From: an uncultured Clostridiaceae bacterium
GTDB lineage: Bacteria > Bacillota > Clostridia > TANB77 > CAG-508
Direction: 5' to 3'
Assembly: GCA_948356915.1 (NCBI GenBank)
Contig: CAOJCG010000012.1
Coordinates: 232 to 64,231 of the forward strand
DNA: 64,000 bases
Both the position numbers and the translations under genes were made by a program. This document shows positions 1 through 64,000 of this stretch, one piece after another. Position 1 is the stretch's first letter, and each line of letters starts with the position of its first letter. The notes beneath the pieces were generated by a model. It did not search any database. It saw nothing but the letters and a program-made list of their open reading frames with translations, and was not told the origin of the DNA.

Positions 1-199
1 AGAAAAGAAAATGTTTGGACTTACATTAGAAGAAATTAGAAGACAAACTAAAAAGCCTTATGATGTTGATCCTCAGGCATTCATGAACCCAATGAATAAA
101 GATTTTGGTACCATTGATCCAGTTATCGAAGGTGCTAAAAAAATTAATGAAAGTCCAGAATTAAAGGAACTTGTAAAGGATATTTTGACTTCAAGATAA
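1..199 (+). CDS. 3' end of a hypothetical protein whose ORF is open from the window edge
   Basis: Frame is open from position 2. The 62-aa tail is followed by a terminator hairpin. Confidence 0.3.
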   Translation, partial: EKKMFGLTLEEIRRQTKKPYDVDPQAFMNPMNKDFGTIDPVIEGAKKINESPELKELVKDILTSR

Positions 200-204
200 A
201 ATAT

Positions 205-239
205 AAGAGACACTAAAATTGGTGTCTCTTATATTTTTA
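205..239 (+). terminator. Rho-independent terminator
   Basis: Stem aagagacac/gtgtctctt followed by a T-run. Confidence 0.6.
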
Positions 240-278
240 CTCCGTAAAGGAGGGTTGTTCAAATGTATTTGCAAATTT

Positions 279-2063
279 TTATAATTCTAAGAACACATCT
301 TCCATAGAATGGTGGACTTTTAAAGGACTCATATTAACATCTGGTCCTAGCTTAGCGTTATCATTTGATTTAGAAATATCTATTAAATGTTGAACCTCTT
401 CTTCTGAAAGCCCTTTATATCGTAAATAAGGAATATGTGTAAAGCGTAAATGTATATAAGATTCTTTGTTTGCCCAATTATAGCTTCTATTTGGATGTTC
501 TGATAATTCAAAAATTTTACCAGTATTATCTTTTACATATATAGGTTCACTTTTTTTATAAGATTTAATTTTTATATTTCTTTGTGTTAATAACTCTTCA
601 TCATAAGGAAACTCTATATCTTCTGGGAACATTAATGTATTTTTATTTAAGAAATCCTTATCTTTTAGGTTACAAGCAAGTTCACTATTTGATGTTATTA
701 AATCTTTTACAGTTTTCAAAAATTCTTTATCAGTTTCAGAAAACTCTTTTTTATTTGAATGCACATTTAAATGAGAGTATAATAAATTTAAAAATGAATC
801 CATATTTGGAATTATCATTGTAGCTAGTAATCGTACATTAGTATTTTCATGATTATTAGCAATTTTTAATAGTTCAGAATATAACATTATTTCATCAAAT
901 TCAATATATTTATCTAAGTCTATATCTTGTACATTTGTATTCTTTAAGTACATAAGAAAGTCATAAAAATCACTTCCAGCTACTGTTGATCTAGAAGATA
1001 AAAATGCTTCTAAAAATCTTGATATACATCTTTCAGCACTGTGAGTATATTTTGACATATATACATCTTTATATCTATCTTCTCGTAATAATAAAGCTTT
1101 TTCAATTTCAGGCAATGAAGAAAAATCATAAACATCTATATACTTCTTTCCTAAATCGCTTGTTTTAATACTATTATCAGAATTGCATATAGGAACATTA
1201 TTTTCATCAGTTTCTACACAAATACTTTCATAATTTTGAGTTGATAAATTTGAATGATGTCCTAAATATAAGCTATCTCTACTTAAATAATCCATTCTAT
1301 CAACATCATAACTACTTTCATCATGATTTTTAAAATTAAGTAAATCTTGTTAATATAACTTGGCTAAAATATTTGGTAAATCTGGGCTTATTGCTAAAAG
1401 TACATTTTGTATATCTTCATTTTCAAGCATAATTCTATCGCCAATTTCCTCATGCACACCTCTACTACCAAAAATTTGCTCCTCCATAGCATGTGAAAGT
1501 GGTGGATGTCCAATGTCATGTCCAGCCATTTTAATTAGTTCAGCAATTAAATGTAGTTTTAAATTATTATCTTCAATGTATTTTTTCCATAATGGATTTT
1601 GATAATTATAAAATAATTCTTCTATCTTTTTATTTAAAACGCCTTTTGAATGCTCTAATCTACTGTGATACAAATTAGGAAAATGAGTCACTGCTAAACC
1701 TAATTGGCTAATTCTACCTAATCTACTCATAGCTTTAGTTTCGAAAAAATCTTCAAACTGAGTAGGGTAATAAATATTTGCATCTGAATATGTATGACAT
1801 AAAGATAAATCAATTTCACTATGCAATTCTACATTATTGCTGATAACTCTTTCATCATCATAAAGCCATTCAAAAAAGTCTTGTAAAACTTCCTTTTTTG
1901 AATTCATATTTTCTAATTTTATCATATTAACTAATATACTTAATCTAACAAAAATAGTTTTAGAATAAGTCCTTTCTGTAAATTTTATATATAATTGGAA
2001 TAAAAATTTATAGTTAATCTCCAATATAAATATTATACATAAAAAATAGGAAAAAATCAACAA
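279..2063 (-). pseudogene. HD-domain dNTP triphosphohydrolase-like (dGTPase/SAMHD1-like) gene split into two ORFs
   Basis: The N-terminal ORF carries the HD motif (HDIGHPPLSH). The downstream ORF carries DYLSRDS, the dNTPase DxxDYLxRD signature. Track coordinates put both ORFs in one frame with a single stop near 1349-1352. The likely real start is M at 1925 or 1907. Confidence 0.55.
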
Positions 2064-2136
2064 ATAATAACAATATTAGGAAAAATGTGATATAATGATA
2101 TAAATGCAAAATATATAAATAAAAAAGGAGAAAAAT

Positions 2137-2727
2137 ATGTCAAAAAGAGAATGGAAGTCAGGAACATTTATATACCCTATACCAGCAGTAATGGTAACAT
2201 CAGGAGATATGGAAAACTCTAATATAATGACAGTTGCATGGACTGGAATACTAAACACAAACCCAGCTATGTGCTACATATCAGTACGACCTGAGAGATA
2301 TTCATATAATTTAATAAAAGAATCAGGAGAATTTGTAATAAACTTAACAAATGAAAAATTGGCTTTTGCAACAGATTGGTGCGGAGTAAGAAGTGGAAAG
2401 GATTATGATAAATTCAAAGAAATGCATTTAACAAAAGAAAAAGCAAATCATGTAAAATGTCCACTAATAAAAGAAAGTCCAGTTTCAGTAGAGTGTAAAG
2501 TGAAAGAAATAAAAGAACTTGGAAGTCATCATGTGTTTGTGGCAGAAGTGTTATCAATAGATGCAGATGAAAAATATATAGACGAAAAAGGTGCATTTGA
2601 TATAAGCAAATGTAATTTAATAGCATATGCAAATGGTGGATACTACTCTTTAGGAAAGAAAATAGGAAAGTTCGGTTATTCTGTACAAAAAAATAAAAGT
2701 AAAGGTGCAAATAGAAGAAAAAAATAG
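2137..2727 (+). CDS. Flavin reductase-like (FMN-binding split-barrel) domain protein
   Basis: The 196-aa product has a typical flavin reductase domain with an AG-rich RBS. A sigmaA-like promoter lies upstream. Confidence 0.7.
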   Translation: MSKREWKSGTFIYPIPAVMVTSGDMENSNIMTVAWTGILNTNPAMCYISVRPERYSYNLIKESGEFVINLTNEKLAFATDWCGVRSGKDYDKFKEMHLTKEKANHVKCPLIKESPVSVECKVKEIKELGSHHVFVAEVLSIDADEKYIDEKGAFDISKCNLIAYANGGYYSLGKKIGKFGYSVQKNKSKGANRRKK

Positions 2728-2860
2728 GAAATTTAATTGCAAGGCAATCGTTAAAAATTTTCTACATATTAATGATACTAAATTATTACTTTTTAATAAA
2801 AATTTGAAACATTGATTTATCTAGGCAGAAAAAAATTTAAACAATTGCCTTAATTTGATT

Positions 2861-2893
2861 GACAAATTAACATAAATTGCATATAATATTATA
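2861..2893 (+). promoter_or_regulatory. SigmaA-type promoter (TTGACA, 17 nt, TATAAT)
   Basis: ttgacaaattaacataaattgcatataat lies upstream of the 2949 ORF. Confidence 0.45.
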
Positions 2894-2948
2894 CATGTAA
2901 AAGCAACTATAAAACTCAAAAAAATAATTTTTTAAGGAGGAAAAAAAC

Positions 2949-3704
2949 ATGAAAAATATTCAAAAATGGCAGAAAACAGAAAAGGTAATATTTGACTTAC
3001 CAGTTGATACCAAAAAAGAAATGGACTTTAATGAACTTAGAAAGCGGCAAATGAAAAAGCCAGTTATTGATGAAAAAGCTAATAATCCCGAATATGAAAA
3101 CGTAACAATTATGATAAAAAGTGCAACACTTAGACTTTTTAGTGATAAGCTAGGAAGCTATATAGAGGCTCTATTTAACAAAAGAAATAGGTTAAATGTA
3201 ATATCAGCTTGCTTTTTAGTATCGTTATATAATGAGCAAATGAGAGTTAAGGATAATACCCATGAGCAAATAATTCCTTTTGAACTAAAGTCATTCTGGA
3301 AGATGCAAAAGGCTGTTGTGCTTGTAGGGGAAGTATCAAATATTATTATGAAACAAAAATTATTACTTCAAAGCTTAAATAAAACATGTGCACTTGATAA
3401 TCAGAAAAAGGCAATAGAGAGCACACTCGAAGTAGTAAATGCTTTGCACATCTTGCCACCAGAAGAGGGGAAGATAGTAATTGAATTTTTAGAAGAAAAG
3501 TTTACAGTAGATGCTAATAATGTTAAGCTAGATATAGTGCCACTTTGTAAAATTCTTGCGAAATATTATGTGAAATTTATTACATGTATTGATGAAGCTT
3601 ATGAGAGTTTTAACACATACTATAATAAGAAAAGAATTTACAATGCAAGAAGCGAAATGGGAAAACTTATGGAAGAGTATTTTACTTTAGGCGTAAAGTA
3701 TTAA
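2949..3704 (+). CDS. Hypothetical protein
   Basis: 251-aa ORF with a strong RBS (aaggagg) and no recognisable domain. Confidence 0.5.
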   Translation: MKNIQKWQKTEKVIFDLPVDTKKEMDFNELRKRQMKKPVIDEKANNPEYENVTIMIKSATLRLFSDKLGSYIEALFNKRNRLNVISACFLVSLYNEQMRVKDNTHEQIIPFELKSFWKMQKAVVLVGEVSNIIMKQKLLLQSLNKTCALDNQKKAIESTLEVVNALHILPPEEGKIVIEFLEEKFTVDANNVKLDIVPLCKILAKYYVKFITCIDEAYESFNTYYNKKRIYNARSEMGKLMEEYFTLGVKY

Positions 3705-3724
3705 TAAATAAGGAGGAAAAGCGT

Positions 3725-4033
3725 ATGAAAAAAACAATAATGTTCATTTGCAAAGAAAAAGGTAAGGAATATGAAAATGAAGTAGATCGGGAGCTTTTTA
3801 AAAATTTAATGGAGGCAGTAAAAGCTAGCTTTGATTGGGATAATGAAATTTCTACAAAGATATTAGAATATATTCCAAATTTGGAATGTATAGAAATTGA
3901 TAGAGATAGAAATGAGCAACGAGATGTGCCATTTATTATTTGTACAATGCAGAATAATAAAAAAGAAATGGTAGAGATAAGAAAATGTCATGAAATAATG
4001 TGGTCAATACTAAATAAGTATACTACATATTAA
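3725..4033 (+). CDS. Hypothetical protein
   Basis: 102-aa ORF with RBS aaggagg, followed by a terminator. Confidence 0.45.
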   Translation: MKKTIMFICKEKGKEYENEVDRELFKNLMEAVKASFDWDNEISTKILEYIPNLECIEIDRDRNEQRDVPFIICTMQNNKKEMVEIRKCHEIMWSILNKYTTY

Positions 4034-4057
4034 AGAGAAAGAATTATAATATAAAAA

Positions 4058-4116
4058 AGAAAGAAATGTTGAACTATACTTTAAAAAGTAAAATTCAACA
4101 TTTCTTTCTTTTTTAT
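4058..4116 (+). terminator. Rho-independent terminator
   Basis: 16-bp stem agaaagaaatgttgaa/ttcaacatttctttct plus a T-run. Confidence 0.6.
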
Positions 4117-4144
4117 ATACTAGGGAAATACGTTATTTTAAGTT

Positions 4145-4183
4145 GTAGGGGCAATTTTAATCGCCTGCCTTCGAAGACATTTC
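4145..4183. repeat. REP-like element (GTAGGGGC-hairpin-CTTCGAAGA)
   Basis: gtaggggcaattttaatcgcctgccttcgaagacatttc. This member of the dispersed family keeps the 5' GTAG. Confidence 0.6.
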
Positions 4184-4366
4184 TATAAAATTTTAATACA
4201 AATATATTAATTTTTAGTACAATACATAAGAATATAAATTTTTTTAAGATACGCCTATGTAATATCGATCAATTATGCTAAAGTATAACTTATTTCTAAC
4301 TCGTTGTTGCTCAAAAAACTAAAAAAAAATCGCCCCTACACCTTGAAAAAACTTTATAAATATAAT

Positions 4367-4435
4367 ACAAGGGGCTGTAAAAAAGGAAAGATTTTGAACG
4401 CGTCCCAAATCTTTCCTTTTTTTACAGCCCCTTTA
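4367..4435. repeat. Long hairpin with GGCTGTAAAAAA / TTTTTTACAGCC flanks (palindrome family 2)
   Basis: ggggctgtaaaaaaggaaagattt ... aatctttcctttttttacagcccc forms a stem of about 24 bp. Confidence 0.55.
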
Positions 4436-4542
4436 TGAAATGACCTTGTATATTTAGAAAAATCGTTTGACAAATGTCGAAAATTGTAGTAATATTTAAA
4501 GTTAAGTGAACATAAGAGATAATAGAAAGGGGAGCAAATAAA

Positions 4543-6156
4543 ATGAAAAAAACATATATATTCGGACATAAAAATCCAGATACAGATTCAGTAACTTCAG
4601 CAATAGCACTTTCATACTTAAAAAATAAGCAAGGTTTTAATACAAAACCTGTAATATTAGACAGTTTAAATAGAGAAACTGAATTTGTATTAAAATACTT
4701 TAATATAGATGTTCCAGAATTTTTAAATGATGTAAAAATAAAAATAGAAGATATTGAATACTATAAAAACTTTTGTGCTAAAGAAAATGTAAGTATACTA
4801 AAAGCATATGAAGAAGTAAGAAAAAAAGCAGTCACTGCCATACCAATAACTTCAGAAAACAAAAAACTACTAGGACTACTTACATTAAAAGCAATAGCAA
4901 ATGAATTAATAAGTGGAAATTTTAATAAAATAGAAACTTCATATAAAAATATATTAGAAACTCTAAAAGCACAAGAAATAATAAAAATAGATGAAGAAAT
5001 TAGTGGAAATATATTAGTTGCAAGTTATGGTAGTGAAACAATAGTAACTAATATAAAAATGGATTCAGAAACAATATTAATAGTAGGTAATAGAAATAGA
5101 GTAATAGACTATGCAATAAGTAGTAGCGTAAAAATGCTAGTTGTAATAGGTGGTCATAAGCTATCTGAAGAACAACTAGATAAAGCAAAAGAAAACAAAG
5201 TAAATATAATATCTACACAATATGATGCTTTTTATACAGCAAAATTAATAGGACTAAGTAACTATGTAAAAAAACTAATAGATAACTCAAGAGTAGAAAG
5301 TGTAAATAAGAAAGACGATTTAGACGTACTACTACAAATGAGTGCTAAAAAAAGATACAATAACTATCCAGTTGTAAATGAAAAAGGAAAATGTGAGGGA
5401 CTAATTAGAATAACAGATATAAAAGAAAAAAATAATAAAAAAGTAATACTAGTAGACCATAATGAAATTGAACAAAGTGTTACAGGAATAGAAGAAGCAG
5501 AAATACTAGAAATAGTTGACCATCATAAAATAGGAAGTATTTCAACAACAAAGCCAATTAATTTTAGAAATATGAGTGTAGGAAGTACAAATACCATAAT
5601 ATATATGATGTATAAAGAAGCAAGAATAGAAATACCAAGTAATATAGCAGGAATTATGTTTTCAGGAATTGTATCAGATACACTAAACTTTACAAGTCCT
5701 ACAACAACTAAAATAGATATAGAAGCGGCAAATGAATTACAGAAAATAGCAGGTATTAACAAAGATGAATATGTTATGGAAATGTTCAAAGAAGGAACAA
5801 AAATAGATGGAAAAACAAAAGAAGAAATAATAACAAAGGACCTAAAAGTATTTCAAATAGATAATAAAAAAATAGCAGTTTCACAAGTACTAACATTATC
5901 GGCTAAAGAAATTCTGGAAGAAAAAGAACAATATATAGCGCAAATGGAAAAAATAAAAGAAGAAAAAGGATATTTTGTATTAATAATGTATTTAACAGAT
6001 ATAGTAAAAAAAGGTTCTTATGTACTATACACTGAAAGTGCAAAAGGTATTTTACAAAATGCAATACAATCAGAAGAAATATATCAAGGAATATATAGAA
6101 GTGGTATATTATCAAGAAAAAAACAAATTATACCAAAACTTATGAATTCTATATAA
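4543..6156 (+). CDS. ppaC: CBS-domain-containing family II (Mn-dependent, DHH) inorganic pyrophosphatase
   Basis: FGHKNPDTDS DHH motif, CBS insert, and VDHNE / DHHK / DHHA2 C-terminal motifs. 537 aa. Promoter TTGACA-17-TAATAT lies upstream. Confidence 0.8.
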   Translation: MKKTYIFGHKNPDTDSVTSAIALSYLKNKQGFNTKPVILDSLNRETEFVLKYFNIDVPEFLNDVKIKIEDIEYYKNFCAKENVSILKAYEEVRKKAVTAIPITSENKKLLGLLTLKAIANELISGNFNKIETSYKNILETLKAQEIIKIDEEISGNILVASYGSETIVTNIKMDSETILIVGNRNRVIDYAISSSVKMLVVIGGHKLSEEQLDKAKENKVNIISTQYDAFYTAKLIGLSNYVKKLIDNSRVESVNKKDDLDVLLQMSAKKRYNNYPVVNEKGKCEGLIRITDIKEKNNKKVILVDHNEIEQSVTGIEEAEILEIVDHHKIGSISTTKPINFRNMSVGSTNTIIYMMYKEARIEIPSNIAGIMFSGIVSDTLNFTSPTTTKIDIEAANELQKIAGINKDEYVMEMFKEGTKIDGKTKEEIITKDLKVFQIDNKKIAVSQVLTLSAKEILEEKEQYIAQMEKIKEEKGYFVLIMYLTDIVKKGSYVLYTESAKGILQNAIQSEEIYQGIYRSGILSRKKQIIPKLMNSI

Positions 6157-6299
6157 AAAAAATAAAAAAATATATGATTTTATTTGACTTTATTGTAAAA
6201 CTATGGTAGAATAAAAAAGCATATGTGGAATGCATATGCTTTTTAAAGTAGTTAAACAATAAAAAAATAAACAAAAAATAGGCATTGGAGGTGTTTTAA

Positions 6300-6461
6300 A
6301 TGGCCGTAGCAGTAAGAGAAAAAATTACATTAGAATGTACAGAATGTAAAAGAAGAAATTATATGACAGAAAAAAACAAAAGAAATAATACTGAAAGATT
6401 AGAAATTATTAAATATTGCAAACATTGCAAAAAACGTACAACACACAAAGAAACAAAATAA
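6300..6461 (+). CDS. rpmG: 50S ribosomal protein L33
   Basis: 53-aa [21 protein letters not shown]...CKHCKK zinc-ribbon L33. It precedes secE-nusG as in Firmicutes. Confidence 0.8.
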
Positions 6462-6489
6462 TTAATAACCTTTTTAAGGGGGAAAAGAA

Positions 6490-6813
6490 ATGCCAAAAGA
6501 TAATAAAAATAAAAAAGAAAACAGACATTTTTTTAAAGATTTTAAAGCAGAACTTAAAAAAGTAATTTGGCCAACACCAAAACAACTTGTAAACAATACA
6601 GTTGCTGTTATTACAATAGTAATAATAGTTGCTATAATTGTATTTGTACTAGACTTTACATTTGAAAAGTTAAATACATATGGAATTAATAAAATAAAAT
6701 CAATGGTTGAAACTACAAACTCTATAGATGAAACTACAAATTCTGTAATTGAAGAAACAAGCACAAATGAAGTAGCAAATTCAGAAACTCAAACAAACGA
6801 AGTAGTAGAATAG
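6490..6813 (+). CDS. secE: Preprotein translocase subunit SecE (with a TN/E-rich C-terminal extension)
   Basis: KAELKKVIWPT plus a single TM helix. Position is between rpmG and nusG. Confidence 0.75.
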   Translation: MPKDNKNKKENRHFFKDFKAELKKVIWPTPKQLVNNTVAVITIVIIVAIIVFVLDFTFEKLNTYGINKIKSMVETTNSIDETTNSVIEETSTNEVANSETQTNEVVE

Positions 6814-6852
6814 TAAAATCATTAAAAAGTAAATAAAAAGGAGGCTTTAAAA

Positions 6853-7401
6853 ATGTCTCAAGAAAATGAAAAACTAGATAGTAAACTAGAGCCACAATGG
6901 TATGTAGTACATACATATTCTGGTTACGAAAATAAAGTAAAAACAGACTTAGAAAAAACAGTAAAAAATAGAGAACTTGAAGAATACTTCTTTGAAATAG
7001 TTGTACCAATGGAAGAACAAATTGAAATAAAAGAAGGTAAGAGAAAAGTAAACCTAAAAAAAGTTTTTCCTGGCTATGTTTTAATAAAAATGATTGTAAC
7101 AGAAGATACATGGTATATAGTTAGAAATACAAGAGGCGTTACTGGCTTTGTTGGCTCAGGAACAGATCCAATTGCATTAACAGAAGACGAAATAAGACAA
7201 ATGGGATTCGAAGTATCAATGCTTAAGTTTGATTATAATATAGGCGATAGTGTTAAAATAACAGGAGGCTCATTTGACGGATTTATAGGAACTATTCAAG
7301 AAATTAACAAAGACAAAAACAAAGTAAAAGTATCAATATCTATGTTTGGTAGAGAAACACCAATAGAGGTAGACTTCTCACAAATAGGTAAAATAAACTA
7401 G
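6853..7401 (+). CDS. nusG: Transcription termination/antitermination factor NusG
   Basis: NGN and KOW domains are present (WYVVHTYSGYENKV...GDSVKITGGSFDGFIGTI). Confidence 0.9.
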   Translation: MSQENEKLDSKLEPQWYVVHTYSGYENKVKTDLEKTVKNRELEEYFFEIVVPMEEQIEIKEGKRKVNLKKVFPGYVLIKMIVTEDTWYIVRNTRGVTGFVGSGTDPIALTEDEIRQMGFEVSMLKFDYNIGDSVKITGGSFDGFIGTIQEINKDKNKVKVSISMFGRETPIEVDFSQIGKIN

Positions 7402-7407
7402 TTTAAT

Positions 7408-7538
7408 AAGAAGTTAGAAGTTGGAAAATAGAAGTTAGAAGTTAGAAGTTAGAAAATAGGGTAAATTCTTCGAAGAAATTACTTAAATATCCGACTTCCG
7501 ACATCTGACTTCCGACCTCCAATCTCTAACCTCCAATT
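7408..7538. repeat. Composite repeat: purine arm (GAAGTTAGAAGTTGG)n, CTTCGAAGAAATTAC core, pyrimidine arm (TCCGACTTCCGAC...CCTCCAAT)
   Basis: Read directly in the sequence. The arms are largely complementary. It lies in the rplK 5' leader. Confidence 0.7.
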
Positions 7539-7604
7539 AAATAAATAATCTATAATTATTACGATGTAAATATACATCAAAACTTAAAGGAGGTGCAAAG
7601 AACA

Positions 7605-8033
7605 ATGGCAGAAAAAGAGATAAGTAATTTAATAAAATTACAAATAGAAGCAGGTAAAGCTACACCAGCTCCACCAGTAGGTCCAGCATTAGGTTCAAGT
7701 GGCGTTAACATTATGCAATTTGTAAAAGAATTTAATGATAGAACTGCAAATCAACCAGGAATGATAATACCAGTTGTTATAACAGTTTACAAAGATAAAT
7801 CATTTACATTCATAACAAAAGTACCACCAGTAGCAGTACTAATAAGAAAAGCTATAAAAATCGAAAAAGGTTCAGGAAAACCAAACAGAGAAAAAGTAGG
7901 AACAATTACTAAAGCTCAAGTAGAAGAAATAGCTAAACAAAAAATGCCAGACTTAAATGCAGCATCATTAGAAGCAGCAATGAGTATGGTTGCCGGAACT
8001 GCAAGAAGCATGGGTGTTGTAGTTGCTGACTAA
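7605..8033 (+). CDS. rplK: 50S ribosomal protein L11
   Basis: [10 protein letters not shown] and [11 protein letters not shown] motifs. ATG at 7605 follows RBS aaggagg; the track ORF starts at an upstream GTG. Confidence 0.9.
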
Positions 8034-8122
8034 TAAACAATATGTTTATTTTTAGGCAAATAACCAAACTAAAAATTGGGAGAATTTGAAAAAGTTCGTT
8101 AAAACCAAAAGGAGGAAAGAAA

Positions 8123-8800
8123 ATGGGAAAAAGATTTGAAGAGTGCTCAAAACTTATCGATAAAAACAAATTATACGAAGTAAAAGAAGCACTAGAAGTA
8201 ATCGAAAAAATGCCAAAAGCTAAATTCGATGAAACAGTTGAATTACACGTAAAACTAGGTGTAGATTCAAAACATGCTGACCAACAAGTAAGAGGTACAA
8301 CAGTACTTCCACATGGTACAGGTAAAACATTAAGAGTATTAGTATTTGCAAAAGGACCAAAAGCTGAAGAAGCCCAAAAAGCAGGAGCAGACTTTGTAGG
8401 AGCAGAAGAACTAATACCAAAAATAGAAAAAGAAAATTGGTTTGACTATGATGTAATAGTAGCAACTCCAGATATGATGGGTGTTGTAGGAAGATTAGGA
8501 AAAGTATTAGGACCAAAAGGATTAATGCCAAACCCTAAATCAGGAACAGTTACAATGGATGTAACAAAAGCTATAAACGAAATCAAATCAGGTAAAGTTG
8601 AATACAGATTAGACAAAACTAACATTATCCATTTAGGTTTTGGAAAAGTTTCATTTGGTGCAGAAAAATTAGCTGAAAACTATGAAACAATAATGAATGC
8701 AATAATAAAAGCTAAACCAGCAGCAGCTAAAGGACAATATATTAAATCTGTTGCAATTTCTACAACAATGGGACCTGGAATGTATATTGATCAAAAATAA
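8123..8800 (+). CDS. rplA: 50S ribosomal protein L1
   Basis: 225-aa L1 with a strong RBS. Confidence 0.95.
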
Positions 8801-8927
8801 TAATTATAGTAGCCAAAGAAAGTAGGCATAAAAACAAGACCTACCGAGGCATAAAAAGAAAAGAGATTTACAAAAAATCTAATCTTTTATGCCAAATGTG
8901 GCTATAAAGATTAGATTTTTATATTAG

Positions 8928-9062
8928 AACAGAAGTCAGAAGGAAGAGAGTGGAAATTAAATAGTGTAGATGATTAGAAGACATTGTAGGGACGACTATT
9001 AGTCGTCCGCACTTCGAAGAAACTACCCAAAATCCGACATCCGACATCTGACCTCCGATATC
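8928..9062. repeat. Composite repeat with embedded REP hairpin (GTAGGGACGACTATTAGTCGTCC) and CTTCGAAGAAACTACCC core
   Basis: Purine arm agaagtcagaaggaagagagtgg. Pyrimidine arm atccgacatccgacatctgacctccgat. It lies in the rplJ leader. Confidence 0.7.
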
Positions 9063-9090
9063 AAAATTCTTTAGGAGGTGAAAAAACAAA

Positions 9091-9591
9091 ATGGCAAGTG
9101 AAGCAATATTAAAACAAAAAGAAGAAGAAGTTAGTACATTAGCAGAAAAATTCAAAAACTGCAATTTAGTACTTTTAACAGATTACAGAGGAATAACAGT
9201 TGATGATGTAACTAATTTAAGAAATAGCTTAAGAGAAACAAAAGCAGAATACAAAGTAATAAAAAATAATATAGTAAGAAGAGCTTTAGAAACAAATGGT
9301 GTAGAAGGTTTAGAAGGAGCACTAGAAGGACCAACAGCAGTTATAACAACAGATAGTGAATATTTAGATCCATTAAAAGCAATTTACAAATTTGCTAAAG
9401 ACAATGAGTACTATAAAATAAAAGGTGGAATAGTTGAAGGTAAAGTATTAAGTGTAGAAGAATTAATAACTTTAGCAAAATTACCATCAAGACAAGAATT
9501 ACTTGGAATGCTTGCAGGTGGTTTACTTGGAACTATTTCAAAACTTGCAGTCGGCTTAGATCAAGTTAGAATGCAAAAAGAAAATGCATAA
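9091..9591 (+). CDS. rplJ: 50S ribosomal protein L10
   Basis: 166-aa L10. Confidence 0.9.
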   Translation: MASEAILKQKEEEVSTLAEKFKNCNLVLLTDYRGITVDDVTNLRNSLRETKAEYKVIKNNIVRRALETNGVEGLEGALEGPTAVITTDSEYLDPLKAIYKFAKDNEYYKIKGGIVEGKVLSVEELITLAKLPSRQELLGMLAGGLLGTISKLAVGLDQVRMQKENA

Positions 9592-9593
9592 AA

Positions 9594-9861
9594 CAGAAGA
9601 CGGAAGTCGAAAGACAGAAGTCAGAAGAAATATATGTAGGGAATAAATTGGTATAAAATAATATAATAGGGAATACCAAATTTTATCCAATACAAATAAA
9701 AAAGGTAGGGGCGAGCATCGCTCGTCCGAAAAAGAGTAGTGAACTTAAAACACTAGAAATATAAAGAAAGTTGGAAAAGGCAGAATAGAGAAGAAAGAAA
9801 TTAATAAGTATAAATATAAATTATATGAAATCCGACTTCCGACATCTGACCTCCGACTTCA
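9594..9861. repeat. Composite repeat cluster (purine arm, two GTAGGG-hairpin REPs, pyrimidine arm) in the rplL leader
   Basis: Contains cagaagacggaagtcgaaagacagaagtcagaag, then gtagggaataaattggtat, gtaggggcgagcatcgctcgtcc and atccgacttccgacatctgacctccgacttc. Confidence 0.65.
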
Positions 9862-9883
9862 ATAAAATAGGGAGGAAATTAAA

Positions 9884-10243
9884 ATGATAGAAGAATTAAT
9901 CGAAAAAATTGACGCTTTAACAGTAGCTGAACTTGCTGAATTAGTTAAAGCAATTGAAGAAAAATATGGAGTATCTGCAGTAGCAGCAGCTGCACCAGCA
10001 GCAGGAGGAGCTGCACCAGCAGCAGAAGAAAAATCATCTTTTGACGTAGTATTAAAAGATGCAGGAGCAAACAAAATCCAAGTAATCAAAGTTGTAAGAG
10101 ACGTTACAGGATTAGGATTAAAAGAAGCTAAAGAATTAGTAGACGGAGCTCCAAAAACAGTTAAAGAAGGAGCAAGCAAAGAAGAAGCAGAAGAAATAAA
10201 AGCTAAATTTACAGAAGCAGGAGCAGTTATCGAACTTGCTTAA
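9884..10243 (+). CDS. rplL: 50S ribosomal protein L7/L12
   Basis: A-rich hinge and conserved C-terminal domain. Confidence 0.95.
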
Positions 10244-10251
10244 GTTTAAAT

Positions 10252-10288
10252 AAAAATTGCTAAAATTTAATTTTAGCAATTTTTTTGT
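10252..10288 (+). terminator. Rho-independent terminator after rplL
   Basis: aaaattgctaaaat/attttagcaatttt stem plus a T-run. Confidence 0.7.
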
Positions 10289-10446
10289 ATACTATGAAAG
10301 TACTTGACTAGATAGTCAAATTAATTGAAAAATACGAAAATAAGTTATAAAATTATAATTGTACAATTGACAATCAAAAATATAAGTTATAAAATATAAA
10401 AAATACAATATATATGTAGAAAACAAGTAAAAGGAGAAAACTAAAA

Positions 10447-11463
10447 ATGGTTATATTATTAGATGCAATGGGAGGAGATAACGCACCAGATGCAAATATA
10501 AAAGGAGCAGTAAAAGCGATAAAAGATATAGAAGCTGAAGTATGCTTAGTTGGAAATAAAGATATAATTAATTCTAAAATAAAACAATTTTATGGCAAAA
10601 ATGATATTTCAGAAATATCACCAAGGCTAACTATACATCATACAACAGAAACTATTGAAATGTGTGATATACCAACACAAGCAATAAAACATAAAAAAGA
10701 TTCTTCAATGGTAGTAGGTTTTAACTTACTTAAAGAAGGAAAAGGAGATGTGTTTATATCTGCTGGAAATTCAGGTGCACTTTTAACAGGAGCAACACTA
10801 TTAGTTGGAAGAATTAAAGGAATAGATAGACCAGCATTAGCAGGAATACTTCCAGCATATAAAGGAAAACTAATGTTAATGGATTGTGGCTCAAATACAA
10901 ATTGTAAGCCAATAAATTTACTTCAATTTGCACAAATGGCAACTATATATAATAGGAATACATTTGGAATAGAAAGACCAACAGTTGGTTTATTAAATAT
11001 AGGAACAGAAGAAACAAAAGGAAATGATTTAGTAAAAGAAAGCTACAAATTATTAAAAGAAAAATCAGAAGAACTAAATTTAAACTTTGTAGGAAATGTT
11101 GAAGGAAGAGATGCATTTTCAGGTAAGCTTGATATATTAGTAGCAGATGGATATACAGGAAATGTATTTTTAAAAACAGTAGAAGGTGTCGGAAAATTAG
11201 TAAAAAGAACATTAACAGAAAGCCTAAAGAAAAATATTTGGGCTACAATAGGTGCAATACCTGCGCTTCCATCAATAAAAGCATTTTCTAAAACTATGGA
11301 TTATAAAGAATATGGAGGAGCACTTTTCTTAGGAGTAAAAAAACCAGTAGTAAAAGCACATGGAAGTAGTGATGAAAAACTATTTGAATTTACAATAAAG
11401 CAAGCAGAACAATTTGTAAAAAACAAAGCAGTAGAGAAAATGATAGAAGAATTTGAAAAATAG
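10447..11463 (+). CDS. plsX: Phosphate acyltransferase PlsX
   Basis: 338-aa PlsX (LDAMGGDNAP motif) followed by acpP. Confidence 0.9.
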   Translation: MVILLDAMGGDNAPDANIKGAVKAIKDIEAEVCLVGNKDIINSKIKQFYGKNDISEISPRLTIHHTTETIEMCDIPTQAIKHKKDSSMVVGFNLLKEGKGDVFISAGNSGALLTGATLLVGRIKGIDRPALAGILPAYKGKLMLMDCGSNTNCKPINLLQFAQMATIYNRNTFGIERPTVGLLNIGTEETKGNDLVKESYKLLKEKSEELNLNFVGNVEGRDAFSGKLDILVADGYTGNVFLKTVEGVGKLVKRTLTESLKKNIWATIGAIPALPSIKAFSKTMDYKEYGGALFLGVKKPVVKAHGSSDEKLFEFTIKQAEQFVKNKAVEKMIEEFEK

Positions 11464-11538
11464 TATTGACAATTATATAAAGTTGTATTATTGTTAATGC
11501 GAGCATAAGAGAAGTACCGAGAGGGGGTGTAATTATAA

Positions 11539-11781
11539 ATGACACAAGAAGAAATATTTGAAAAAGTAAAAGGAATTATAGTTGAACAATTAGGTGTTAC
11601 AGAAACATCAGTAACAATGGAAGCTTCTTTTATAGATGACTTAGGAGCAGACTCATTAGATATTGTTGAATTAATAATGGCATTAGAAGAAGAATTCGAT
11701 ACAGAAATTCCAGATTCAGATGCTGAAAAAGTAGTTACAGTAGGTGACGTTGTTGACTACATAAAAGATCATGTTGAATAA
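11539..11781 (+). CDS. acpP: Acyl carrier protein
   Basis: DLGADSLD phosphopantetheine-attachment motif. 80 aa. Confidence 0.9.
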
Positions 11782-12037
11782 AACATAGAAATTAATTTTA
11801 ATATTATAAAAAAATAAAATAGTAGAAGTTTATTATAATTTCTGCTATTTTATTTTTATTATAGTATAGGAAAAAATAAATTTTAAATTGTAGGGGGAGA
11901 GCAGTACTCGTCAGCGTGGCGAAGCTACCTGTATTATAACTATATTGTATTTCTATGTTCAGCATATTGGAAAAAATTTCAAATACCTCTTTCAATTTCA
12001 AAAATTATGTTATATAATGTAACAAAAGGAGAGACAA

Positions 12038-12706
12038 ATGGAATTACAAATTTTAGAGAATAATATTAATTATACATTTAAAAATAAAGAATTATTAAAA
12101 AATGCGTTAACACATACTTCGTATGCATTTGAAAGAAATACAGCTAGTAATGAAAAGCTAGAATTTTTAGGAGATAGTATATTAGAGTTTATATCTAGCA
12201 AATATTTATATAAAAATTTTCCTAATCTTTCAGAAGGTGAACTTACTAAAGTTAGAGCTACAATTGTATGTGAAGAAAGTTTATATAAAATTGCTAAAAA
12301 ACATAACTTTGATAAATTTATATTTTTAGGTAGAAGTGAAACAGCAGTGCATAAAGAAGTAAGAAAGGCAATTATGGCAGATAGCGTAGAAGCGGTAATT
12401 GCAGCTATATACTTTGACTCTAATTTAGAAGAAGCAGAACGTTTTATTATAGAAAACTTAAAAGAAGAGGCACTAATAGCTAGTAAAAATGTAGGGCAAA
12501 AAGATTATAAAACCGTACTACAAGAAAAATTACAAGCTAATGGAGAAGTACATATAAAATATGAAATTATAAAAGAAGAAGGACCAGACCATAATAAGAA
12601 GTTTACAGCAAGAGTAAGTTGCAATGGTAAAGCACTATCAACAGGAGAAGGAAGAACTAAGAAAGCAGCAGAAATGGAAGCAGCCCGAAAGGCAATGAAC
12701 AAATAA
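12038..12706 (+). CDS. rnc: Ribonuclease III
   Basis: ERLEFLGDS signature plus a dsRBD. 222 aa. Confidence 0.9.
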   Translation: MELQILENNINYTFKNKELLKNALTHTSYAFERNTASNEKLEFLGDSILEFISSKYLYKNFPNLSEGELTKVRATIVCEESLYKIAKKHNFDKFIFLGRSETAVHKEVRKAIMADSVEAVIAAIYFDSNLEEAERFIIENLKEEALIASKNVGQKDYKTVLQEKLQANGEVHIKYEIIKEEGPDHNKKFTARVSCNGKALSTGEGRTKKAAEMEAARKAMNK

Positions 12707-12763
12707 TTATAAATTGTAGGGGGATTAAGCGATGAGGAATTCCAAAAAGAAAGGAGAAAAAAC

Positions 12764-13837
12764 ATGAAAAAAGAATACATTATACCAATATTCGTACCAC
12801 ATTTAGGATGCCCACATGCTTGTATATTTTGTAATCAAAGAAAAATAAGCGGTGAACAAAAAGATGTAAGAGCAGAAGATGTACGAAAGACAATAGAATA
12901 TTATTTAGATAATTTCAAAGATGATAATAAATTAGTAGAAGTAGCTTTTTTCGGTGGAAGTTTTACAGCAATAGATATAGACTTGCAAAAAGAATTATTA
13001 GAAGCTGCAAATGAATACATACAAAAAGGCTTAGTAAATGGCATACGCATATCAACAAGACCAGATGCAATAAATAAAGAAATTCTTAAAATGTTAAAAA
13101 AATATAATGTTAAAACAATAGAATTAGGAGTACAATCTGCAAATAATTATATATTGCAAAAAGCAGAAAGAGGACATACCTTTGAAGATGTTAAAAAAGC
13201 TTCAAAATTAATTAACAGATTTGGTTTCATATTAGGTCATCAAATGATGATAGGTTTGCCAGAAAGTACCTCATTAGATGAAATAAACACAGCAAAGGCA
13301 TTAATAAAATTAAAACCAAAAATAGTAAGAATATACCCAGTGCTAGTAATAAAAGGAACTAAATTAGAAGAAGAATATAATAACGGTAATTATGAGCCAC
13401 TATCAGTAGTACAAGCAGTAGAGCGTTCAAAAGAAGTAGCACACTTATTTAATAAGAAGAAAATAAAAGTAATAAGAATAGGACTTCAAAATACAGACGA
13501 AATATGTGAGCCAGGAAACAAAACAAGTCAAGTAGTAGCAGGGCCATACCATCCAGCATTTAGGCAATTAGTAGAAGCAGGAATGTGGTATGATGTAATA
13601 GTAACTAAAATAAAGAAATTTAATACAAAAGTAAAACAGGTACAAATAAGAGCAAACCCAGAAGATATAAACAATATAATAGGACATAAAAAAGAAAACG
13701 TGGAAAAATTGAAAGAGATATATGAAGTAGATGCAATAATAACAGCAGATGAAACAATAAGAAATGGAAAATTTGAGATTACAATAGAAAAAACATATGA
13801 TGATATAATAGAAGAAAAACAAAAAATAAACAATTAA
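12764..13837 (+). CDS. Radical SAM protein (Elp3/MiaB/NifB superfamily)
   Basis: CPHACIFC is a CxxxCxxC motif. Position after rnc matches the Clostridia arrangement. Confidence 0.7.
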   Translation: MKKEYIIPIFVPHLGCPHACIFCNQRKISGEQKDVRAEDVRKTIEYYLDNFKDDNKLVEVAFFGGSFTAIDIDLQKELLEAANEYIQKGLVNGIRISTRPDAINKEILKMLKKYNVKTIELGVQSANNYILQKAERGHTFEDVKKASKLINRFGFILGHQMMIGLPESTSLDEINTAKALIKLKPKIVRIYPVLVIKGTKLEEEYNNGNYEPLSVVQAVERSKEVAHLFNKKKIKVIRIGLQNTDEICEPGNKTSQVVAGPYHPAFRQLVEAGMWYDVIVTKIKKFNTKVKQVQIRANPEDINNIIGHKKENVEKLKEIYEVDAIITADETIRNGKFEITIEKTYDDIIEEKQKINN

Positions 13838-13925
13838 AAAAGTGTGTCAAATGGGGTGGGGGATACACATCTTTAAAAGATAAAGTGTGTCAATATCCCC
13901 CGTCCCATTTGGCACACTTTTTTAA
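13838..13925. repeat. Nested long palindrome (family 2): GTGTGTCAAATGGGGTGGGGGATA...TATCCCCCGTCCCATTTGGCACAC
   Basis: About 21-bp outer stem enclosing an inner hairpin. A near-identical copy lies at 46123-46215. Confidence 0.65.
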
Positions 13926-14001
13926 TTGTTTATTTTTTGTTTTATTTTCATTTGCATAAAAATCTAATAATAACAAATACTTATAAAAAAAGGAGATTTT
14001 T

Positions 14002-14871
14002 ATGGAATATGTAGAAATAAATAGCAAAATTAAAATTCGAAGGTATATATATGATTTTATATTATTAATTATTGGCTGTGCCATAATGGCAATATCTACA
14101 TCTTTTTTCTTACTACCAAACCAATTATCATCAGGAGGATTTACAGGTATAGCAACAATAACATACTATGTATTAAAGTGGCCAGTGGGTACAGTAATAT
14201 TTGCACTTAATATACCACTATTTATATTAAGTTATTTTAGAATAGGAAAAGAGTTTTTAATAAAAGGTATATTAGGAACAATATTTTTATCTGTATTTAT
14301 AGATATATTTGACAAATTTAAACCTTTAACACATGACAGAGTATTAGGCTGCATATATGGTGGAATAATTATGGGAATAGGAATGAGCTTAGTACTAAAA
14401 GGCTCAAGTTCAACAGGAGGAACAGACCTTTTATCATATATAATAAAATCATATAAACCATATTATAGAACAAGTAACCTAATAGTAATTATAGATATTG
14501 CAATAGTAAGTTTAAACGTAATATTCTTAAAAGACATAGAAATAGGTCTATATTCAGCAATAACAATATATTTAATGGGAAAAATGCTAGATATAATATT
14601 TGAAGGTGTATATTTTACAAAAATGATATTTATAGTGTCAGATAAATACAAAGAAATAGCAAAAGAAATAGAGCAAAATGTTAGAAGAGGTGTAACAGGA
14701 TTGCAGGCAACAGGAATGTATACAAATGACGAAAAAATGATGTTATGGTGTATAAGCTCAAGAAATGAAACAATAAGAATAAAGCAAATATGCAAAAAAA
14801 TAGACAAAAATTCATTTATAGTAATTTCAAATGCCAGAGAAGCTTATGGAATTGGGTTTAAGAGAAATTAA
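14002..14871 (+). CDS. YitT-family membrane protein (DUF161/DUF2179)
   Basis: Multi-TM N-terminal region plus a C-terminal DUF2179-like domain. 289 aa. Confidence 0.65.
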   Translation: MEYVEINSKIKIRRYIYDFILLIIGCAIMAISTSFFLLPNQLSSGGFTGIATITYYVLKWPVGTVIFALNIPLFILSYFRIGKEFLIKGILGTIFLSVFIDIFDKFKPLTHDRVLGCIYGGIIMGIGMSLVLKGSSSTGGTDLLSYIIKSYKPYYRTSNLIVIIDIAIVSLNVIFLKDIEIGLYSAITIYLMGKMLDIIFEGVYFTKMIFIVSDKYKEIAKEIEQNVRRGVTGLQATGMYTNDEKMMLWCISSRNETIRIKQICKKIDKNSFIVISNAREAYGIGFKRN

Positions 14872-14874
14872 ATC

Positions 14875-14926
14875 TAGTTACAAATCATGACCAACCTTTC
14901 AAAGGGTGGTCATGATTTGTAACTAA
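14875..14926. terminator. Perfect 20-bp hairpin terminator
   Basis: agttacaaatcatgaccaacc / ggtggtcatgatttgtaact. Confidence 0.6.
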
Positions 14927-15019
14927 ATGTAAAAATACCTATAGATTTAAAAAACAAAATACCTTGCTATTCCTACCAAAATAATATATAATAAAAATAG
15001 TTATTTATGGAGGAAATGT

Positions 15020-16447
15020 ATGCAAAAAACAATGAAAATAATTGGCAAAATAATATCTTTATTAATTACATTAACATTAATATTTATAGCTTATAAAGTA
15101 TATAGTATAAATAATTTTAATGAATATATAAGGGCAGAATATAATAGTGGACTTTCTAATTTTTCAAGAGATACACAAAATAAATATTCAAAAAAGGATA
15201 GCTACAAAATAGAAAATACTGATTATAATGATGCAATGTTTTTTAAAACTATACCAGTTACGCCTAATACTTCATATAAAGTAAGTTGCATGATAAAAAC
15301 TGAAAAGGTAGTAAATAAAGAAGAAAATACAGATGCAGGAGCACATATATGTATAAATGAAACAACAGAAAAATCTGACAATGTAGTAGGAACAACAGAT
15401 TGGAAAAAAATAGAATTTGTATTTAATTCAAAAAATAGAAATGAAGTTCAAGTAGGTTTTAGGCTTGGAGGAAACTTTGATGACTCAAAAGGTACAGCAT
15501 GGTTTTCAGATATAACAATAGAGCAAGGAATAGCAGATAACTCCAACAATTGGAAGTTCTTATGCTTAATATTTGATAAAACAGACGTAAATTTAGAAAT
15601 AAATGGAGGGCTTAAAAACTTTAATTTAACATTATCAAATTCAGATGTAGAAGATATGAAATTATGTATAAACAGATTTAAAAATTCTATGGAACAGATG
15701 TCAAAAGGAAAAATGAAAGTAGAATGTAACATTTTAGAAGTAAAAACACCAATAACATCTATGTCATATGACGACGAAAACGGTTATTTTGTGTCACCAT
15801 ATGATGTAAAAGATGTAATAGACAAATATATACAAACAGGAAAATATGACCATATATTTATAGCATTTAGAACAGGAAATATAAATGCAAAAAATGAAAT
15901 ACCAGTAAATGATTGGATAGGACTTGGAAGTATGGAATATAGAAATATAGGATTTTCAAATATAAGACTTCCAAATAGTGACTCAAATTACATATATAAA
16001 TATGATGAAAGAATAAATACATTCCCAGAAGAAGTATATGTACATGAGTTTTTACATACTCTAGAAAGAAATGCACTAGAATACGGATATGAAAGACCAG
16101 AACTTCACGATAATGAAAAATATGGTTATAAAAGCCAAAGTATAACAGGATTAAAAAAATGGTATGAAGATTACATGAACAAAAATATAAAATCTTCTAT
16201 AAAAGGTTATATAGGACTTCCAGAAGAAATATATACAAAAAAACCATCAAAAAACACAGATTTTGAATATTCAAGAAAATTAGACTATCTTGAAGAACCA
16301 CAAAATATAATAGAAGAATTGAATATATTATTTAAAAGAATAGGAAATTTATTTAATGAAATAAGTAATGGAATACGGAAGGCAGAAGTCAGAAGTCGGA
16401 AGTCAGAACTAGAAGTTATAGTTTATAGGTTAGAGACTAGAAGCTAG
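15020..16447 (+). CDS. Membrane-anchored/secreted hypothetical protein with an HExxH motif
   Basis: N-terminal TM segment and a HEFLH motif. The last ~20 codons (AEVRSRKSELEVIVYRLETRS) are read through the purine-arm repeat, so the true C-terminus is uncertain. Confidence 0.45.
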   Translation: MQKTMKIIGKIISLLITLTLIFIAYKVYSINNFNEYIRAEYNSGLSNFSRDTQNKYSKKDSYKIENTDYNDAMFFKTIPVTPNTSYKVSCMIKTEKVVNKEENTDAGAHICINETTEKSDNVVGTTDWKKIEFVFNSKNRNEVQVGFRLGGNFDDSKGTAWFSDITIEQGIADNSNNWKFLCLIFDKTDVNLEINGGLKNFNLTLSNSDVEDMKLCINRFKNSMEQMSKGKMKVECNILEVKTPITSMSYDDENGYFVSPYDVKDVIDKYIQTGKYDHIFIAFRTGNINAKNEIPVNDWIGLGSMEYRNIGFSNIRLPNSDSNYIYKYDERINTFPEEVYVHEFLHTLERNALEYGYERPELHDNEKYGYKSQSITGLKKWYEDYMNKNIKSSIKGYIGLPEEIYTKKPSKNTDFEYSRKLDYLEEPQNIIEELNILFKRIGNLFNEISNGIRKAEVRSRKSELEVIVYRLETRS

Positions 16448-16605
16448 AAGTCGAAGAAGAGAAGATAGATAGAGAGTATTTTATTATAGTATAGCAAAAA
16501 GCAATTTTAACTTTAGGGAAAAGGGGCTTGTGTCTGCCCGCTCTTCGAAGAAATTACCCTAAAATCTGACCTCTGATATCTGCCTTCTGTCCTCTGTCCA
16601 CAAGA
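16376..16605. repeat. Composite repeat (purine arm, REP hairpin GGGGCTTGTGTCTGCCC, CTTCGAAGAAATTACCC, pyrimidine arm) in the queA leader
   Basis: Arms are ggcagaagtcagaagtcggaagtcagaac and atctgacctctgatatctgccttctgtcctctgtcc. Confidence 0.7.
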
Positions 16606-16617
16606 AAAGGAGAAAAA

Positions 16618-17643
16618 ATGAAAGTATCAGAATTTAATTATAATTTACCAGAAGAATTAATAGCACAAGTACCAATAAAAAATAGAGATATGTCAAGACT
16701 AATGGTATTAGAAAGAAAAAATAAAACAATAGAAGACAAAATATTCAAAGATATATTAGACTACCTAAAACCGGGAGATTGCTTAGTAAGAAACAATACA
16801 AAAGTACTACCAGCACGTTTGTATGGAGTAAAAGAAGAAACAGGAGCAAATATAGAATTCTTACTATTAAAAAGAATAGAAGGAGATACTTGGGAAACAA
16901 TGGTACACCCAGGAAGAAGGCTAAAACCAGGAACTAAAGTAATATTTGGAGATGGCTTACTAAAAGCAGAAGTATTAGAAATATTAGAAGGTGGAAATAG
17001 AAAAGTACATTTTGAATATAAGGGAATATTTAATGAAATATTAGATCAAATAGGACTAATGCCACTACCACCATACATACATGAAAGTCTAAAAGAAAAA
17101 GACAGATACCAAACAGTATACGCAAAGCACGAAGGCTCAAGTGCAGCACCAACAGCAGGTCTGCACTTTACAGATGAACTACTAGAAAAAATAAAAGAAA
17201 AAGGTATAGAAATAGCAAATGTAACCTTACATGTAGGAATAGGAACCTTCAGACCAGTAAAAGTAGAAAATATAGAAGAACACGACATGCATAGTGAGCA
17301 CTACTACATAAAAAAAGAAGACGCCGAAAAAATAAACAAAACAAAGCAAAATGGAGGAAGAATAATAGCAGTAGGAACAACATCATGTAGAGTACTAGAA
17401 TCAATAGCAAACGAAAAAGGTTTAGTACAAGAAACAGAGGGAGACACAAACATATTCATATATCCAGGCTACAAATTTAAATGTATAGACGCACTAATAA
17501 CAAACTTCCACTTACCAGAATCAACACTAATAATGTTAGTATCCGCATTAGCAGGAAAAGAATACATAATGGAAGCATATAAACACGCAGTAAAAGAAAA
17601 ATACAAATTCTTCAGCTTCGGAGATGCAATGTTTATATATTAG
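16618..17643 (+). CDS. queA: S-adenosylmethionine:tRNA ribosyltransferase-isomerase
   Basis: 341-aa QueA followed by tgt. Confidence 0.9.
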
Positions 17644-17663
17644 TGCAAAAAGGGAGGAAATAA

Positions 17664-18789
<1,126 letters not shown>

Positions 18790-18811
18790 TAACACAAAAG
18801 AGGAGGATGTT

Positions 18812-20260
18812 ATGGAAATAATAGGAACTAACCAAGAAGAAAAACAAAAGAAAAGCAAAAAGTTAATGATAGTAATAACAATACTAATTATTATATTATT
18901 AATTATCAGTATAGGTTTATTTACTGCAATTTATTATTTAAAAGCACAACAATTTAAATTTGTGATAGATGGTAAATCAATATCAAGTAAATCTATGGCA
19001 AATGATTTATTTGTATATGAAAATGATAACATATATGTTTCATTAAGAGATATATCAGAATTAATAGATTATAAATATTATAATGGTGGATACAAACAAT
19101 ATACAGAAGATACAACCAAATGCTACTTAGAAGGCAAAAATGAAGTTGCTACTTTTGAAAAAGATTCAAATACTATATATAAAACAAAAGTAGGAGAATT
19201 AGACTATACTTATTTTACATTAGATGAACCAATAAAAAGAATAAATGGCAAGCTATACATTAGTTCAAAAGGGCTAAATACAGCATGTAACCTTCAAATG
19301 AGCTATGATAAAGAAGCAAATAGAATGACAATATATACTCTACCATATTTAACAAATTATTATATGACTAGATATTCAAATGCTTCTCTTGAAACAAACT
19401 TTAATAACCAAAAAGCCTTGTTATATGGTTTATTAGTAGTACAAAATGTAGATAACACAGATAAAAATACATCTAATGCTAATATAAGATATGGTATTCA
19501 TAATTTAAATAATGAAGAAATAGTTGGAACAAAATATACAAATATTGATTTCATAGAAGGAACAGAAGAATTTATTGTAACAACAGAAGAAAAAAAAGTT
19601 GGAATAATAACATCAGAAGGTGATACAAAAGTAAATCCACAATATGATGCATTAAAGCAAATTGATAAAAAATTAAATTTATATATGGCAACAACAAATG
19701 GTAAAAGTGGTATAATAGAGAAAAATGGAAAAATATTAATTTATTTAGAATATGAACAAATAGGAATAGATGCAAACCAATTCCCAACAAATGATATAAA
19801 GAATAAGTACATATTATTTGATAATGCAATACCAGTTAAACAAAATGGAATGTGGGGATTATTTGATATAAGAGGAAATCAAATATTACCACTAGAATAT
19901 GTAAGTTTAGGATGTATATCAAAAACAAGTTCTAATAGAAGTTTAAACAATATATTAGTAATACCAGATGTTGAAGGAATAGTAGTATGTCAAGAAATAG
20001 AAAGAGATTCTAGGAAAACAGAAATTTATGGAATAGTAAACTCAAGAGGAAAAGAATTAATACCAATGTGTTTAGAAACAGTATATTCTGTAACAGTATC
20101 AGGAAAAGATGAATATACAATGGTAAATAACGGCAACTCGATTGATGTAATAGAATATGTAAAATTAACAAGAGAATTTGAAGAAGAAAATAACAAAAAC
20201 ACTACTACAAATACAGTAACAAATGAGGTATCAAATACAATTCAAAATACGCAAAGTTAA
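18812..20260 (+). CDS. Membrane-anchored protein with WG-containing repeats
   Basis: ATG at 18812 follows RBS aggagg. One TM segment, then repeats of the KNGK..G.I..NG / MWGLFD type. Confidence 0.5.
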   Translation: MEIIGTNQEEKQKKSKKLMIVITILIIILLIISIGLFTAIYYLKAQQFKFVIDGKSISSKSMANDLFVYENDNIYVSLRDISELIDYKYYNGGYKQYTEDTTKCYLEGKNEVATFEKDSNTIYKTKVGELDYTYFTLDEPIKRINGKLYISSKGLNTACNLQMSYDKEANRMTIYTLPYLTNYYMTRYSNASLETNFNNQKALLYGLLVVQNVDNTDKNTSNANIRYGIHNLNNEEIVGTKYTNIDFIEGTEEFIVTTEEKKVGIITSEGDTKVNPQYDALKQIDKKLNLYMATTNGKSGIIEKNGKILIYLEYEQIGIDANQFPTNDIKNKYILFDNAIPVKQNGMWGLFDIRGNQILPLEYVSLGCISKTSSNRSLNNILVIPDVEGIVVCQEIERDSRKTEIYGIVNSRGKELIPMCLETVYSVTVSGKDEYTMVNNGNSIDVIEYVKLTREFEEENNKNTTTNTVTNEVSNTIQNTQS

Positions 20261-20266
20261 AAAAAT

Positions 20267-20370
20267 GAAATGGGCTGTAAAAAAAGTATGCCAAAAGGCA
20301 CGAGAGAAATTGACACTCCTCGAGGAGTCAATTTCCTCCGTGCCTTTTGGCACACTTTTTTTACAGCCCA
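20267..20370. repeat. Long imperfect palindrome with GGGCTGTAAAAAAA / TTTTTTTACAGCCC flanks; likely bidirectional terminator
   Basis: tgccaaaaggcacgagagaaattgacactcctc / gaggagtcaatttcctccgtgccttttggca. Confidence 0.6.
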
Positions 20371-20472
20371 TTTCATTTTTTATGTACTATATATTTTTAA
20401 TTATAGCAAAGGAATATAATAAACGAACCCAAAATTATAATACTCATATAGTATAGTAGGAGGTTGCATGTT

Positions 20473-21117
20473 ATGAATCAAATAGAAAAAAAGACAATAA
20501 AAGGAGAGTTAAAGTATAAAAATACAGTAATACTTACATACAAAATAGAATATCCACAAATGATTTCTACTAAATATACATATGGGAAGGAAATATTTAA
20601 TAATTACAATAAAAAAAAGGCAATTGACTTAGAAAAATATATAAAAACAGATTTATATGAAAATGCCAAAGAAGTATATGAATATAATAAGGCAAATGGC
20701 TATCCTATTATGGTATTCGAAGTAATATCAGAATATCATATAACTTATAATGAAGGATTTATTGTAAGCTTATATCAAGATGAATACCAATTTACAGGAG
20801 GAGCACATGGAAGTACAATAAGAACTTCTCAAAACTGGAATTTAAAAGAGGCAAGTACTATACCACTAACATACTTTTTTCCTAATAACCCATATTATAC
20901 AATAGACATATTAAAAGAAATAAATAGTCAAATAAAAACGCAAATAGAAGAAGGGAAAAACCAATATTTTGAAAACTATTGTGAACTAGTATTAGAAACA
21001 TTTAATTTAAGCAACTATTATATAATGCCAAATCAAATAGCAATATATTTTCAACAATACGATATAGCACCATACTCAAGTGGAATACCAGTATTTTTAA
21101 TCAGGACCGCACACTAG
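20473..21117 (+). CDS. DUF3298/DUF4163 (RsiV-like) domain protein
   Basis: FTGGAHG motif. The last codons (IRTAH) and the stop lie inside a REP copy. Confidence 0.6.
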   Translation: MNQIEKKTIKGELKYKNTVILTYKIEYPQMISTKYTYGKEIFNNYNKKKAIDLEKYIKTDLYENAKEVYEYNKANGYPIMVFEVISEYHITYNEGFIVSLYQDEYQFTGGAHGSTIRTSQNWNLKEASTIPLTYFFPNNPYYTIDILKEINSQIKTQIEEGKNQYFENYCELVLETFNLSNYYIMPNQIAIYFQQYDIAPYSSGIPVFLIRTAH

Positions 21118-21166
21118 GGACGGTCCTTTTCGTTCCGAAATCGGAACGCTGGGGACACTCCTTAAG
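21103..21166 (+). repeat. REP copy (TAGGGACGGTCCTTTTCGTTCCGAAATCGGAACGCTGGGGACACTCCTTAAG)
   Basis: Same sequence as the REPs flanking the RAYT at 23444 and 24428. Confidence 0.8.
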
Positions 21167-21249
21167 TAGAATAACAATAGAAAAATGTGATTGAAAACTG
21201 ATAATAATTATGATAAAATTATATATATTAAATATATAAGGAGCAAAAA

Positions 21250-21720
21250 ATGGAATATTGGAATACATATAAAACAAAAATAGGAACACTTATAATAACA
21301 CAAAAAGAAAACAAAATTTCAAGAATAGAAACAGTAAAATCAAATAGTGAATACCCTAAAGGAGAAAAAGTAGAAACAAAATTAATAAAAAAAGCTTATG
21401 AACAAATATCAGAATACTTAGAAGGAAAAAGAAAAGAATTTACACTACCACTATTAATAAAAGGAACGAAGTTTCAAGAAAAAGTATGGAAGGCACTACT
21501 AGAAATACCATATGGAGAAATAAGAACTTATGGAGAAATAGCAAAACAAATAGGAAACGAAAAAGCTTCAAGAGCAGTAGGTGGAGCAAGCCATAACAAT
21601 CCAATTATGATAGTAGTACCCTGTCATAGAGTAATAGGTAGCAATAAAAAAATAGTAGGATATGCAGGAGGGATAGAGGTAAAGGAAAATTTATTAAAAT
21701 TAGAACAAGTAATATTATAA
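21250..21720 (+). CDS. ogt: Methylated-DNA--protein-cysteine methyltransferase
   Basis: PCHRVIG active-site motif. 156 aa. Confidence 0.85.
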   Translation: MEYWNTYKTKIGTLIITQKENKISRIETVKSNSEYPKGEKVETKLIKKAYEQISEYLEGKRKEFTLPLLIKGTKFQEKVWKALLEIPYGEIRTYGEIAKQIGNEKASRAVGGASHNNPIMIVVPCHRVIGSNKKIVGYAGGIEVKENLLKLEQVIL

Positions 21721-21808
21721 ATAGATATAAGTATAACTAAAAAATATATTTACAGTTTGAAGCTAAAAAATATAGTATAGCAGAGATGTATTACTCTGCT
21801 ATATACAT

Positions 21809-22417
21809 TTACAAATTATCTTTTATTTCTGGAAATAAATCATATAAATCATATCCTAATAAATTATCAAAGTATGCTTTTAATTTATATGTTTCTTTTA
21901 TATGGTATTGTGTATTTTCATAAGCACCATGCCTTATCATAATATCAATTAATCGCTTATCTATTGTATAAACTTTTCCACCTTGAGGACACATTAAATC
22001 GCATAAATTTATTATTTTTTCTTCTATTGTATATTCATGATTTTTTATAAACTGTGTTAAAAATAGATTTTTATTAGGGTCTGGAATACCTCCTGCAACA
22101 CAAAGGATATCATTATTTAAAAATGAATGTGTTAAACAGATATTATAGAAATCTTCATCATATCCTTGCTCTTTCAAATATTCGTAACCTTTTATCTCAT
22201 GAATTTGAGGTTCAACACTATATTTACCAATATCATGAATGTAGCCTAGTACTATTGCTTTATCAACATCAACATTATAACCTTTTACAGTTAGAGCTTG
22301 AGCAATTTTTCCTGCTGTATCGCCAACACAAATACAATGGTCTATCCATCTATCACTTTGAGTTGTACCTCTAAAATTTTCTAATATAGTTCTTGCAGCA
22401 TTACTTGTTAATTTCAT
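21809..22417 (-). CDS. HD/HDIG-domain phosphohydrolase
   Basis: H..HD motif (YIHDIGK). 202 aa. Confidence 0.65.
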   Translation of the reverse strand: MKLTSNAARTILENFRGTTQSDRWIDHCICVGDTAGKIAQALTVKGYNVDVDKAIVLGYIHDIGKYSVEPQIHEIKGYEYLKEQGYDEDFYNICLTHSFLNNDILCVAGGIPDPNKNLFLTQFIKNHEYTIEEKIINLCDLMCPQGGKVYTIDKRLIDIMIRHGAYENTQYHIKETYKLKAYFDNLLGYDLYDLFPEIKDNL

Positions 22418-22742
22418 AATTTTCTCCTAACTTTTCAAATAAATATTTATTATATAAACTTTAACACTATTACTTATTATTTAATAATTCTTTATCATTA
22501 AAGACAAGCTTAATAATATATTATAAAAATTATTTATGCAATTGTATAAATCCATAGCATTTTGACGTTTCATATTAATTACATTTGCTATACTAAAAGA
22601 TATTATCATAAAAAACATCTATTTTCAACAAAATTTATCTATAAGTTTAAGAAATATATTATGTGAAAACTATGTGAAATTGGTAGAAAAGTGAATACAA
22701 ATATGATAATATAGAAAAATAATTATTAGAGAGGTATGGTAA

Positions 22743-23444
22743 ATGTCATATATAGAATTTAGAAATGTTAATAAAGAATATAAAATGGGAGAAGTAACAA
22801 TAAAGGCCTTAGACGATACAAGCTTTAGTATAGAAAAAGGAGAGCTAGTAGTTATAGTAGGTCCAAGTGGAGCAGGAAAAACCACAACACTAAACATATT
22901 AGGTGGAATGGACAGTGTAACATTAGGTGAAGTAATAGTAGATGGAAAACAAGTAAATAAATTAAACAACAAAGAGTTAATAAAATACAGAAGAGAAGAC
23001 ATAGGCTTCATATTCCAATTCTACAACTTAGTACAAAACCTAACAGCTCTAGAAAATGTAGAACTAGCAACTCAAATATGTAAAGACTCATTAGACCCAG
23101 AAACAATAATAGAAAAAGTAGGTTTAAAAGAAAGAAAAGGAAACTTCCCATCACAACTATCAGGAGGAGAGCAACAAAGAGTGGCAATAGCAAGAGCAAT
23201 AGCAAAAAATCCAAAGCTACTATTATGTGATGAACCAACAGGAGCACTAGACTACAAAACAGGAAAACAAATACTAAAACTTTTGCAAGATACATCAAGA
23301 AAAGAAAAAATGACAGTAATAATAATAACACACAACACAGCACTAGCGCCAATGGCCGACAAAGTAATACACTTCAAAAATGGAAAAGCAGAAAAAATAG
23401 AAACAAATGAAAAACCAACATCAATAGAAGAAATAGAATGGTAG
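22743..23444 (+). CDS. ABC transporter ATP-binding protein (MacB/FtsE-like)
   Basis: Walker [10 protein letters not shown], signature LSGGEQQR and Walker B LLLCDEPT. Confidence 0.9.
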
Positions 23445-24486
23445 CGTGTTAGGGACGCACGTTAGGGACGGTCCTTTTCGTTCCAAAATCGGAACGCTAG
23501 GGACACTCCTTAAACTAAATAATGGGGAATTATGGTTTATTGAGATTGGATTAAAAGATATAATAGGGGAAATTATATTTTAAACTAAAAACAAAAATTA
23601 AATAGGGGCTTAAAATAATAAAAGAAAGAAGGTAATATTATGCCCCGAATGGCAAGAAAAAGTTTAGAAAAAGGTTTTATGCATATAATGGCTCAAGGAA
23701 TAAAAAAAGAAAAAATATTCTACAAAGATGACTATAAAGAAAAATATATTAAATTAATAAAGTTTTTTAAAGAAAAGCAAAAAGTAGAAATTATTAATTA
23801 TTGTGTAATGAATAATCATGTTCACATTATTATATACACTGAAGATATAGATGAATTAACAATATTTATGAGAAAGTTAAATACAACATATGCTTTACAT
23901 TATAATAAATCAGAAAATAGAGTAGGCTATGTATTTAGAAATAGATTTGAAAGTAAAGAAATATATAATCAAGATTACCTAACAAAATGTATAAAATATG
24001 TACATATGAATCCAGTAAAAGCAGGAATTACGAAAACAGAAGGAGAATATAAATATTCAAGTTATAATGACTATATAAACAAAAAAGGAATTATAACAGA
24101 TGAATTATTACAAAAAATATTTAATTCAAAATATAATTATTTAAAGGAATTCTTAAAGATAGAATATGACGAAGAATTATTCGAAGAACTAGAAAAAGAA
24201 GAACTTACAAATGAAAAGCTAAAAGAACAAATAGAACAATTTATAAAAAAAGAACAAGTAACCTTAGGAGAATTAAAAAACGATAAAAGATTAATAAAAA
24301 AACTATATAATACAATGAAGTTAAAACCAACAAAAGCGAAATTAGGAGAATGTATAGGACTAAGTAGAACAAGAATAAGTAAGATATTAAATGATTATAA
24401 AGAAAATAAAAAATAAGGAGTAAGCAAAGGAGTGTCCCCAGCGTTCCGAATTCGGAACGAAAAGGACCGTCCCTAGCGTGCGGAAG
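23444..24486 (+). mobile_element. REPtron: REP, RAYT gene, inverted REP
   Basis: REP at 23444-23512 (+) and its reverse complement at 24428-24486 flank a Y1/HUH transposase. The unit sits between the ATPase and permease genes of one ABC transporter. Confidence 0.8.
23640..24416 (+). CDS. REP-associated tyrosine transposase (RAYT, IS200/IS605-like Y1 HUH)
   Basis: HUH motif NNHVHIIIY and catalytic Tyr region YVFRNRF...KYVHMNPVKAGI. 258 aa, intact. Confidence 0.8.
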   Translation: MPRMARKSLEKGFMHIMAQGIKKEKIFYKDDYKEKYIKLIKFFKEKQKVEIINYCVMNNHVHIIIYTEDIDELTIFMRKLNTTYALHYNKSENRVGYVFRNRFESKEIYNQDYLTKCIKYVHMNPVKAGITKTEGEYKYSSYNDYINKKGIITDELLQKIFNSKYNYLKEFLKIEYDEELFEELEKEELTNEKLKEQIEQFIKKEQVTLGELKNDKRLIKKLYNTMKLKPTKAKLGECIGLSRTRISKILNDYKENKK

Positions 24487-24492
24487 ACGAAA

Positions 24493-27400
24493 ATGAAAAA
24501 AGCGTTATTGAAAGATAGTTTAAAAGAAATTAGAAATACATATAAAAGGTTTACTTCCATTTTATTAATGGCTTTTTTAGGTGTGGGCTTTTTTGCGGGA
24601 ATGAGGGCTGCAAGCCCTGATATGATATCTACTATTGATAATTATTTTGACAGTCAAAATGTATATGATATACAAATTCTTTCTACTTTGGGTTTAACAA
24701 ATGATGATACCCAGGCTTTAGAACAGGTTGAAGGCGTAAAAAAAGCTTATGGAGAATATAGTGAGGATGTTCTAATTAATTATGAAGATACTGAAATTGT
24801 AACTAAAGTATTATCAATAGATGATATAAATAGGGTAGCACTAATAGAAGGAAGAATGCCTCAAAGTAAAAATGAGTGCTTAGTTGAAAAAGCATTTTGT
24901 AATAGAACAGGAAAGAAAATAGGAGATAGCCTTACTATTGAAGAAACAAATGACAGTATAATAAAAGAAAAAGAGGTTACTATTGTAGGAACAATGAATA
25001 GTCCACTATATGTTTCAAGACAAAGAGATACTTCAAAGTTAGGTTCTGGAATGGTAAGCCATAATATGTATTTACCAAAGGAAAGCTTTGATTCGGAAGT
25101 ATATACTGGTATATATGTTGAACTAGTAAATTCTAAGCAAATGGTAGCTAATTCACAAGAATATAACGATTATGTACAAGAAGTGACTACAAAAATAGAA
25201 GAAATAAAAGCACAAAGAGAAAATGCAAGATATGATGAAGTGAAAGCCACCGCACAAGAAAGGCTAGAAGAAGGAGAGACAAAATTACAAGAAGAAAAGG
25301 TTTCAGCTAATAATAAACTAAAAGAAGCAGAAAATGAAATTATAGAAGGAGAAAGAAAATTAAATACTGCTGAAATTACTTTAAATAATAAAAGTAAGGA
25401 AGCGGAGGAAAAATTTAAGTTAGCAGAAGAAAATATAAAAACAGCTAAGGTTAAAATAAAAGAAGAAGAGGAAAATTTTAAAGTTCAGGAGCAAAATGCT
25501 TTTGCACAAATAGAACTTTTAAATAAACAAAAACAAGAAATAGAAGTTAATTTACAAAGTATAAATACTAATATAGAAGAATTACAAAAAAACTTAAATA
25601 AAATAAATGAAAGTCTTAACAATAATAATTTAACACAAGAAGAAATAGCTAGCCTTCAAGCTCAAAAGGAAAATATAGTAAATACATTAACAAATGTAAA
25701 GGCACAAAAAATACAGTTGGAAGCTGGGCTAGTAAGTATAAATAATGGTTTAGAAGAAATACAAAACGGAATAAAAGAAGGAAAAGAAAAATTAAATTAC
25801 GCTAAAACTACATTAGAAAATAATGAAAAGGAACTAAACAAAACAAAACAGTTAACAACAAAACAATTAGAAAGTGCAAGACAAGAAATAAATACTTCAA
25901 AAAAGCAGTTACAAGAAGGAAGAAAAACTCTTGAAACAAATAAGGCAGAATATGAAGAAAAAATAAAAGAAGCAGAGAAAGAACTATCAGATGCAAAGCA
26001 AAAAATACAAGAAATAGAACATCCAACTTGGTATATATTAGGACGAGATTCAAACCCAGGTTATAGTGGATTTATGCAAGACACAAAAAGTATAGAAAAT
26101 TTAGGAAAAGTATTTCCAATAGTATTTTTTGTTATAGCAACACTTATTTCACTAACTTCTATGACTAGAATGGTAGAAGAGCAAAGAGTGCAAATAGGTA
26201 CAATGAAGGCATTAGGATATAACAAAGCACAAATTGCAAGCAAGTATTTATTATATTCAGGGCTAGCTTGCCTAATTGGTGGAAGTATAGGAATGATAAT
26301 AGGTTTTGAAACACTTCCAAGAATTATATGGATGATGTATAGCATGATGTATGTAATACCAAATTTTGTTGCAAGTTTTAATGTATATTTTGCTATATTA
26401 GGTCTAGGGTTAGCAAGTGTATGTATAATAGGTGCAAGTTTATACACTGTTTTAAAAATAGTAGGAGATACACCAGCCCAACTAATGAGGCCAAAAGCTC
26501 CAAAAGCAGGAAAGAAAATATTATTAGAAAGAATTCCTTTTATATGGAAACATTTAAGTTTTAGCAGAAAAGTAACAGTTCGTAATATTTTCAGATATAA
26601 AAAAAGAGTAATTATGACAATAGTTGGAATTGCAGGAAGTACAGCACTTATACTAACAGGTTTTGGAGTAAAAGACGCAATTTCAGATATTTTAATAAAA
26701 CAATATGAAAATGTGTATAACTACGATATGCAAATTAGTTTGAAAAGTGATTTAGAAGAAACAGGAATAGAGAATTTTGTTAAAACATTAGAAGAAAAAG
26801 AAGAGATTAATAAAATAGCAGAAGCCAATATGACATCTGGAACATTAGTAAATGGAGAAAATGAAGAAGATGTACAAATTATTATAGCAAAAGATGAAAA
26901 AATAAATGAATTAATACATTTATCAGATAGGAAAACAAAAAAGGAACTTAAGTTACAAGAAGGAAAAATAGCTATAACAGATAAAGTGGCAGAATTATTA
27001 GAAGTTAAAAAAGGTGATAGCATAATATTAAAAGATGCAGAAGGAAAAGAAAATAGTGTAATAATTTCAGATATTGTAGAAAATTATATTTATCACTATG
27101 TATATATGCCAAAAAATTTATATGAAGAACTATATGGAGAATATAATACAAATGTATTATTTGCACAAAATAATGTAGAAGATGAGCAAGAGGAAGAACT
27201 TGCAAGTAAGTTTTTAAAAGAACCAAATGTAAATGCAGTATCATTAAGTTCTAACATGGAAAATGTAATGGATGATATGATGAGAAACTTAAATTATGTT
27301 GTAATTATACTAATAGTATCAGCAGGTATGCTAGCATTTGTAGTACTATATAATTTAGCAAATATAAATATTAGTGAAAGAATAAGGGAACTTGCTAGTT

Positions 27401-27690
27401 TAAAAGTACTAGGTTTTTACGATAAAGAAGTTTATGACTATGTAACAAGAGAAACAGCAATATTAACTGCAATAGGAATAATATTTGGACTAATAGGAGG
27501 ATATTTCTTAAGCATATTTATAGTAAAAACATGTGAAATAAATGTTTTAAGGTTTGGTCAAGAAATAAAGCTGCCAAGTTATATATATTCAGTAGCAATA
27601 ACGGTAATATTTACAGTAATAGTAAATATAGTAACATATTTTGCTTTGAAGAAAATTGATATGATTGAGAGTTTGAAAAGTATAGAATAG
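24493..27690 (+). CDS. ABC transporter permease, FtsX/MacB family, with a large coiled-coil extracytoplasmic domain
   Basis: N-terminal TM, about 450 aa of coiled coil, then two FtsX-like 4-TM blocks. ATG at 24493; the track start at 24478 lies inside the REP. Confidence 0.75.
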   Translation: MKKALLKDSLKEIRNTYKRFTSILLMAFLGVGFFAGMRAASPDMISTIDNYFDSQNVYDIQILSTLGLTNDDTQALEQVEGVKKAYGEYSEDVLINYEDTEIVTKVLSIDDINRVALIEGRMPQSKNECLVEKAFCNRTGKKIGDSLTIEETNDSIIKEKEVTIVGTMNSPLYVSRQRDTSKLGSGMVSHNMYLPKESFDSEVYTGIYVELVNSKQMVANSQEYNDYVQEVTTKIEEIKAQRENARYDEVKATAQERLEEGETKLQEEKVSANNKLKEAENEIIEGERKLNTAEITLNNKSKEAEEKFKLAEENIKTAKVKIKEEEENFKVQEQNAFAQIELLNKQKQEIEVNLQSINTNIEELQKNLNKINESLNNNNLTQEEIASLQAQKENIVNTLTNVKAQKIQLEAGLVSINNGLEEIQNGIKEGKEKLNYAKTTLENNEKELNKTKQLTTKQLESARQEINTSKKQLQEGRKTLETNKAEYEEKIKEAEKELSDAKQKIQEIEHPTWYILGRDSNPGYSGFMQDTKSIENLGKVFPIVFFVIATLISLTSMTRMVEEQRVQIGTMKALGYNKAQIASKYLLYSGLACLIGGSIGMIIGFETLPRIIWMMYSMMYVIPNFVASFNVYFAILGLGLASVCIIGASLYTVLKIVGDTPAQLMRPKAPKAGKKILLERIPFIWKHLSFSRKVTVRNIFRYKKRVIMTIVGIAGSTALILTGFGVKDAISDILIKQYENVYNYDMQISLKSDLEETGIENFVKTLEEKEEINKIAEANMTSGTLVNGENEEDVQIIIAKDEKINELIHLSDRKTKKELKLQEGKIAITDKVAELLEVKKGDSIILKDAEGKENSVIISDIVENYIYHYVYMPKNLYEELYGEYNTNVLFAQNNVEDEQEEELASKFLKEPNVNAVSLSSNMENVMDDMMRNLNYVVIILIVSAGMLAFVVLYNLANINISERIRELASLKVLGFYDKEVYDYVTRETAILTAIGIIFGLIGGYFLSIFIVKTCEINVLRFGQEIKLPSYIYSVAITVIFTVIVNIVTYFALKKIDMIESLKSIE

Positions 27691-27697
27691 AATGGTA

Positions 27698-27741
27698 AAA
27701 AGCAAGCAAAGATAGAAGCACTATCCTTGCTTGTTTTTTAG
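27698..27741 (+). terminator. Rho-independent terminator
   Basis: aagcaagcaaagatag / ctatccttgcttg plus a T-run. Confidence 0.55.
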
Positions 27742-27823
27742 AAGAAAAGGAAAAAATTGATTTGTAGGGATACCATTTGTATGTATACACGTTGTGCTCG
27801 TTTATTATTTTAGATGTAGGGGC

Positions 27824-27860
27824 GATTAGCAATCGCCCGCTCTTCGAAGAAATAGCTTAA
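27824..27860. repeat. REP-like element GTAGGGGCGATTAGCAATCGCCCGCTCTTCGAAGAAAT
   Basis: GTAG 5' motif, 8-bp stem gggcgatt/aatcgccc and CTTCGAAG core. Confidence 0.7.
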
Positions 27861-27897
27861 AGAATAGCATTAAACGTGTAAAATTACCCGCTCCCAC

Positions 27898-28047
27898 GGT
27901 GTTTGATTTGTTTTTTTAAAATTGGTTTCCTAGCCTCCCTACTCAAGAGTAAGTACAAATAATGAGCTCCATTTCATTCCACTCATTATTTTACTTACTC
28001 TAAGCGGTCCCCACCGCCTTAACGGAAAATGCAATTTTAAAAAAATA
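27898..28047. ncRNA. Rod-like 150-nt element; candidate 6S RNA (ssrS) or MITE
   Basis: 27-bp near-perfect closing stem ggtgtttgatttgtttttttaaaattg / caattttaaaaaaataaatcaaacacc, an asymmetric internal bubble (16 vs 23 nt) and a terminal ~20-bp hairpin. Confidence 0.3.
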
Positions 28048-28282
28048 AATCAAACACCCCTCGTGCTACTCTATATTTTATAGGTACTACTATTCTACCA
28101 TGAGATTTATATTTGATAGCAAAGGTTACATAAAATTACGAGGATTTATTGCTATTTCATCGAAGATATGATATAATGCTTACATAATTAAATATTTAAA
28201 ACTCTTATTTTTGCATTATGGGAGTTACGAAGGTAACTAAAAACAGCAAAGAAAATTAATATTTAAAGGAGGAACTTATATT

Positions 28283-28936
28283 ATGGATGGAATTATTGTA
28301 GGAATAACGCTTATTTTATGTATAGCACAGTTTATTGTATGTGTATTTGTAGAACCTAAAATACCTATAAAATTAAAAGAAACTGATACCTTACAACGGA
28401 TAAGAAAGAGAAAGAACAATTATTTAAGAATAATACTTGTTGTAGGTATATTTACAATTATTCTCGCATATTATGGAGTAAAAAATCAAATTCTTATTTT
28501 TGGTATGATATTTGGATTCTTTCTTATATTTTTACTTACAGGGGCAAATACAATATTTGATAGAATAGAAAAGAAAGAAAAGCTATTTCTTGCAGAGCAC
28601 ACAATATCTATTCTAAATGATTCATCAATTAAAAATATCGTTTTGAAAGATGAAGAGTTACGGGAAAGTATTATAAAAGACAGTATTGAGAAGATAAATC
28701 TTACAATGTACTTTAAGGAAGGAGAAGAATATTTACTCAAAGTAAGAGAAGGAAAATTAATGCCTTATATAGGAAATACATTTAGAGAAGAGATTTTGCA
28801 AAAAAATATAGAAAGTATAGAAGTAGAAGAACTTAAAGAAAACGAAATAAAATTGAAAGTCAGAACAAAAACAGGAAATACTTTTCAAAAAGATATTGAA
28901 AAATGGGAATTATCTCAATGTATTGCAATTAAGTAA
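28283..28936 (+). CDS. Hypothetical membrane protein
   Basis: Three N-terminal TM segments, RBS aaaggagg, promoter TTGCTA-17-TATAAT upstream and a terminator hairpin downstream. Confidence 0.45.
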   Translation: MDGIIVGITLILCIAQFIVCVFVEPKIPIKLKETDTLQRIRKRKNNYLRIILVVGIFTIILAYYGVKNQILIFGMIFGFFLIFLLTGANTIFDRIEKKEKLFLAEHTISILNDSSIKNIVLKDEELRESIIKDSIEKINLTMYFKEGEEYLLKVREGKLMPYIGNTFREEILQKNIESIEVEELKENEIKLKVRTKTGNTFQKDIEKWELSQCIAIK

Positions 28937-29057
28937 CCAAATAGAAACCTTACTTTAAATTATAAGTAAGGTTTCATTTTGCTTTTTTAAATACTTATGA
29001 TATAATTAAAAAAATACGAGAAAACTATATTATAAATAAAAAATATGGAGGGAAAAA

Positions 29058-29732
29058 ATGCAAGAATTTGATTGGAAAAATAATGTAGATAATAGAGAGC
29101 AAAAGCAAAAACTAGCAAAAAGGATAGCAAAAAGAGTGAAAGATGGAGATACAATAGGTTTTGGCTCAGGAAGCACTTCATACTTAGCAGTAGAAGAAAT
29201 TGCAAAAAGAGTGCAGGAAGAAAACTTAAAAATAAAAGCAATTCCAACATCAACTATAATAGAAGAAATATGTAAAAAATTAAAAATAGAAACAATAACT
29301 TTAAGTGAAGCAAAGCCAGACTGGTGCTTTGATGGAGCAGATGAAGTAGACCCACATAACTGGCTAATTAAAGGAATGGGAGCTGCTTTATACAGAGAAA
29401 AAATGAATATAAAAGCATCAGAAGAAAATTATATATTAGTAGATAGTTCAAAATTTGTAGAAAAACTAGGGCAAAACCATCCAGTACCAGTTGAATGTAA
29501 AATAGATAAAATAGATATAGTAAAAGAAGGGCTAAAAAAGTTAGGTGCAACAAATGTAATAATAAAAGAATCAAATATAGGAGAAGGAATGCTAATAACA
29601 GACAATGGAAACGCATTGCTATTTGCAGAATTTCCAAAAATAGAAGCAAATTATGAAGAGAAAATAAATAAAATTGATGGAGTAGTAGAAAACGGACTAT
29701 TTATAGGGTATGACTTAATTGTGATAAAATAG
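29058..29732 (+). CDS. rpiA: Ribose-5-phosphate isomerase A
   Basis: GFGSGST, DGADEVD and KGMGAAL motifs. Confidence 0.85.
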   Translation: MQEFDWKNNVDNREQKQKLAKRIAKRVKDGDTIGFGSGSTSYLAVEEIAKRVQEENLKIKAIPTSTIIEEICKKLKIETITLSEAKPDWCFDGADEVDPHNWLIKGMGAALYREKMNIKASEENYILVDSSKFVEKLGQNHPVPVECKIDKIDIVKEGLKKLGATNVIIKESNIGEGMLITDNGNALLFAEFPKIEANYEEKINKIDGVVENGLFIGYDLIVIK

Positions 29733-29754
29733 TATAAAGAAAGAAGGAAATTTA

Positions 29755-30228
29755 ATGGATATAACACTAGATGTAGAAGGATATAAATTAAATGTAAGGG
29801 CAGCAGTAATAATATTACACAATAATAAGATATTAGTTCATAGAAATGTAAAAAGTGACCATTATGCATTAATTGGAGGAAGAGTAGAAATGGGAGAAAA
29901 CTCAGCTAAAACAGTAAAAAGAGAAATTCAAGAAGAACTAGGAAAACAAATAGAACTAACGGGATATTATTCAACAATTGAAAACTTTTTTGAATTAAAT
30001 GGCTCTAAATATCATGAGATAATGTTTGTGCATAAAGCAGAGTTTGTAAATGATGAGGATAAGAAAATAGAATACACATTGCATAATATAGAAGGAAAAG
30101 AAGACTTACAATATGAGTGGATAAAACTAGATGAGCTAGAAAATTATAATATAGTACCAAGATGTATAATAGAAGCATTAAGAAATAAGCAGTTTCCAGT
30201 TCATAAAATAAATGATGAATTGTGCTAA
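29755..30228 (+). CDS. NUDIX hydrolase
   Basis: Nudix box GGRVEMGENSAKTVKREIQEELG. Confidence 0.75.
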   Translation: MDITLDVEGYKLNVRAAVIILHNNKILVHRNVKSDHYALIGGRVEMGENSAKTVKREIQEELGKQIELTGYYSTIENFFELNGSKYHEIMFVHKAEFVNDEDKKIEYTLHNIEGKEDLQYEWIKLDELENYNIVPRCIIEALRNKQFPVHKINDELC

Positions 30229-30272
30229 TTAAATATATTATATAAAAAATGAAAATAGAGAGGAACAAAAAA

Positions 30273-31601
30273 ATGAATAATTATATAACAATAATAGGCG
30301 GAGGTTTAGCAGGAACAGAAGCAACATATCAAATAGCAAAAGCAGGAATAAAAGTAAAACTATATGAAATGAAACCAGTGAAATTTTCACCAGCACATTC
30401 GAATAAAAATTTAGCAGAAATAGTATGTAGCAATTCATTTAAATCCAATTTGCACACAAATGCATGTGGCTTACTAAAAGAAGAACTACGTATACTAGAT
30501 AGCTTGCTTATAAAAATAGCAGAAGAAACAAGTGTACCAGCAGGACAAGCTCTAGCTGTAGATAGAGAAAAATTTTCAGAAAAAGTAACAGAAGAATTAA
30601 AAAGTAATAAAAATATAGAAATAATAAATGAAGAAGTAAGTAATATAGAAGAACTTGCAAAAAATGGAATTGTAATAATAGCAACAGGGCCACTTACATC
30701 AGACAGTCTTTCAGAAAGTATAAAAAAGATAACAGGAGAAGATAAACTGGCATTTTATGATGCAGCAGCTCCAATAGTAGAAAAAGATAGCATAAATATG
30801 AATATAGCTTTTTATGGTGATAGATATGAACAAGAAAAAAGAAAAGATGAAGAAATAGAGGAATGGAAAGAGCGTATAAGTAAAGAAAAAGCAAGCTATA
30901 TAAACTTACCAATGAATAAAGAAGAATATGAGAACTTTGTAAATGAATTAATAAATGCAGAAGTAGTAGAATTACATGAATTTGAAAAAAGAGAGATATT
31001 TGAAGGATGTATGCCAGTAGAAGTAATGGCAAAAAGAGGAATAGATACGCTTCGCTTTGGACCATTAAAACCAGTTGGATTTGATGACCCAAGAACAGGA
31101 AAAAGGCCATATGCAGTAGTACAATTAAGGCAAGATAACAGTGAAGGAACAATATATAACATAGTAGGATTCCAAACAAACCTAAAATTTGGAGAACAAA
31201 AGAGAGTATTTAGTTTAATACCAGGGCTAGAAAATGCAGAATTTGTAAAATATGGAGTAATGCACAGAAATACATTTATAAATTCACCAGAACTTTTAGA
31301 TGAAACATACAATTTTAAGAAAAACGAAAACATATATTTTGCAGGTCAAATAACAGGAGTAGAAGGATATGTAGAATCAATATCTTCTGGAATGGTTGCC
31401 GCCCTAAATGCAATAGAGAAATTTAAGCAAACAAAAAACAAAAAAATCTTCTCAAACCAAACAATGATAGGTGCTTTAGCCAATTACATATCAAGTAGTA
31501 ATGAAAAATTTGAGCCAATGAATGCAAACTTTCGGAATATTACCTGTATTGCCAGAAAAAATAAAAGACAAAAAAATAAAATACGCAAAGCTTGCGGATA
31601 G
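30273..31601 (+). CDS. trmFO: Methylenetetrahydrofolate--tRNA-(uracil-5-)-methyltransferase TrmFO
   Basis: FAD-binding motif [11 protein letters not shown]...LYEMKP. ATG at 30273 follows RBS agaggaa. About 442 aa. Confidence 0.9.
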
Positions 31602-31771
31602 AGCAATAGCAGAAATAAAGAACAGATAAAGGTACATATTATGTATCTTTTATTTGTAAAAAAATAAGTATGAAATATTAAATTTTGATTACATACAACC
31701 AAATATACATAATATTGTTGCAAATTATGTCAGTTTATGGTAAAATAAAAAGTAGCTAAAGAAAAAATAAA

Positions 31772-32650
31772 ATGGAGGGTAATATTATGGAAGATAATAA
31801 AAAAAGAAAGTTAAATTTGAAAATAAAAACATTTTCAGATTTAAAAAGATTTAAAAGCCAAAAAGTACACGAGATAGTTGGGAAGATGAGAGAAAGCAAT
31901 AGTAAAATATCTGATGAAGAGTTAAAAACTTTTTCAGGATTAGTAAAATATGCAACAAGGAGAAGTTTGATTAGAAAATCAGATAATAATAGAATTAAAC
32001 AAAATGAAAAGGTAAAAACAAAATATAACGAAGAGAAAAGTATTTTGAAAGAATTATTAGAAAATAAACAAATTACTAAAGAACAATACAACAAACAAAT
32101 GGAAAAATTAATTTATAAAACGAGAAAGAAGATTTATGAAAAAGACTTAAGCAGTGATGTAACTGAAAAACCAAAAAATCCAACAATACAAAGGGCAATT
32201 AAAAATATAGGAAAAGTAGTAAAAACAGTAGGTAAAGGTTTAGCAGTTGCAGTAGCATCACCATTTGTATTAGGTTATAAAATAGCAACAGGAATAGGGA
32301 AAGTAGCAAAGGCAATAGGTAGAGGAACACAAACAGCATATTTAACAGCAGGAAAAGTAGCAGATAATGTAAAAGATCAAGTACAAAATGCAAATGGAGA
32401 AGTAAATAGAGAAATGTACGAAAAAGCTAATGAAAAACAAAAACAAGAAATGATGGAAAGAGCTTATAAGCAAGCAGATAAAGAAAATGCAAAAAGAGAT
32501 AGAGAAGCAGCAAGAAGAGAAAACTTACATATGAATGCAGAGCAACAACCAATAGATCATGAAGAAGCAAAGAAACATACATTTGAAAGAGTAGACGCAG
32601 AACAATTATCACCAGAAGAAATAAAACAAGTTTATGGAGAAGAAAAATAA
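31772..32650 (+). CDS. Hypothetical K/E-rich protein
   Basis: 292-aa ORF with no recognisable domain. Confidence 0.4.
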   Translation: MEGNIMEDNKKRKLNLKIKTFSDLKRFKSQKVHEIVGKMRESNSKISDEELKTFSGLVKYATRRSLIRKSDNNRIKQNEKVKTKYNEEKSILKELLENKQITKEQYNKQMEKLIYKTRKKIYEKDLSSDVTEKPKNPTIQRAIKNIGKVVKTVGKGLAVAVASPFVLGYKIATGIGKVAKAIGRGTQTAYLTAGKVADNVKDQVQNANGEVNREMYEKANEKQKQEMMERAYKQADKENAKRDREAARRENLHMNAEQQPIDHEEAKKHTFERVDAEQLSPEEIKQVYGEEK

Positions 32651-32864
32651 CAAAAAAATATTGACATATAAACATAAAAATGATAAAATAGAACCGTTAT
32701 AGTAGAATGCCAACAAATGGTATTTCCGTAACGGTTTTCTATATTGTAACAATATAAATAATACAAAGAAATGAAAAAGCAAAATAGTGTTACAATAAAT
32801 TATGAAATCAACTAAATATTGTAAAAAAATTACAATAAACAAAAATCAAGGAGGTGAAATTTAA

Positions 32865-33278
32865 GTGCCAACAATTAACCAATTAGTAAGAAAAGGAAGA
32901 CATACACAAAAAACTAAATCAACATCACCAGCTCTACAACATGGTTACAATACAATGAAAAAAAGAGTAACAAATAAAAGAGCACCACAAAAAAGAGGTG
33001 TATGTACAGTAGTTAAAACAGTAACTCCAAAGAAACCAAACTCAGCTTTAAGAAAAGTAGCCAGAGTTAGACTTTCAAACGGTTATGAAGTAACTTCTTA
33101 TATTCCAGGAATAGGTCACAACCTACAAGAGCATAGTGTTGTTCTAATAAGAGGTGGAAGGGTAAAAGACCTACCAGGTGTTCGTTACCACATAATAAGA
33201 GGAACATTAGATACAGCAGGTGTTAAAGACAGAATGCAAGCTAGATCTAAGTATGGAGCAAAAAGACCTAAAAAATAG
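32865..33278 (+). CDS. rpsL: 30S ribosomal protein S12
   Basis: [11 protein letters not shown]...[14 protein letters not shown] start after aaggagg. Confidence 0.95.
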
Positions 33279-33345
33279 AATTTAGGCAGATATTTTAAAT
33301 TATATTAATCTATGAAGATTAATTTAGTGCATATAAGAAGATACT

Positions 33346-33590
33346 AATTGGAAGTTGGAAGTTGGAGGTTAGAAGTTGGAAAAATTAATTCTAACTCTTA
33401 GCCAAAATCTTGAAAACTTAAATTTAGAATATATATTATACGCACTGTACGGGGAGAAAAGACTTTCCGAGTAACTTTAGATATTTTATATAAATATCAA
33501 CAAATCTAGGATGAAAAATGGAATAAGATGTTGTAGAAAACCGATTTAAAAAGGAATTTACGCTTCCAACCTCTAACTTCCAACATCCAA
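33346..33590. repeat. Composite repeat: (GGAAGTTGG)n arm, ~180-nt spacer, CCAACCTCTAACTTCCAACATCC arm in the rpsL-rpsG spacer
   Basis: Arms are ttggaagttggaagttggaggttagaagttgg and gcttccaacctctaacttccaacatccaa. Confidence 0.7.
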
Positions 33591-33611
33591 ACAGAAAAGG
33601 AGTGAAGAATA

Positions 33612-34082
33612 GTGCCAAGAAGAGGATATGTAGCAAAAAGAGAAGTAATAGCAGATCCAATGTACAATAGCAAACTTGTTACAAAATTAATAAACAATGT
33701 TATGCTAGATGGTAAAAAAACAGTTGCTCAAAAAATAGTATATGATGCATTTGACATCATAAAAGAAAAAGAGCAAAAAGACGCTTTAGAAGTATTCGAA
33801 GCAGCTCTTAACAATGTAATGCCAGTTCTTGAAGTAAAAGCAAGAAGAGTTGGTGGAGCAACATACCAAGTACCATTAGAAATAAGACCAGAAAGAAGAC
33901 AAACTTTAGGTTTAAGATGGCTAGTTACTTATGCTAGAAATAGACATGAAAAAACAATGGCTGAAAAATTAGCCGGAGAAATAATGGATGCAATTGCTGG
34001 AAACGGTGGAGCATTCAAAAAGAAAGAAGACATGCACAGAATGGCAGAAGCAAACAAAGCTTTCGCACATTACAAGTGGTAG
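33612..34082 (+). CDS. rpsG: 30S ribosomal protein S7
   Basis: GTG start and PRRG N-terminus. 156 aa. Confidence 0.95.
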
Positions 34083-34410
34083 AATGGAAGTTGGAAGTTG
34101 GAAGTTGGAAGTTGTAAACTTGGGTAATTTCTTTGTAGAATTTATCTTAAAGTATCAACCTCTAACTACTAACATCTAACCTCCTAAATAAAATATAAAA
34201 CAAAGAGTTAGGAAGTTAAATTGAAGTTAGGAGAAAAAATGGATAGGAAGTTTCTTAGAAGAGATTCTCAAAATCCAACCTCCAACTTCCAACTTCCAAC
34301 CTCAAAAAAATAAAAGAGATAGGAATTGGAAAACGAAGTAAGGATGCAAAAGGAAAATCTACAAAGAAATTCCCCGAGCTTTCAACCTCCAACTTCCAAC
34401 CTCTAATTAA
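34083..34410. repeat. Three tandem composite units (34083-34192, 34196-34308, 34310-34410) between rpsG and fusA
   Basis: Each unit has a purine arm (GGAAGTTGG x4), a CTWCRAAGAAATTMCC-like core (revcomp in unit 1) and a pyrimidine arm (CCAACCTCCAACTTCCAAC). Confidence 0.75.
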
Positions 34411-34430
34411 AAAAGGAGGAAAAAGCAAAA

Positions 34431-36512
34431 ATGGCTGGAAGAGAGTTTCCTTTAGAGAGAACAAGAAACATAGGAATCATGGCCCATATAGATGCTGGAA
34501 AAACTACTACTACAGAAAGAATTCTATTCTATACAGGTAGAACTCATAAAATAGGAGAAGTTCACGAAGGTGCGGCAACAATGGACTGGATGGTTCAAGA
34601 GCAAGAAAGAGGTATAACAATTACTTCAGCTGCAACAACATGTAAATGGATGGACAACAGAATAAACATCATAGACACTCCAGGACACGTTGACTTCACA
34701 GTAGAAGTTGAAAGATCTTTAAGAGTACTAGATGGTTCTGTATTAGTTCTAGCAGCAAGAAGTGGTGTACAACCACAATCAGAAACAGTTTGGAGACAAG
34801 CTGATAAATACAAAGTACCAAGAATGGCATATGTAAATAAAATGGATATGACAGGTGCAGATTTCTACGGATGCGTTGAGCAAATGAAAGAAAGATTAAA
34901 TGCAAATGCAGTTCCAATTGAATTACCAATAGGTGCTGAAGACAATTTCCAAGGAATTGTTGACTTAGTAAAAATGAGAGCTTTTATTCATAAAGATGAT
35001 TTAGGAAAAGAAATTGAAGAAACTGACATTCCTGAAGATTTAAAAGAAAAAGCAGAAGAATATAGAGCCGCAATGGTAGAAGCAGCAGCAGAACAAGATG
35101 ATGAATTAATGATGAAATATTTAGACGAAGGAGAATTAACACAAGATGAAATAAGAGCAGGTTTAAGAAAAGGAACAATAGCAAATACAATAGTTCCAGT
35201 AACATGTGGTTCATCATACAAAAACAAAGGTGTACAAGAATTATTAGATTCAATAGTATACTATATGCCATCTCCACTAGATATACCAAATATTAAAGGT
35301 GTAGATGACGCTGGAAATGAAGTAGAAAGAGTAACATCTGATACAGAACCATTCTCAGCATTAGCATTCAAAATAGCAACAGACCCATTTGTTGGAAAAC
35401 TTTGTTTCTTCAGAGTATATTCAGGAACATTAGAATCTGGATCTACAATATTAAATGCAAACAAAGACAAAAAAGACAGAATGGGAAGAATACTATTAAT
35501 GCATGCTAACCATAGAGAAGATATAGACAAAGTATATGCAGGAGATATAGCTGCAGCAGTTGGACTAAAAGAAGTATCTACAGGAGATACACTTTGTGAC
35601 CCAGCTCATCCAGTTATATTAGAATCAATGGAATTCCCAGAGCCAGTTATTGATATAGCTATAGAGCCAAAAGATAAAGCAAACAGTGAAAAAATGAGTA
35701 TAGCTTTAGCAAAATTAGCAGAAGAAGATCCAACATTCAAAACACATACAGACCATGAAACAGGTCAAACAATAATCGCTGGTATGGGTGAGCTTCACCT
35801 AGATATCATCGTAGACAGATTAAAGAGAGAATTTAAAGTTGAATGTACAGTTGGTAAACCACAAGTTTCTTACAAAGAAACAATAAGAAACAAAGTAAAA
35901 GTTCAAGGTAAATTTGCTCGTCAATCAGGTGGACGTGGACAATACGGAGATGTATGGATTGAATTAGAACCATTAGAGCCAGGAACAGGAGTTCAATTCG
36001 AAAGCCAAATCGTTGGTGGATCTGTACCAAAAGAATATGTAAAACCAACAGAAGAAGGTATTAGAGAAGCTGCTGAATCAGGAATTCTAGCTGGATATCC
36101 AGTTATAGACTTCAAAGCAACATTAGTAGATGGTTCATACCACGAAGTTGACTCATCAGAAATGGCATTCAAAATAGCAGGATCTATGGCATTCAAAGAA
36201 GGATGTCGTCAAGCAAAATCAGTACTATTAGAGCCAATAATGAGAGTAGAAGTAACAGTTCCAGAAGAATACATGGGAGATGTTATAGGAGATATAAACT
36301 CAAGACGTGGAAGAATGGAAGGAATGGAAGCACGTAGCGGAAGCCAAATAATTCGTGGATTTATACCACTATCAGAAATGTTTGGATATGCAACAGACTT
36401 ACGTTCAAGAACACAAGGAAGAGGAACATACGCAATGGAACCAAGCCATTACGAAGAAGTTCCAAAATCAGTACTTGAAGCAATAGTAGCATCAAGAGCA
36501 AAGAAAGATTAA
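34431..36512 (+). CDS. fusA: Elongation factor G
   Basis: AHIDAGKTT and DTPGHVDF motifs. 693 aa. Confidence 0.95.
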
Positions 36513-36542
36513 TAAAAATAGAATAGCAAATTAAATTCAATT

Positions 36543-36590
36543 GTAGGGGCGTGGCCTTGTGTCCGCCCTATGCTACAACGAAATTCCTTA
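36543..36590. repeat. REP-like element GTAGGGGCGTGGCCTTGTGTCCGCCC...CGAAATTCC
   Basis: GTAGGGGC plus hairpin. Confidence 0.55.
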
Positions 36591-36702
36591 AATAATAAAC
36601 ATTATTAGGATATGCCTTTGAGGAGGGACAGACACTAGGCATGCCTCTACATCGAATTTAATAACTGTTAAATATAATATTTAAAAATAAGGATGTGATA
36701 AT

Positions 36703-36918
36703 ATGTATGAAAGTATAAAGAAACAAAGGAAAAAATTTATTGAAGGTTTAAAGGCTGATGTTTCTGAATATAAAACAAATATATTATCAGATGAAAAAAC
36801 AAAATCTGCGTTAGATGCAGAAAAAATAAGAAAAGATTGGGAGCAAGTAGGTGCTGATATAAAAAGTAGTATTTCAGTTAGCATTTATGATAAACCAGTT
36901 AAGGACTTAAGTAAGTAA
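36703..36918 (+). CDS. Small hypothetical protein
   Basis: 71-aa ORF between fusA and tuf with weak support. Confidence 0.3.
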   Translation: MYESIKKQRKKFIEGLKADVSEYKTNILSDEKTKSALDAEKIRKDWEQVGADIKSSISVSIYDKPVKDLSK

Positions 36919-37076
36919 TATTCAAAGTGTTACTAAAAGAGGATACGAAAATGAAAAATAATTAAAAACACTTGCATTTTTCTAAAATTTGTTATAAAAT
37001 GCAAGCGTATAAAATTAGTTATTAATTTTAAAAAAATAAAAAATAAATGAAAAGAAAAAAAGGAGGAAAATTTCAA

Positions 37077-38276
37077 ATGGCAAAGGAAAAATTTGAAAGA
37101 ACTAAACCACACGTTAACATCGGTACAATCGGACATGTTGACCATGGTAAAACAACAACAACAGCAGCTATTACTAAATACTTAGGAATGTTAGGAAAAG
37201 CTAAATACGAAGCATATGATGCAATTGATAGTGCACCAGAAGAAAAAGCAAGAGGTATCACAATCAATACAGCACACGTAGAATATGAAACAGATAACAG
37301 ACACTACGCACACGTTGACTGTCCAGGACACGCTGACTACGTTAAAAACATGATTACAGGTGCAGCACAAATGGATGGTGCTATACTAGTTGTTTCAGCA
37401 GCAGATGGCCCAATGCCTCAAACAAGAGAGCACATCTTACTTGCAAGACAAGTTGGTGTTAAATTTATCGTAGTTTACCTAAACAAATGCGATATGGTTG
37501 ATGACCCAGAATTATTAGAATTAGTAGAAATGGAAGTAAGAGACTTATTAAGCGAATATGGTTTCCCAGGAGACGAAATTCCAATTATAAAAGGATCTTC
37601 ATTAAACGTTCTAGAATCAACATCAACAGATCCAAATGCACCAGAATATGCATGTATGAAAGAATTAATGGAAGCAGTTGATAGCTACATCCCAACACCA
37701 GAAAGACCAATCGACCAACCATTCTTAATGCCAGTAGAAGACGTATTCACAATTACAGGACGTGGAACAGTTGCAACTGGTAGAGTAGAAAGAGGAGTTG
37801 TTAAAGTACAAGACGAAGTTGAAATAGTTGGTATCAAACCAGTTAACAAGAGTGTTGTTACAGGTGTTGAAATGTTCAGAAAACTATTAGACCAAGCAGA
37901 AGCTGGAGACAACATAGGTGTATTATTAAGAGGTATTGATAGAAAAGACATCGAAAGAGGTCAAGTTCTAGCAAAACCAGGAACAATACATCCACACACA
38001 AAATTCACATCACAAGTATACGTTCTAACAAAAGAAGAAGGTGGACGTCATACACCATTCTTCGATGGATATAGACCACAATTCTATTTCAGAACAACAG
38101 ACGTTACAGGTGTTATCAAATTACCTGCTGGAACAGAAATGGTTATGCCAGGAGATAACGTAGATATGGAAATCGAATTAATCACTCCAATTGCTATCGA
38201 AAAAGGACTAAGATTCGCTATCCGTGAAGGTGGTAGAACAGTAGGTTCAGGTGTCGTAGCTGAAATTAAAGAGTAA
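37077..38276 (+). CDS. tuf: Elongation factor Tu
   Basis: [30 protein letters not shown] at 37077 follows RBS aaaggagga. Confidence 0.95.
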
Positions 38277-38287
38277 TTATAAAATAA

Positions 38288-38340
38288 ACCAAAAAGAAAG
38301 AATTGGGACACGTCCCAATTCTTTCTTTTTGGTTTTATTT
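38288..38340 (+). terminator. Rho-independent terminator after tuf
   Basis: Perfect 23-bp stem aaccaaaaagaaagaattgggac / gtcccaattctttctttttggtt plus a T-run. Confidence 0.8.
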
Positions 38341-38342
38341 GG

Positions 38343-38435
38343 CTTTAAAAGTACTTATCAAGTATTGGTGCAATAATGAACCAAAAGATATAACTACCAA
38401 CAATAGAACCAAGAATATAAAATATAGCATTTGTC
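38343..38435 (-). CDS. Candidate 30-aa hydrophobic peptide (MTNAIFYILGSIVGSYIFWFIIAPILDKYF)
   Basis: One TM segment. It lies just downstream of the Cys-rich ORF, and an aggagg sits 16 nt upstream. Too short to appear in the ORF track. Confidence 0.25.
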
Positions 38436-38456
38436 ATTGTTATAATGAATATCCTC

Positions 38457-38642
38457 CTATTTTGTAGATGTTTCTTTTTTGATGTTGTTAGCAGAAACTT
38501 TAGTGTACTCGGGGTACTCAGTGTTTGGAATTAAAGGCATTCCAGCAGAAGCACATCCCGCACGGAAAAAAAGTTGACACTTGCACTGTGAAAATCCACA
38601 AGGATAATCACAAAAATATCCTTTAGCATTTGTTTTAGCCAT
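38457..38642 (-). CDS. Small cysteine-rich protein
   Basis: 61 aa with CDYPCGFSQCKC and GCASAG motifs. Strong RBS taggagg 6 nt upstream. Confidence 0.5.
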   Translation of the reverse strand: MAKTNAKGYFCDYPCGFSQCKCQLFFRAGCASAGMPLIPNTEYPEYTKVSANNIKKETSTK

Positions 38643-39207
38643 AAAAGCCTCCTATTCATTGAAAGAACTATAAACCTAGTTTAATTAAAAAGTTACTATT
38701 ATAATTACAATATACTTTACATAAAATATAAAGTAAAATAGGTAAATTTTGTATGTTATATATAACTATTCATGGATTAGTATAAAATGCAACTTATAAT
38801 AGTAGATTGGGCGATTATTAATTGCCTGTGCACCAACAGCGTAGTTATATATATCTAATTCACTACTCGCCCGAAGAGTTAAAAAATTAATCGCTCATAT
38901 ATCAGTTTTTAGTTTATTTTATTATATTGGCTCTGAATAATTAATTAAAAATTTTTATCATTTGCACAATTAGAATAATAATTTCACATTGCAATATTTA
39001 ATGGTAAGGATATATGTAAGAATTCATTTAATTACAATATAAATTTAAATAAATAATTTATGCCATAATTTAGATAGCATAACCAAATAAAAGAAAGAGG
39101 CTTCGTCCCCCCAGACGAGCAATGCACGCCCATACATTTTAACTTAAAATAGAGTACTTTCCTAGTATAAAATAAAAGAACGAGAGCATTGCTCCCGTTC
39201 TAGAATT

Positions 39208-39468
39208 TTAAGCAGATAACTGGCAAGATAAGTACTCTTCAATACTATTAGCTTTCTTTCCATATTTGGCACGATCCTCATAGGCTTCCAGCATTGCGTC
39301 CATGTCAGGGGACTGAGGAATTCGAGGAGGATTGCCTAAAATAGGTTTTAAAAGCTCGATAGTTAACGTAGAAGCTTTCTTGTACTCCTCAAGAAGTGTA
39401 TCCAAAGAAGTATTAAATGCCTCAAATTCTGTAGAAGTTAAAATGTTACGTAAGTCACAAATAGTCAT
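39208..39468 (-). CDS. Hypothetical protein
   Basis: 86 aa with RBS aaggag and a terminator hairpin (agaacgagagca/tgctcccgttct) after its 3' end. Confidence 0.45.
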   Translation of the reverse strand: MTICDLRNILTSTEFEAFNTSLDTLLEEYKKASTLTIELLKPILGNPPRIPQSPDMDAMLEAYEDRAKYGKKANSIEEYLSCQLSA

Positions 39469-39714
39469 AATGAATCTCCTTCTTAAAAAAATTATAGTAT
39501 ACTAAAATTATAACATAAATTGACATAAAAATCAAATTTTACCCTTTAAAAATTTGCAAAACTATGATAAAATAGAAAAAGTGTATAAAAGAAAAGGAAC
39601 AAAATGAAAAAAGTAGCATTTTGCACACTAGGTTGGCTAAAAGTACAATTGAGTATGAAAAAATTAGCTTAGAAAAAAGAAAAAAGATAGAAATCGCTGA
39701 AAGGTAGTAATAAT

Positions 39715-41086
39715 ATGGAAAATAAAAAAAATAATAAGAAAAGAAGGGTTGCTTTTTTTACTTTACGGTTGCAAAGTAAATCAATACGAAACAAATGCAA
39801 TGATAGAGCAATTTATGAAAAAAGGATATGAAATAGTAAATTTTGAAGAAAAGGCAGACATATATATAATAAACACATGCACAGTAACAAATATGGCAGA
39901 TAGAAAATCAAGACAAATGTTAAGAAGAGTTAAAGAAATAAATAGAGAGGCTATAGTGGTAGCATGTGGTTGTTATGCACAAGTAGCGAAGGAAGAACTA
40001 GAAAAAATTCCAGAAATAGATTTAATATATGGGACAAATGAGAAAAATAGGATAGCAGAATATATTGAGAGGGAGTGCCCATTCCAATTGGGGACGTTTC
40101 CAATTGGGGTATCTGACACTTTTGGGGTATCTGTCCCTTTTGGGAAATTTCCTAATGGAAAAGTAACAGATGTAATGTACCAAAAAGAATTTTTAGATTT
40201 TGGTACAACATTGTACACAGAAAAAACAAGAGCAGTTATAAAAGTTCAAGATGGTTGTGATAGATTTTGTAGTTATTGCATAATTCCATATGCAAGAGGG
40301 CATGTAAGGAGTAGAAAGCCAGAAAGTGTTATAGAGGAAATAAAAGGGATAGCAAAAGAAGGAATAAAAGAAGTAGTTATAACAGGAATACATGTAGCTT
40401 CTTATGGAAAAGATTTTAAAGATGATATAGGTTTAATTGATTTACTAGAAAAAGTAAATGAAATTGAAGGAATAGAAAGAATACGTTTAGGTTCAATAGA
40501 ACCAACAATAATAACTGATGGATTTTTAGAAAGACTAACAAAGCTAGAAAAAATATGTGATCATTTTCATCTATCACTTCAAAGTGGTTGTGATGAAACA
40601 CTAAAAAGAATGAATAGAAAATACACAACTGAACAATTTAGAAAAAGTACTAACCTTCTAAAAAAAGCATATCCAAATGTAGCACTAACAACAGATATAA
40701 TAGTAGGTTTTCCAGGGGAAACAGATGAAGAATTTGAAAAAACATATAACTTCCTAAAAGAAATAGATTTCTATAAAATGCACATATTCAAATATTCACA
40801 AAGGAGAGGAACAAAAGCAGCTGTAATGGCAAATCAAATAGATGGAAATGTAAAAGAACAAAGAAGTAGAAGGTTAATAGACTTATCTAACAAAAATGAA
40901 AAAAGGCATAATGAGAAATATATTGGAAAAGAAGTAAAAGTTTTATTTGAAGAAAAAGAAGGAGATTATATAAAGGGTCATACTACTAATTATATGGTTG
41001 TAAAAATACCATACAGAAAAATAGAAAATATTATTGAAAAAGTTAAAATTGATAAGGAAGAAAATTTAGAATTAATAGGAAAATAA
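39715..41086 (+). pseudogene. mtaB: tRNA methylthiotransferase MtaB (MiaB-like), N-terminal frameshift
   Basis: ATG 39715 frame gives MENKKNNKKRRVAFFTL, matching the conserved VAFYTL N-terminus. GCKVNQYE...CxxxCxxC(CSYC)...TRAM continues in another frame from about 39766 (track ORF 39749..41086, TTG start). Confidence 0.7.
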
Positions 41087-41315
41087 TTTAAATAGTGAAA
41101 ACGTAATTTATTATATTTACTGTTAAAGAATATTTTGTTATATAGGGGCGAGGTAGGTAAGAAATACTAAAAGAAATTAGCTAGTTGCCCCCTAAATAGT
41201 TTTCATTTTAAGAGGTAAATAATAAAAAACAAGTTGACATATTGTATGGTTTTATGTATAATATAAGAAGTTAAAAAGAAAGTAATAAACCAATTCTTAA
41301 TTAAGGAGGTAATAT

Positions 41316-41594
41316 ATGAAAAGGATTATTACAAAGGAATGGAAACGGGTAAAAAATATTGTACAAAAAAATAAGTCAATACAAAGTGCAGTGTTTACCC
41401 TATTTTCTATTTTTATAGGTGGAATATTAGCAACTATTGGAGTAGCGATATTTGAACCTACTTATGTGTATCCATCAATAAGAATCTTCATAGCAACATA
41501 TCTTGCAGGGGGAATATTATTCATAATAGGCATTGTAGCAATAGTTATTAATATAGCGCTATTATGGCTTGCGATTAGCTTATTTAATCATTAA
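41316..41594 (+). CDS. Small membrane protein (2 TM)
   Basis: 92 aa with RBS aaggagg and promoter TTGACA-17-TATAAT upstream. Confidence 0.4.
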   Translation: MKRIITKEWKRVKNIVQKNKSIQSAVFTLFSIFIGGILATIGVAIFEPTYVYPSIRIFIATYLAGGILFIIGIVAIVINIALLWLAISLFNH

Positions 41595-41610
41595 ACAAGG
41601 AGAAAAAAGT

Positions 41611-42000
41611 ATGAGAAGAATTAATTTGAAGGAAATTTTACGGCAGACTCTTGAAAATGCAGGAATTTCAGAAAGCTATTACAGTATAAAAGGCTATAAA
41701 GAAGGTGCTACATGCATGGAAAAAACAGGTAAAGTATATGTGGTATATGATGCCAAAAGAGCAGAAAAATATATACATAAAGAATGCAAAAATGAACTAG
41801 AAGCATGTAAAGAGATGATTCGTAGCATAGCTAAAAATAATGAAGATTTTCAAATACTTAGTCAAGAATTTTTTGATGCTAGAGCTAAAGAAGTATTAAA
41901 ACAAGTATTTGATAATGAAGGCATACCACAGCAGTATTATTCCTTAGAAGGATATGTAGAAGAAGCAGTATGCATTGAAAAAATAATAAAAACTATATAG
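41611..42000 (+). CDS. Hypothetical protein with an internal duplicated ~20-aa motif
   Basis: YYSIKGYKEGATCMEK repeats as YYSLEGYVEEAVCIEK. ATG 41611 follows RBS aaggagaaaaaagt. Confidence 0.4.
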   Translation: MRRINLKEILRQTLENAGISESYYSIKGYKEGATCMEKTGKVYVVYDAKRAEKYIHKECKNELEACKEMIRSIAKNNEDFQILSQEFFDARAKEVLKQVFDNEGIPQQYYSLEGYVEEAVCIEKIIKTI

Positions 42001-42410
42001 TGTATATTGGTGAAAGAGGTAATAAACATAGTGTAAGTAAGCATTCAAATATATCAAAAGCACTCTTAAATCTTATTTCAAAGGTAACACAAAACTATGC
42101 GCAAGAAGAAAGAGTAGTAGAAGCTTTCATAAATAAATTATATAAAACAGCATAGAAATAAAAAAGTTGATAGATTACTAATTAGTAGTTTATCAGCTTT
42201 TTTATTATGGACAATGGAACAATGTTTTATCACTAGGATTTCAGAATTAAATTTAGATAAGTAGAAAATCAAATGGTAGACAAGAGTAGTAAACAAACCA
42301 CCTTCCCATTGTCACTATTTTGAAATAATTAACTAGAAACCTTGATTTTTAAGCCTATATGTAATATAATTTCAAATAATGTTATAGGAAATAATAGGAG
42401 GAAAATAAAA

Positions 42411-44171
42411 ATGGAAAAGAAAAATTTAAAAGATTTATATATAAATTTCTTTGTAGAAAATGCACATGTTCAAATACCATCAGCGCCAGTTGTGCCAGAA
42501 AATGACCCAAGTGTACTATTTAATACAGCAGGAATGCAACCATTAGTGCCATATTTAATGGGGCAAAAACATCCACTAGGAACACGTCTTTGCGACTATC
42601 AAAAATGTATAAGAACAAATGACTTAGAAGAAATAGGAGATAAAACACACCACACATTTTTTGAAATGCTAGGAAACTGGAGTTTAGGAGATTACTTCAA
42701 AAAAGAATCTATTACATGGAGTTTTGAATTTTTAACAAAAGTATTAAACATACCAGTTGAAAAACTAGCAGTAACAGTATTCGAAGGAAATAATGAAGTT
42801 CCAAGAGATGAAGAATCAGCAAATGTATGGAAAAGTTTAGGCATTCCAGCAGAAAGAATAAGTTACTTAGATAAAGACAATAACTTCTGGATAGCAGGAG
42901 AAGTAGGTCCATGTGGACCAGATACAGAAATATTTTACTGGAGAAGCGAAGACGAAGTCCCACAAAAACACGACCCAGAAGATGAAAGATGGGTAGAAAT
43001 ATGGAACAATGTATTTATGCAATATGAAAGACATAAAGATGGAACAGTAACAGAACTTCCACATAAAAATGTAGATACAGGAATGGGAGTAGAAAGAACA
43101 GTAGCAATACTAGAGGGAGTAGATGACAACTACTTAACATCAATATGGGAAGATGTAGTAGGGAAAATAGAAGAAATGTCAAATACAACATATGTAGAAA
43201 ACGCAAAAAGTATAAGAATAATAGCAGACCATATACGTACAGCAGTATTTATTGCAGGAGATAACTCAGGAATAAAGCCATCAAACACAGACCAAGGCTA
43301 TATATTAAGAAGATTAATAAGAAGAATGATACGCCATGCTAAAAAAATAGGAATAGATTTAGAAAGTGGTTTTGAAAGAACTTTAGCATTAATGATAATA
43401 GAAAAATATGCAAAATATTATGATGAACTAGAAAAAAATAAAGAAGTAATATTAGATGTTTTAACAAATGAATTAAAGAAATTTAACAGAACTCTAGAAA
43501 AAGGTTTAAGAGAATTTGAAAAAATAGTATCAAATTTAGAAGGAACTACATTAAACAAAGATTTAGCATTCAAACTATATGACACATACGGTTTCCCACT
43601 AGAGCTAACAGTAGAACTAGCAGAAGAAAAAGGAATAACAGTAGATAAAGTTGGTTTCGAACAAAAATTTAAAGAACACCAAGAAAAATCAAGAGCAGGT
43701 TCAGAGCAAAGGTTTAAAGGAGGTCTCGCAGGAGATGGCGAAATAGAAACAAAATATCATACAGCAACACACCTTTTAAATGCAGCACTAAAACAAATAA
43801 TAAGTAAAGATGTACATCAAAGAGGTTCAAATATAACAGTAGAAAGAATGAGATTTGACTTCAACTGTGACCACAAATTAACAGATGAAGAAAAACAAAA
43901 AGTAGAAGACCTAGTAAATGAATGGATAAAACAAGAAATACCAGTAACAGTAGAAGAAATGAGCAAACAAGAAGCAATAGAATCAGGAGCAGAGTGTATG
44001 TTTATAGAGAAATATCCAAATATTGTTACAGTATATAGTATAGGGGATATATCAAAAGAACTATGCGGAGGTCCACATGTACAAAATACAAAAGAGCTAG
44101 GACACTTTAAAATAAAAAAAGAAGAAGCAAGTTCAGCAGGAGTAAGGAGAATTAAAGCAATATTGGAGTAG
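42411..44171 (+). CDS. alaS: Compact alanine--tRNA ligase-like protein lacking the editing-domain beta-barrel and the C-Ala domain
   Basis: Class II AlaRS catalytic motifs (FNTAGMQ, KCIRTNDLEEIGDKTHHTFFEMLGNWSLGDYF, GPCGPDTEIFY, WNNVFMQYER). A short linker leads directly to editing-core motifs HTATHLL and CGGPH. 586 aa total. Confidence 0.7.
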   Translation: MEKKNLKDLYINFFVENAHVQIPSAPVVPENDPSVLFNTAGMQPLVPYLMGQKHPLGTRLCDYQKCIRTNDLEEIGDKTHHTFFEMLGNWSLGDYFKKESITWSFEFLTKVLNIPVEKLAVTVFEGNNEVPRDEESANVWKSLGIPAERISYLDKDNNFWIAGEVGPCGPDTEIFYWRSEDEVPQKHDPEDERWVEIWNNVFMQYERHKDGTVTELPHKNVDTGMGVERTVAILEGVDDNYLTSIWEDVVGKIEEMSNTTYVENAKSIRIIADHIRTAVFIAGDNSGIKPSNTDQGYILRRLIRRMIRHAKKIGIDLESGFERTLALMIIEKYAKYYDELEKNKEVILDVLTNELKKFNRTLEKGLREFEKIVSNLEGTTLNKDLAFKLYDTYGFPLELTVELAEEKGITVDKVGFEQKFKEHQEKSRAGSEQRFKGGLAGDGEIETKYHTATHLLNAALKQIISKDVHQRGSNITVERMRFDFNCDHKLTDEEKQKVEDLVNEWIKQEIPVTVEEMSKQEAIESGAECMFIEKYPNIVTVYSIGDISKELCGGPHVQNTKELGHFKIKKEEASSAGVRRIKAILE

Positions 44172-44535
44172 AAAATAAGAGAAGTTCGAATAAGGACTTC
44201 TCTTATTAAAAAGGAGCTTACAAATGTAAGCTCCACAACCATACAGTCAATACCGCTGGTTCGTCGCGTGACAATGTCACACGGTACGGCACATCTACGT
44301 GATACATATGAGACATGCTAGATACTCTCAATAGAGTACACTTATTATATAATAATTTTTAAAAATGTCAATATTTAATGCAAAATTTTTTAAAACATAT
44401 TAATTGATTTTTAAAACAATTTATAATATAATTATTAACATATTTTAAAATTTATTTTGAAAAGTATTAAATATCAAAATAGTATGATATTATCTAATAT
44501 TTTACAAAAAAATAAATTAAGAGATAGGAGAAAAA

Positions 44536-46092
44536 ATGGAACTTTTAAAGAAATATTATAATAAAGAAAAAATGAGAATTTTACTTGTAACAGTAATAAC
44601 TTCTATGATTGTACACTTTGCATTATATGCAACTTCTGTAACAGGTCCAGATACATTATTAAATAGTATGTACCATCAGGCAGATATATGGGAAACAATG
44701 TTATTAAGATTTGGACTTTTCTTTGTTCAAATTATTAAAGGGAATGTTGTATCACCAATATTAGCAACTTTAATAAGTAGTATATTGTTGGGAATAACAG
44801 TAAATGTGGTGTTAGATATATTTAATATTAAAAATAAATATTTTAAATATATTACAGCAGTTGTATTTGCAGTAGCTCCAAATATATCGTCAACATTAAC
44901 ATTTTTTTATTGCTCAGATGCATATTTACTAGGATTACTTTTTGCAACCCTAGCAGTATATATAATAAGAAAATATGAAAATAAAAATTGGTTAGTAATT
45001 ATAAGCGGTTTGCTGTTAGCTTTAGCTATGGGAATGTATCAAACATATTTATCAGTAACTATGGTTTTATGTGTTGCTACATTATTAATAGATGTATTAA
45101 ACAATAAAGACAAAAAGCAAATATTTATTACTCTATTTAAATATATAGTAATGGGAATAATAGGAGTAATAATGTTTTACTTAATAGCACATGCGGTATT
45201 GCTAATAAGACATTTACATGCAAGCTCATATAGTGGCGCAGATTCAATAGGTTTAGGAACTTTATTACAATTACCTAACTTACTTCCACAAGCATATAAA
45301 AGTTTCTTTAATTATTATTTTAATGATGAAATTATACCAAATACAATATGGAAAACAAATATACTATATATTGTTATATTTACAATAGCAGTAATTTCAA
45401 CAATCTATATTATAATAGAAAATAGAATATATAAAAAAATTACAAATATGATATTAGCATTAATTTTTATATTAATAGCTCCAATATGTTTTGGAATAAT
45501 AGAAATAACAGTTCCAGATGTAGACATACATATACTTATGGCATGTTCAATGATATACATATTTCCAATATTCTTTAAATTATTAGAAATGCTCCCAAAA
45601 ACTAAGATTGTTAGAAATATTACATATATTATGGTATTTTCTAGTATACTTGTTATTTGGAATTATACTTGGCAAGACAATGCTTCATATGTTGCAATGA
45701 AAGCAATGCAGAATCAAACTGGGGCAGCAGTTTCAAGAATAGTAACAAGAATAGAAGAGCTAGAAGGCTATAATAGTCAAATGCCAGTATTATTTTTAGG
45801 TGGTTTAGAGAACAATGAATACTTAAATAGAGCAAATACAGACACAGAAGCAAGAAAGATATATGATAGGTCGTGGGGCTTTATAGCAAATAAGTCAACA
45901 TTATGGTGGGGAAGTATGGATAGTTGGAGAAAAATACTATACGAATATGAAGGTGTAAATACAAAATTAGTAAATGAACATGAAAGTTCAGAGATATTCG
46001 AAACAGAAGAATATAAAAATATGAAATATTACCCAGAAAGAGATAGTATAAAAATTATAAATAATACAGTTGTTGTTAAACTAAGTGATTAG
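44536..46092 (+). CDS. Polytopic membrane protein, possibly a GT-C/GtrII-like glycosyltransferase
   Basis: 518 aa with about 10 or more TM segments and a C-terminal soluble domain. Confidence 0.4.
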   Translation: MELLKKYYNKEKMRILLVTVITSMIVHFALYATSVTGPDTLLNSMYHQADIWETMLLRFGLFFVQIIKGNVVSPILATLISSILLGITVNVVLDIFNIKNKYFKYITAVVFAVAPNISSTLTFFYCSDAYLLGLLFATLAVYIIRKYENKNWLVIISGLLLALAMGMYQTYLSVTMVLCVATLLIDVLNNKDKKQIFITLFKYIVMGIIGVIMFYLIAHAVLLIRHLHASSYSGADSIGLGTLLQLPNLLPQAYKSFFNYYFNDEIIPNTIWKTNILYIVIFTIAVISTIYIIIENRIYKKITNMILALIFILIAPICFGIIEITVPDVDIHILMACSMIYIFPIFFKLLEMLPKTKIVRNITYIMVFSSILVIWNYTWQDNASYVAMKAMQNQTGAAVSRIVTRIEELEGYNSQMPVLFLGGLENNEYLNRANTDTEARKIYDRSWGFIANKSTLWWGSMDSWRKILYEYEGVNTKLVNEHESSEIFETEEYKNMKYYPERDSIKIINNTVVVKLSD

Positions 46093-46122
46093 TCGATTAT
46101 AAAAATTAATATGATAAATAGG

Positions 46123-46215
46123 CTGTAAAAAAGTGTGTCAAATGGGACGGGGGATATTGACACATCTTTAAAAGATAAAGAGTGTCAATATCCCCCGTCC
46201 CATTTGACATTTAAA
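46123..46215. repeat. Nested long palindrome (family 2), near-identical to 13838-13925
   Basis: ggctgtaaaaaagtgtgtcaaatgggacgggggata ... tatcccccgtcccatttgaca. The 21-bp outer stem is perfect. Confidence 0.7.
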
Positions 46216-46300
46216 ATATAATAATTGATTTTTTTAGTCAACTATAATATAATTCAATAAATAAAAACCAAAAAAATAATTTGAAATATAAAATTTATAG

Positions 46301-46666
<366 letters not shown>

Positions 46667-46816
46667 AATTTTACCCCAAAAGGACCAAGTTATATGGGGG
46701 TACTTTTTTGAAATAAAAAATATAAAGTGGGAGATGCCGCTTATGGGAGTAACTATTGAGAATAATACCACTGTGCCCAAAGATAAAATAGTAAAAGAAG
46801 AAGGATAAATAACAAT

Positions 46817-47869
46817 ATGAAAAATGAATATTTCGAAAATTTAAATGAAACAATTAAACAATATTTTAGTATATTATCAAAAGAAATACCAGAATTTTTA
46901 CATGACTATATAGATACAGAAGAGATGCAAAAACAAAAAGGAATTAGTGTATCTTGTGGAACTTTTTATTCAAAGTTATATAATATTGATTTATGGTACT
47001 CAAGTTTAGACCACAGTATAGCAACAGCTTTAATAGTATGGAATTTCACGAAAGATAAAAAGCAAACACTATCAGCATTATTTCACGATATAGCAACGCC
47101 AACATTCAAACATTGTATTGATTTTATGAATGGAGACTATGAAAAACAAGAATTTACAGAAGATTTAACTACTAAAATAATATCTGACTCAAAACAAATA
47201 ATGGAATTATTAAATAGAGATGAAATAGAGTTAGAAGAAATATCAGACTACCATATATATCCAATTGCAGATAATGACACGCCAAAGCTTTCAGCAGATA
47301 GATTAGAATATACTTTATCCAATGGATTAGGTGTAAGAAAAAAATTATGGACTTTAGAAGAAGTAAAGGAAATATATGAAGACATAGAAATACAAAAAAA
47401 TGAAGATGGAATTCAAGAATTAGGATTTAAACATAAGAGCATGGCAGAGAAATTTGTAAAAAATGTAAGTGAATTAGGAATATTATATATAGTAAATGAA
47501 ACCAGATTTACAATGCAATTTTTAGCAGATACTATGAAAAATATGAGTGAAAAAGGCTTAATAACAAAGAAAGACTTATACAATATGTCAGAACAAGAAG
47601 TAATTAAATTAATTGAAAATTGCGAATATAATGATATTTCTAAAAAGTTTAAAATATGGAAAGAAGCACAAAAAATAAACGAAAGTGATACATTAGTTGA
47701 AAATAGATATTGTGTAAATATAGAAAAAGTAAAGAAAAGATATATCAATCCATTAGTGAACTTCGAAAATAGATATGTAAGAATTGCAGATATTTCAGAT
47801 ATCGCTAAAAAAGATATTGAAAAAATATTGAATTTTAAAACTAAAAAATATGCATATTTAGATTTTTAG
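46817..47869 (+). CDS. HD-domain phosphohydrolase
   Basis: H (LDHSIATA) and HD (LFHDIATP) motifs. 350 aa. Confidence 0.55.
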   Translation: MKNEYFENLNETIKQYFSILSKEIPEFLHDYIDTEEMQKQKGISVSCGTFYSKLYNIDLWYSSLDHSIATALIVWNFTKDKKQTLSALFHDIATPTFKHCIDFMNGDYEKQEFTEDLTTKIISDSKQIMELLNRDEIELEEISDYHIYPIADNDTPKLSADRLEYTLSNGLGVRKKLWTLEEVKEIYEDIEIQKNEDGIQELGFKHKSMAEKFVKNVSELGILYIVNETRFTMQFLADTMKNMSEKGLITKKDLYNMSEQEVIKLIENCEYNDISKKFKIWKEAQKINESDTLVENRYCVNIEKVKKRYINPLVNFENRYVRIADISDIAKKDIEKILNFKTKKYAYLDF

Positions 47870-48007
47870 TACTAATAAATAATATAGCTATTTTAATTTA
47901 AATAATGCCATAACTATTGAAAGATAAATCAAAATATGTTATAGTACCTATACGATGAAATAGTAGAACTATAAATTCTCTAAAACAAATGTAAGGAGGA
48001 AAAAGCT

Positions 48008-48174
48008 ATGGATGAAAAGGACATCAAAAAAATGCAAAAGGTTGCTAGTAGAGTTACTAAAGAACATCATCTAAAATTTATGGCTGAAAACGAAGGAAGA
48101 ATAAAAAAAGAGATGGAAGAACTTAGAAAAAAAGAAATTGAAAATGAAGTGGATGAAAACACTATATTATGGTA
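48008..48174 (+). CDS. Small hypothetical protein
   Basis: 55 aa with RBS taaggagg, followed by a bidirectional terminator. Confidence 0.4.
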
Positions 48175-48177
48175 AAA

Positions 48178-48216
48178 AGTTTACCCAAAAAGAACCTGGT
48201 CCTTTTGGGGTAAACT
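48178..48216. terminator. Bidirectional terminator hairpin between convergent genes
   Basis: gtttacccaaaaagaacc / ggtccttttggggtaaac. Confidence 0.6.
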
Positions 48217-48218
48217 TT

Positions 48219-49517
48219 TTATTGTTCTTGTAAAGTAATTTCTACTTCTTTTTCACTACCATTCCTGTTAATCTTAATTTTCATAGTATCACCAATAGCA
48301 TGTTTATTCTTAATTTCATTTAATTCATTCATAGTTTTAATAGCTGTTCCGTCAGCTTCTATTATAACATCTCCAATTTTAAGTCCAGCCTTTTCACCAG
48401 CTGAAAATTCTTCTATACTTGTTATATAAATACCAACTACTAAGTTATTAGCTTTAGCAAGTTCTTCGGTTAAATCTCTTCCGCCAATACCAATATAAGG
48501 TCTTTTAACTTTTTTATATTCTATAAGTTGTTCATAAATAGGTTTAGTACTATTTATAGGAATAGCAAACCCCATACCTTCAATACCAGTTCCAGAAAGT
48601 TTTAAAGTGTTAATTCCAATAACCTGACCTTTACTATTAACTAAAGCACCGCCACTGTTACCAGCATTTATAGCAGCATCTGTTTGAATTAATGTGTAGG
48701 TCCTACCATCTGTTTGAACATCTCTATTAACAGCACTTATAGTTCCAGAAGAAATACTACTTTGCATTCCAAGTGGGTTACCAGCAGCCATTGAAAATTC
48801 ACCAACTTGAATACTATCAGAATCACCAAGTTCAGCAGCTGTTAAACCTTCTTTTTCTATTTTAATAACAGCTAAATCAGTTTGCTCGTCTGTTCCGATA
48901 ATAGTTGCATCATAAGGTGTTTTATCATTAAATAAATAAACTACAACTTTACTTGCATCACCAACTGTATAATAAGAAGATGAAGAACTAGAGCTTACAA
49001 TATGGTTATTCGTTAAAATATACCCATCTTCAGATATAATAATTCCAGAACCTTCACCAGTAGTAGTTGAAGTACCTCTACTAAAAATAGAGTTAACAGG
49101 AAATTCAACTGTAATACCTACAACAGAAGGTAATATTTTTGCAGCTACACCAACACCAGTTTCAGAATATTCTTTTAAAGAAACTAAATCTGTATTAACA
49201 CCTGTGTAAGTATTAGAAGAATTACTAGTATTATTAGAAGAACTTGAAGTATTTCCCATAATAGCTTTTTTAATACTAGGAACTCCAAAACAAGTACCAA
49301 TAACTAAGGCACTACCCACTACACCAGAAATAAATGGAACTGCAATTGTTCTGCCAAAACCAGATTTGTTTTCTTTCTTACTTTTAACAGTAAATTCACT
49401 TACAGGTTTATAATTAGTTTTAGTATTTGCAGTTTTAAATGTATTTGTTTCTTTAGAAGTGGTACTGCTGGCTTCTTCTACTTTTTCTCCTTCAATAAAA
49501 TTCTTATTTTCATCCAT
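48219..49517 (-). CDS. htrA: HtrA/DegP-family serine protease (trypsin-like S1C domain plus PDZ)
   Basis: GNSGGALVN catalytic serine, TM anchor and C-terminal PDZ. Start at M(DENKNF) after RBS gaaaggaag. Confidence 0.85.
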   Translation of the reverse strand: MDENKNFIEGEKVEEASSTTSKETNTFKTANTKTNYKPVSEFTVKSKKENKSGFGRTIAVPFISGVVGSALVIGTCFGVPSIKKAIMGNTSSSSNNTSNSSNTYTGVNTDLVSLKEYSETGVGVAAKILPSVVGITVEFPVNSIFSRGTSTTTGEGSGIIISEDGYILTNNHIVSSSSSSSYYTVGDASKVVVYLFNDKTPYDATIIGTDEQTDLAVIKIEKEGLTAAELGDSDSIQVGEFSMAAGNPLGMQSSISSGTISAVNRDVQTDGRTYTLIQTDAAINAGNSGGALVNSKGQVIGINTLKLSGTGIEGMGFAIPINSTKPIYEQLIEYKKVKRPYIGIGGRDLTEELAKANNLVVGIYITSIEEFSAGEKAGLKIGDVIIEADGTAIKTMNELNEIKNKHAIGDTMKIKINRNGSEKEVEITLQEQ

Positions 49518-49669
49518 AAAATTACTTCCTTTCAAAAATATCATTATTATTTTACACATATTTTATCATATATTACAATAAAATTGTGAAAATTGTGTGA
49601 CAATTTTGTTGATTTTGTAAAAACATACATATATAATAATAGTATAAAAGAAAGGAAAAGTGAAATAAA

Positions 49670-49840
49670 ATGAAAAAGGAAAATGGAATGGCTCATATAA
49701 CACTTATTATTTGGATAGTAATTATAATTGTTATAGGATATTTAGGTATAAATTTTGTATTAAAAGAAACACGGAAAAGGAAAAATAGAAAACTTAAAAA
49801 CAGATATGTTACTAGTTCAAGGAAAAATAAAAGTAATTGA
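49670..49840 (+). CDS. Small membrane protein candidate
   Basis: 56 aa with one TM segment and a weak RBS. Confidence 0.3.
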   Translation: MKKENGMAHITLIIWIVIIIVIGYLGINFVLKETRKRKNRKLKNRYVTSSRKNKSN

Positions 49841-50144
49841 ACAAGAAAATGAAATGAATAAAGAAGAAAACCCATTAAGAGGTTTAAAGGTCTCAGAAAA
49901 TTTAGAAGATGAAAAGGTAAAAAAATTAATAGAAAATAAAGTAATAAATGCAGAAGATGAAAATTTTGACCAATATTATATAATAAATTCAGAAACCTTA
50001 AATGAACTAAATTTACAAGATAACTTAAAAGGTGAGTATTATATAGTAAATTATAAAACTTATGAAATAATTTACTCAAAGGGAATTGAAATAGAAGAAC
50101 AGATGCATTATAGCTTGACTGAAATTCTAGAACATACACGTTAG
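49806..50144 (+). CDS. Hypothetical acidic protein
   Basis: 112-aa ORF whose 3' end runs into a degenerate REP fragment (acgttagggacg). Confidence 0.3.
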   Translation: MLLVQGKIKVIEQENEMNKEENPLRGLKVSENLEDEKVKKLIENKVINAEDENFDQYYIINSETLNELNLQDNLKGEYYIVNYKTYEIIYSKGIEIEEQMHYSLTEILEHTR

Positions 50145-50258
50145 GGACGCTCATTTTTGTGTTAATTTAACATGGTAGGGACAACCTTTAAGATAAAAAA
50201 TATATACATAGTATTTTTTTATGGTAAAATAAGTTATAAAAGTGGAGAAAGTATTAAA

Positions 50259-50672
50259 ATGAAAAATTTAATGAGAAGTAATATATATGATGTAGAAGAA
50301 ACAATAGTAATAGTAGGAAGTTGCCTAAAGAATATGCAACCACAAGGATATGAAAAAGTAAAACATTTATCAGAAAATATATATGAACTATGTTTAGAAG
50401 AAACACATATTAATATGGCAATAACTAAAATAGGTGGAATGTTAAGAACAGGAAAAATAAAAAATATAATATTTGCAACTGTTGATAAATCACCACATTG
50501 CATTCAAGTACATTATATAAGAAATGAACTTGAAAAAATGATGGATATAAAAGATATAAACATTACAAATTATGTAGTAGTAGATAATGAACTAGTAGAA
50601 ATAGATGATAAAATAATATCGATGTCAAAACAATTATCAAAATTAAAAGATATGACAAATAAAAATATATAA
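50259..50672 (+). CDS. Hypothetical protein
   Basis: ATG at 50259 after a ggag. About 137 aa. Confidence 0.4.
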   Translation: MKNLMRSNIYDVEETIVIVGSCLKNMQPQGYEKVKHLSENIYELCLEETHINMAITKIGGMLRTGKIKNIIFATVDKSPHCIQVHYIRNELEKMMDIKDINITNYVVVDNELVEIDDKIISMSKQLSKLKDMTNKNI

Positions 50673-50679
50673 TAAGGAA

Positions 50680-50766
50680 ACTAGAAATTAGAGAATATAT
50701 AAAAAAACTTCGAGGGATTTGCTAAAAATCCAACATCCAACTTCCAACCTCTAACTTCTACATTCC
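50680..50766. repeat. Partial composite repeat (CTTCGAG core-like segment plus pyrimidine arm TCCAACATCCAACTTCCAACCTCTAACTTC) in the rnhB leader
   Basis: Read directly in the sequence. Confidence 0.6.
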
Positions 50767-50781
50767 AAAGGAAGGTAAAAA

Positions 50782-51409
50782 TTGAAAGAAAAAGAATTAC
50801 AAAGATTAACTGAACTAAAACAAATAGAAGAAAACTTACATTCACAAGGAATAGAATACATATGTGGAATAGATGAAGCAGGGCGTGGTCCACTAGCAGG
50901 GCCAGTAGTAGTTGCAGCAACAATAATGCCAAAAGATTCAATGATAGAAGGAGTTAATGACTCAAAAAAAGTTTCAGAGAAAAAAAGAGAATTACTATAC
51001 GAAAAAATAACTGAAGAAGCAATAGCGTGGGGAGTAGGTATAATAGACCAAAAAGAAATAGATAGAATAAATATACTAAATGCAACAAAAGAAGGACTAA
51101 CTCAAGCACTAAAAGCACTAACTGTAAAGCCAGATAGAATAATAGTAGATGCCCTAAATGGAATAGATACACTTCGGAATACCATACACATCAATAATAA
51201 AGGGAGACGCAAAATGCTATTCAATAGCAGCAGCCTCAATAATAGCAAAAGTAACAAGAGATAGAATAATGCGTCAGTGGGATGAAATATACCCTATGTA
51301 TGGCTTTGAAAAACATAAGGGATATGGAACAAAAGCACACATAGAAGCAATAAAAGAATATGGCTTATGCCCATTACATAGACTAAGCTTTACTAAGAAT
51401 ATAAGATGA
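50782..51409 (+). pseudogene. rnhB: Ribonuclease HII, frameshifted
   Basis: ICGIDEAGRGPLAGPVV is in frame 1. The conserved C-terminal region [31 protein letters not shown]...[14 protein letters not shown]...HRLSF is in the +1 frame, and the shift is near 51172-51178 (cttcgga). Confidence 0.75.
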
Positions 51410-51475
51410 ACTAATTACAAAAATAATGAGAACATATGAAAAAAATACATAAAGCAATAGAAAAGGAAAAATAAA

Positions 51476-51790
51476 ATGTACTACATATATATGTTAAGAT
51501 GTGAAGATAACTCAATTTATACAGGAATAGCAAAAGATTTAGAACATAGATTAAATGAGCATTTTACTAAAGATGAAAAGTGTGCAAAATATACAAAATC
51601 GCATAAAGCTCAGAAATTAGAAATAGCGTGGAAAACACAAAATAAGTCTTTAGCATCTAAATTGGAATATGCAATAAAGAAGCTAAATAAGAATAGAAAA
51701 GAAAAATTAATATGTGAACCTAACTTGCTAAGAGAATTCTTTAAAGAGAAAATAGATAAAAATGAATACTTATTATATAAAATAAAATAA
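51476..51790 (+). CDS. GIY-YIG nuclease-family protein (UPF0213-like)
   Basis: YYIYMLRC..SIYTGIA...RL.EH motifs. 104 aa. Confidence 0.65.
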   Translation: MYYIYMLRCEDNSIYTGIAKDLEHRLNEHFTKDEKCAKYTKSHKAQKLEIAWKTQNKSLASKLEYAIKKLNKNRKEKLICEPNLLREFFKEKIDKNEYLLYKIK

Positions 51791-51812
51791 AATAAAATAA
51801 AATAAAATAAAA
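51781..51812. repeat. Microsatellite (AAAAT)6
   Basis: aaaataaaataaaataaaataaaataaaaat overlaps the GIY-YIG stop. Confidence 0.8.
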
Positions 51813-51927
51813 ATATTGAAATTTATGTTAAACATGTTATACTAGGCAATGAAAAAGCTGTAATAATCCTTTTTACACTAAAAGATAACAACAGAGGTTA
51901 AATAAAATTATTTAAAGGAGGTATAAT

Positions 51928-52119
51928 ATGCAAGAAGAAGAGAAAAAAATAATGGGACATACTGAAGAAGAAATTAAGGCTAGTTTTAGAAAAGAACAGC
52001 AGTTACCTAATATTACAGAAAAAATTTGGACAGACAAATCAACTCTTGAAATTCTAATTGAAGGAGGAAAAGAACTTACAGAAGAGGAAAAAGAATATTT
52101 AGAAGATATTTTTTATTAA
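51928..52119 (+). CDS. Small acidic hypothetical protein
   Basis: 63 aa with RBS aaaggagg. Confidence 0.4.
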   Translation: MQEEEKKIMGHTEEEIKASFRKEQQLPNITEKIWTDKSTLEILIEGGKELTEEEKEYLEDIFY

Positions 52120-52165
52120 TATAAAGTATTATATTAATAAACCATTATAATAAGAAAGAATAAGT

Positions 52166-52210
52166 AGAAAAAAGCCATTGAAAATATTAATTAAAATGGC
52201 TTTTTTCATT
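52166..52210. terminator. Bidirectional terminator
   Basis: aaaaagccatt ... aatggctttttt. Confidence 0.6.
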
Positions 52211-52235
52211 TGTTTATAACAAATGCTTTTTATAT

Positions 52236-52823
52236 TTATTTTTTGCTATTACTTTTTATAAAACCTCTAATAGTATCATACAAATAAGGCTTAAACTCTT
52301 CAATAGGTAAAGGTTTCTTATATAAAATAGAATGATAACAAGTAGAGCTTACAAGTTCAACAATCATAAATAAAGTTATTTCAGGATTTTTCAAACTATA
52401 TTTTTTTGATTTTTCTAAAAATAACTGATAAAAACCATTTGGGTTGTTTTCACTGTCTTCACAAAGTTTATGAACAGTTTGATTATATATTCCCCAAGAT
52501 AAATTTTTAGAAATAAACTTTAATAAAGTAGGAGTTTTATTTAGTTCATCAATCACATAATTTATAACAAAAATAACTTGGTCAGCAAAATTTTCAATAT
52601 AATTTTTATTAAGTAGTTCAACTGCTTCATTAAACAATTTAGTTGCCTTCCTAGAAATAAGAATATCCCTTATTTCATATTTATCCTTAAAATATATATA
52701 AAAAGTACCTTTGGCAACATTAGCATTATCAACAATTTCTTGAATAGAAGTATCAGTAATACCTTTTTCAGTAAATAATTTAAAAGCAGTATCTAATAAT
52801 CTATTTTCCTTATCTTTTTCCAT
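52236..52823 (-). CDS. TetR/AcrR-family transcriptional regulator
   Basis: N-terminal HTH LLDTAFKLFTEKGITDTSIQEIVDNANVAKGTFYIYF. 195 aa. Confidence 0.8.
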   Translation of the reverse strand: MEKDKENRLLDTAFKLFTEKGITDTSIQEIVDNANVAKGTFYIYFKDKYEIRDILISRKATKLFNEAVELLNKNYIENFADQVIFVINYVIDELNKTPTLLKFISKNLSWGIYNQTVHKLCEDSENNPNGFYQLFLEKSKKYSLKNPEITLFMIVELVSSTCYHSILYKKPLPIEEFKPYLYDTIRGFIKSNSKK

Positions 52824-52921
52824 ATCTCATTTCCCCCTATTCATATTATGACATATTTTAGACGATTGGTCAATATATTTGTAAGAAGAAGTTTTTGAGG
52901 TGTTAAATGGGCCGTCAGAAA

Positions 52922-53122
52922 GTTTGAAATATTAATGATTTTTAGATGTTAACGGTTCATTAAAAAATTTAAGAACTTCTATGCTCAATTTTCGGCACCC
53001 TTTCTGTGCTCGTTCCTTTAAAATAAAGGAACGCCACGAACATTTTCCAAAAATTTCGCAAAGAATTTCTAAAGTTGTTTTAACTCACACATTAACATCT
53101 AAAAATTGTTAATATTTCAAGC
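52922..53122. repeat. Element of about 200 bp bounded by 32-bp imperfect inverted repeats (MITE-like or invertible segment)
   Basis: Left arm is gtttgaaatattaatgatttttagatgttaac. Right arm is attaacatctaaaaattgttaatatttcaagc. The 137-bp core contains nested hairpins. Confidence 0.5.
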
Positions 53123-53170
53123 TTTCTGACTACTCTACTGTTCACAACTTGCAGCTAAAATATTTCATGT

Positions 53171-53320
53171 TGTAGGGGCTTAATCGGTTAGGAATACCAA
53201 AGAGAACTTATCGGATTACGCCCTCTAAACGTATATTTAAGATTAATACCAATATTAAAATTATCTAAGGGCGAAATTTGGTATTCCCAGAGAGGTATTC
53301 CTTACTGATTTAGCCCCTAC
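53171..53320. repeat. Inverted pair of REP-like elements (GTAGGGGCTTAATCGGTTAGGAATACC ... GGTATTCCTTACTGATTTAGCCCCTAC)
   Basis: BIME-like inverted REP pair. A direct half-copy lies at 57631-57690. Confidence 0.65.
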
Positions 53321-53397
53321 AGTAATTCTAAAATATTTAGTGGCTATGAATATTAATCTATATAATGTATAAATATAGAAAAATTTTCACAAACGTA

Positions 53398-53451
53398 TTG
53401 ACTAATGGTCATGAAAGTAGTACAATAAAACCTAAAGTGACCAATAGTCAT
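53398..53451 (+). promoter_or_regulatory. Promoter (TTGACT-17-TACAAT) overlapping two direct 13-mer repeats TGACTAATGGTCA / TGACCAATAGTCA; candidate TetR operators
   Basis: Read directly in the sequence. Located between the divergent tetR and MMPL genes. Confidence 0.4.
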
Positions 53452-53471
53452 AAAACGAAAGGAGAATAAGT

Positions 53472-55532
53472 ATGCATAAATTTGGAGAATTTGTATGTAA
53501 ATACAAAAAAGCAATTTTAATAATTGCACTACTACTATTAATTCCATCTATAATAGGAATGAAAGCTACAAGAATAAACTACGACATATTAGTATATCTT
53601 CCAAATGACATAGAAACAATAAAAGGCGAAAAAATACTATCTGAAGATTTTAATATGGGAGCATTTTCTATTATAATAGTGGATGATATGAATACAAAAG
53701 ATATTATAAAATTAGAAAATAAAATAAAAGAAATAGAAAGCGTACAAAAAGTAGTAAGTATAGCAGATGTTTTAGGAACAAGCATTCCAAAGGAAATTCT
53801 ACCAGATGAAATAAAAGATAAAGTATATAAAGAAAATTCTAGCGTAATGTTAGTAACATTTAAGGGTGGAATATCCGAAGATAGTACAGTAAAAGCAGTA
53901 GAGGAGCTAAGAGAGATAACAGACCAAAGGTGCAAAATAAGTGGAATGACCTCTACTGTAATAGACACAAGAGACTTATCAAACTCAGAAGTAGCAATAT
54001 ATGTAATAATAGCAGTATTACTTTGTCTTTTAGTATTGGAAATAGCACTAGATTCATATGCAGTACCAGTTATAATATTACTAAACATAGGAATAGCAAT
54101 TCTATATAATATGGGAACAAATATAATGTTTGGAGAAATTTCGTACATAACAAAAGCAATAAGTGCAGTATTACAACTAGGTGTAACAATGGACTTTGCA
54201 ATATTCCTATATCATAGTTATATGCAAGAAAAAGAAAAGTGCGAAAATAAAGAAAAATCAATGGCAAATGCAATATCAAAAACACTAATATCTGTAATAG
54301 GAAGTTCACTTACAACAATAGCAGGTTTCTTAGCATTATGTAGTATGAACTTAACACTAGGAAAAGATATTGGTTTAGTAATGGCAAAGGGAGTATTTTT
54401 AGGAGTAATAAGTGTAGTTACAGTATTACCAGCAATGATATTAGAGTTAGATAATTTAATACAAAAAGCAAAACATAAGGAAATATTACCTAAATTTACT
54501 AAAATAAAAGAATTAGTAATAAAACACTATAAATTAATAGCAATAATATTCATTATAATATTACCTATAGCATTTTATGGATATAAAAATACTAAAGTTT
54601 ACTACAACCTAGATAAATCATTACCAAAAACTTTAGAAAGTGTAATAGCAAATAGTGAATTAAAAGAGAAATTTAATATGGTATCAACTGAGCTTCTATT
54701 AGTAGACAAAAACTTACCAAACTCTAAATTAGATGAAATGATAAACAAAATAGAAGAACTAGATGGAATAGAGTGGACTTTAAGTTCTTCAAAAATACAA
54801 AACCTAGGAATACCAAAAGAAACAATACCAGAAGAAATAAAAGAAATATTTGAAAGTGAAAAACACCAAATAATTATAATAAATTCAAGATATGAAATGG
54901 CAACAGATGAGCTAAACGAGCAAGTTGAAAGCATAGATAATATAGTAAAACAATATGACGAAAATGCAATGCTAGCAGGAGAAGGTCCATTAATGAAAGA
55001 CTTAGTACAAATAGCAGACCACGACTTTAACAGTGTAAACATTGTTTCAATAGCAATAATATTTGCAATAATGATAATTGTTCTAAAATCAATATCATTA
55101 CCAGTAATATTAATAATGGTAATAGAGTTTGCAATATTCATAAATATGGGAATACCATATTACACAAACACAGTCTTGCCATTTGTAGCCTCAATAGTAA
55201 TAGGAACAATACAACTAGGAGCAACAATAGACTATGCAATACTAATAACAACAAAATATATAGGAGCAAGAAAAGAAGGAAAAGAGAAAAAAGAGGCAGT
55301 ATCAGAAGCATTAGGAACATCAATTAGTTCAATAGCAGTAAGTGGCCTATGTTTCTTTGGAGCAACATTTGGAGTAGGAGCATACTCAAAAATAGAAATG
55401 ATAGGCTCACTATGCACACTAATGTCAAGAGGCGCAATAATAAGTATGATAACAGTAATATGTGCATTACCTGCATTTTTGATAATATTTGATAAGCTTA
55501 TATGCAAAACAACAATGAAAATGGAGAAATAG
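53472..55532 (+). CDS. MMPL/RND-superfamily membrane transporter
   Basis: 686 aa with two 6-TM bundles and extracytoplasmic loops. Divergent from tetR. Confidence 0.75.
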   Translation: MHKFGEFVCKYKKAILIIALLLLIPSIIGMKATRINYDILVYLPNDIETIKGEKILSEDFNMGAFSIIIVDDMNTKDIIKLENKIKEIESVQKVVSIADVLGTSIPKEILPDEIKDKVYKENSSVMLVTFKGGISEDSTVKAVEELREITDQRCKISGMTSTVIDTRDLSNSEVAIYVIIAVLLCLLVLEIALDSYAVPVIILLNIGIAILYNMGTNIMFGEISYITKAISAVLQLGVTMDFAIFLYHSYMQEKEKCENKEKSMANAISKTLISVIGSSLTTIAGFLALCSMNLTLGKDIGLVMAKGVFLGVISVVTVLPAMILELDNLIQKAKHKEILPKFTKIKELVIKHYKLIAIIFIIILPIAFYGYKNTKVYYNLDKSLPKTLESVIANSELKEKFNMVSTELLLVDKNLPNSKLDEMINKIEELDGIEWTLSSSKIQNLGIPKETIPEEIKEIFESEKHQIIIINSRYEMATDELNEQVESIDNIVKQYDENAMLAGEGPLMKDLVQIADHDFNSVNIVSIAIIFAIMIIVLKSISLPVILIMVIEFAIFINMGIPYYTNTVLPFVASIVIGTIQLGATIDYAILITTKYIGARKEGKEKKEAVSEALGTSISSIAVSGLCFFGATFGVGAYSKIEMIGSLCTLMSRGAIISMITVICALPAFLIIFDKLICKTTMKMEK

Positions 55533-55544
55533 AAGACCAAAATT

Positions 55545-55574
55545 CAAATGTAGGGGTCGCCGAAGGCGGCGACC
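55545..55574. repeat. Perfect palindromic REP GTAGGGGTCGCCG-AA-GGCGGCGACCCCTAC
   Basis: 13-bp perfect stem with GTAG/CTAC ends, between the MMPL gene and the downstream gene. Confidence 0.7.
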
Positions 55575-55614
55575 CCTACACAACCATTAAGCAAAAAAGA
55601 AAGGAATGAAAAAT

Positions 55615-57555
55615 ATGAATAAAAAAATAACAAAACTAACCAGCACACTATTATTAACCACAATGCTAGCATACACAACACCTATTCTAGCATTCACAAA
55701 AGAAGAAACAGTATATTCAAAAATAAATGCAAAAGGAGAAAACTACAAAACAATAGTAAGTACACATTTAGGAAACGAAAATGAAGAACAAATTTTAAAC
55801 GATTTAACAGACTTAATAAATATAGAAAACACAAATGGAGATGAAGACTTTAAACTAGATGGAGAAAATATAATCTGGAATGCAAATGGCTCAGATATTT
55901 ATTACCAAGGAGAAACAAAAAAAGAACTACCAGTACAATGTAATATAAAATATGAACTTAATGGAGAAGAAATAGAAGCAAGCGAAATAATAGGAAAAAG
56001 TGGAAAAGTAAAAATAACAATAGAATATAAAAATAATGATTCACATATAGTTACAATAAATGGAAAGAAACAAACTATGTACACACCATTTACAACAATT
56101 GCTATGACCTATATTGACAATTCACAAAATAAAAATATAGAAGCTAAAAATGCTAAAATTATAAATGATGGAACCAAAACAATTATAGCAGGTATTGCAA
56201 TGCCAGGAATGCAAGAAAGTTTAAATATTTCTAATAAAAAAATAGAAATACCAAGCAAAGTAGAAATAACAATGGAAACTTCAAAATTTGAACAAAATAA
56301 TATAATAACATTTATAACACCTAAAGTATTAGATGAAAGTATATCATTTGATAAATTAAATAACCTATATAAAAAGGTAGATGAAATGCAAACAGCTAGT
56401 AAACAAATAGAAGAAGGAGCAAATGCTTTAAAAGAAGGAACAACAGAGTTTAGCAAAAAAACACAAGAATTTAATAATGGAATGAAACAATTTGAAGAGG
56501 GGACAAATAAAGCAAGTAATAGCTATAAAGAAATTGACAATGGAATAAACCAAGTAACAAAAGGAAGTAAATACTTAAAAACAGGTAGCATAGAATTAAA
56601 CAATGGACTAACAGCTCTTTCTAATGGACTTTCTAGTATGCCAGAAAATATAGAAAAATTATATAATGGAAGTAGTGCAGTTTTAGCAGGTTTAAGTGAT
56701 AATAAAGAAACAAATGGGGTAGGTCTTGTAACAGGGATAAATGCATTAGCAGGTAGCTTAAATGATACAATTTCAAATTTAGAAAAAAGCTTAAATACAA
56801 TGAAAACAAGTTGTGAAGAAGGAGTAACAAAATTAACAAAAAGCAATAGTGTTTTAAATTCAGTAATAGCTACATTAAATGCCGAAACTCAAAGTGTTCA
56901 AATTGAAACATTAAAACAAATAGTAAAACAAAATGAAGAAGCTATAAAAGAATACAATGTTAAAATACAATATATTAATACTCAGCTAAAAGAATTAAAT
57001 AATAAAAAGGTAGAAGGAAAAAAGAATATTTCAAAAATAACAACAGGAATGAAAGAAGTTCAAAATGGAGTAAGTGAATTAACAAATGGACTAAGTAAAT
57101 TAAATGTTGCATCAACTACATTACCAGAGAACTTAAATAAATTAGTACAAGGTTCAAAAAAATTAGCAAATGGAACAGAAGAATTAAATAAAGGAACAAC
57201 AGCATTAAGTGCAGGTTCAAAACAAATGGAGCAAGGTTTAAATACATTAAAAGAATCAAGTAAAATACTTGCAAGTGGTTCAAATGCTTTAACACAAGGA
57301 GCAGAAATAATAAATAATGGAAGTATTGAACTAGCACAAGGAATAACAACATTTAATCAAGAAGCAATAAACAAAATATGTAGTTATATAAATTCAGATA
57401 TAAAAGAAATAGCTATAAGAGCAGAAAAATTACAAGAGCTTTCAGAAGAATATGTAAGCTTTACAAAAGCAAATGAAAATACAGCAAAAGAAGTTAAATT
57501 TATATTGATAACAGATAGTATAAAAATAAAAGAAGAAAAAAGTGAAAACGAATAG
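55615..57555 (+). CDS. Secreted protein with LxxG heptad (YhgE/Pip N-terminal-like) repeats
   Basis: Signal peptide plus many NGL..L..G repeats and coiled coil. No C-terminal TM segment. Confidence 0.5.
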   Translation: MNKKITKLTSTLLLTTMLAYTTPILAFTKEETVYSKINAKGENYKTIVSTHLGNENEEQILNDLTDLINIENTNGDEDFKLDGENIIWNANGSDIYYQGETKKELPVQCNIKYELNGEEIEASEIIGKSGKVKITIEYKNNDSHIVTINGKKQTMYTPFTTIAMTYIDNSQNKNIEAKNAKIINDGTKTIIAGIAMPGMQESLNISNKKIEIPSKVEITMETSKFEQNNIITFITPKVLDESISFDKLNNLYKKVDEMQTASKQIEEGANALKEGTTEFSKKTQEFNNGMKQFEEGTNKASNSYKEIDNGINQVTKGSKYLKTGSIELNNGLTALSNGLSSMPENIEKLYNGSSAVLAGLSDNKETNGVGLVTGINALAGSLNDTISNLEKSLNTMKTSCEEGVTKLTKSNSVLNSVIATLNAETQSVQIETLKQIVKQNEEAIKEYNVKIQYINTQLKELNNKKVEGKKNISKITTGMKEVQNGVSELTNGLSKLNVASTTLPENLNKLVQGSKKLANGTEELNKGTTALSAGSKQMEQGLNTLKESSKILASGSNALTQGAEIINNGSIELAQGITTFNQEAINKICSYINSDIKEIAIRAEKLQELSEEYVSFTKANENTAKEVKFILITDSIKIKEEKSENE

Positions 57556-57630
57556 AAAGAGAAGAAGAACTCATGTGAGCTCTTCTTTTCTTTCCATTCT
57601 AAGAAAGTATATGATTTAAAGTTAAGAGTG

Positions 57631-57690
57631 TAGGGGCTTAATCGGTTAGGAATACCAGTGAGTATTTACCGAATTACGCCCTCTATTGCG
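57631..57690. repeat. REP-like element GTAGGGGCTTAATCGGTTAGGAATACC...CCGAATTACGCCC
   Basis: Direct copy of the left half of 53171-53320. Confidence 0.65.
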
Positions 57691-58049
57691 CCTAATTTCT
57701 CTAATTCTCTAACAAGTTTAGTAGTTTTTATTCCAATAAATGTGTTAGAACCATCTGAAACCATAATAAATGGATGGTTAATTTGATAGATAGTAGAACT
57801 TATTACAAAAGTATTAGTTTTGTTTTTATCAACTTTAATTGAGAAATAACCATTATCTACATCATTGGTATAAATAATATATTTATTAAGGGATAAAAGA
57901 AAAGTAATTATCAAAAAGTTAATACCTATAACTATTAATGGTAGTGTTGCCTCAAAAAAAGCAAAATAAAAGAATATCATAGAACTAATAAATGTAACAA
58001 CACAAGATAATGAATTATTTCTTACTATAATAAGTTTATTCCGTTTCAT
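57666..58049 (-). CDS. Hypothetical membrane protein (2 TM plus PH-like C-terminal region?)
   Basis: 127-aa ORF whose 3' end overlaps the REP. Confidence 0.3.
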   Translation of the reverse strand: MKRNKLIIVRNNSLSCVVTFISSMIFFYFAFFEATLPLIVIGINFLIITFLLSLNKYIIYTNDVDNGYFSIKVDKNKTNTFVISSTIYQINHPFIMVSDGSNTFIGIKTTKLVRELEKLGAIEGVIR

Positions 58050-58251
58050 AAAGTTCCTCCTTTTAATTAAATGGAAACAACATGCAAATTATTATTATGC
58101 AAATATTTTATCATATTTATATAAAAAAGTAAATACATATTACAAAATTATGTTAATATAGAAAAATAAAATAATAACAGATAAAAGCACTTGACATACG
58201 AATAAATATTCGATAAAATTAACAAAAATTTAAAAGGGAGTGTGATAATAA

Positions 58252-58386
58252 TTGAAGAAAGAAAAGCCATATGAAATTTTTACAGATGCTAGTTTTGATA
58301 GTAGAACTAAAATTGCAACTTATGCTATTGTTATCATACAAGAGAAAAAAATAATAAAAGCTTTTGCAAAAAAATGTAAAATATAG
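58252..58386 (+). pseudogene. Truncated RNase H-like (RVT_3-type) gene fragment
   Basis: TTG start after RBS aagggag. Product is only 44 aa (YEIFTDASFDSRTKIATYAIVI) and then a stop. Confidence 0.3.
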
Positions 58387-58434
58387 GCTGTTAATATAAA
58401 TAAAATTATAAAATATTAAAGGAGATACTTGATT

Positions 58435-58977
58435 ATGACAGAGAATAATAAATTAGAAACAATTTCAAATCTTTTTGAAGGAAAAGAAATAAGAAGTGTA
58501 TGGGATGCAGAAAAAGAAGAATACTATTTCAATATTACAGAATTACAGATGTAATAAAAGCATTAACAGATAGTCCAGATCCATCACATTATTGGAGAAC
58601 TTTAAAATATAGAATGATTAAAGAAGGAAATCAAACCGTCACAAATTGTGACACTTTCAAATTTAAATCAAAAGATGGAAAAATGAGAGATGCAGATGTT
58701 TTAGACACAAAAGGAATACTACGTCTTATTGAATCAGTTCCAAGTTCAAAGGCAGAGCCATTCAAACTATGGCTTGCTCAAATGGGAAGTTAAAAAACAT
58801 AAACCATATGGATTAAAAGAAAATAAAAAGGTCGCAAAAGCAGGAGGCGAAGTAGCTAAAACAGCATGTGACAATTTAGAACAGAAATTAGGGGAGACAA
58901 TTATTAGTAGTAATAATAATCTAAATTATCAATATCTAGAAGAAAATAAAAAGTTAGAAAGTAAGAATAGGAGTTAA
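58435..58977 (+). pseudogene. DinD-like (DNA-damage-inducible protein D) gene disrupted in at least two places
   Basis: N-terminus EIRSVWDAEKEEYYFNIT is in frame ≡1. ITDVIKALTDSPDPSHYWRTLKYRMIKEG...KAEPFKLWLAQMG is in frame ≡0, entered by the 8-bp tandem duplication ttacagaa at 58533-58548. A further frame change then leads into the C-terminal piece (ORF 58729..58977). Confidence 0.55.
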
Positions 58978-58978
58978 T

Positions 58979-59795
58979 ATGATATATTTAAAAACATTTA
59001 AATTAAGTAATAGCAAAATAAGAAATAACAATATATATCCTTTCAATATACTAAAAAATAAAGAACCAGACATATTTGTATTTGACAATATAACTGTACT
59101 ATATGGAAATAATGGTTCTGGGAAATCTACAATATTAAATATAATAGCAAATAAATTAAATTTAAAAGGAAAAGAAAAAGATAATCCAGAAGTAATAGGA
59201 AAATTAAATTATTTTGAAGAATTTGCATCAAAATGTGAGTATCAATTAGGTGAGTTTGAAAATGGCAAAAAGATAGCCAGAATACCTGAAAATAGTAGAT
59301 ATATAAAAAGTGAAGAAATACTATATGAAATAAGAAAAATTGAACAAGAGAATGTCTTAAAAGAAGGATATGTAGCGAATTTAGTAAGAAGTTGTATGGA
59401 AGTAGAACAAGCAAAACAGAGTGTAAGTACAGAAAAGCGGACAAGTTCAATTAGAAAGATTTAAATTCGCACAAGATAAATATTCAAATGGAGAAACAAC
59501 CATGCAAATATTAGAAGACAATATAGAACCAGATAACCTATATTTACTAGACGAACCAGAAGTATCACTATCCCCACAAAACCAAGTAAAACTTGCAAAA
59601 AAAATAAATGAAATGGCAAGATACTTAGGAATACAATTTATAATAGCAACGCACTCACCATTTATGTTAGGAATATTAGACGCAAAAATATACAATTTAG
59701 ATACAAAAGAATATGAAGTGCAAAAGTGGAGTGAACTTGAAAATGTAAAATATTTTTATAACTTTTTCAAAGATAGGGAAGAGGAATTTAAATAA
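58979..59795 (+). pseudogene. AAA/ABC-type ATPase (AAA_21-like) split into two frames
   Basis: Walker A GNNGSGKST is in ORF 58979..59464. The signature-like YSNGE, Walker B LLDEPE and H-loop ATHSP are in ORF 59502..59795, which sits in the +1 frame. Confidence 0.6.
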
Positions 59796-59884
59796 AAATA
59801 AGTAAAGTATTTCAGATTAATAATTTTGAAATGCTTTATTTTATTAAATTGATATGTTAAAATAAAATCAAAAAGGGGTAATTT

Positions 59885-60351
59885 ATGGAAAATGAAATGA
59901 AAGAAAATAAGTACTACATTATAAAAGTTAATTTAGAATATACACCTGCTTGAAGAAAATTTATAATACCATCAGGTACTACTTTTAGAAAATTGCAAGA
60001 TATATTATTAATTGCATTTGATTGGGATGGAGATCATTGTAGTGGTTTTGACATGGGACCAAAAAGAAATAGAGAATGGCTAGAAGACGATGAACTAGAT
60101 GATGCTATAGTAGATGAATATTTTGAAAAATACAAAAGCATTAGATTTATTTACGATTATGGAGATAATTGGGAACACACAATAAAAACATATAAACCAA
60201 GATATAAAGAAAAAAATTAACAATTCCAATTTGTACAGAAGCAAAATTTATTGCACCAGAAGAAGATTGTGGATGGAATGTAGAAATACCAGACATTGAA
60301 GAAGTAGATATAGAAGAAATAAATAGCAAGATTGAAATATTATATAAGTAA
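59885..60351 (+). pseudogene. Plasmid pRiA4b ORF-3-like family gene with an in-frame TGA and an A7-run frameshift
   Basis: YYIIKVNLEYTPA-TGA-RKFIIPSGTTFRKLQDILLIAFDWDGDH...YDYGDNWEH, with the TGA at the position of a conserved W in the family (PPIWRR). The C-terminal PICTEAKFIAPEEDCGW is in another frame after gaaaaaaatt. Confidence 0.55.
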
Positions 60352-60365
60352 AAATGGAGAAATAT

Positions 60366-61457
60366 ATGAAGATAAATTTTGAAGAATTATTTGAAGAAAA
60401 AATTTTAAAAAGAGGTTATAGTTATTACCTAGAAGATTCAGTTCATGATGTTACTAAAAATGGTAACTGTTATGAAGGATTAGTATATGGAACAGAAATA
60501 TATGAGGTACAAGTAGAAATTAATGAAAATGGTAATGTAGAAAATATGGATTGTGATTGCCCTTATGCAGAGGAAAATAATTGTAAACATATGGCTGCGC
60601 TTTTATATTATATTGAGAACGACGGAGAAATTGAAAATAAAAAAATAATAAGAAATATAGATAACTTTGATAAAATACTAGATAGAATATCTGAAAATGA
60701 AATCAAAGAATTTGTTTTAGAAAAGTTATATGAAAATTCAGAATTTCAAAACGAATTTAGAAGTAAGTTTGTTCAATATTTTGAAAAAACTCCTAAAAGA
60801 GTATATGAAAGAAGAATATCTCAAAGTGTATATCAAGCAATAGGAAGAAAAGGATTTATTGAATATAATGAAACAGATAGATTTTCAGATCCAATGTATG
60901 ATTATATACAAGAAGCAAGAAATTTAATAAGACATAAGGAATATCAAGCACCATTTTGGATAGCAAGTTTAATATTAGAAGAACTTCCAGACTTGCCTAT
61001 TGATGATTCAGATGGAACGACTACCTATGTAGAAGATGAATGTATAGAAGTTATAGAAGAAATATTGGAGAAATGTAAAAGTGAAAATATTATAAATGAA
61101 ATATTTGATTGGATTATTAAAACAATTAAAAATGATACTTTAGGTGATTATTCTGATGGAATCGAAAAGATATTAGATGAATATTTTACAGAAGATAAAT
61201 TTATAAATGAAAGATTAAAAATAATAGATACAAAGATACAGGAATTAAATAAAGAAAAAGACCGTTATTCAGAATACGAATTAGAAAACCTAATAAAAAC
61301 TAAAATAGCATTATTATATCAATTAGGAAAAGATAAAGAGGCACTAGGAACAATAAAGGATAACATTTATTTTATTCCAATTAGAAGAATGTTAATTGAT
61401 AAAGAAAGAGAAAATGGAAATATTGATCAAGTAGAAAAACTACTAAAGGAAGAATGA
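60366..61457 (+). CDS. SWIM zinc-finger domain protein
   Basis: CxCxnCxH motif MDCDCPYAEENNCKHMAALL. RBS ggag precedes ATG 60366 (the track ORF starts at ATG 60354). Stop overlaps the next start (ATGA). Confidence 0.5.
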   Translation: MKINFEELFEEKILKRGYSYYLEDSVHDVTKNGNCYEGLVYGTEIYEVQVEINENGNVENMDCDCPYAEENNCKHMAALLYYIENDGEIENKKIIRNIDNFDKILDRISENEIKEFVLEKLYENSEFQNEFRSKFVQYFEKTPKRVYERRISQSVYQAIGRKGFIEYNETDRFSDPMYDYIQEARNLIRHKEYQAPFWIASLILEELPDLPIDDSDGTTTYVEDECIEVIEEILEKCKSENIINEIFDWIIKTIKNDTLGDYSDGIEKILDEYFTEDKFINERLKIIDTKIQELNKEKDRYSEYELENLIKTKIALLYQLGKDKEALGTIKDNIYFIPIRRMLIDKERENGNIDQVEKLLKEE

Positions 61458-62032
61458 GTATTGCATTAAAACAAGGATATTGTGGAACAGTTACATATTA
61501 TATAGAAGAATTATTATCTATATATGAAAAACAAAACGATAATGAGAAGTATAAAGATTTAGTACAAGAAACATTATTTAAGTACAGTAGAGCTAGTTTC
61601 AAATATTATAAAAAACTAAAAGAATTATATACAAAAGAACAATGGAATAATAAAAGAGATAGTATTATAAAAAACTTAGAAAGTGACGGAGAAGGCTATC
61701 ACAGAGATGATTTAAGACAAATATATATAGAAGAACAATATTATGATAAATTATTCAAATCTGTTATGACTACACCATTATTTGAAATAATAGTTCGTTA
61801 TGAGAAATACTTAAAGAAAGATTTTGAAAAGCAGTTATTGGAACAATATCGAAAGATAGTAGAAGAAAAGTCTAGATTTACTGGCAAGAAAAATTATGAA
61901 GAGATTAGAAAAATATTACAACATATGAAAACATTAAAAAATGGAGAGAAACTTGTAGAAAAAATGATAGAAGAATATAAAATTAAATATGCCAATAGAA
62001 GATTAATGTTAGAAGAATTAAATAAAGTATGA
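61454..62032 (+). CDS. Hypothetical protein (translationally coupled)
   Basis: ATGA overlap with both flanking ORFs. 192 aa, K/E/Y-rich. Confidence 0.45.
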   Translation: MSIALKQGYCGTVTYYIEELLSIYEKQNDNEKYKDLVQETLFKYSRASFKYYKKLKELYTKEQWNNKRDSIIKNLESDGEGYHRDDLRQIYIEEQYYDKLFKSVMTTPLFEIIVRYEKYLKKDFEKQLLEQYRKIVEEKSRFTGKKNYEEIRKILQHMKTLKNGEKLVEKMIEEYKIKYANRRLMLEELNKV

Positions 62033-62745
62033 AAGTAGGAATTATTATGAAGAATGATAAAATAGAAAAAATAATGAAACTTGATAAAGAGATAGATAAT
62101 ATTGCTATGAAAACAACTTCTTGTTTTGGATTTAGAGAGAAACAGAACTTAAATAATTATGACAAAAAAGTGATTGAATATTATCAAGAGATTTTAAATT
62201 TAATTATAGATATAGCAAAACAAGAAGGTATTAGAGAGGTTGAAATAATTGATAAAAAATATTTTAAAGTGGTAAACACTGCAAGCATGATGATAGAAGA
62301 TTATATGTCAATATTACAATTTTATGGAAATATAGATAGAAATATTACGAAAAAAGAAATTGAAGTTATTAATCAGATGCAAAAAAATTTGAAACTAGAT
62401 AATGAATTTGAAAATAAAAACAAAATAGAATTGGCTGATTGTCATTTTCATATTGGTAATGAAGATAAGGCTAGAAATTTAATACTAGAGTTTATAAAAA
62501 ATAATCCAGATAAAGATGAAGCATATATGTGTATGCAAAATTGGTATATGTATGATAAACCAGATATTGGTAAGTTAGCTGAGGTAATAGACTTAGCAGA
62601 AGAAAATAAACATATATTAATTACAGATTTTGGTTATGATAGGTTAGTGAAATTTTATGATAGTATAGGAGATATTAGAAATAAGCAGAAATATCAAGAA
62701 CTTTACGATAAATGGAAAAGTAAAAGGGATACAATAGAATTTTAG
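62029..62745 (+). CDS. Hypothetical protein, possibly TPR-like helical
   Basis: ATGA overlap with the upstream ORF. 238 aa. Confidence 0.45.
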   Translation: MKVGIIMKNDKIEKIMKLDKEIDNIAMKTTSCFGFREKQNLNNYDKKVIEYYQEILNLIIDIAKQEGIREVEIIDKKYFKVVNTASMMIEDYMSILQFYGNIDRNITKKEIEVINQMQKNLKLDNEFENKNKIELADCHFHIGNEDKARNLILEFIKNNPDKDEAYMCMQNWYMYDKPDIGKLAEVIDLAEENKHILITDFGYDRLVKFYDSIGDIRNKQKYQELYDKWKSKRDTIEF

Positions 62746-63370
62746 AATAGATATATCTATATTTACCACACACGTGGAATGCGTAACAGTGCTACAATTA
62801 AAACAAGACAGCTAATACTTGATTTTGATATGGTTTCAGAGATTATAACTTTTGAAGAAAAAGGCAGATTTGGAAAAGAAAAACATCAAAATTTGGGTGT
62901 CAAAGTTAAAGTAGTTGCTTAAGTGGTAAGTGGAAACACATAGATGAAATTTTAAAAAAGTGAGCAAAGTGTTTGAAATACTGAAAAATTTACGATTGTA
63001 TCTACGATAAGCATAACAGGTATAGGTTGTGTTGGTTTGTAGATATGATGTAAAGCTATAAATTTCAACTGTTAAAAAGAATTTATTAAAATAAGTTATA
63101 GAGAATCTTTAGTAAATAGGTGTCAGTAGATATGTGCTGATGTCTATTTTTTTGTTCTATACATTTGCAAAGCAATTTTAATCTCAAATAAAAGTAATAT
63201 CAAGAGTAAATAAACTCGTTATCACTCGCTCTTGACATTATTTCTATTGGAGATTTTGTGGCATTTAAGCGAATGTAAGGATAAATATGTTTTGCAAATA
63301 TTGGCAAAACACTATGAAAAATTGTAAAGTTGTGATATAAATTAGACATAAAGAAAGAGGAGGATGCATA

Positions 63371-63898
63371 ATGGAAGAATTAATAGATGTGTTAGATGAA
63401 AATGGGAATAAAACAGGAGAAATTTTAACAAGAGAACAAATACATAAAAAGGGATTATGCCATAGAATAGTTGTAATTGCAATTATAGATGAGAAAGGAA
63501 ATATATTAATGCAACAAAGGTCAAAAAACAAATCTAAGAATCCTGGAAAATGGGATGTGGCATCAGCTGGACATGTATCAAGTGGACAGACTTCTACTGA
63601 AGCTGCTATAAGAGAAACATTAGAAGAGGTAGGAATAAAAGTAAATGAAAAGGAACTTGAATATATACTTACATATAAAAACAAAGAAAATGTAGAGGAA
63701 GATTATATAGATAATCAAATTTATGATTGTTATATTGTAAAAAGAGAACAAATAGAATTAACTGATATTAAAATGCAAGAAAGTGAAGTTGAGCAAGTGA
63801 AATTATGCAACTTAAAAGAATTTAGCGAAATTATTAAAAATGGCAATATAATGGAAAGAGATGAATTTTATAAGAAAATTATAAAATATTTAAAGTAA
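63371..63898 (+). CDS. NUDIX hydrolase
   Basis: Nudix box GHVSSGQTSTEAAIRETLEEVG and RBS agaggagg. Confidence 0.75.
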   Translation: MEELIDVLDENGNKTGEILTREQIHKKGLCHRIVVIAIIDEKGNILMQQRSKNKSKNPGKWDVASAGHVSSGQTSTEAAIRETLEEVGIKVNEKELEYILTYKNKENVEEDYIDNQIYDCYIVKREQIELTDIKMQESEVEQVKLCNLKEFSEIIKNGNIMERDEFYKKIIKYLK

Positions 63899-63916
63899 TT
63901 ACAATGAGGAGAGAAT

Positions 63917-64000
63917 ATGAAAATTGGAGTAGATATAGATGATACAATGGCAGATACCTTTGGTGTTAGAATAGATATATGGACACATTTTATGAGAGAG
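63917..64000 (+). CDS. 5' end of a hypothetical ORF that runs off the window
   Basis: MKIGVDIDDTMADTFG... after RBS ggagag, truncated by the window end. Confidence 0.3.
   Translation, partial: MKIGVDIDDTMADTFGVRIDIWTHFMRE

What the first reader, a model, noticed from the sequence alone, without database searches (positions are those of the whole stretch)
4145..57690. Dense family of GTAGGG(G)-hairpin-CTTCGAAGAAAT REP-like elements (at least 13 copies in 64 kb)
Copies lie at 4145, 8986, 9646, 9706, 11890, 12716, 16514, 27824, 36543, 41146, 53171-53320 (inverted pair), 55545 (perfect palindrome) and 57631. Each has a 5' GTAG(G) motif followed by a short GC-rich hairpin of variable sequence. 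Often a conserved CTTCGAAGAAATTACC tail follows, and CTTCGAAG is itself palindromic. The conserved GTAG next to a variable stem is how RAYT-recognised REPs are built. The RAYT-flanking REPs here share the TAGGGACG head with copy 8986. A frequency of about 1 per 5 kb, including inside ribosomal-protein operons, is unusually high.
Basis: seen in the sequence. Interest (0 to 1): 0.65.

Follow-up and report, generated by a model that had tools for sequence, protein, structure and literature searches.

The report
GTAG-headed hairpin repeats, gut Clostridia
This AT-rich gut Clostridia genome carries several related families of small GC-rich hairpin repeats that start with TGTAG, built like the REP elements of proteobacteria, but the tyrosine transposase gene in the window has its own, different flanking repeats and is not shown to move them.

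Summary
The enrichment is real: GTAGGGG occurs 13 times against 1.4 expected, and TGTAGGG 16 times against 2.5. The 13 listed copies are not one family.

- A covariance model finds four solid copies of the GTAG + 8-bp stem + CTTCGAAGAAATTACC unit (4138, 8979, 9698, 27809) and two diverged ones (16517, 36536).
- The other copies are a second GTAG hairpin type with a 13-bp stem (9635, 53171, 53321, 57629), full palindromes (55549, 41141) or stumps (11890, 12716).
- Five stem types stay complementary and recur at non-orthologous loci and in other species.
- Singlets, head-to-head doublets and a tandem trimer occur.
- Occupancy differs between close relatives, and at one orthologous site the stem type is swapped while the tail is kept.

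This matches published GTAG-tagged REPs.

The tail is half of a 26-30-nt palindromic core. That core also occurs without a hairpin and sits inside long hairpins with heptamer-repeat arms in ribosomal-protein operon spacers.

The Y1 transposase (23640-24416) looks like the TIRYT / subclass 2.1 type. It is flanked by 57-bp inverted repeats carrying GGGGACAC. It is single-copy and syntenic in relatives.

Verdict: a new member of a known kind. The link to the transposase is unproven.

The parts
4138..4190 (+). GTAG hairpin unit, stem type T1 (GGGCAATT/AATCGCCT, decayed), with CTTCGAAGACAT tail
   Evidence: Scores 59.4 bits with model R1. Sequence seen. An identical copy is in the same-species contig L001.
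4300..4341 (-). Degenerate inverted partner (GTAGGGGCGATTTTTTTTT) of the 4138 unit, about 190 bp away
   Evidence: GTAGGGG lies on the - strand at 4333-4339. Sequence seen.
7402..7545 (+). Heptamer-armed long hairpin in the nusG-rplK spacer. Its centre (7457-7485) is the palindromic core TAGGGTAAATTCTTCGAAGAAATTAC, with no GC hairpin.
   Evidence: TRF reports period 7. The fold is -45.2 kcal/mol, z -7.45. The hairpin is absent in L011, L013 and L020, present in L012, L014, L016 and L017, and much longer in L014.
8926..9075 (+). Armed element between the L10 leader and the rplJ RBS. It holds a GTAG unit of stem type T4 (8979-9032, GGACGACT/AGTCGTCC) plus the tail CTTCGAAGAAACTACCC.
   Evidence: The unit scores 65.1 bits with R1. 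L10_leader covers 8795-8930. Same-species contigs L001-L005 and L008-L010 carry a hairpin-less core here, while L006 and L007 match the window.
9635..9690 (+). Decayed long-stem GTAG hairpin ('E type') in the rplJ-rplL spacer.
   Evidence: It is orthologous in L001, L011, L013, L014, L017, L018 and L020. The 13-bp stem is 89% paired, with C-G to U-A changes.
9698..9751 (+). GTAG hairpin of stem type T5 (GGGCGAGC/GCTCGTCC), without a tail
   Evidence: Scores 49.6 bits with R1. Present in L018, degenerate in L013, absent in L017 and L020.
11882..11935 (+). TGTAGGGGG head with a degenerate stem and a degenerate tail (GGCGAAGCTACC), upstream of rnc
   Evidence: Sequence seen. Not recovered by R1 at E up to 10.
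12709..12750 (+). Truncated GTAG unit in the rnc / radical-SAM spacer
   Evidence: Scores 17.8 bits with R1. The same site holds a 150-bp head-to-head doublet in L001-L003 and a tandem trimer in L020.
16376..16600 (+). Armed element upstream of queA. It has a TTTAGGG head, a T3-like hairpin GGGGCTTGTGTCTGCCC and the full tail CTTCGAAGAAATTACCCTA (16517-16564).
   Evidence: The unit scores 28.3 bits with R1. TRF period 7 at 16378-16416. The 240-bp stretch is replaced by 42 bp in L013.
21109..21165 (+). Solo copy of the 57-bp inverted-repeat family that flanks the transposase
   Evidence: nhmmer scores it at 65.2 bits. It is 96% complementary to 24427-24483 (I1).
23457..23514 (+). Left terminal inverted repeat of the Y1 transposase module (TAGGGACGGTCC..CGTTCCAAAATCGGAACG..GGGACACTCC)
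   Evidence: (I5, 93% complementary arms).
23640..24416 (+). Y1 (HUH) tyrosine transposase gene, 258 aa, of RAYT group 1 / TIRYT type, inserted between an ABC ATPase gene and an FtsX permease gene
   Evidence: Pfam Y1_Tnp. NCBIfam REP_Tyr_transpos scores 71.8 bits against a cutoff of 80, while IS200 scores 19.7. The best PDB sequence hit is E. coli TnpAREP 4ER8. A 91%-identical homolog sits at the same site.
24426..24481 (-). Right terminal inverted repeat of the Y1 module (contains GGGGACAC)
27763..27863 (+). Two TGTAGGG heads. The second (27809-27863) is a canonical T1 unit, GGGCGATT-AGC-AATCGCCC, with the tail CTTCGAAGAAATAGC.
   Evidence: Scores 63.1 bits with R1. At the orthologous site, L223 has a T2 stem with the same tail and flanks.
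36536..36657 (.). Head-to-head doublet between fusA and tuf: a T3 hairpin GTAGGGGCGTGGCCTTGTGTCCGCCC (+) and GTAGAGGCATGCC... (-)
   Evidence: R1 scores the two halves at 24.7 and 14.7 bits. The whole doublet folds at -25.3 kcal/mol, z -5.42. The same T3 hairpin lies in the rnc spacer of L017 and L020.
41141..41196 (+). Imperfect palindrome TAGGGGCGAGG...GTTGCCCCCTA. Its membership of the family is doubtful.
   Evidence: Not found by R1. The region is replaced by other DNA in relative L222.
53171..53321 (.). Head-to-head doublet of the long-stem GTAG hairpin (E type), in a divergent promoter region
   Evidence: D16, I10. The fold is -29.8 kcal/mol, z -6.55.
55549..55580 (.). Palindrome TGTAGGGGTCGCCG-AAGG-CGGCGACCCCTACA with a T2 stem, between two co-directional genes
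   Evidence: The T2 stem also occurs in L020 at 11599, in L121 and in L223.
57629..57685 (+). Single E-type GTAG hairpin, 89% identical to 53171-53227
   Evidence: D16.

Best explanation
The window carries a mixed population of GTAG-tagged REP-type repeats. Each unit is a short GC-closed hairpin with an unpaired T-GTAG at its 5' foot. There are at least five short-stem types and one long-stem type.

The units occur as singlets, head-to-head doublets (REPIN-like) and tandem clusters. They sit almost only in spacers between co-directional genes.

**Proposed mechanism.** Such units are non-autonomous. They are copied or exchanged as single-stranded DNA hairpins by an HUH Y1 (RAYT-type) enzyme that reads the GTAG and the stem on the GTAG-bearing strand. 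Here that is the G-rich strand, which serves as the lagging-strand template.

Many units sit inside, or next to, a separate 26-30-nt palindromic core (TAGGGTAATTTCTTCGAAGAAATTACCCTA).

**Shown:** enrichment, hairpin architecture, stem types shared between non-orthologous loci and between species, differences in occupancy between relatives, and a Y1 gene with its own repeat family.

**Inferred:** movement through a Y1 enzyme and single-stranded DNA, and which enzyme does it. The Y1 gene in the window is probably not the dedicated partner.
For: **Enrichment.**

**Architecture.**
- T-GTAG is followed by a 7-13-bp stem and a 2-5-nt loop.
- Stem cells are 94.7-94.9% paired. Sixteen cells are changed on both sides, against 4.0 +/- 1.7 in shuffles.
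- The long-stem type is 89% paired.
- There are 21 G.T pairs against 7 A.C pairs, so the GTAG strand keeps the hairpin better.

**The same stem type at non-orthologous loci and in different species.**
- T3 lies between fusA and tuf in the window, and in the rnc spacer of L017 and L020.
- T2 lies at 55549 and also in L020, L121 and L223.
- T1 lies at 27816 and 4145, in L001, L020 and L222, and in about 14 metagenome loci.

**Arrangements.** Doublets fold as long hairpins, z -4.3 to -6.6. L020 holds a tandem trimer.

**Occupancy differs between relatives.**
- The rnc spacer holds a stump in the window, a doublet in L001-L003 and a trimer in L020.
- The queA element is missing in L013.
- The rplA-rplJ spacer is polymorphic within the species.
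- The stem type is swapped after the FtsX gene in L223.

**Distribution.**
- The model finds the family only in the window's lineage, three more distant relatives (L052, L065, L074) and one metagenome clade, across 1.19 Mb.
- All of about 29 distinct hits are intergenic.

**Match to the literature.**
- The features match the published definition of GTAG REPs.
- A Y1 enzyme of RAYT type is encoded in the window.
Against: - No Y1 gene flanked by these hairpins was seen. The one present is flanked by an unrelated 57-bp repeat family. It appears to belong to the subclass for which no canonical REPs are reported.
- Relatives with the same Y1 module have few GTAGGGG sites in 20 kb.
- No clean filled-versus-empty site was found. 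Every presence/absence case sits in a spacer that differs in other ways too, so insertion boundaries and target sequence are unknown.
- Several copies are kept at orthologous sites across species and are always co-oriented with genes. This also fits selection on the transcript.
- Much of the 'covariation' is between propagated stem types and is not independent compensatory change.
- Only 64 kb of this genome was seen, so the genome-wide copy number is unknown.
Confidence: 0.6

Rival explanations
1. The units are mainly functional RNA modules of operon transcripts. Candidate roles are processing sites, stabilisers or translation-coupling structures. Selection on the mRNA keeps them, and their spread is secondary.
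For: - All distinct hits are co-oriented with the flanking genes, and most end 10-60 nt before an RBS.
- G.T pairs outnumber A.C pairs 21 to 7 on the sense strand.
- Copies in the rplA-rplJ and rplJ-rplL spacers persist at orthologous positions across species with 83-99% L10 identity.
- The 79-nt consensus folds as one long hairpin, z -3.9.
- The cores sit inside long stems that reach from the upstream stop codon to the downstream RBS.
Against: - The same spacers lack the units in other close relatives and even within the species.
- The downstream genes are unrelated.
- Several armed elements fold as well or better on the antisense strand.
- Gene strand and replication direction coincide across the window, so co-orientation does not discriminate.
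- No Rfam family matches.
Confidence: 0.2
2. The units are MITEs left by a DDE-type insertion sequence whose terminal inverted repeats begin TGTAGGGGC. The doublets would be the complete elements and the singlets broken halves.
For: Doublets are bounded by TGTAGGGGC...GCCCCTACA and fold end to end. Their internal sequence is variable.
Against: - No target-site duplication is visible at the 36536 or 53171 doublets.
- Most units are singlets with their own complete hairpin.
- The only DDE element seen in relatives has unrelated ends.
- Head + hairpin is the conserved unit; an element end is not.
Confidence: 0.08
3. There is no family. An AT-rich genome needs GC-rich stems for terminators and attenuators, and unrelated hairpins happen to share GGGGC.
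For: The window holds several other GC-rich palindromes that act as terminator-like structures (13838, 20260, 38290, 46126). Some listed copies (41141, 11890) do not fit the model.
Against: - T-GTAG lies outside the stem yet is invariant.
- TGTAGGG is enriched 6.5-fold.
- Identical 20-26-nt stems recur at unrelated loci and in other species.
- The units are not followed by T-runs.
Confidence: 0.05

Closest known systems
GTAG-tagged REPs (Di Nocera et al. 2013, PMC3733652); canonical REPs with 5' GT[AG]G at the hairpin foot (Quentin et al. 2018, PMC6006769)
   Same: - An unpaired GTAG sits at one end.
- Stems are 7-13 bp and loops are short.
- Sub-families carry complementary stem changes and G.T pairs.
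- Singlets, head-to-head dimers and clusters all occur.
- The units are extragenic, mostly between co-directional genes.
   Different: - The host is an uncultured 27-28% GC gut Clostridia lineage. Neither Clostridia nor Firmicutes is mentioned in the main text of PMC3733652.
- The units lie mostly upstream of the next gene's RBS, whereas published REPs are mostly downstream of coding regions.
- Many are coupled to a palindromic CTTCGAAG core and to heptamer-repeat arms.
- No cognate REPtron was seen.
REPINs (Bertels and Rainey 2011, PMC3116915)
   Same: Two inverted REP units separated by a spacer fold into one long hairpin: 36536-36657, 53171-53321 and L001 13022-13135.
   Different: Only three or four doublets were seen and most units are singlets. 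The arms are imperfect. No population of near-identical copies could be shown, and no flanking RAYT was seen.
TIRtron / TIRYT (PMC3733652), equated with TnpAY1 subclass 2.1 and RAYT group 1 (PMC6006769, PMC5581495)
   Same: This comparison applies to the Y1 gene at 23640-24416.
- Long inverted repeats with a GGGGWSAS motif (GGGGACAC) flank the gene.
- The protein has a C-terminal extension with a weak HTH signal.
- The gene is single-copy and syntenic in relatives.
- There are a few solo copies of the repeats.
- Group 1 is reported in Clostridia.
   Different: It applies to the transposase module only, not to the GTAG hairpins. In this genome a GTAG hairpin population coexists with the module. 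The gene's position differs between the window, L013 and the L211/L217 group.
Transcribed intergenic palindromic repeats such as ERIC (enterobacteria), Correia elements (Neisseria) and BOX/RUP (pneumococcus). This comparison rests on my own knowledge.
   Same: They are 100-250-nt imperfect palindromes lodged inside operons, co-transcribed, and variable between strains. The comparison applies to the heptamer-armed hairpins.
   Different: The arms are built of period-7 purine and pyrimidine repeats whose length differs between relatives. No terminal repeats or duplications were seen, and there is no sequence relation to those elements.

Membership tests
GTAG-tagged REP | Unpaired GTAG (GT[AG]G) at the 5' foot of the hairpin | tested here: met
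   GTAG is invariant, and the preceding T nearly so, in 19 aligned units. TGTAGGG occurs 16 times against 2.45 expected.
GTAG-tagged REP | Stem of 6-13 bp with a short loop | tested here: met
   Stems are 7-11 bp with loops of 2-5 nt in the short types. The long type has a 13-bp bulged stem.
GTAG-tagged REP | Sub-families with complementary stem changes; G.T pairs common | tested here: met
   Five stem types stay complementary. Stem cells are 94.9% paired, with 16 double-sided changes against 4.0 in shuffles. G.T 21 against A.C 7.
GTAG-tagged REP | Many dispersed extragenic copies in the genome | tested here: inconclusive
   About 16 heads at 12 intergenic sites in 64 kb. The whole genome was not available. 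Some metagenome contigs end inside or next to a unit (L136, L157, L221).
GTAG-tagged REP | Dimers (head-to-head, tail-to-tail or head-to-tail) and clusters | tested here: met
   Head-to-head doublets at 36536-36657, 53171-53321 and in L001. A tandem trimer in L020 at 11599-11771.
GTAG-tagged REP | Mobility: the same unit at non-orthologous sites, and presence/absence between relatives | tested here: inconclusive
   The same stem types occur at different loci and in different species. Occupancy differs between relatives. No clean empty site was found.
REPtron (RAYT gene with its cognate REPs) | A Y1/HUH transposase of RAYT type is encoded | tested here: met
   Y1_Tnp. REP_Tyr_transpos scores 71.8 bits, below the 80-bit cutoff, against 19.7 for IS200. 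The HUH and YxxxNPVKxG motifs align to TnpAREP 4ER8.
REPtron (RAYT gene with its cognate REPs) | The gene is flanked by the same REP family that is dispersed in the genome | tested here: not met
   The flanks are the 57-bp inverted-repeat family, not GTAG hairpins. Only the 8-mer TAGGGACG is shared with copy 8986.
TIRtron / TIRYT (TnpAY1 subclass 2.1) | The Y1 gene is flanked by long terminal inverted repeats carrying GGGGWSAS | tested here: met
   The arms are 56 nt and 93% complementary (I5). GGGGACAC is present in the window's right and solo copies and in L217, and in the L013 left copy; other copies carry one-base variants (AGGGACAC, TGGGACAC, AGGGACGC).
TIRtron / TIRYT (TnpAY1 subclass 2.1) | C-terminal helix-turn-helix extension | tested here: inconclusive
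   The protein is 258 aa against a core of about 120 aa. HTH_3 scores 21.3 bits (cutoff 23) at residues 231-254.
TIRtron / TIRYT (TnpAY1 subclass 2.1) | Single copy with a stable genomic context; a few solo repeat copies | tested here: met
   Each of P0010, P0039, P0002, P0071 and P0063 shows one context. Solo repeats occur in the window, L217, L019, L044 and L015.
IS200/IS605 insertion sequence | The transposase matches the IS200 model; several identical copies in different contexts | tested here: not met
   The IS200 model scores 19.7 bits against a cutoff of 55. There is one copy in the window and one context per homolog.
REPIN | Two inverted REPs that fold into one long hairpin | tested here: met
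   Fold z-scores are -5.4, -6.6 and -4.3 for the three doublets.
REPIN | A replicating population of near-identical doublets tied to one RAYT | not testable with these tools
   This needs the complete genome. Only 64 kb plus about 30 kb of same-species contigs were available.
Any Rfam RNA family | Match to a curated covariance model | tested here: not met
   There are no hits at gathering score. At E up to 1, only L10_leader (8795-8930) and chance miRNA or snoRNA hits appear.

The most novel reading that the evidence does not exclude
The GTAG hairpin, the CTTCGAAG palindromic core and the period-7 purine/pyrimidine arms may together form a lineage-specific modular RNA system.
- Long stems would join the stop codon of one cistron to the RBS of the next in ribosomal-protein and other operons.
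- They would set processing or translational coupling.
- The purine arms contain GGAGG/GGAAG, which resemble a Shine-Dalgarno sequence. The pyrimidine arms contain CCUCC, which resembles the anti-Shine-Dalgarno sequence.
- The apical GTAG hairpin would be a swappable cassette, exchanged between sites by a Y1 enzyme.
Probability: 0.12. Interest if true: 0.65.

Novelty: new member of a known kind. Interest (0 to 1): 0.35.

Why it matters
- It extends GTAG-tagged REP-type repeats to an uncultured, very AT-rich gut Clostridia lineage. REP and RAYT work has centred on proteobacteria and cyanobacteria.
- It gives a case where such hairpins coexist with a TIR-flanked (apparently subclass 2.1) Y1 gene. 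That subclass has no known substrate beyond its own inverted repeats.
- Stem types are swapped at fixed sites while the neighbouring core is conserved. This is a concrete, testable trace of how these hairpins are exchanged.
- In practical terms, the repeats break metagenome assemblies and inflate intergenic divergence in this clade.
- The heptamer-armed stems that bracket ribosomal-protein spacers are the least expected item and deserve their own look.

Tried and rejected
- **Fusobacterium origin.** I guessed this from the 27% GC. It is rejected: the L10 relatives are uncultured Clostridia MAGs.
- **Metagenome-wide pattern scan** (GTAGGGN{10,38}TTCGAAGAAAT). 
- **Extra same-species DNA around fusA-tuf.** Look-ups with the fusA and long tuf ORFs found nothing. 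The trimmed tuf protein gave only a contig that starts after the 36536 doublet.
- **Locus L221.** It is 99.9% identical to the window and so uninformative.
- **Clean filled and empty sites.** The L222 palindrome at 5862 and the 41146 site both lie in replaced spacers, so no insertion boundary could be read.
- **A second Y1 gene.** A tblastn search of all fetched loci found only the known Y1 genes.
- **More distant Y1 homologs** (P0071, P0063). These have no flanking repeats at all, so they say nothing about a link to GTAG hairpins.
- **A DDE element as the source.** The IS seen in L213 has unrelated ends.
- **Known RNA families.** None match.
- **Literature search for the sequences themselves.** It found nothing relevant.
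- **Sense-strand-only folding of the armed hairpins.** This is not supported, because the antisense strand folds as well or better.

Full report
**Setting**

The window is 27-28% GC. Nearly all genes lie on the + strand and GC skew is positive throughout. It holds:
- secE-nusG-rplK-rplA-rplJ-rplL;
- plsX-acpP-rnc;
- queA-tgt;
- an ABC transporter interrupted by a Y1 transposase gene;
- rpsL-rpsG-fusA-tuf;
- further housekeeping genes.

The L10 protein places the window among uncultured gut Clostridia MAGs from human, rabbit and mouse. Contigs L001-L010 come from the same species, and L011-L090 are species representatives with 62-99% L10 identity.

The short motifs are strongly over-represented:

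| Motif | Observed | Expected |
|---|---|---|
| GTAGGGG | 13 | 1.42 |
| TGTAGGG | 16 | 2.45 |
| TAGGGRC | 19 | 4.24 |
| CTTCGAAGAAAT (up to 1 mismatch) | 8 | 0.35 |

Fourteen of the 16 TGTAGGG sites are intergenic. The only minus-strand sites are partners of inverted pairs.

The full head-hairpin-tail pattern occurs just three times. A covariance model of T-GTAG + 8-bp stem + tail (R1, built from alignment A1) gives these scores in the window:

| Position | Bits |
|---|---|
| 8979 | 65 |
| 27809 | 63 |
| 4138 | 59 |
| 9698 | 50 |
| 16517 | 28 |
| 36536 | 25 |
| 12709 | 18 |

It does not find 11890 or 41146. So the enrichment is confirmed, but 'one dense family of at least 13 copies' is not.

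**What the listed copies are**

1. *Short-stem GTAG units.* After T-GTAG comes one of about five stems, each internally complementary:
   - T1, GGGCGATT/AATCGCCC: 27816, 4145 (decayed), L001, L020, L222 and a metagenome clade.
   - T2, GGGTCGCCG/CGGCGACCC: 55549, L020, L121 and L223.
   - T3, GGGGCGTGGCCTTGTGTCCGCCC: 36543, L017 and L020, with a variant at 16517.
   - T4, GGACGACT/AGTCGTCC: 8986 and L013.
   - T5, GGGCGAGC/GCTCGYCC: 9705, L011 and L018.
2. *A long-stem GTAG hairpin.* This is TGTAGGGGCTTAATCGGTTAGGAATACC...CGCCC, with a 13-bp bulged stem.
   - It lies at 53171 (+), 53321 (-) and 57629.
   - The 9635 copy is orthologous in at least seven related genomes.
3. *Closed palindromes.* In these the head pairs with CCCCTAC: 55549 in the window, and L222 at 5862.
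4. *Stumps.* These lie at 11890 and 12716.

**Hairpin constraint**

- On the hand-checked alignment, 94.7% of stem cells pair. With the partner slid by one to three columns, only 30-47% pair.
- On the 32 distinct hits from 1.19 Mb, 94.9% pair. Sixteen cells are changed on both sides, against 4.0 +/- 1.7 in shuffles.
- Much of this signal is between the stem types above, which are copied as units, so it does not measure independent compensatory events.
- G.T pairs (21) outnumber A.C pairs (7). The hairpin is therefore better kept on the GTAG strand.

**The tail is a separate module**

CTTCGAAGAAATTACC(CTA) is the right half of a palindromic core, TAGGGTAATTTCTTCGAAGAAATTACCCTA.

The core also exists without any GC hairpin:
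- in the window at 7457-7485;
- in the rplA-rplJ spacer of L001, L011, L012 and L014;
- in the nusG-rplK spacer of L012, L014, L016 and L017.

In a metagenome clade the unit is a 79-nt imperfect palindrome. Its left arm, AGTAATCTATGAA, mirrors the tail, and the GTAG hairpin sits at the apex.

In this species and several relatives the core lies at the centre of long hairpins. Their arms are period-7 repeats: (AGAAGTT / GGAAGTT / AGAAGTC)n on the left and (CCGACTT / CCAACTT / CCAACCT)n on the right.

**Evidence for movement or exchange**

- T3 lies between fusA and tuf in the window but in the rnc / radical-SAM spacer of L017 and L020.
- That rnc spacer holds a stump in the window, a 150-bp head-to-head doublet in the same-species contigs L001-L003, and a T2-T1-T3 tandem trimer in L020.
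- The 240-bp element upstream of queA is replaced by 42 bp in L013.
- Between the L10 leader (8795-8930) and the rplJ RBS, occupancy varies:
  - the window, L006 and L007 have a T4 unit;
  - same-species contigs L001-L005 and L008-L010 have a hairpin-less core;
  - L016, L017 and L020 have another stem type with the same tail;
  - L018, L022 and L023 have nothing.
- After the FtsX gene, the window has T1 and the close relative L223 has T2. The tail variant GAAGAAAT(A/G)GCTTAAAG and the flanks are conserved there.
- No case gave a clean empty site, so boundaries, target sequence and the absence of duplications remain unknown.

**The transposase**

ORF 23640-24416 (258 aa) is a Y1/HUH protein:
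- It matches Pfam Y1_Tnp.
- NCBIfam REP_Tyr_transpos scores 71.8 bits, below the 80-bit cutoff, against 19.7 bits for IS200.
- Its best PDB sequence hit is E. coli TnpAREP, with the HUH and YxxxNPVKxG motifs aligned.
- It carries a weak C-terminal HTH signal.

It is flanked by 57-bp inverted repeats: TAGGGACGGTCC-TTTT-CGTTCCGAAATCGGAACG-CTGGGGACACTCC. A solo copy lies at 21109.

The same module, including a conserved AAATAGGGGC just upstream of the RBS, is found in relatives:
- Homologs at 66-79% identity sit in one conserved context, ABC-F | Y1 | (acetyltransferase) | Tex.
- The 91% homolog sits at the window's own site.
- The L013 copy sits at a third site.

Solo repeats occur in L217, L019, L044 and L015. 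Homologs at 45-47% identity sit in yet another conserved context and have no flanking repeats.

This is the 'TIRtron/TIRYT' arrangement, with the GGGGWSAS motif present as GGGGACAC. Quentin et al. equate it with TnpAY1 subclass 2.1 and RAYT group 1. That group has C-terminal HTH domains and no canonical REPs nearby, and it occurs in Clostridia.

The repeat family tied to this gene is therefore the 57-bp repeat, not the GTAG hairpins. Loci that carry the module have few GTAGGGG sites.

**Most likely mechanism**

The GTAG hairpins match the published definition of GTAG-tagged REPs point by point. They include head-to-head doublets that fold as REPIN-like long hairpins, with z from -4.3 to -6.6.

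By analogy with E. coli TnpAREP and IS608 (established knowledge, summarised in PMC6006769), I infer that an HUH Y1 enzyme handles them as single-stranded hairpins and reads the GTAG and the stem.

Two observations fit this:
- The GTAG strand is the G-rich strand throughout the window, which is the lagging-strand template.
- G.T pairs exceed A.C pairs.

Both would also fit selection on the sense transcript, because gene direction and replication direction coincide here.

Which enzyme acts is open. It could be a RAYT elsewhere in the genome, or the TIR-flanked enzyme. The latter's own repeats and upstream region carry TAGGGAC and TAGGGGC.

**Comparison and novelty**

- The hairpins are a new member of a known kind: GTAG REPs in a new host lineage.
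- The main text of the survey of GTAG repeats names neither Clostridia nor Firmicutes.
- The sequences themselves are not in the searchable literature.
- A density of about one per 4-5 kb is similar to that of REP-rich proteobacteria (my own knowledge).

Two features stand out: stem types swapped at fixed sites, and the coupling to a palindromic core with heptamer-repeat arms that bracket ribosomal-protein spacers.

**Limits**

- Only 64 kb of the genome and a few short same-species contigs were available.
- Alignment A2 is fitted to the model.
- The copies are related by descent, so shuffle controls overstate significance.
- The metagenome scan was saturated by chance hits.

Noticed in passing
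window 7402-7545, 8926-9075, 9592-9628 with 9770-9862, 16376-16600, 33340-33605, 34083-34415 (three in tandem), 50700-50770: Long hairpins whose arms are period-7 repeats: purine-rich (AGAAGTT/GGAAGTT/AGAAGTC)n on the left and pyrimidine-rich (CCGACTT/CCAACTT/CCAACCT)n on the right. The left arm starts at or over the upstream stop codon and the right arm ends just before the next RBS. Most are in ribosomal-protein operons. Arm length differs greatly between relatives and the arms co-vary (GTC/GAC against GTT/AAC). Purine arms contain GGAGG/GGAAG and pyrimidine arms contain CCTCC.
   Followed up: partly
window 13838-13925 and 46126-46210; also 20260-20381, 4390-4434, 38290-38330: A family of long GC-containing palindromes placed like terminators after genes. 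The first two are 97% inverse copies of each other, 32 kb apart. The centres of the 13838 and 38290 palindromes carry GGGAC or its complement GTCCC. The tuf terminator keeps its outer stem but has a different inner stem in relative L222.
   Followed up: partly
window 27880-28060: A nested palindromic element of about 190 nt. Outer arms are CCCGCTCCCACGGTGTTTGATTT and AAATCAAACACCCCTCGTG, with an inner palindrome around 27950-28005. It is conserved at about 90% in relative L223. It may be another repeat family or a structured RNA.
   Followed up: no
window 23520-23639; L211 9945-10000; L217 9920-10000; L013 17480-17546; L223 1110-1237: The motif AAATAGGGGC, in one to three copies, is conserved between the left inverted repeat and the RBS of the Y1 transposase gene in every homologous module examined. 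It may be a binding or regulatory site and shares TAGGGGC with the hairpin heads.
   Followed up: partly
window 18576-18751, 51265-51400, 42342-44171: Possible frameshifts or truncations. The tgt reading frame breaks near 18578 and its C-terminal CxCxxC region continues in another frame. The RNase HII ORF stops at 51264 with coding-like sequence after it. The alaS ORF is only 609 aa. These may be assembly errors or pseudogenes.
   Followed up: no
window 52914-52966 and 53078-53130: A 53-nt inverted repeat (83% complementary, 111 nt apart) lies in the divergent TetR / MMPL promoter region, immediately upstream of the long-stem GTAG doublet.
   Followed up: no
L229 7840-7880; L231 and L232 equivalents: Y1 homologs at 45-47% identity sit in a conserved recD2 | Y1 | comF-like | KAP NTPase context with no flanking repeats. 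The recD2 terminator loop there carries GGGACAGTCC, resembling the GGGACGGTCC at the start of the window's inverted repeats.
   Followed up: partly
window 9738-9760 and all relatives' rplJ-rplL spacers: A small hairpin, GTAGTGAACTTAAAACACTA, is conserved upstream of rplL in all species examined down to 62% L10 identity. It is probably an unannotated rplL leader element. The lineage-specific repeats were added around it.
   Followed up: partly
window 38809-38831 and 39087-39142: Further hairpin fragments related to type T1 (GGGCGATTATTAATTGCCTG, without GTAG) and other GC-rich pieces lie in a 1.5-kb gene-poor stretch after tuf that also holds small minus-strand ORFs.
   Followed up: no

Follow-up and report, generated by a model that had tools for sequence, protein, structure and literature searches.

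The composite repeats that occupy the leaders of rplK, rplJ and rplL are probably dispersed, rapidly turning-over intergenic repeats of a palindromic, REP/MITE-like kind whose arms consist of heptamer arrays, and not a purpose-built SD/anti-SD switch. The lineage that carries them is an uncultured member of the gut Clostridia with low GC content. Arms or cores of this family are found in seven spacers of the window, by which we mean the whole 64-kb stretch of DNA that was analysed. Copies beyond positions 7408-9861 lie before rpsG, fusA (three in tandem), queA and rnhB, so that a family previously described as preceding several ribosomal protein genes does precede them, but is not confined to them.

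We propose that the arrays lengthen and shorten through slippage, and that whole copies or blocks may be copied from locus to locus via recombination or transposition. For the GTAG-headed core, the candidate mobiliser is a RAYT-like Y1 transposase whose gene lies in the window. Copies build up in short co-directional spacers, chiefly those of highly expressed translation operons, where they lie past the upstream stop codon (or past a genuine leader, such as that of L10) and ahead of the A-rich stretch preceding the SD. The elements at rplJ, rplL, rpsG and fusA sit within operons whose genes are transcribed together in bacteria that have been studied. Presumably, such intra-operon copies are transcribed and fold as long imperfect hairpins, and any effect on expression would be that of a generic hairpin, such as an RNase III or other processing site, a 3ˊ or 5ˊ stabiliser, or a modulator of coupling. 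Masking of the SD at rplJ and rplL would then be incidental.

Architecture and placement of the repeats

In each of the nusG-rplK, rplA-rplJ and rplJ-rplL spacers, a purine array (RGAAGTY)n is followed by a palindromic core and then by a complementary pyrimidine array (RACTTCY)n. Sequence and repeat counts both bear out the preliminary description in this respect, although the purine unit, given there as an 8-mer, is a 7-mer. A full copy comprises 5ˊ RGAAGTY heptamers, a core of the form TAGGG..TTCTTCGAAGAAAT..TACC, and 3ˊ RACTTCY heptamers, and in some copies only, the core includes a GTAG-headed GC hairpin of the REP/BIME type. The CTTCGAAGAAAT core that had been assigned to every leader occurs in two of these spacers and not in the third. 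Pattern counts gave nine matches to TCCGACWTCYGAC with at most one mismatch (0.02 expected) and 10 matches to CTTCGAAGAAA (0.97 expected). Period-7 arrays were reported by TRF, and a pattern-free repeat search recovered both an arm family and a core-plus-arm family, with the core and pyrimidine arm recurring in register at five loci. Because these copies are just 60-79% identical, no recent burst is visible. An order of unit variants, ATCCGAC(T/A)TCCGACATCTGAC, is common to the sites at 7489, 9032 and 9830. In silico folding predicts that the arms pair in MFE folds of the three spacers (z = -6.8 to -8.3). The features of the window are as follows.

7409..7459, +, purine heptamer arm of nusG-rplK, AGAAGTT type, beginning 7 nt past the nusG stop codon
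7460..7489, +, palindromic core of nusG-rplK, TAGGGTAAATTCTTCGAAGAAATTACTTAAAT (TAGGGTAAATTCTTCGAAGAAATTAC), with centre TTCGAA and without a GC hairpin
7490..7536, +, pyrimidine heptamer arm of nusG-rplK, a mosaic of GAC-type units (5ˊ) and AAC-type units (3ˊ)
7548..7557, +, CTATAATTAT block with TATAAT at 7551-7556, conserved in every relative, whether or not the element is there
8795..8930, +, L10-leader-like region with a terminator-like stem, 5ˊ of the repeat element (sub-threshold RF00557)
8928..8985, +, purine arm of rplA-rplJ, weak and degenerate, GTC type (sequence and strain comparison)
8986..9028, +, REP/BIME-like core of rplA-rplJ, GTAG-GGACGACTATTAGTCGTCC-GCA-CTTCGAAGAAA-CTAC-CC (a GTAGGG hairpin, then CTTCGAAGAAA and CTACCC)
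9033..9059, +, pyrimidine arm of rplA-rplJ, TCCGAC type, predicted to pair with the rplJ SD through the CCUCC of its last unit
9593..9628, +, purine arm of rplJ-rplL, GTC type, beginning 2 nt past the rplJ stop codon
9636..9727, +, two GTAGGG-headed REP-like hairpins (9636-9688 and 9705-9727) in the rplJ-rplL spacer
9734..9756, +, small hairpin GAGTAGTGAACTTAAAACACTAG, outside the repeat family
9770..9860, +, degenerate purine stretch, AT-rich core and pyrimidine arm (9831-9860), the last of these stopping 10 nt short of the rplL SD
16376..16600, +, copy upstream of queA with purine arm, REP-like core and pyrimidine arm
23445..24485, +, RAYT-like Y1 transposase gene (23640-24416) with inverted flanking repeats of ~55 nt that have CGTTAGGGACG heads
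33345..33590, +, rpsL-rpsG arms on both sides of a conserved central spacer segment
34085..34406, +, three complete tandem elements occupying the rpsG-fusA spacer
50676..50760, +, decayed copy upstream of the RNase HII gene

The elements measure 85-340 nt overall, have complementary arms as terminal inverted repeats, and contain no ORF, consistent with MITE size and structure. Position 4 of the unit is degenerate (C/T/A = 35/28/19), the RGAAGTY unit lacks G-runs, and units are more alike within one arm than to those of the opposite arm. The purine arm comes first in all array pairs of the window. Uniform orientation of the copies was also considered as a sign of co-orientation with transcription and was rejected, because the reverse complement of a purine-core-pyrimidine element has an identical layout. 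A full-text literature search with the repeat strings yielded no relevant paper.

Purine arms begin 0-7 nt past a stop codon in five of seven cases in the window, and in the copy near queA, this arm recodes the C-terminus of the ORF at 15020-16447. The distance from the end of the pyrimidine arm to the SD is about 8-16 nt in six of seven cases. This arm was first described as ending a few nucleotides before the RBS, but its distance from the SD is 10 nt at rplL, 16 nt at rplJ and 54 nt at rplK. Not every copy is contiguous, as about 200 nt separate the purine arm at 9593-9628 from the pyrimidine arm at 9831-9860. The two hairpins at 9636..9727 within this interval are present in arm-free relatives and are ancestral to the arms. 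The small hairpin at 9734..9756 is kept in most relatives examined, with compensatory changes in its stem, although it is absent from L012 and was not seen in L036. In both rpsL-rpsG and rplJ-rplL, ~200 nt that include ancestral conserved sequence separate the good arms, an arrangement that one contiguous insertion does not explain.

The GTAGGG hairpin is a REP/BIME-like module. Across the 64 kb and on both strands, GTAGGGGC has 24 matches with at most one mismatch versus 7.4 expected, and inverted GTAG-headed pairs occur at 4145+/4332-, 36543+/36643- and 53172+/53313-. Imperfect palindromes of 20-40 nt with a GTAG foot are found in the core module only, as in GTAGGGACGAC..GTCGTCC (8986) and GTAGGGGCGAGC..GCTCGTCC (9705), with further copies at 27816, 4145 and 36543. 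However, REP units and short linkers do not account for the whole repeat, since heptamer arrays make up most of each element.

The product of the RAYT-like gene carries an HVH motif and scores 39.4 bits against Pfam Y1_Tnp (cut-off 23). It also scores 71.8 bits against NCBIfam REP_Tyr_transpos, which is below the cut-off of 80, versus 19.7 bits for IS200. The CGTTAGGGACG heads of its flanking repeats are similar, but not identical, to the dispersed GTAGGG modules. This protein is a candidate mobiliser of the GTAG/TAGGG-headed modules, and the evidence tying it to the heptamer arms is circumstantial. Neither in the 64-kb window nor in the 20-kb loci was a transposase found whose ends are heptamer arrays.

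Turnover between genomes and the neighbouring leaders

Comparison with orthologous leaders of close relatives, which had been suggested as a check, demonstrates that the repeats are not conserved unique leaders. Although flanking proteins are 96-100% identical, the genomes differ at these sites, where a copy may be present or absent, swapped, nested or replaced. For example, the nusG-rplK copy is absent from L011 and L013, whose L10 proteins are 99% and 96% identical, and is present in L012, L014 (340 nt, expanded), L016/17 and L036. L013 also lacks the queA copy and has a gap of about 14 nt at that site. In genomes with identical S7 proteins, the rpsG-fusA spacer holds REPIN-like pairs or an extra ORF, versus three heptamer elements here, and the rplJ-rplL spacer of L012 has been replaced totally by two tandem copies. 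Among strains of one species, the L10 leader and SD do not vary, but two groups carry different interiors of the rplJ copy, and six of eight strain contigs have a plain-core variant in place of the REP-like core of rplA-rplJ. The nusG-rplK, rplA-rplJ and rplJ-rplL spacers have baseline lengths of about 100, 125-160 and 35-70 nt in relatives, versus 204, 290 and 292 nt here. From one genome to another, the two arms switch type in concert, with GTC accompanying GAC and GTT accompanying AAC.

Insertion polymorphism of the MITE type is thus evident at nusG-rplK, upstream of queA, at rpsL-rpsG and at rpsG-fusA. Filled and unfilled sites have flanks rich in TAA/TTAA with no unambiguous target-site duplication, which can be attributed to the AT-richness of these flanks. 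At nusG-rplK, the site without the element has a small hairpin in its place.

The repeats do not appear to stand in for the known gene-specific leader at rplJ. A permissive Rfam scan of the spacers matched 8795-8930 to the L10 leader (RF00557) at 37.4 bits, under the gathering score of 44 (E = 7.5e-4), and this region is invariant in eight strain contigs. In addition, the 139-nt rplA-rplJ spacer of L018, which is without heptamer arms, is essentially just the L10-leader-like region. The position of this match upstream of the rplJ copy, together with its invariance across strains, suggests that the rplJ element is an add-on, and replacement of the leader by the repeat is not supported. The L10 leader, which lies in the rplA-rplJ spacer, has a conserved protein-binding stem and a terminator-like stem, whereas the repeat is a separate downstream segment that matches no Rfam family and is not conserved. 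The elements are therefore distinct from the gene-specific L10 leader, as was claimed, yet an L10-leader-like region persists beside one of them. A search of the whole window at gathering scores returned no Rfam matches, and apart from the sub-threshold L10 leader, the permissive spacer scans returned chance miRNA/snoRNA matches to the low-complexity arms. No L10-leader match at the gathering score was found in relatives.

At rplK, the CTATAATTAT block lies downstream of the element and is conserved in all relatives, and its TATAAT is a candidate −10 box. The rplK transcript may therefore start past the element. Scanning for promoter and terminator consensus sequences gave no excess over shuffles and left this −10 candidate unconfirmed, such scans being uninformative at 28% GC. 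A weak promoter-scan site ending at 8788 fits the start of the L10 leader.

Possible functions and origins

Two features hint at selection or a directed mechanism and are not explained by a purely selfish model. Copies are enriched at translation operons, preceding five of nine ribosomal protein or elongation factor genes versus two of about 49 others (Fisher p = 5e-4), and in relatives, arms were found only in ribosomal protein spacers. The second feature is polarity. In scans of metagenomes and viruses for a 4-unit heptamer pattern, inverted array pairs elsewhere among bacteria and in viruses run purine-first in nearly all cases (34:4 among the matches listed).

One alternative, which we consider possible but unlikely, is a selected RNA clamp. 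The helix formed by the arms would close the intercistronic region and bring the upstream stop codon beside the downstream SD, thereby keeping translational coupling over a lengthy, structured spacer, and an RNase III site may uncouple the stabilities of the cistrons. At rpsL-rpsG and rplJ-rplL, the predicted pairing of the arms spans about 200 nt of conserved leader. The proximity of the arms to stop codon and SD, the covariation of arm types, and the preference for translation operons are also as expected of a clamp, and the sole mixed element (GTT/GAC, at nusG-rplK) yields U.G wobbles in the sense RNA only. A stop-to-start layout recurs in unrelated metagenomic contigs, for example in L117 within an apparent gap-pgk spacer, which was assigned from flanking translations only. 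Furthermore, an rnc gene is present in the window, and in E. coli, rplL is known to be coupled to rplJ over a long range. However, folding energies revealed no consistent sense-strand advantage of the kind expected from RNA-level selection, close relatives lose or replace arms at no apparent cost, and any insertion in a short spacer is necessarily near both a stop codon and an SD.

A broader reading, and one we judge rather improbable, regards purine-first inverted heptamer arrays as a widespread selected class of intercistronic RNA in bacteria and phages, of which the Clostridia copies are one version. Members of this class would span the region from the stop codon to the RBS of the next gene, would prefer translation operons, and would serve in translational coupling or as processing or stability sites. 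The Clostridia version would be fused to a REP-like core.

There is little likelihood that the elements arose purely locally, by slippage from chance heptamers around a pre-existing small hairpin and without mobility between loci. Heptamer simple repeats of arbitrary sequence are common, and the greater likeness of units within an arm fits such growth. In L011 and L013, the element-free site after nusG has a small hairpin between the unit-like words AGAATTTAAG..CTTAAAT, and the L013 queA site contains the unit-like word AGAGGTC. Against this stand the sharing of a non-repetitive core and of unit-variant order by distant loci, and a concerted change of arm type at three neighbouring loci between the window and L012. 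The data already lean toward copying between loci in one genome.

We assign a still lower probability to a model built on the preliminary description, in which the pyrimidine arm is an anti-SD mimic that masks the downstream SD and the purine arm is a competing SD mimic, together forming a translational switch shared by ribosomal protein genes. The terminal CCUCC does pair with the SDs of rplK, rplJ and rplL in MFE folds, the predicted probability that the SD is unpaired drops with the element from 0.75 to 0.00 at rplJ and from 0.59 to 0.01 at rplL, and the rplJ-proximal CCTCC is retained in most strains and relatives. However, masking attributable to the element is not predicted at rplK, rpsG, fusA or rnhB and is modest at queA, leaving two of seven SDs masked in the models. 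CCTCC is one of three variants at the degenerate position and is not enriched near SDs (two of nine SD-adjacent units versus four of 20 elsewhere). The rplL-proximal CCTCC is missing from five of eight same-species contigs, entire elements are absent or replaced where flanking proteins are near-identical, and unrelated high-GC bacteria and viruses also have arrays on the same heptamer pattern. A conserved and positioned anti-SD word with a family-wide predicted effect is thus not found, and SD/anti-SD mimicry as the organising feature of these repeats is not supported.

Finally, it is most improbable that the arrays recruit or titrate a protein near start sites at one molecule per 7 nt of single-stranded RNA or DNA (a cold-shock/S1-type OB fold, or a DNA-binding protein), a reading that fits the strict 7-nt periodicity and the six intercistronic gaps of viral contig L292 in which pyrimidine arrays alone directly precede start codons, but not the complementary pairs of the Clostridia lineage, which would be double-stranded, or the drift of the units (GTC/GTT, with position 4 free). 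No candidate protein emerged. Binding of this kind has been proposed for TAACTGA heptamers before start codons, including those in ribosomal protein operons, and CspB binds at one protein per heptamer (PMC4679880).

Significance and comparison with known repeat families

If the repeats are simply selfish or neutral elements, the odd long ribosomal protein 'leaders' of gut Clostridia MAGs are insertions on ordinary leaders and should not be annotated as new regulators. The elements would also serve strain typing as hypervariable markers and be a likely reason why assemblies break. Their enrichment in translation operons, stop-to-SD placement and purine-first polarity would matter more if they reflect selection. 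The many natural variants with and without elements at the same sites make this lineage convenient for testing the effects of repeats on operon mRNAs.

Several known families are small, non-coding inverted repeats that are co-transcribed in spacers and fold in RNA, including Correia elements (Neisseria), ERIC (enterobacteria), BOX/RUP (pneumococcus) and MIRU (mycobacteria). Among these, Correia elements are RNase III substrates, and MIRUs lie between genes of one operon. Compared with the elements here, these families usually have more uniform copies, several have known target-site duplications, and their arms are of unique sequence rather than heptamer arrays.

The REP/BIME/REPIN and RAYT systems of E. 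coli and Pseudomonas (PMC3333891, PMC3116915, PMC5581495) resemble our elements as extragenic imperfect palindromes with a 5ˊ GTAG head, found on both strands and in inverted pairs, with a Y1 transposase gene bearing inverted flanking repeats in the same genome. [quoted passage not shown] Classical REP/BIME sequences lack tandem heptamer arms, however, and here the heads are GTAGGG or GTTAGGGAC and the RAYT-like protein falls just under the NCBIfam cut-off.

An unexplained excess of heptamer repeats in bacterial intergenic DNA has been on record since 2007 (PMC4692102). In Xanthomonas, intergenic (GGGAATC)n arrays often occur as two nearby convergent arrays that can form a stem-loop, and related genomes have arrays of different length (Rehm et al. 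2015, PMC4692102). Tandem 7-nt intergenic units in convergent inverted pairs are likewise found here, but the phylum and the unit differ, the latter being prone to G-quadruplex formation in Xanthomonas and not here. Neither a palindromic or REP-like core nor a bias to ribosomal protein operons was described for those arrays (PMC4692102). TAACTGA direct repeats of Beggiatoaceae, Cyanobacteria and Bacteroidetes form arrays just upstream of start codons (MacGregor 2015, PMC4679880). They are over-represented before translation genes and inside ribosomal protein operons, for example at fusA, with indels in 7-nt steps between strains (PMC4679880). These repeats have a different unit, are direct only with no complementary partner arm, and usually replace the SD, whereas the elements described here precede it.

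Architecture and distribution of the heptamer elements

The heptamer element, a purine array of (RGAAGTY)n units followed by a palindromic core and a complementary pyrimidine array of (RACTTCY)n units, is found in three of the four spacers of the nusG-rplK-rplA-rplJ-rplL region. The same architecture occurs at four further sites beyond 7409-9860.

Genes and heptamer elements in the 64-kb window, the part of the source genome covered
6853-7401, + strand: nusG
7409-7536: nusG-rplK element, a contiguous 128-nt palindrome with an AGAAGTT-type purine array (7409-7459), core TAGGGTAAATTCTTCGAAGAAATTAC centred on TTCGAA, and pyrimidine array (7490-7536)
7605-8033, + strand: rplK
8123-8800, + strand: rplA
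8928-9059: rplA-rplJ element with a decayed purine array (8928-8985), a core (8986-9028) of GTAG-headed GC hairpin, CTTCGAAGAAA and CTAC, and pyrimidine array (9033-9059)
9091-9591, + strand: rplJ
9593-9860: rplJ-rplL element with its purine array (9593-9628) directly after the stop codon, a gap of ~200 nt, and pyrimidine array (9831-9860) just 5′ of the Shine-Dalgarno sequence (SD)
9884-10243, + strand: rplL
16376-16600: copy before queA; the upstream ORF takes its last codons from the purine array
33345-33590: rpsL-rpsG copy
34085-34406: rpsG-fusA copies, three complete elements in tandem
50676-50760: decayed copy before the RNase HII gene

The composite repeats that a preliminary description had reported in the leaders of rplK, rplJ and rplL are present, well described and far above chance, but their unit is a 7-mer rather than an 8-mer. 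Two words of the element match 9 and 10 times in the window, compared to 0.02 and 0.97 expected, respectively. Period-7 arrays are called by TRF, and a pattern-free repeat search of the window recovers the arm families as well as a 53-nt core-plus-arm family. As had been claimed, the complementary arms pair in predicted folds (z of −6.8 to −8.3 for the nusG-rplK, rplA-rplJ and rplJ-rplL spacers), and z-scores across all seven element-bearing spacers range from −2.5 to −8.6, such that long hairpins are predicted. The elements constitute a dispersed and polymorphic palindromic repeat family with arrays in 7-nt register and shared cores, and they are placed between a stop codon (or leader) and the A-rich stretch that precedes the SD.

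Specificity for the rplK, rplJ and rplL leaders is not borne out, as copies also precede queA, rpsG, fusA (three copies) and the RNase HII gene. The preference for translation genes is real: of the window's nine genes for ribosomal proteins or elongation factors, five have a copy upstream, versus two of the ~49 others (Fisher p = 5e-4). In relatives, for which loci of 14-20 kb were covered, only ribosomal-protein spacers showed arms. Before queA, the final ~24 codons and the stop codon of ORF 15020-16447, which encodes a 475-aa protein, come from the purine array at 16376-16447. The orthologue in one related genome (L013), which lacks the queA copy and has a gene gap of ~14 nt there, ends before the insertion site, and therefore the repeat recoded this C-terminus.

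The RNase HII ORF (50782-51264) is just 160 aa, matches profile positions 1-115 of 199 and may be truncated or frameshifted; it is followed by a GIY-YIG gene at 51476. Gene order around rplL and rpsL is unusual for L10 and str operons, with plsX, acpP and rnc (10244-12706) after rplL instead of rpoB/rpoC, and likewise no rpoC preceding rpsL. The repeat search also turned up another family of small dispersed repeats (GTCAATATCCCCCGTCCCATTTGGCA...), not related to the heptamer elements, at 13865-13945, 20303-20383 and 46160-46240.

REP-like modules and a RAYT-like gene

The GTAGGG hairpin mentioned in the preliminary description is indeed present in the rplA-rplJ core and is a REP-like module, and armless cores of GTAG hairpin plus CTTCGAAGAAAT lie at 4145 and 27816. 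Plain and hairpin cores have the frame TAGGG..CTTCGAAGAAAT..TAC in common, and therefore the elements with heptamer arms are related to the REP-like modules. GTAG-headed GC hairpins are in excess in the window (24 versus 7.4 expected), lie on both strands and include inverted pairs, which is the signature of REP/BIME sequences recognised by REP-associated Y1 transposases, or RAYTs (PMC3333891).

REP-like hairpins and transposase gene
4145/4332, 36543/36643, 53172/53313, 55550/55572, 57630, both strands: GTAGGGGC-headed REP-like hairpins
23640-24416 (with flanks, 23445-24485): Y1 transposase gene, RAYT-like, 258 aa

The GTAGGGGC-headed hairpins often form inverted pairs 100-190 nt apart, resembling REPINs or BIMEs, and one subtype with a long GGTTAGGAATACC insert is found at 53171, 57629 and, within the rplJ-rplL spacer, 9636. 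The transposase scores 39.4 bits against Pfam Y1_Tnp, 19.7 bits against IS200 and 71.8 bits against the NCBIfam REP-associated tyrosine transposase model, just below its curated cut-off of 80. On either side of its gene are ~55-nt repeats in inverted orientation that carry CGTTAGGGACG heads and a GTTCC..GGAAC hairpin, and an extra copy of this flank repeat lies 2.3 kb upstream (21103-21174). The CGTTAGGGACG head also appears in REPIN-like pairs that fill the rpsG-fusA spacer of sister genomes. RAYTs have been reported in Clostridia (PMC5581495), and the encoded protein is a candidate mobiliser of the elements.

Turnover among relatives and adjacent leader-like segments

The relatives matched are all MAGs from rabbit, human, mouse or ruminant gut with 26-36% GC, and the source is an uncultured low-GC gut Clostridia lineage. 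Baseline spacers in 80 related species are ~100 nt (nusG-rplK), 125-160 nt (rplA-rplJ) and 35-70 nt (rplJ-rplL), whereas those in the window are 204, 290 and 292 nt. Sequence comparison indicates that the elements turn over very fast. Comparison with orthologous loci finds them absent, swapped or replaced in genomes with near-identical flanking proteins. Genomes whose L10 is 99% and 96% identical lack the nusG-rplK copy, others down to 77% identity have it, and the rplJ copy has two unrelated interiors within the source species. In one relative (L012, 99% identical L10), two tandem copies replace the whole rplJ-rplL spacer, including a conserved hairpin. Among genomes with identical S7, contents of the rpsG-fusA spacer differ: three heptamer elements in the window, and elsewhere either REPIN-like inverted pairs (GCGTTAGGGACGTTTCCTAATCGGAAAC), one or two in number, or an additional small ORF. 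Another relative (L014) carries a nusG-rplK element grown to 340 nt (5426-5765) with three matched sets of arms, comprising three ~34-nt higher-order repeats in the purine arm and three matching ones in the pyrimidine arm, which would reflect either nested copies or concerted growth of both arms.

Several conserved segments adjoin the elements. A permissive Rfam scan yields an L10-leader-like match (RF00557, E = 7.5e-4) at 8795-8930 that falls short of the gathering score of 44, with 37.4 bits, and takes in the protein-binding stem and a terminator-like stem. This segment is invariant in eight same-species contigs, and in a relative without heptamer arms (L018) it makes up nearly the entire 139-nt rplA-rplJ spacer. 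The rplJ repeat lies between this segment and the SD, and is therefore an addition, not an alternative leader. The leader-like segment is still present, upstream of the repeat. The rplJ-rplL spacer harbours a small hairpin at 9734-9756 (GAGTAGTGAACTTAAAACACTAG), shared by most of the relatives examined, as far out as 68% L10 identity. Its stem shows compensatory changes (GTGA/TCAC, GTGG/CCAC). L012 has lost this hairpin, and none was seen in L036. The central segment of the rpsL-rpsG spacer (~33415-33500, ..cgcactgtacggggagaaaagactttccgagtaac..) is kept in all nine identical-S7 genomes, with or without arms, and is a candidate S7/str-operon leader. Neither the hairpin nor this segment has an Rfam match, and in both spacers the arms flank older conserved sequence. 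The block CTATAATTAT, 3′ of the nusG-rplK element, is conserved in every relative whether the element is present or absent. It is perhaps the rplK −10 box, a promoter scan being uninformative; if so, the element is not part of the rplK leader.

Arm types switch jointly, GTC-type purine arrays occurring with GAC-type pyrimidine arrays and GTT with AAC, and three neighbouring copies are all GAC-type in the window and all AAC-type in L012. Together with the shared non-repetitive core, these joint changes point to local slippage combined with copying from locus to locus, and they argue against a conserved regulator. We consider it probable, though far from settled, that these are dispersed polymorphic repeats whose arrays lengthen and shorten by slippage and which are copied between loci through recombination or transposition, possibly by the RAYT-like protein. 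They would be co-transcribed inside the rplJ-rplL and rpsL-rpsG-fusA operons, and generic RNA-hairpin effects would follow. In the main alternative, selection acts on the long-range helix itself, which would serve as a stop codon-SD clamp or a processing site. Stop-to-SD placement, covarying arm types and operon bias favour this explanation, which we nevertheless regard as unlikely.

Predicted masking of the SD and heptamer arrays elsewhere

Anti-SD mimicry by CCTCC fares worse. CCTCC appears when position 4 of the pyrimidine unit is C, and across the lineage this position is C in 35 units, T in 28 and A in 19. CCTCC is no commoner near the SD (2 of 9 SD-proximal units versus 4 of 20 elsewhere), and beside the rplL SD it becomes TATCC or CATCC in five of eight strain contigs. 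By partition-function folding, just two genes show strong predicted masking. For rplJ, the SD is unpaired with probability 0.00 when the element is present and 0.75 when it is absent; for rplL these values are 0.01 and 0.59. Masking caused by the element is predicted to be modest at queA, and none is predicted at rplK, rpsG, fusA or rnhB. Masking at rplJ and rplL may occur as a local side effect, but it does not define the family, and the proposed SD/anti-SD switch is very improbable.

Heptamer arrays are not confined to this lineage and are frequent in bacteria and viruses unrelated to it. A scan of metagenomes for four pyrimidine units listed matches on contigs from soil, sediment and water with 28-68% GC, and for about one-fifth of the arrays listed, a purine array complementary to them lies no more than 300 nt upstream. 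Several pairs, such as that in the apparent gap-pgk spacer of metagenome contig L117, appear to reach from stop codon to next start, with genes judged from flanking translations only. Viral contigs hold at least 120 loci for the pattern, whereas two controls with permuted units give 56 and 54. Arrays of heptamers are thus a common feature generally, this type exceeding the controls at least twofold. Among the paired arrays listed, pooled over the real and both permuted patterns, the purine-rich array comes first in 34 and second in 4 (p = 6e-7), and this polarity holds for both control units too. Because a purine-first pair reads alike on both strands, it provides no evidence of co-orientation with genes. 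One viral contig (L292, 58% GC) carries (TCTGACC)n arrays without a partner purine array in six separate intergenic gaps (61, 4179, 7698, 8378, 8992 and 12392). In four of these, a start codon follows within ~10 nt and lacks an SD (ccctcccATG, gccATG, cttcccATG).

Among the papers covered by a full-text search, none contains the repeat strings of the heptamer elements. Two published families are close relatives in kind, neither with an established function. Xanthomonas GGGAATC arrays form 70-75 convergent pairs per genome (PMC4692102), and TAACTGA arrays sit just 5′ of start codons, are over-represented before translation genes and also lie inside ribosomal-protein operons, including at fusA (PMC4679880). 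The original observation is real, but its interpretation overreaches. Rather than a new class of ribosomal-protein regulator, the feature is a variant, in an uncultured lineage, of known kinds of intergenic repeats, namely REP/BIME-like sequences and paired heptamer arrays.

Follow-up and report, generated by a model that had tools for sequence, protein, structure and literature searches.

RAYT and REP biology has been worked out almost wholly in Proteobacteria. The canonical REPtron is that of E. coli TnpA_REP (Nunvar 2010; Ton-Hoang 2012, PMC3333891), with structure 4ER8 capturing the protein together with a REP hairpin (PMC3479197). Closer to the locus described here is an HTH-bearing subclass reported under three names, which we equate and treat as one kind: TIRYT/TIRtron (Di Nocera et al. 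2013, PMC3733652), TnpA_Y1 subclass 2.1, in particular 2.1.2 (Quentin et al. 2018, PMC6006769), and RAYT Group 1 (Bertels et al. 2017, PMC5581495). Bertels' Group 1 is the largest RAYT group; Clostridia are among its recorded hosts, and the flanking 16-mers there number about 12 copies (PMC5581495). The class 2 Tyr motif has the signature Y---NP (Quentin 2018, PMC6006769), the repeat consensus GGGGWSAS derives from PMC3733652 and PMC6006769, and Quentin et al. reported no REP-like hairpins beside subclass 2.1 genes (PMC6006769). REPINs have been described for RAYT Groups 2 and 3 (Bertels and Rainey 2011, PMC3116915).

The stretch of clostridial DNA analysed here (the window, 64 kb) contains a unit that is most probably a chromosomal, vertically inherited REPtron/TIRtron, in which an HTH-subclass gene for a domesticated Y1 HUH single-strand-DNA nuclease/transferase is bracketed by inverted cognate 55-nt hairpin repeats (Table 1). 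All elements of the original prediction, a Y1 gene between inverted repeats of about 55 nt inside an ABC-transporter operon, are present, with small corrections to the coordinates.

Table 1. Coordinates of the nuclease unit, its operon neighbours and related elements in the window
Feature	Position	Strand	Evidence or remark
Empty queA|tgt spacer	17637..17664	.	Relatives hold a paralogous unit here
Solo copy of the 55-nt repeat; ORF 20464-21117 stops at its TAG	21109..21163	+	Conserved at the corresponding site of L021 and L088
ABC transporter ATP-binding subunit, MacB/LolD-like, upstream operon gene	22743..23444	+	PF00005, E 1.5e-35
Imperfect tandem duplicate of the left repeat's first 13 nt: CGTGTTAGGGAC plus shared G	23445..23456	+	Sequence reading
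Left 55-nt REP/TIR, outer (GCACG) end facing the ATPase	23457..23511	+	Inverted-repeat pair; 110-copy boundaries
Leader of the nuclease gene	23512..23639	+	Three extra T(A/G)GGGG boxes at 23523, 23564 and 23603
RAYT-type Y1 HUH nuclease gene, 258 aa	23640..24416	+	PF01797, 39.4 bits vs cut-off 23
Right 55-nt REP/TIR, inverted; carries GGGGACAC	24427..24481	-	Inverted-repeat pair; fits GGGGWSAS
FtsX-family ABC permease, downstream operon gene	24493..27690	+	PF02687, E 1.8e-27, two stretches
REP-like element of another class, same layout (TAGGGACG box, AT-rich hairpin, GTAGGGAC box)	50136..50190	+	First TAG ends ORF 49806-50144

The two operon genes are well defined. The ATPase has LolD, FtsE and MacB-type matches in NCBIfam, each under its equivalog cut-off; the permease, 100% identical to protein P0121, has two FtsX domains plus a long coiled-coil insert, and its ATG is backed by orthologue starts. 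Between them, the inverted arms span 23456-23511 and 24427-24482 (56 nt, 93% complementary), and the repeat unit was set at about 55 nt from conservation over 110 copies. The left repeat is composed of GCACGT-TAGGGACGGTCCTT-TT-CGTTCCAAAATCGGAACG-C-TAGGGACACTCCTT. It had been placed at the ATPase stop codon; repeat sequence does adjoin the stop, but the 12-nt imperfect duplicate of the repeat start intervenes before the unit proper. The closest relatives, L029 and L035, lack this duplicate, and in them the repeat takes the G of the TAG stop as its base 1. On the other side, the distance from the right repeat to the permease ATG is 11 nt, not 7 nt as first given.

The nuclease comprises an N-terminal TnpA_REP-like domain (about residues 1-150) and a C-terminal helical HTH domain (about 190-255). 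Its match covers the whole of the Pfam Y1_Tnp and NCBIfam REP_Tyr_transpos models, and a fold search with the predicted (AF2) model returned 4er8 first, before IS608 and ISDra2 TnpA. In the alignment of homologues the HUH, Y---NP and SS residues are invariant; NNHVH (H60, H62) and YVHMNP (Y120, N124, P125) are unchanged across 28 homologues, and Y120-V-H-M-N124-P125 reproduces the class 2 signature. The proposed HUH/Y1 identity with these two motifs, which hung on a match to Y1 models, is thereby upheld. The NCBIfam RAYT model is matched by 28/28 homologues; against equivalog NF047646 the nuclease itself scores 71.8 bits, under the cut-off of 80, with model positions 4-146 of 146 aligned. The predicted model is helical over residues 191-251 and points to a C-terminal HTH extension, a trait of TIRYTs, subclass 2.1 and Group 1, where the extension resembles Bac_DnaA_C, HTH_23 or HTH_28. 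The HTH matches among the 28 homologues are weak (HTH_Crp_2 in 13, HTH_7 in 12, HTH_3 in 12, HTH_23 in 6 and HTH_28 in 3).

Judged by these features, the nuclease fits the HTH-bearing subclass (TnpA_Y1 2.1 / RAYT Group 1 / TIRYT). With its HTH domain, missing GTAG-reading residues, sub-cut-off RAYT score and GGGGWSAS repeats, it is no canonical GTAG-REP RAYT. The REPtron label first applied holds insofar as it denotes a RAYT-type Y1 protein with inverted, dispersed hairpin repeats; the type is the HTH subclass rather than the GTAG one. In common with TIRYT/2.1/Group 1 systems, the locus has a long Y1 protein with Y---NP, a serine motif after the Tyr and a C-terminal HTH, lacks WQ.RFWEH, and combines inverted GGGGWSAS repeats bracketing a low-copy gene with moderately abundant dispersed repeats. 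The general traits of RAYT class 2 are likewise present (Y1 HUH fold, single Tyr, dispersed inverted repeats, low copy, vertical inheritance). Unlike TIRYT/2.1 proteins, the homologues give generic short HTH matches only, with Bac_DnaA_C absent from the top 25 families matched by the 28. The terminal repeat also departs from the subclass 2.1 of Quentin et al. in being an imperfect hairpin of 55 nt that carries an NTAG tag, which gives it the look of a REP; the flanking repeat folds and has perfect palindromic variants, which sets it apart from an absence of REP structure (Quentin 2018). This is a difference of description rather than an exclusion criterion.

The comparison with E. coli is more distant. 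The nuclease is 17% identical to TnpA_REP (phmmer E 0.16) and has an extra HTH domain of about 100 aa. VFRNRFES occupies the position aligned with WQ.RFWEH, the GTAG-reading motif of E. coli TnpA_REP, and the W/E/H guide residues of canonical GTAG-REP RAYTs (2.2, 2.4, 2.5, 2.7) are replaced. The tag in the flanking-repeat copies is NTAG, with N variable (NTAGGGAC as against the strict GTAG of the E. coli REPtron), and the repeat is longer, with two direct GGGAC boxes flanking a central hairpin. The rarity of such systems in low-GC Firmicutes had been overstated: Group 1 is on record in Clostridia (Bertels 2017, PMC5581495), and the protein family numbers 7,990 clusters (50% identity) at E<=1e-10.

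The repeat is predicted to fold as a long imperfect hairpin round a central stem of 6 bp in the left copy and 7 bp in the right and solo copies. The left repeat gives a three-tier DNA hairpin (-12.7 kcal/mol, z -2.1), and the flanking-copy hairpins beat shuffles by only about 2 sd. GGGGWSAS is matched by GGGGACAC, shared by the right and solo copies; the left repeat has AGGGACAC. Variation among repeats is lineage-bound and looks like the two direct boxes changing in parallel rather than compensatory stem changes, and it therefore neither supports nor refutes the hairpin. The 22-mer core occurs three times in the window (0.00 expected). Of the two further copies originally proposed, that at 21103-21166 is a full copy, here refined to its 55-nt unit, whereas the supposedly degenerate one at 50136-50185 has a different hairpin and is better read as a separate class. 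The fold of the latter is no better than shuffles (z -0.65), and the fetched loci held no exact copies of the classes at 50136 and 8986. In the leader, the last of the three boxes, AAATAGGGGC, lies 36 nt upstream of the nuclease ATG; orthologues of 91%, 79% and 66% identity keep it, as does a 47% paralogue, and it is missing from the 45% relative L015.

Beyond the window, the 22-mer core was found on >113 stretches, nearly all of them gut Clostridia MAGs, and its conservation extends even to a 59%-GC rumen Clostridiales MAG. Exact look-ups of the nuclease and of permease P0121 gave no recorded match; the genome closest to the window is MAG CATNCV01, 96% identical across 6.4 kb. CATNCV01 has at least 17 repeat copies, CANPTO01 at least 15 and USFC01 at least 10; these are lower bounds from fragmented related MAGs, to be set beside three copies in the 64 kb seen of the window's own genome. 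The expectation that the repeats recur elsewhere in the genome, on which the original prediction also depended, is thus borne out in related genomes. Inverted repeats flank the nuclease gene in each relative examined, from 91% down to 45% identity, and the repeat variants (GCACG, GAACA and the GCCCC...CCATTTTGG type) go with protein lineages. The simplest explanation for a dispersed repeat family with variants that follow the nuclease lineage is that its spread depended on the nuclease.

Repeat copies are extragenic, and their outer ends hug a stop codon or a ribosome-binding site. The nearer gene edge is on the 5' side in 57 cases and on the 3' side in 15. The repeat supplies or abuts a TAG stop in 20 copies, and within co-directional gene pairs both orientations occur (32 vs 28). 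Among the fetched loci no solo repeat was polymorphic between filled and empty states; every orthologous pair carried the repeat, in a sample biased by the fetching of loci for repeat presence. The commonest form is an asymmetric 55-nt singlet rather than a doublet, a difference from REPINs. The likeness to REPINs lies in the perfect 62-nt palindromes of related MAGs, built from two outer arms (L054, L072, L087, L098, L102, L112, L125), and in inverted doublets of another GTAG class in the window. No tRNA genes were found in the window. At the repeats, Rfam gave no match to a structured RNA and a terminator scan gave no terminator-like site.

The mechanism is drawn by analogy with E. coli TnpA_REP and IS608 TnpA, and it would involve sequence-specific cleavage and rejoining of single-stranded REP DNA. 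The nuclease would probably bind the folded repeat on transiently single-stranded DNA and use an HUH-bound metal together with Tyr120 for cutting and rejoining at the borders of the repeat. In the course of evolution, its action in trans would have spread the repeat family and kept it going. The HTH domain would probably read the TAGGGAC/TGGGGAC boxes as duplex DNA, for targeting or autoregulation, with TAGGGACGGTCC, TGGGGACACTCC and AAATAGGGGC as candidate duplex boxes, and possibly also the leader box ATAGGGGC. The unit runs in the direction of the operon, with no terminator detected, and is therefore probably co-transcribed with the ABC genes.

Alternatively, the repeats could primarily be structural elements of host RNA or DNA that, for example, stabilise mRNA 3' ends, act as spacers in translational coupling or bind protein, with the Y1 protein kept for another host function and the flanking copies serving only as operators. 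The precise placement at stops and ribosome-binding sites, the even-handed orientation and the orthologous conservation of the repeats are what such elements might show, as are the conserved leader box AAATAGGGGC and the HTH domain of the protein. We nevertheless consider this reading unlikely as a replacement for nuclease-driven spread, given the lack of T-tract terminators in the scan and variants that track the nuclease lineage. The two readings are compatible, and a host role need not exclude a REPtron/TIRtron.

The history of the insertion can be followed through relatives. ATPase orthologues directly adjoin the permease in the outgroup L137, with a spacer of 17 nt, and in L134 (48 nt) and L136 (181 nt). 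The L137 spacer identifies the unit in the window as an insertion inside the ABC operon. The spacer of L136 holds a gene-less inverted repeat pair and that of L134 a repeat remnant, whereas the order ATPase-nuclease-permease is common to the window, L029, L035, L133 and L001. By these comparisons the operon insertion is real but old. In the ancestor of a clade of gut Clostridia with about 28% GC, the unit came to lie in the short spacer of an operon for a MacB-like ABC exporter, and it has stayed there since by vertical inheritance. The nuclease ORF is full length with dN/dS about 0.1 (0.10-0.14) and dS comparable to that of the adjacent ATPase, and on sequence grounds the gene is under purifying selection. 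The description of the unit as apparently active is unsupported: the site is filled in at least four other lineages, all comparable orthologous repeats are in place, and the gene is under purifying selection, its dS resembling that of its neighbours.

Relatives at 79% and 66% identity carry the orthologous nuclease gene at another site, ABC-F|Tex, a locus absent from the window. At queA|tgt, L021 and L035 have a further nuclease gene, a paralogue (47% aa) that comes with inverted repeats of its own carrying GGGGACAC; L088 and L103 probably carry this paralogue, from protein and flank matches only. The queA|tgt unit is present or absent between genomes 93-96% identical. Together with the L136 and L134 spacers, these sites indicate movement or loss of the unit, or of its ends, on an evolutionary timescale, and they could suggest an autonomous insertion sequence, an IS200/IS605 relative or TIR-bounded element that moves whole and reached the operon recently. 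Such an element is improbable here. The window holds one copy of the gene and relatives hold no near-identical copies, in contrast to the multi-copy identity of IS200/IS605 elements. The ends are inverted copies of one repeat, whereas IS200/IS605 chemistry needs distinct left and right hairpins on one strand. No tnpB is present, the neighbouring genes are those of the ABC transporter, and the Tyr motif Y---NP differs from that of IS608 and ISDra2 and is of class 2, not IS200, type. Five lineages share one site, with dS like the flanks and dN/dS as low as given above. The gene is nearly missing from mobile replicons, with only distant matches on 18 of 72,556 plasmids and one phage record, and the repeat on one viral contig. 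A fortuitous pairing of a decaying Y1 pseudogene with two unrelated repeats, favoured by the sub-threshold NCBIfam score and nothing else, is ruled out by the intact ORF, invariant catalytic residues, purifying selection and the flanking layout in all relatives examined.

Read as a REPtron/TIRtron, the unit is genuine but a fairly unremarkable representative of a family already described; it adds a clade with little sampling to the range of a known system and overturns nothing. More tentatively, the HTH-bearing RAYTs of low-GC gut Clostridia might service a genuine TAGGGAC-tagged REP superfamily of 55-nt two-box hairpins, perfect palindromic doublets and possibly classical GTAGGGGC hairpins, with outer ends set with near-nucleotide precision at stops and ribosome-binding sites. 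If so, the superfamily would join REPtrons and TIRtrons in one mechanism and offer a tractable Gram-positive model for it. The locus yields a well-defined 55-nt substrate and a comparative series of empty spacer, gene-less repeat pair, repeat remnant and full unit, and the gene-boundary placement rule could affect operon expression in abundant uncultured gut Clostridia. The window also contains REP hairpins from other classes, about ten of them classical and GTAG-tagged. Strict GTAGGGRC hairpins of other classes are present too and do not flank the nuclease gene; inverted doublets of another GTAG class lie at 4145/4339 and 53172/53320.

In agreement with the original prediction, the nuclease gene, encoding a RAYT-type Y1 HUH protein, lies between the ATPase and FtsX-type permease genes of an ABC-transporter operon and is flanked by inverted repeats; the further copy placed near 21103-21166 is also present.

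Features of the nuclease locus and other repeat classes in the window
Feature	Position	Strand	Remark
ABC ATPase gene	22743-23444	+	terminal codons TGG TAG
Nuclease ORF, 258 aa	23640-24416	+	same strand as ATPase gene
FtsX-type permease gene	ATG at 24493	+	downstream of nuclease ORF
Inverted repeats around nuclease ORF	23456-23511 and 24427-24482	opposite	56 nt, 93% complementary
Third copy of repeat	21109-21163		contains conserved 22-mer
GTAG-tagged REP hairpins, several other classes	4145(+)/4339(-), 8986, 9705, 27816, 36543, 53172(+)/53320(-), 57630		

The window has three occurrences of the conserved 22-mer TAGGGACGGTCCTTTTCGTTCC, versus 0.00 expected. Across 110 distinct copies aligned from the window and related genomes, conservation starts and ends abruptly, giving a unit of ~55 nt with the consensus cGcACGc TAGGGACGGTCCTT TT CGTTCCGAAtTCGGAACG ctgGGGACACTCCTT. 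Directly behind the ATPase stop codon, 12 nt (23445-23456) imperfectly duplicate the first 13 nt of the repeat and are missing from the closest relatives. The element at 50136-50190, earlier taken for a degenerate copy, shares the layout of the repeat but has a different central hairpin, and is better named another class.

The nuclease matches Pfam Y1_Tnp, as expected, at 39.4 bits (cut-off 23) and covers the entire NCBIfam REP_Tyr_transpos model at 71.8 bits, below the curated cut-off of 80. Alignments of 17 and of 28 homologues show no variation at H60, H62, Y120, N124, P125, S140 or S141, residues that account for the HUH motif, the Y---NP signature of class 2 and the serine motif (motifs per Quentin et al. 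2018, PMC6006769). From the nuclease sequence alone, 4ER8 is hardly detectable (E 0.16), and the GTAG-reading stretch, WQ.RFWEH in E. coli, is VFRNRFES in the window protein. Residues ~190-255 form an extra helical domain with weak helix-turn-helix (HTH) matches that recur in the 28 homologues, including HTH_7, HTH_3, HTH_8, HTH_23 and HTH_28. The family is large, comprising 22,765, 7,990 and 206 clusters at 50% identity for E<=1e-3, 1e-10 and 1e-30, respectively.

These features place the unit within a known kind. Members of TnpA_Y1 subclass 2.1 are long RAYT-like proteins bearing an HTH at the C terminus, and the subclass has been equated with the "TIRYT" proteins of Di Nocera (Quentin et al. 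2018, PMC6006769; Di Nocera PMC3733652), the genes for which lie in "TIRtrons" whose bounding inverted repeats have GGGGWSAS in common (PMC3733652, PMC6006769). Bertels' RAYT Group 1, of which 291/292 sequences map onto subclass 2.1 (Quentin et al. 2018, PMC6006769), is recorded in Clostridia, with flanking 16-mers at ~12 copies per replicon (Bertels et al. 2017, PMC5581495). The window repeats carry GGGGACAC, fitting the TIRtron motif. No REP-like hairpins were reported beside 2.1 genes (Quentin et al. 2018, PMC6006769), whereas the terminal repeat in the window is itself a long imperfect hairpin, with perfect palindromic variants. The combination of HTH and repeat is already described, the subclass being assigned here by features rather than by the authors' models. 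In the literature searched, no paper was devoted to the RAYT/REP systems of Clostridia. The find is real and its outline was rightly recognised; it joins a known kind and is by itself no proof of a new class.

The order ATPase-nuclease-permease is found in the window and at four loci from related genomes: L029 (CATNCV01), L035 (CANPTO01), L133 (CATLDI01) and L001. Relatives with a 59-69% identical permease carry the operon without the nuclease gene. Their ATPase-permease spacers differ: 17 nt in L137; 48 nt resembling a decayed repeat arm in L134 (2953-3000); and 181 nt in L136 (1820-2000), with a gene-less inverted pair, GATACATTAGGGACGTTTC...GAAACGTCCCTAATGTATC, of another TAGGGACG-type repeat. 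Such elements seem to have landed or decayed in this spacer repeatedly. In the L136 MAG (GCA_947581805.1), a 66% nuclease orthologue sits between an ABC-F gene and tex, a site that also houses 79% orthologues. The filled site in five lineages, the outgroups lacking the gene and the alternative ABC-F|tex site indicate that the insertion is derived but old. This age agrees with a nuclease dN/dS of 0.10-0.14 versus more distant orthologues, and with a dS (0.18-0.43) comparable to that of the adjacent ATPase gene (0.24-0.28). Upstream, ~890 nt of the window (21731-22624) are absent from L029 and L035, the latter having a GTAG-class repeat in their place; on the minus strand, the stretch holds a 202-aa ORF (21809-22417) in which an HD-type motif is visible by eye.

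A second nuclease unit, encoding a 252-aa paralogue (47% identity) and bounded by inverted repeats of its own, TAAAAGGGACGACCC...CTAAAGGGGACACCC, lies between queA and tgt in L021 (2690-3625) and L035 (~830-1800), as seen by sequence inspection; L088 and L103 probably have a unit there too, on the basis of protein and flank matches only. The window has only ~28 nt and no unit at this position (17637-17664), a junction too diverged for break points; since several relatives hold the unit, loss in the window lineage is the simpler reading.

The flanking repeats, expected to recur elsewhere, belong to a dispersed family. Among the matches listed when one genome per species was scanned, TAGGGACGNNCNTTNNCGTTCC lies on more than 113 stretches, and every genome with multiple copies is a Clostridia MAG from gut or rumen, with at least 17 copies in CATNCV01 (96% identical to the window across 6.4 kb), 15 in CANPTO01, 10 in USFC01 and 9 in JAAVYV01. 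Outside Clostridia, matches occur singly and without the hairpin, and are therefore put down to chance. Repeat variants track nuclease lineages: GCACG...GGAACG in the window clade (nuclease >=88% identical), GAACA...GGAACA in the 79% clade, GCCCC...CCATTTTGG...ACCCC in the 66% clade (rabbit-gut MAGs), and a different hairpin showing GGGACAGTCC in its loop in a 45% relative. Together with the many copies of GGAACGATAGGGACGGTCCTTTTCGTTCC in RUG12331, a rumen Clostridiales MAG of 59% GC, these variants indicate that the TAGGGACG core is kept in very different genomes. RUG12331 loci L032, L034, L047, L073, L115, L121 and L126 carry the 22-mer core within GGAACGATAGGGACGGTCCTTTTCGTTCC, some as tandem arrays, and in L089 a nuclease gene of 34% identity lies beside a similar unit. 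Perfect palindromes of 62 nt, each joining two outer repeat arms (GCACGTTAGGGACGGTCCTTTTCGTTCCGAAATCGGAACGAAAAGGACCGTCCCTAACGTGC; L054, L072, L087, L098, L102, L112, L125) could be doublet forms, or footprints of a deleted interior between two inverted repeats. In L040 (USFC01, 5450-6030), the orthologous unit has on its left two same-orientation repeats ~520 nt apart, an insertion relative to L007.

The repeats are mostly placed with their outer (GCACG) ends towards gene boundaries. A simple ORF call over all loci allowed 72 copies to be scored; the median distance to the boundary is 11 nt for the outer end and 100 nt for the inner end, the outer being closer in 57 and farther in 15 (nominal sign-test p = 6.5e-7, only indicative because copies are phylogenetically non-independent). 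The TAG of TAGGGAC is the stop codon of the upstream gene in 13 copies, and repeat base 1 is the G of the stop codon in 7 further copies; in the remainder the outer end is found beside the ribosome-binding site, 7-27 nt ahead of a start codon. Orientation relative to transcription is near balance (32 vs 28). Terminator and Rfam scans found neither a T-tract terminator nor an Rfam family match at the repeats.

The fold, catalytic residues, cognate hairpin bracket and repeat-protein co-variation suggest that the nuclease would act in trans on single-stranded, folded repeats via the HUH/Tyr chemistry demonstrated for TnpA_REP of E. coli (PMC3333891, PMC3479197). Each of the repeat's two direct GGGAC boxes is near-palindromic (AGGGAC.GTCCT), and they vary in parallel across lineages. 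A AAATAGGGGC box, resembling the GTAGGGGC tag of other REP classes, lies 36 nt upstream of the nuclease ATG (23600-23612); the 47% paralogue has it too, and equivalents are found at orthologous and paralogous loci (L029, L001, L133, L007, L011, L021, L035, L088). One or two more T(A/G)GGGG boxes precede it in the leader. The GGGAC and leader boxes could plausibly be bound as duplex by the HTH domain, in targeting or autoregulation; every step of this scheme, from the in-trans chemistry to duplex binding, is inferred.

The element had been called apparently active. No evidence of current activity was found, and among loci fetched by repeat presence, a biased sample, every comparable orthologous pair has the repeat in place, with no repeat-less site; the finding by itself shows no active element. 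The nuclease gene is nearly absent from plasmids and phage records (18 distant plasmid matches, one phage record), and the repeat is on 1 of 2.9 million viral contigs.

The classical GTAG-tagged hairpins, none of which flanks the nuclease gene, include GTAG-GGGCGATT-AGC-AATCGCCC, whose stem is 8 bp and loop 3 nt long; the window has 10 GTAGGGRC sites versus 0.42 expected. Two sites, 4145/4339 and 53172/53320, are MITE/REPIN-like inverted doublets of ~160-200 nt, and these classes are seen again in related MAG loci. Long palindromes downstream of ORF 18752-20260 (20283-20358) and of the permease gene (27696-27740) probably represent ordinary hairpins of terminator-like type; their only Rfam matches, to a microRNA hairpin model, are sub-threshold.

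Follow-up and report, generated by a model that had tools for sequence, protein, structure and literature searches.

The Correia elements of Neisseria, the pneumococcal BOX and RUP elements and bcr1 of Bacillus cereus are co-transcribed units of about 100-150 nt with terminal inverted repeats. These MITE-type repeats insert in operon spacers and fold in the mRNA, and Correia RNA is cut by RNase III. Their target-site duplications are defined, they are related to IS elements, and none has arms made of microsatellites.

The REP/REPtron definition covers "double-foot" REPs (GT[AG]G…C[TC]AC) and RAYT proteins extended by an HTH (PMC6006769), and group 1 RAYTs are found in Clostridia (PMC5581495). 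Among long simple repeats, tandem arrays of heptamers are the most frequent type in many bacteria (Mrazek 2007, as cited in PMC4679880 and PMC4692102). Hairpins formed by heptamers between cistrons have been described before, in cyanobacteria and Xanthomonas. The cyanobacterial heptanucleotide repeats are termed STRRs (Mazel 1990, as cited in PMC4692102); their hairpins have been suggested to stabilise transcripts or to couple translation (PMC2670836). Xanthomonas carries approximately 185 GGGAATC arrays per genome, typically of about 4 units, of which about 90% are intergenic, mostly between co-oriented genes, and 70-75 inverted pairs are capable of forming stem-loops (PMC4692102). For the TAACTGA repeats of Beggiatoaceae and cyanobacteria, a post-transcriptional role is suspected, and binding of S1, Csp or CsrA has been suggested for copies upstream of start codons (PMC4679880). 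In Nostoc, an unidentified heptamer-binding factor has been proposed (bioRxiv 10.1101/2022.06.06.494920).

Here we analyzed a 64-kb stretch of clostridial DNA (the window), with particular attention to the rpsL-rpsG-fusA region. The repeat described below is probably a junk-like relative of REP elements, a fresh form of a familiar class of bacterial repeat, and not a new regulatory device.

Heptamer-armed units in the rpsL-rpsG-fusA spacers

The str operon genes rpsL (32865-33278), rpsG (33612-34082) and fusA (34431-36512) are separated by two spacers, both of which contain inverted GGAAGTT/AACTTCC heptamer arrays flanking a common core, far over chance. When up to three mismatches were allowed, GGAAGTTGGAAGTTGG had 19 matches in the window against 0.27 expected. 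TRF detected period-7 arrays at 33348-33381, 34085-34114, 34274-34303 and 34379-34400, and inverted arms extended up to 53 nt with 85% complementarity and up to 28 nt with 93%. RNA folding predicted -102 kcal/mol for the rpsG-fusA spacer (z = -6.6) and -78 kcal/mol for the rpsL-rpsG spacer (z = -4.5), and no shuffled sequence equalled either value. The view of an earlier note on this DNA that the arm-core-arm element is a genuine repeated unit and not low-complexity sequence is supported. The arm repeat, which that note gave as a 9-mer, is really 7 nt long (GGAAGTT).

Five units were counted in the two spacers (U6, U7, A, B and C) where four had been reported. The rpsL-rpsG spacer, said to hold one copy, contains two half-decayed units, an inverted one and a forward one, as indicated by separate profile matches, independent presence or absence in strains, and a leader between them that every strain conserves. 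Heptamer arms had been described on both sides of the core; in every unit just one of the two arms is clean, and its partner is degenerate. U6 (33346-33415, minus strand), the left unit, was detected by TRF and by an nhmmer match at 33405-33341 on the minus strand (E = 2e-10). It consists of a clean purine arm (TTGGAAG x4.9, 33348-33381) followed by a decayed core and partner arm (33382-33415). The ancestral leader (33416-33519, plus strand) lies between U6 and U7, outside the repeat. It carries a conserved hairpin, CGGGGAG..CTTTCCG, at 33450-33469 and formed an invariant block in an alignment of five strain variants, with a G-to-A change in strain L004 that preserves the pair. U7 (33520-33590, plus strand; nhmmer match 33549-33596) has a decayed 5' arm (33520-33540), a core (33541-33562) and a clean pyrimidine arm (33563-33590) that ends 6 nt upstream of the rpsG Shine-Dalgarno sequence (SD).

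The rpsG-fusA spacer contains the other three units. Unit A (34085-34188, minus strand; TRF, and nhmmer on the minus strand with E = 2e-12) begins 2 nt past the rpsG stop codon with its clean arm (TGGAAGT x4.3, 34085-34114), followed by the core (34115-34153) and a degenerate arm (34154-34188). Unit B (34205-34303, plus strand; nhmmer E = 4e-13) comprises a degenerate 5' arm (34205-34233), a core containing ATAGGAAGTTTCTTAGAAGAGATTCTC (34234-34273) and a clean 3' arm (34274-34303). Unit C (34316-34406, plus strand; nhmmer E = 3e-11) comprises a degenerate 5' arm (34316-34346), a core containing ATCTACAAAGAAATTCCCC (34347-34378) and a 3' arm (34379-34406) that ends 6 nt upstream of the fusA SD (34413-34419). 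Over 53 nt, unit C is complementary (85%) to the left half of A. The three units aligned end to end, and A did so only as its reverse complement, in agreement with the earlier description of an inverted first core. Tandem amplification, which had also been proposed, does not describe them well: their pairwise identity (62-63%) is no higher than their identity to unit U1, 26 kb away (54-69%), and A is inverted, which argues against recent local amplification. To judge from their sequences, A, B and C appear to be independent or ancient insertions, or else a mosaic.

The length of this spacer had been considered unusual. Among 76 related species, however, rpsG-fusA spacers ranged from 14 to 475 nt (median, 134 nt) and 42 exceeded 100 nt. 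The long ones mostly contained other palindromic elements, and in one species (L071) three units from another family were arranged in tandem. Long spacers filled with hairpins are therefore usual in this clade, even if they are atypical for model Firmicutes.

A promoter-like site was present upstream of rpsL, and no terminator-like site was found on the plus strand at 32600-37100, where the arms are followed by A-rich sequence. The units do not have the GC-rich hairpin with a U-tract of an intrinsic terminator; inverted hairpin arrays between co-transcribed genes are the arrangement seen in STRRs. Folded singly, units A, B and C reached -21 to -38 kcal/mol (-37.9 kcal/mol for A), and the SD was unpaired in the predicted fold of the whole rpsG-fusA spacer. 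Most forward units of the window folded better as the antisense than as the mRNA strand, which speaks neither for nor against an RNA role; among metagenome hairpins, sense versus antisense was 8 versus 4. A search of the whole window against Rfam 15 at gathering thresholds gave no match, and permissive thresholds gave only chance-level miRNA-precursor matches on the units.

The family in the window, its REP-like cores and a RAYT-like gene

The repeat also occurs elsewhere in the window, as had been noted. In total, 10 heptamer-armed units occupy 7 co-directional spacers, and every unit is intergenic except for U4, which overlaps the 3' end of an ORF. The ten copies are non-coding and 90-140 nt long with inverted arms of 28-50 nt, and in size, terminal inverted repeats and copy number they correspond to MITEs. 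Each is situated in a spacer and carries a period-7 tandem of 3.1-6.6 copies (TRF), in keeping with heptanucleotide LSSRs and STRRs, which have three or more intergenic 7-nt units in tandem. U1 (7409-7534, plus strand), in the nusG-rplK spacer, consists of an (AGAAGTT)n arm, the core GGTAAATTCTTCGAAGAAATTAC and a (TCCGACW)n arm, and is predicted to fold at -42.9 kcal/mol (z = -8.4; nhmmer E = 2e-17). U2 (8926-9062, plus strand) lies between the L10 leader and the rplJ SD, and its core includes a complete REP-like unit, GTAGGGACGAC..GTCGTCCGCACTTCGAAGAAACTAC; the L10 leader (8795-8930, 37.4 bits) adjoins U2 and is not inside it. U3 (9593-9862, plus strand), in the rplJ-rplL spacer, combines a purine arm on its left side (9593-9628) with a forward unit whose 3' arm is clean (9829-9862), and the two surround ancestral spacer sequence. 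U4 (16376-16598, plus strand) is located upstream of queA, with its 5' arm overlapping the end of the ORF at 15020-16447; its core retains a GC hairpin and CTTCGAAGAAATTACCC. U5 (50676-50765, plus strand), upstream of rnhB, has a 5' arm that is decayed and a 3' arm, (TCCAACW)n, that is clean and stops 2 nt upstream of the SD.

The units are built in the order purine heptamers (RGARGTY)n, core, pyrimidine heptamers (RACNTCY)n. The core is a shortened REP-like unit with a GTAGGG foot, an optional GC hairpin (kept in U2 and U4), the mini-palindrome CTTCGAAG and then AAATTAC. A non-heptamer core of about 20 nt is common to copies at different loci and to solo REP-like units, and in alignments the cores matched the tails of stand-alone GTAGGGGC-hairpin-CCCGC-CTTCGAAGAAAT units (4146, 27817 and 36544). 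One of the stand-alone REP-like R1 units (36541-36592, plus strand; TTGTAGGGGCG…GCCC…) directly follows the fusA stop codon and has no heptamer arms. The GT[AG]G foot is present in the three solo R1 units and in the U2 core (GTAGGGACGAC…GTCGTCC…CTAC). At the homologous position of the str-operon units it is degenerate (ATAGGA, AAAGGA, TAAGA), which speaks against a REP reading, and the heptamer arms surround a single REP-derived core instead of the two inverted REPs of a REPIN. The arms of U1, U2 and U3 are 84-91% identical and follow one order of heptamer variants, TCCGACW-TCCGACA-TCTGACY-TCCGAY, suggesting copying and not independent slippage.

TAGGGRC heads occurred 19 times in the window versus 4.2 expected. 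These REP heads were distributed 16:3 between the plus and minus strands and the heptamer units 8:2, and the unit nearest the downstream SD was forward in all 7 spacers (p = 0.008). GC skew was positive along the whole plus strand, which by the standard inference makes it the lagging-strand template; the lagging-strand template is the substrate of Y1 transposases (PMC6006769).

A candidate mobilising enzyme is encoded at 23640-24416 (plus strand), where a RAYT-like Y1 (HUH) transposase gene specifies a protein of 258 amino acids that carries HVH and YVHMNPVKAG motifs and has an HTH-like tail at its C terminus. The protein matched Pfam PF01797 (E = 7.6e-10) and scored 71.8 bits against NCBIfam REP_Tyr_transpos (NF047646), under the 80-bit cut-off, and 19.7 against the IS200 model; a PDB sequence search gave no match. 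The gene is flanked by REPIN-like 56-nt inverted repeats (R2) that are 93% complementary, at 23456-23511 on the plus strand (TAGGGACGGTCC…GGAACGCTAGGGAC) and at 24427-24482 on the minus strand. Sequence related to the left R2 occupies the rpsG-fusA spacer in conspecific strains. Because the flanks are R2 and not heptamer-armed units, with the TAGGGAC head (TAGGGRC) as the sole common part, a cognate relation between this enzyme and the heptamer units is unproven. No parent IS with matching terminal repeats was found in the 64-kb window. The IS200 of the closely related L093 was considered as a mobiliser and rejected, as it has an ordinary IS200 end and unrelated hairpins.

Strain turnover and competing explanations

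Full-length copies were limited to the species itself and one closely related lineage; 80 related species yielded neither full-length matches nor such arrays near rpsG. The rpsL, rpsG and fusA genes are about 98% identical between strains, yet the spacers are entirely different, and copy content varies among strains, a matter raised by the earlier note. The rpsG-fusA triple was present in none of 9 strains. U6 was present in L001, L002, L003, L005, L007, L008 and L009 and absent in L004 and L006. U7 was replaced by other elements in L002 and L009, where a 5' arm remains without a partner, and was decayed in L004; arms were present or absent independently of each other. In L001 and L008 the 3' arm of U7 comprises 5 units, against 4 in the window, and most strain differences were gain, loss or replacement of whole elements and not 7-nt steps. 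At the U1 site, six conspecific strains have a mini-hairpin alone, and L093 has an orthologous element whose 3' arm shows four parallel A/G differences from that of the window. Both U3 arms are absent in L093 (a relative of L003). Comparison with arm-less strains revealed no consistent target-site duplication and no clean empty site, and the flanks are AT-rich. For the queA and rnhB sites, exact-protein matches came from the same strain only, and the exact EF-G protein matched no record.

Judged by their sequence, the units are REP/BIME-like mosaic repeats with stems lengthened by 7-nt microsatellites. We consider it probable that the family is a non-autonomous repeat of this type with heptanucleotide-microsatellite arms, co-transcribed as hairpins running from stop codon to SD and tolerated by the operon. 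Such units would spread and turn over as non-autonomous DNA, most likely as the RAYT-type Y1 transposase cuts and joins single strands; slippage during replication, by 7 nt at a time, and gene conversion among adjacent copies may add further change. Lying inside transcription units, they would be part of the operon mRNA, where each could fold alone and the outermost clean arms may pair across the entire spacer. This pairing would loop out the insert and leave the SD single-stranded, which would explain why an essential operon tolerates it. Changed segmental mRNA stability or RNase III processing would be likely side effects.

Part of the evidence would also suit a host-selected intercistronic RNA device, in which a spacer-spanning stem of SD-like purine and anti-SD-like pyrimidine repeats serves RNase III processing, protection of mRNA segments or coupling of downstream translation to upstream termination, with ribosomal-protein and EF-G stoichiometry tuned as the outcome. 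Units occupy 5 of 10 translation-operon spacers versus 2 of 48 others (p = 0.001); 3' arms end 2-10 nt upstream of the SD in 6 of 7 spacers, and 5' arms start 1-7 nt past the stop codon in 3 of 7. In all three multi-part spacers the clean arms are outermost and the inner arms decayed. The same stop-hairpin-start geometry was found in unrelated metagenome contigs, for example between gap and pgk in L124, the roles proposed for STRR hairpins (PMC2670836) are of this kind, and RNase III is encoded in the window (12038-12706). The enrichment and the placement of 3' arms fit function as well as tolerance, however, and a stop-to-SD geometry is trivial if any element fills a short spacer. Conspecific spacers without arms or with unrelated elements, the triple absent from every strain compared, the partnerless 5' arm of L002 and L009, and the lack of such arrays near rpsG in 80 related species all argue against selection for a device, as does the sense strand, where G-U mismatches did not consistently outnumber A-C mismatches. 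We regard this explanation as unlikely. In a metagenome scan with TCYRACN x4, a like hairpin architecture appeared among the matches listed in very different genomes, which suggested a universally recognised motif; many examples had pure heptamer arms without a common core. Across four unrelated heptamer motifs, the purine arm came first in 61 cases versus 10. That purine-first (SD-like) and pyrimidine (anti-SD-like) heptamer hairpins, from stop codon to next start, are a widespread selected intercistronic device seems to us quite unlikely; if it were true, the bias of 61 versus 10 would reflect function and not a mutational quirk, ribosome hand-over or coupling or RNase III punctuation might be its role, and the str-operon units would represent its form in Clostridia, built upon a REP scaffold.

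A universal heptamer motif was rejected, since scrambled control heptamers occurred about as often in viral contigs, the three controls giving 92, at least 120 and at least 120 stretches. The exact arm sequences gave only chance primer-like matches in the literature. Those control counts, the coreless arms among the metagenome matches listed, the known abundance of heptamer arrays in bacteria and the fifth unit of the U7 3' arm in L001 would suit microsatellites arising independently in situ by polymerase slippage and template switching, without transposition or any link to REPs or RAYTs. Given the non-heptamer core common to different loci and solo REP-like units, the ordered variant series recurring in U1, U2 and U3, and the inverted copies, we think this distinctly improbable. 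It is still harder to see the arrays as binding sites for a heptamer-reading RNA or DNA regulator or for the ribosomal anti-SD, with arm pairing secondary. By sequence, GGAGGTT and GGAAGTT resemble an SD and AACCTCC an anti-SD, and the binding proteins proposed for TAACTGA repeats and in Nostoc offer precedents; but the heptamers differ between subfamilies (AGAAGTT, CAGAAGT, GGAAGTT), many are poor SD mimics, the motif is no commoner than scrambled controls, and strain variability is high. An assembly artefact or plain low-complexity sequence is barely credible. The source is apparently a metagenome-type assembly and repeats are prone to mis-joining, but the units differ from each other by about 37%, so that identical copies collapsed or expanded during assembly are not in question; orthologous units occur in other strains, and independent assemblies of the same strain (L218-L222, 99.97% identical overall) reproduced other family members exactly.

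Relation to described repeat systems

The REP/BIME-like reading would provide a bridge between RAYT-linked REP/BIME elements and the unexplained surplus of intergenic heptanucleotide microsatellites (STRR/LSSR), in uncultured low-GC gut Clostridia, a setting in which neither repeat class is known to have been characterised. Should heptamer stems be made by RAYT-type enzymes or by slippage templated on hairpins, this would be a mechanism for the cyanobacterial and Xanthomonas hairpins as well. Spacer hairpins could also shift the stoichiometry of highly expressed translation genes. The core-operon spacers (rpsL-rpsG-fusA and rplKAJL) are hypervariable between 98%-identical strains, which suits them to strain marking and makes them a pitfall in assembly and binning.

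Like the TAACTGA repeats (PMC4679880), the arrays stand a few nucleotides before start codons, including those of ribosomal-protein operons; TAACTGA arrays are direct repeats with one inverted case, no nearby SD and no hairpin. The Xanthomonas GGGAATC arrays (PMC4692102) are likewise intergenic inverted heptamers that are not kept between sister species, but they are G-rich, are discussed as G-quadruplex formers, have no common core described, and are not reported to be concentrated in ribosomal-protein operons. Cyanobacterial STRRs, such as those between hupS and hupL (PMC2670836), share inverted 7-bp arrays, intercistronic stem-loops and strain variability. They belong to another phylum and use different heptamers (e.g. 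GGGGAYT/CCCCAGT), and neither a REP-like core nor a RAYT link is reported for them (PMC2670836, PMC4692102).

The REP, BIME and REPIN-RAYT systems of Enterobacteria and Pseudomonas (PMC6006769, PMC3116915) differ in that REPINs consist of two inverted REPs, whereas the stems here are tandem heptanucleotide arrays. The str-operon units also have only degenerate remnants in place of a recognisable GTAG foot, the repeat flanking the RAYT-like gene is of a different subfamily, and the host belongs to a low-GC uncultured gut Clostridia lineage. The likenesses to these systems are short non-coding palindromes mostly in intra-operon spacers, a GTAG-type foot beside a hairpin in parental R1 (U2 having a "double-foot" GTAG…CTAC), mosaic clusters of units in either orientation, sequence specific to the species, presence or absence by strain, strand bias, and a RAYT-like gene between inverted repeats, here in one copy in 64 kb.

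Heptamer-armed units in the str operon

We detected 19 matches to GGAAGTTGGAAGTTGG in the window at ≤3 mismatches, whereas 0.27 were expected. Tandem Repeats Finder located period-7 arrays at 33348-33381, 34085-34114, 34274-34303 and 34379-34400, which are inverted relative to each other; their arms show 85% complementarity over as much as 53 nt and 93% over 28 nt. RNA folding yielded -102 kcal/mol (z = -6.6) for the rpsG-fusA spacer and -78 kcal/mol (z = -4.5) for the rpsL-rpsG spacer. These results confirm the repeated arm-core-arm unit of the earlier note, with the arm repeat length corrected to 7 nt.

The rpsG-fusA spacer was said to hold three units, the first with its core inverted. The three (A, B and C) were indeed alignable end to end after reverse-complementing A, which matches B and C only in that orientation; the boundaries align, and the alternative of simple low-complexity sequence is therefore not borne out. 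Each unit has one clean heptamer arm and a degenerate partner arm. The rpsL-rpsG spacer, credited with one copy, contains two separate profile matches, U6 (33346-33415, inverted) and U7 (33520-33590, forward), which are present or absent independently in other strains and flank a leader of ~100 nt that is invariant among strains. A hairpin, CGGGGAG…CTTTCCG (33440-33480), lies within the block invariant across all strain variants of this spacer; a G-to-A change in contig L004 preserves its pairing. It matched nothing in an Rfam comparison and is a candidate S7 autoregulatory site.

The local hairpins of A, B and C sum to ~-88 kcal/mol, and a nested fold in which the clean arms at the two outer ends pair (A left with C right) reaches ~-101 kcal/mol. 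The Shine-Dalgarno (SD) site of fusA is unpaired in the predicted rpsG-fusA fold. In six of the seven occupied spacers the 3' arm ends 2-10 nt upstream of the SD, and the hairpin starts 1-7 nt past the stop codon at nusG, rplJ and rpsG.

The window has a GC content of 27-29%, a positive GC skew along its entire length and almost all genes on the + strand; its nearest relatives come from the animal gut and are uncultured "Clostridia bacterium" MAGs, including Clostridium sp. CAG:492, CAG:343 and CAG:245. The str operon comprises rpsL (32865-33278), rpsG (33612-34082), fusA (34431-36512) and tuf (37047-38276), with a near-consensus promoter-like site at 32661-32689 and no terminator-like sites on the + strand of its spacers. 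The fusA-tuf interval (534 nt; 82 nt in L001 and L005) holds a 71-codon ORF (36703-36918) without a Pfam match, called as a gene in conspecific contigs too. Unlike in many Firmicutes, rpoB and rpoC are absent between rplL and rpsL (10244-32864), a 22-kb interval carrying plsX, rnc, radical-SAM genes, queA-tgt, an ABC transporter, the RAYT gene, rpiA, a GIDA-family gene and others. The alanyl-tRNA synthetase ORF (42342-44171) looks short, at only 609 aa, and the rnhB ORF (50782-51264) ends in a low-complexity tail that suggests a frameshift or truncation.

The unit family and its turnover among strains

A search with a profile of the core and clean arm revealed ten units in seven spacers of the window: one each in nusG-rplK (U1), rplA-rplJ (U2), rplJ-rplL (U3), before queA (U4) and before rnhB (U5), two in rpsL-rpsG and three in rpsG-fusA. 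All seven spacers separate co-directional genes, and they make up 5 of 10 translation-operon spacers versus 2 of 48 others (Fisher p = 0.001). Outside the window, full-length matches were confined to conspecific strains and one closely related lineage, L093; there were none in 1.2 Mb surrounding rpsG from 80 related species. U2 sits between the rplJ SD and a sub-threshold L10 leader match (8795-8930; 37.4 bits, gathering score 44). An ORF at 15020-16447, with a weak, sub-threshold carbohydrate-binding-domain match, overlaps the 5' arm of U4 (heptamers, 16376-16447) by ~70 nt, so that the repeat encodes its last ~24 residues (…RKAEVRSRKSELEVIVYRLETRS).

Copies at separate loci have in common a non-heptamer core, roughly TTCTTCGAAGAAATTACYYAAAA, and U1, U2 and U3 have an identical order of variant heptamers, with arms 84-91% identical. 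The units were therefore copied from a defined sequence and did not arise as independent microsatellites. Arms form subfamilies by neighbourhood: the rplKAJL cluster has the TCCGAC type, the str operon the TCCAAC type. Compared with its L093 ortholog, U1 has four parallel A/G changes in the 3' arm and a nearly identical 5' arm, which we read as gene conversion between neighbouring copies. A, B and C are only 62-63% identical pairwise, which does not exceed their identity to U1 at a distance of 26 kb; the triple is therefore, judging by these identities, not a recent amplification. The "unusual tandem amplification" noted earlier thus finds only partial support. Within this clade the length of the rpsG-fusA spacer is not unusual either: among 76 related species it ranges from 14 to 475 nt (median 134 nt), with 42 above 100 nt.

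The strain variation raised in the earlier note proved extensive. Nine contigs encode an identical RpsG protein and match the window at ~98% identity across rpsL, rpsG and fusA, yet their spacers are completely different. None of the nine has heptamer arrays in rpsG-fusA; this spacer is 152, 243 or 358 nt long with GGGGAC…GTCCCC hairpins instead, and two contigs have an additional 55-codon ORF there. The rpsL-rpsG spacer occurs with both arms, with the left arm alone plus foreign elements, or with the left arm missing. At nusG-rplK, six strains have only an 11-bp mini-hairpin, and the full element is found in the window and in L093, which is more distantly related.

In related species, other palindromic elements of ~120 nt usually occupy rpsG-fusA. 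A clade-wide one begins at the rpsG stop, has the core TTCGACGTACCAnCGTACGCCTTC and ends AATTTTT…AAAAATT; it occurs in L029, L033, L034, L037, L057, L070, L071, L080, L081 and L085 as one copy, two in tandem (L080) or three (L071, a tandem triple from a different family). A GC-rich element of ~70 nt (CCCGGCGCGGGAAATATCTTGTCCGTAAAGGAATACCTAGGGGGAAGATGTGTCCCCGTCAGAAAC), present in rpsG-fusA and rpsL-rpsG of L001-L009 and in rpsG-fusA of L078 and L083, recurs across spacers and species and could represent a structured RNA or a further mobile hairpin.

REP-like cores and a RAYT-like gene

The unit cores share homology with the tail of REP-like units that stand alone at 4146, 27817 and 36544 (TTGTAGGGGCG, loop, CGCCCGC, TCTTCGAAGAAAT). 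R1 units of this kind (TGTAGGGGCG-loop-CGCCCGC-CTTCGAAGAAAT), which carry no heptamer arms, are found at 4134-4180, 4325-4342 (-), 27814-27860 and 36541-36592, the last directly past the fusA stop. The GC hairpin is retained in U2 and U4; in U1, A, B and C it is missing, and the TAGGG foot survives only in degenerate form. U2 carries a "double foot" GTAG…CTAC, a feature reported from some REP classes (PMC6006769). GTAG also heads a third repeat type (TGTAGGGGCTTAATCGGTTAGGAATACC…CGCCCT), which occurs at 53170-53240, 53250-53320 (-), 57628-57700 and 9634-9690, and a related sequence makes up the conserved inner portion of rplJ-rplL, L093 included. The element is thus a dispersed, REP-derived repeat whose arms are heptamer microsatellites; it has strong hairpin potential and turns over quickly among strains, and the window contains a RAYT-like gene.

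This gene (23640-24416) encodes a 258-aa Y1/HUH protein (PF01797, E = 7.6e-10) scoring 71.8 bits on the NCBIfam REP-associated tyrosine transposase model (cut-off 80) versus 19.7 on IS200. The protein's motifs include HVH and YVHMNPVKAG, and its tail is HTH-like. On either side of the gene lie REPIN-like inverted repeats of 56 nt that are 93% complementary (23456-23511 and 24427-24482), with a third copy at ~21115-21165; the flank sequence TAGGGAC…GGAAC resembles elements in other strains' rpsG-fusA spacers. Its neighbours encode an ABC-transporter ATPase (22743-23444) and an FtsX-permease (24478-27690). TAGGGRC heads number 19 versus 4.2 expected, with 16 on the + strand; of the heptamer units, eight are forward and two inverted, and the SD-adjacent unit is forward in all seven spacers (p = 0.008). 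Judged by its positive GC skew, the + strand serves as the lagging-strand template, and the bias thus fits the single-strand mechanism of Y1 transposases.

The RAYT may mobilise the heptamer-armed units, although the repeats flanking the gene belong to another subfamily. The arms are probably remodelled by 7-nt slippage steps and local gene conversion. The units are probably co-transcribed and fold within the mRNA; we think that the hairpin loops the insert out, making insertion in an essential operon tolerable. Changes in segmental stability are plausible side effects, as is RNase III cleavage, since rnc is present (12038-12706). Hairpins immediately past stop codons could impede termination, as E. 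coli REPs reportedly do (Liang, Rudd and Deutscher, 2015).

Alternative readings and known systems

A host-selected RNA device would account for the translation-operon enrichment, the preserved outer arms and the stop-to-start geometry, which is similar in unrelated metagenome contigs (e.g., gap-pgk in L124); we consider it doubtful, as the units are dispensable among strains and strand-specific wobble bias is absent. Still less probable is a purely in-situ microsatellite origin of the arrays, which the common core and heptamer order contradict, and an assembly artefact is unlikely.

Among the matches listed from metagenome loci L098-L217 and viral loci L223 onward, hairpins built of heptamer arrays, with four unrelated motifs, placed the purine- or G-rich arm before the pyrimidine-rich one in 61 cases versus 10, independent of the strand read. 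Several fill the exact interval between a stop codon and the following start, and one (L109) lies between two tRNA genes. A special, universally recognised heptamer was rejected: scrambled control heptamers were about equally frequent among the matches listed from viral contigs, which agrees with an already documented excess of heptanucleotide repeats (PMC4679880, PMC4692102).

We found no description of a REP-derived core joined to heptamer-array stems in the sources consulted on REPs and heptamer repeats. The RAYT-like gene with its flanking inverted repeats has the layout of a REPtron (PMC6006769), and RAYT group 1 is known from Clostridia (PMC5581495). Heptamer hairpins or inverted arrays like those here occur as cyanobacterial STRRs, between co-transcribed genes and with suggested roles in stability or coupling (PMC2670836), and as inverted GGGAATC arrays in Xanthomonas (PMC4692102); REP/BIME/REPIN-RAYT systems are well characterised. 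On sequence comparison, the present element unites both, a REP-derived core and heptamer-array stems, in gut Clostridia.
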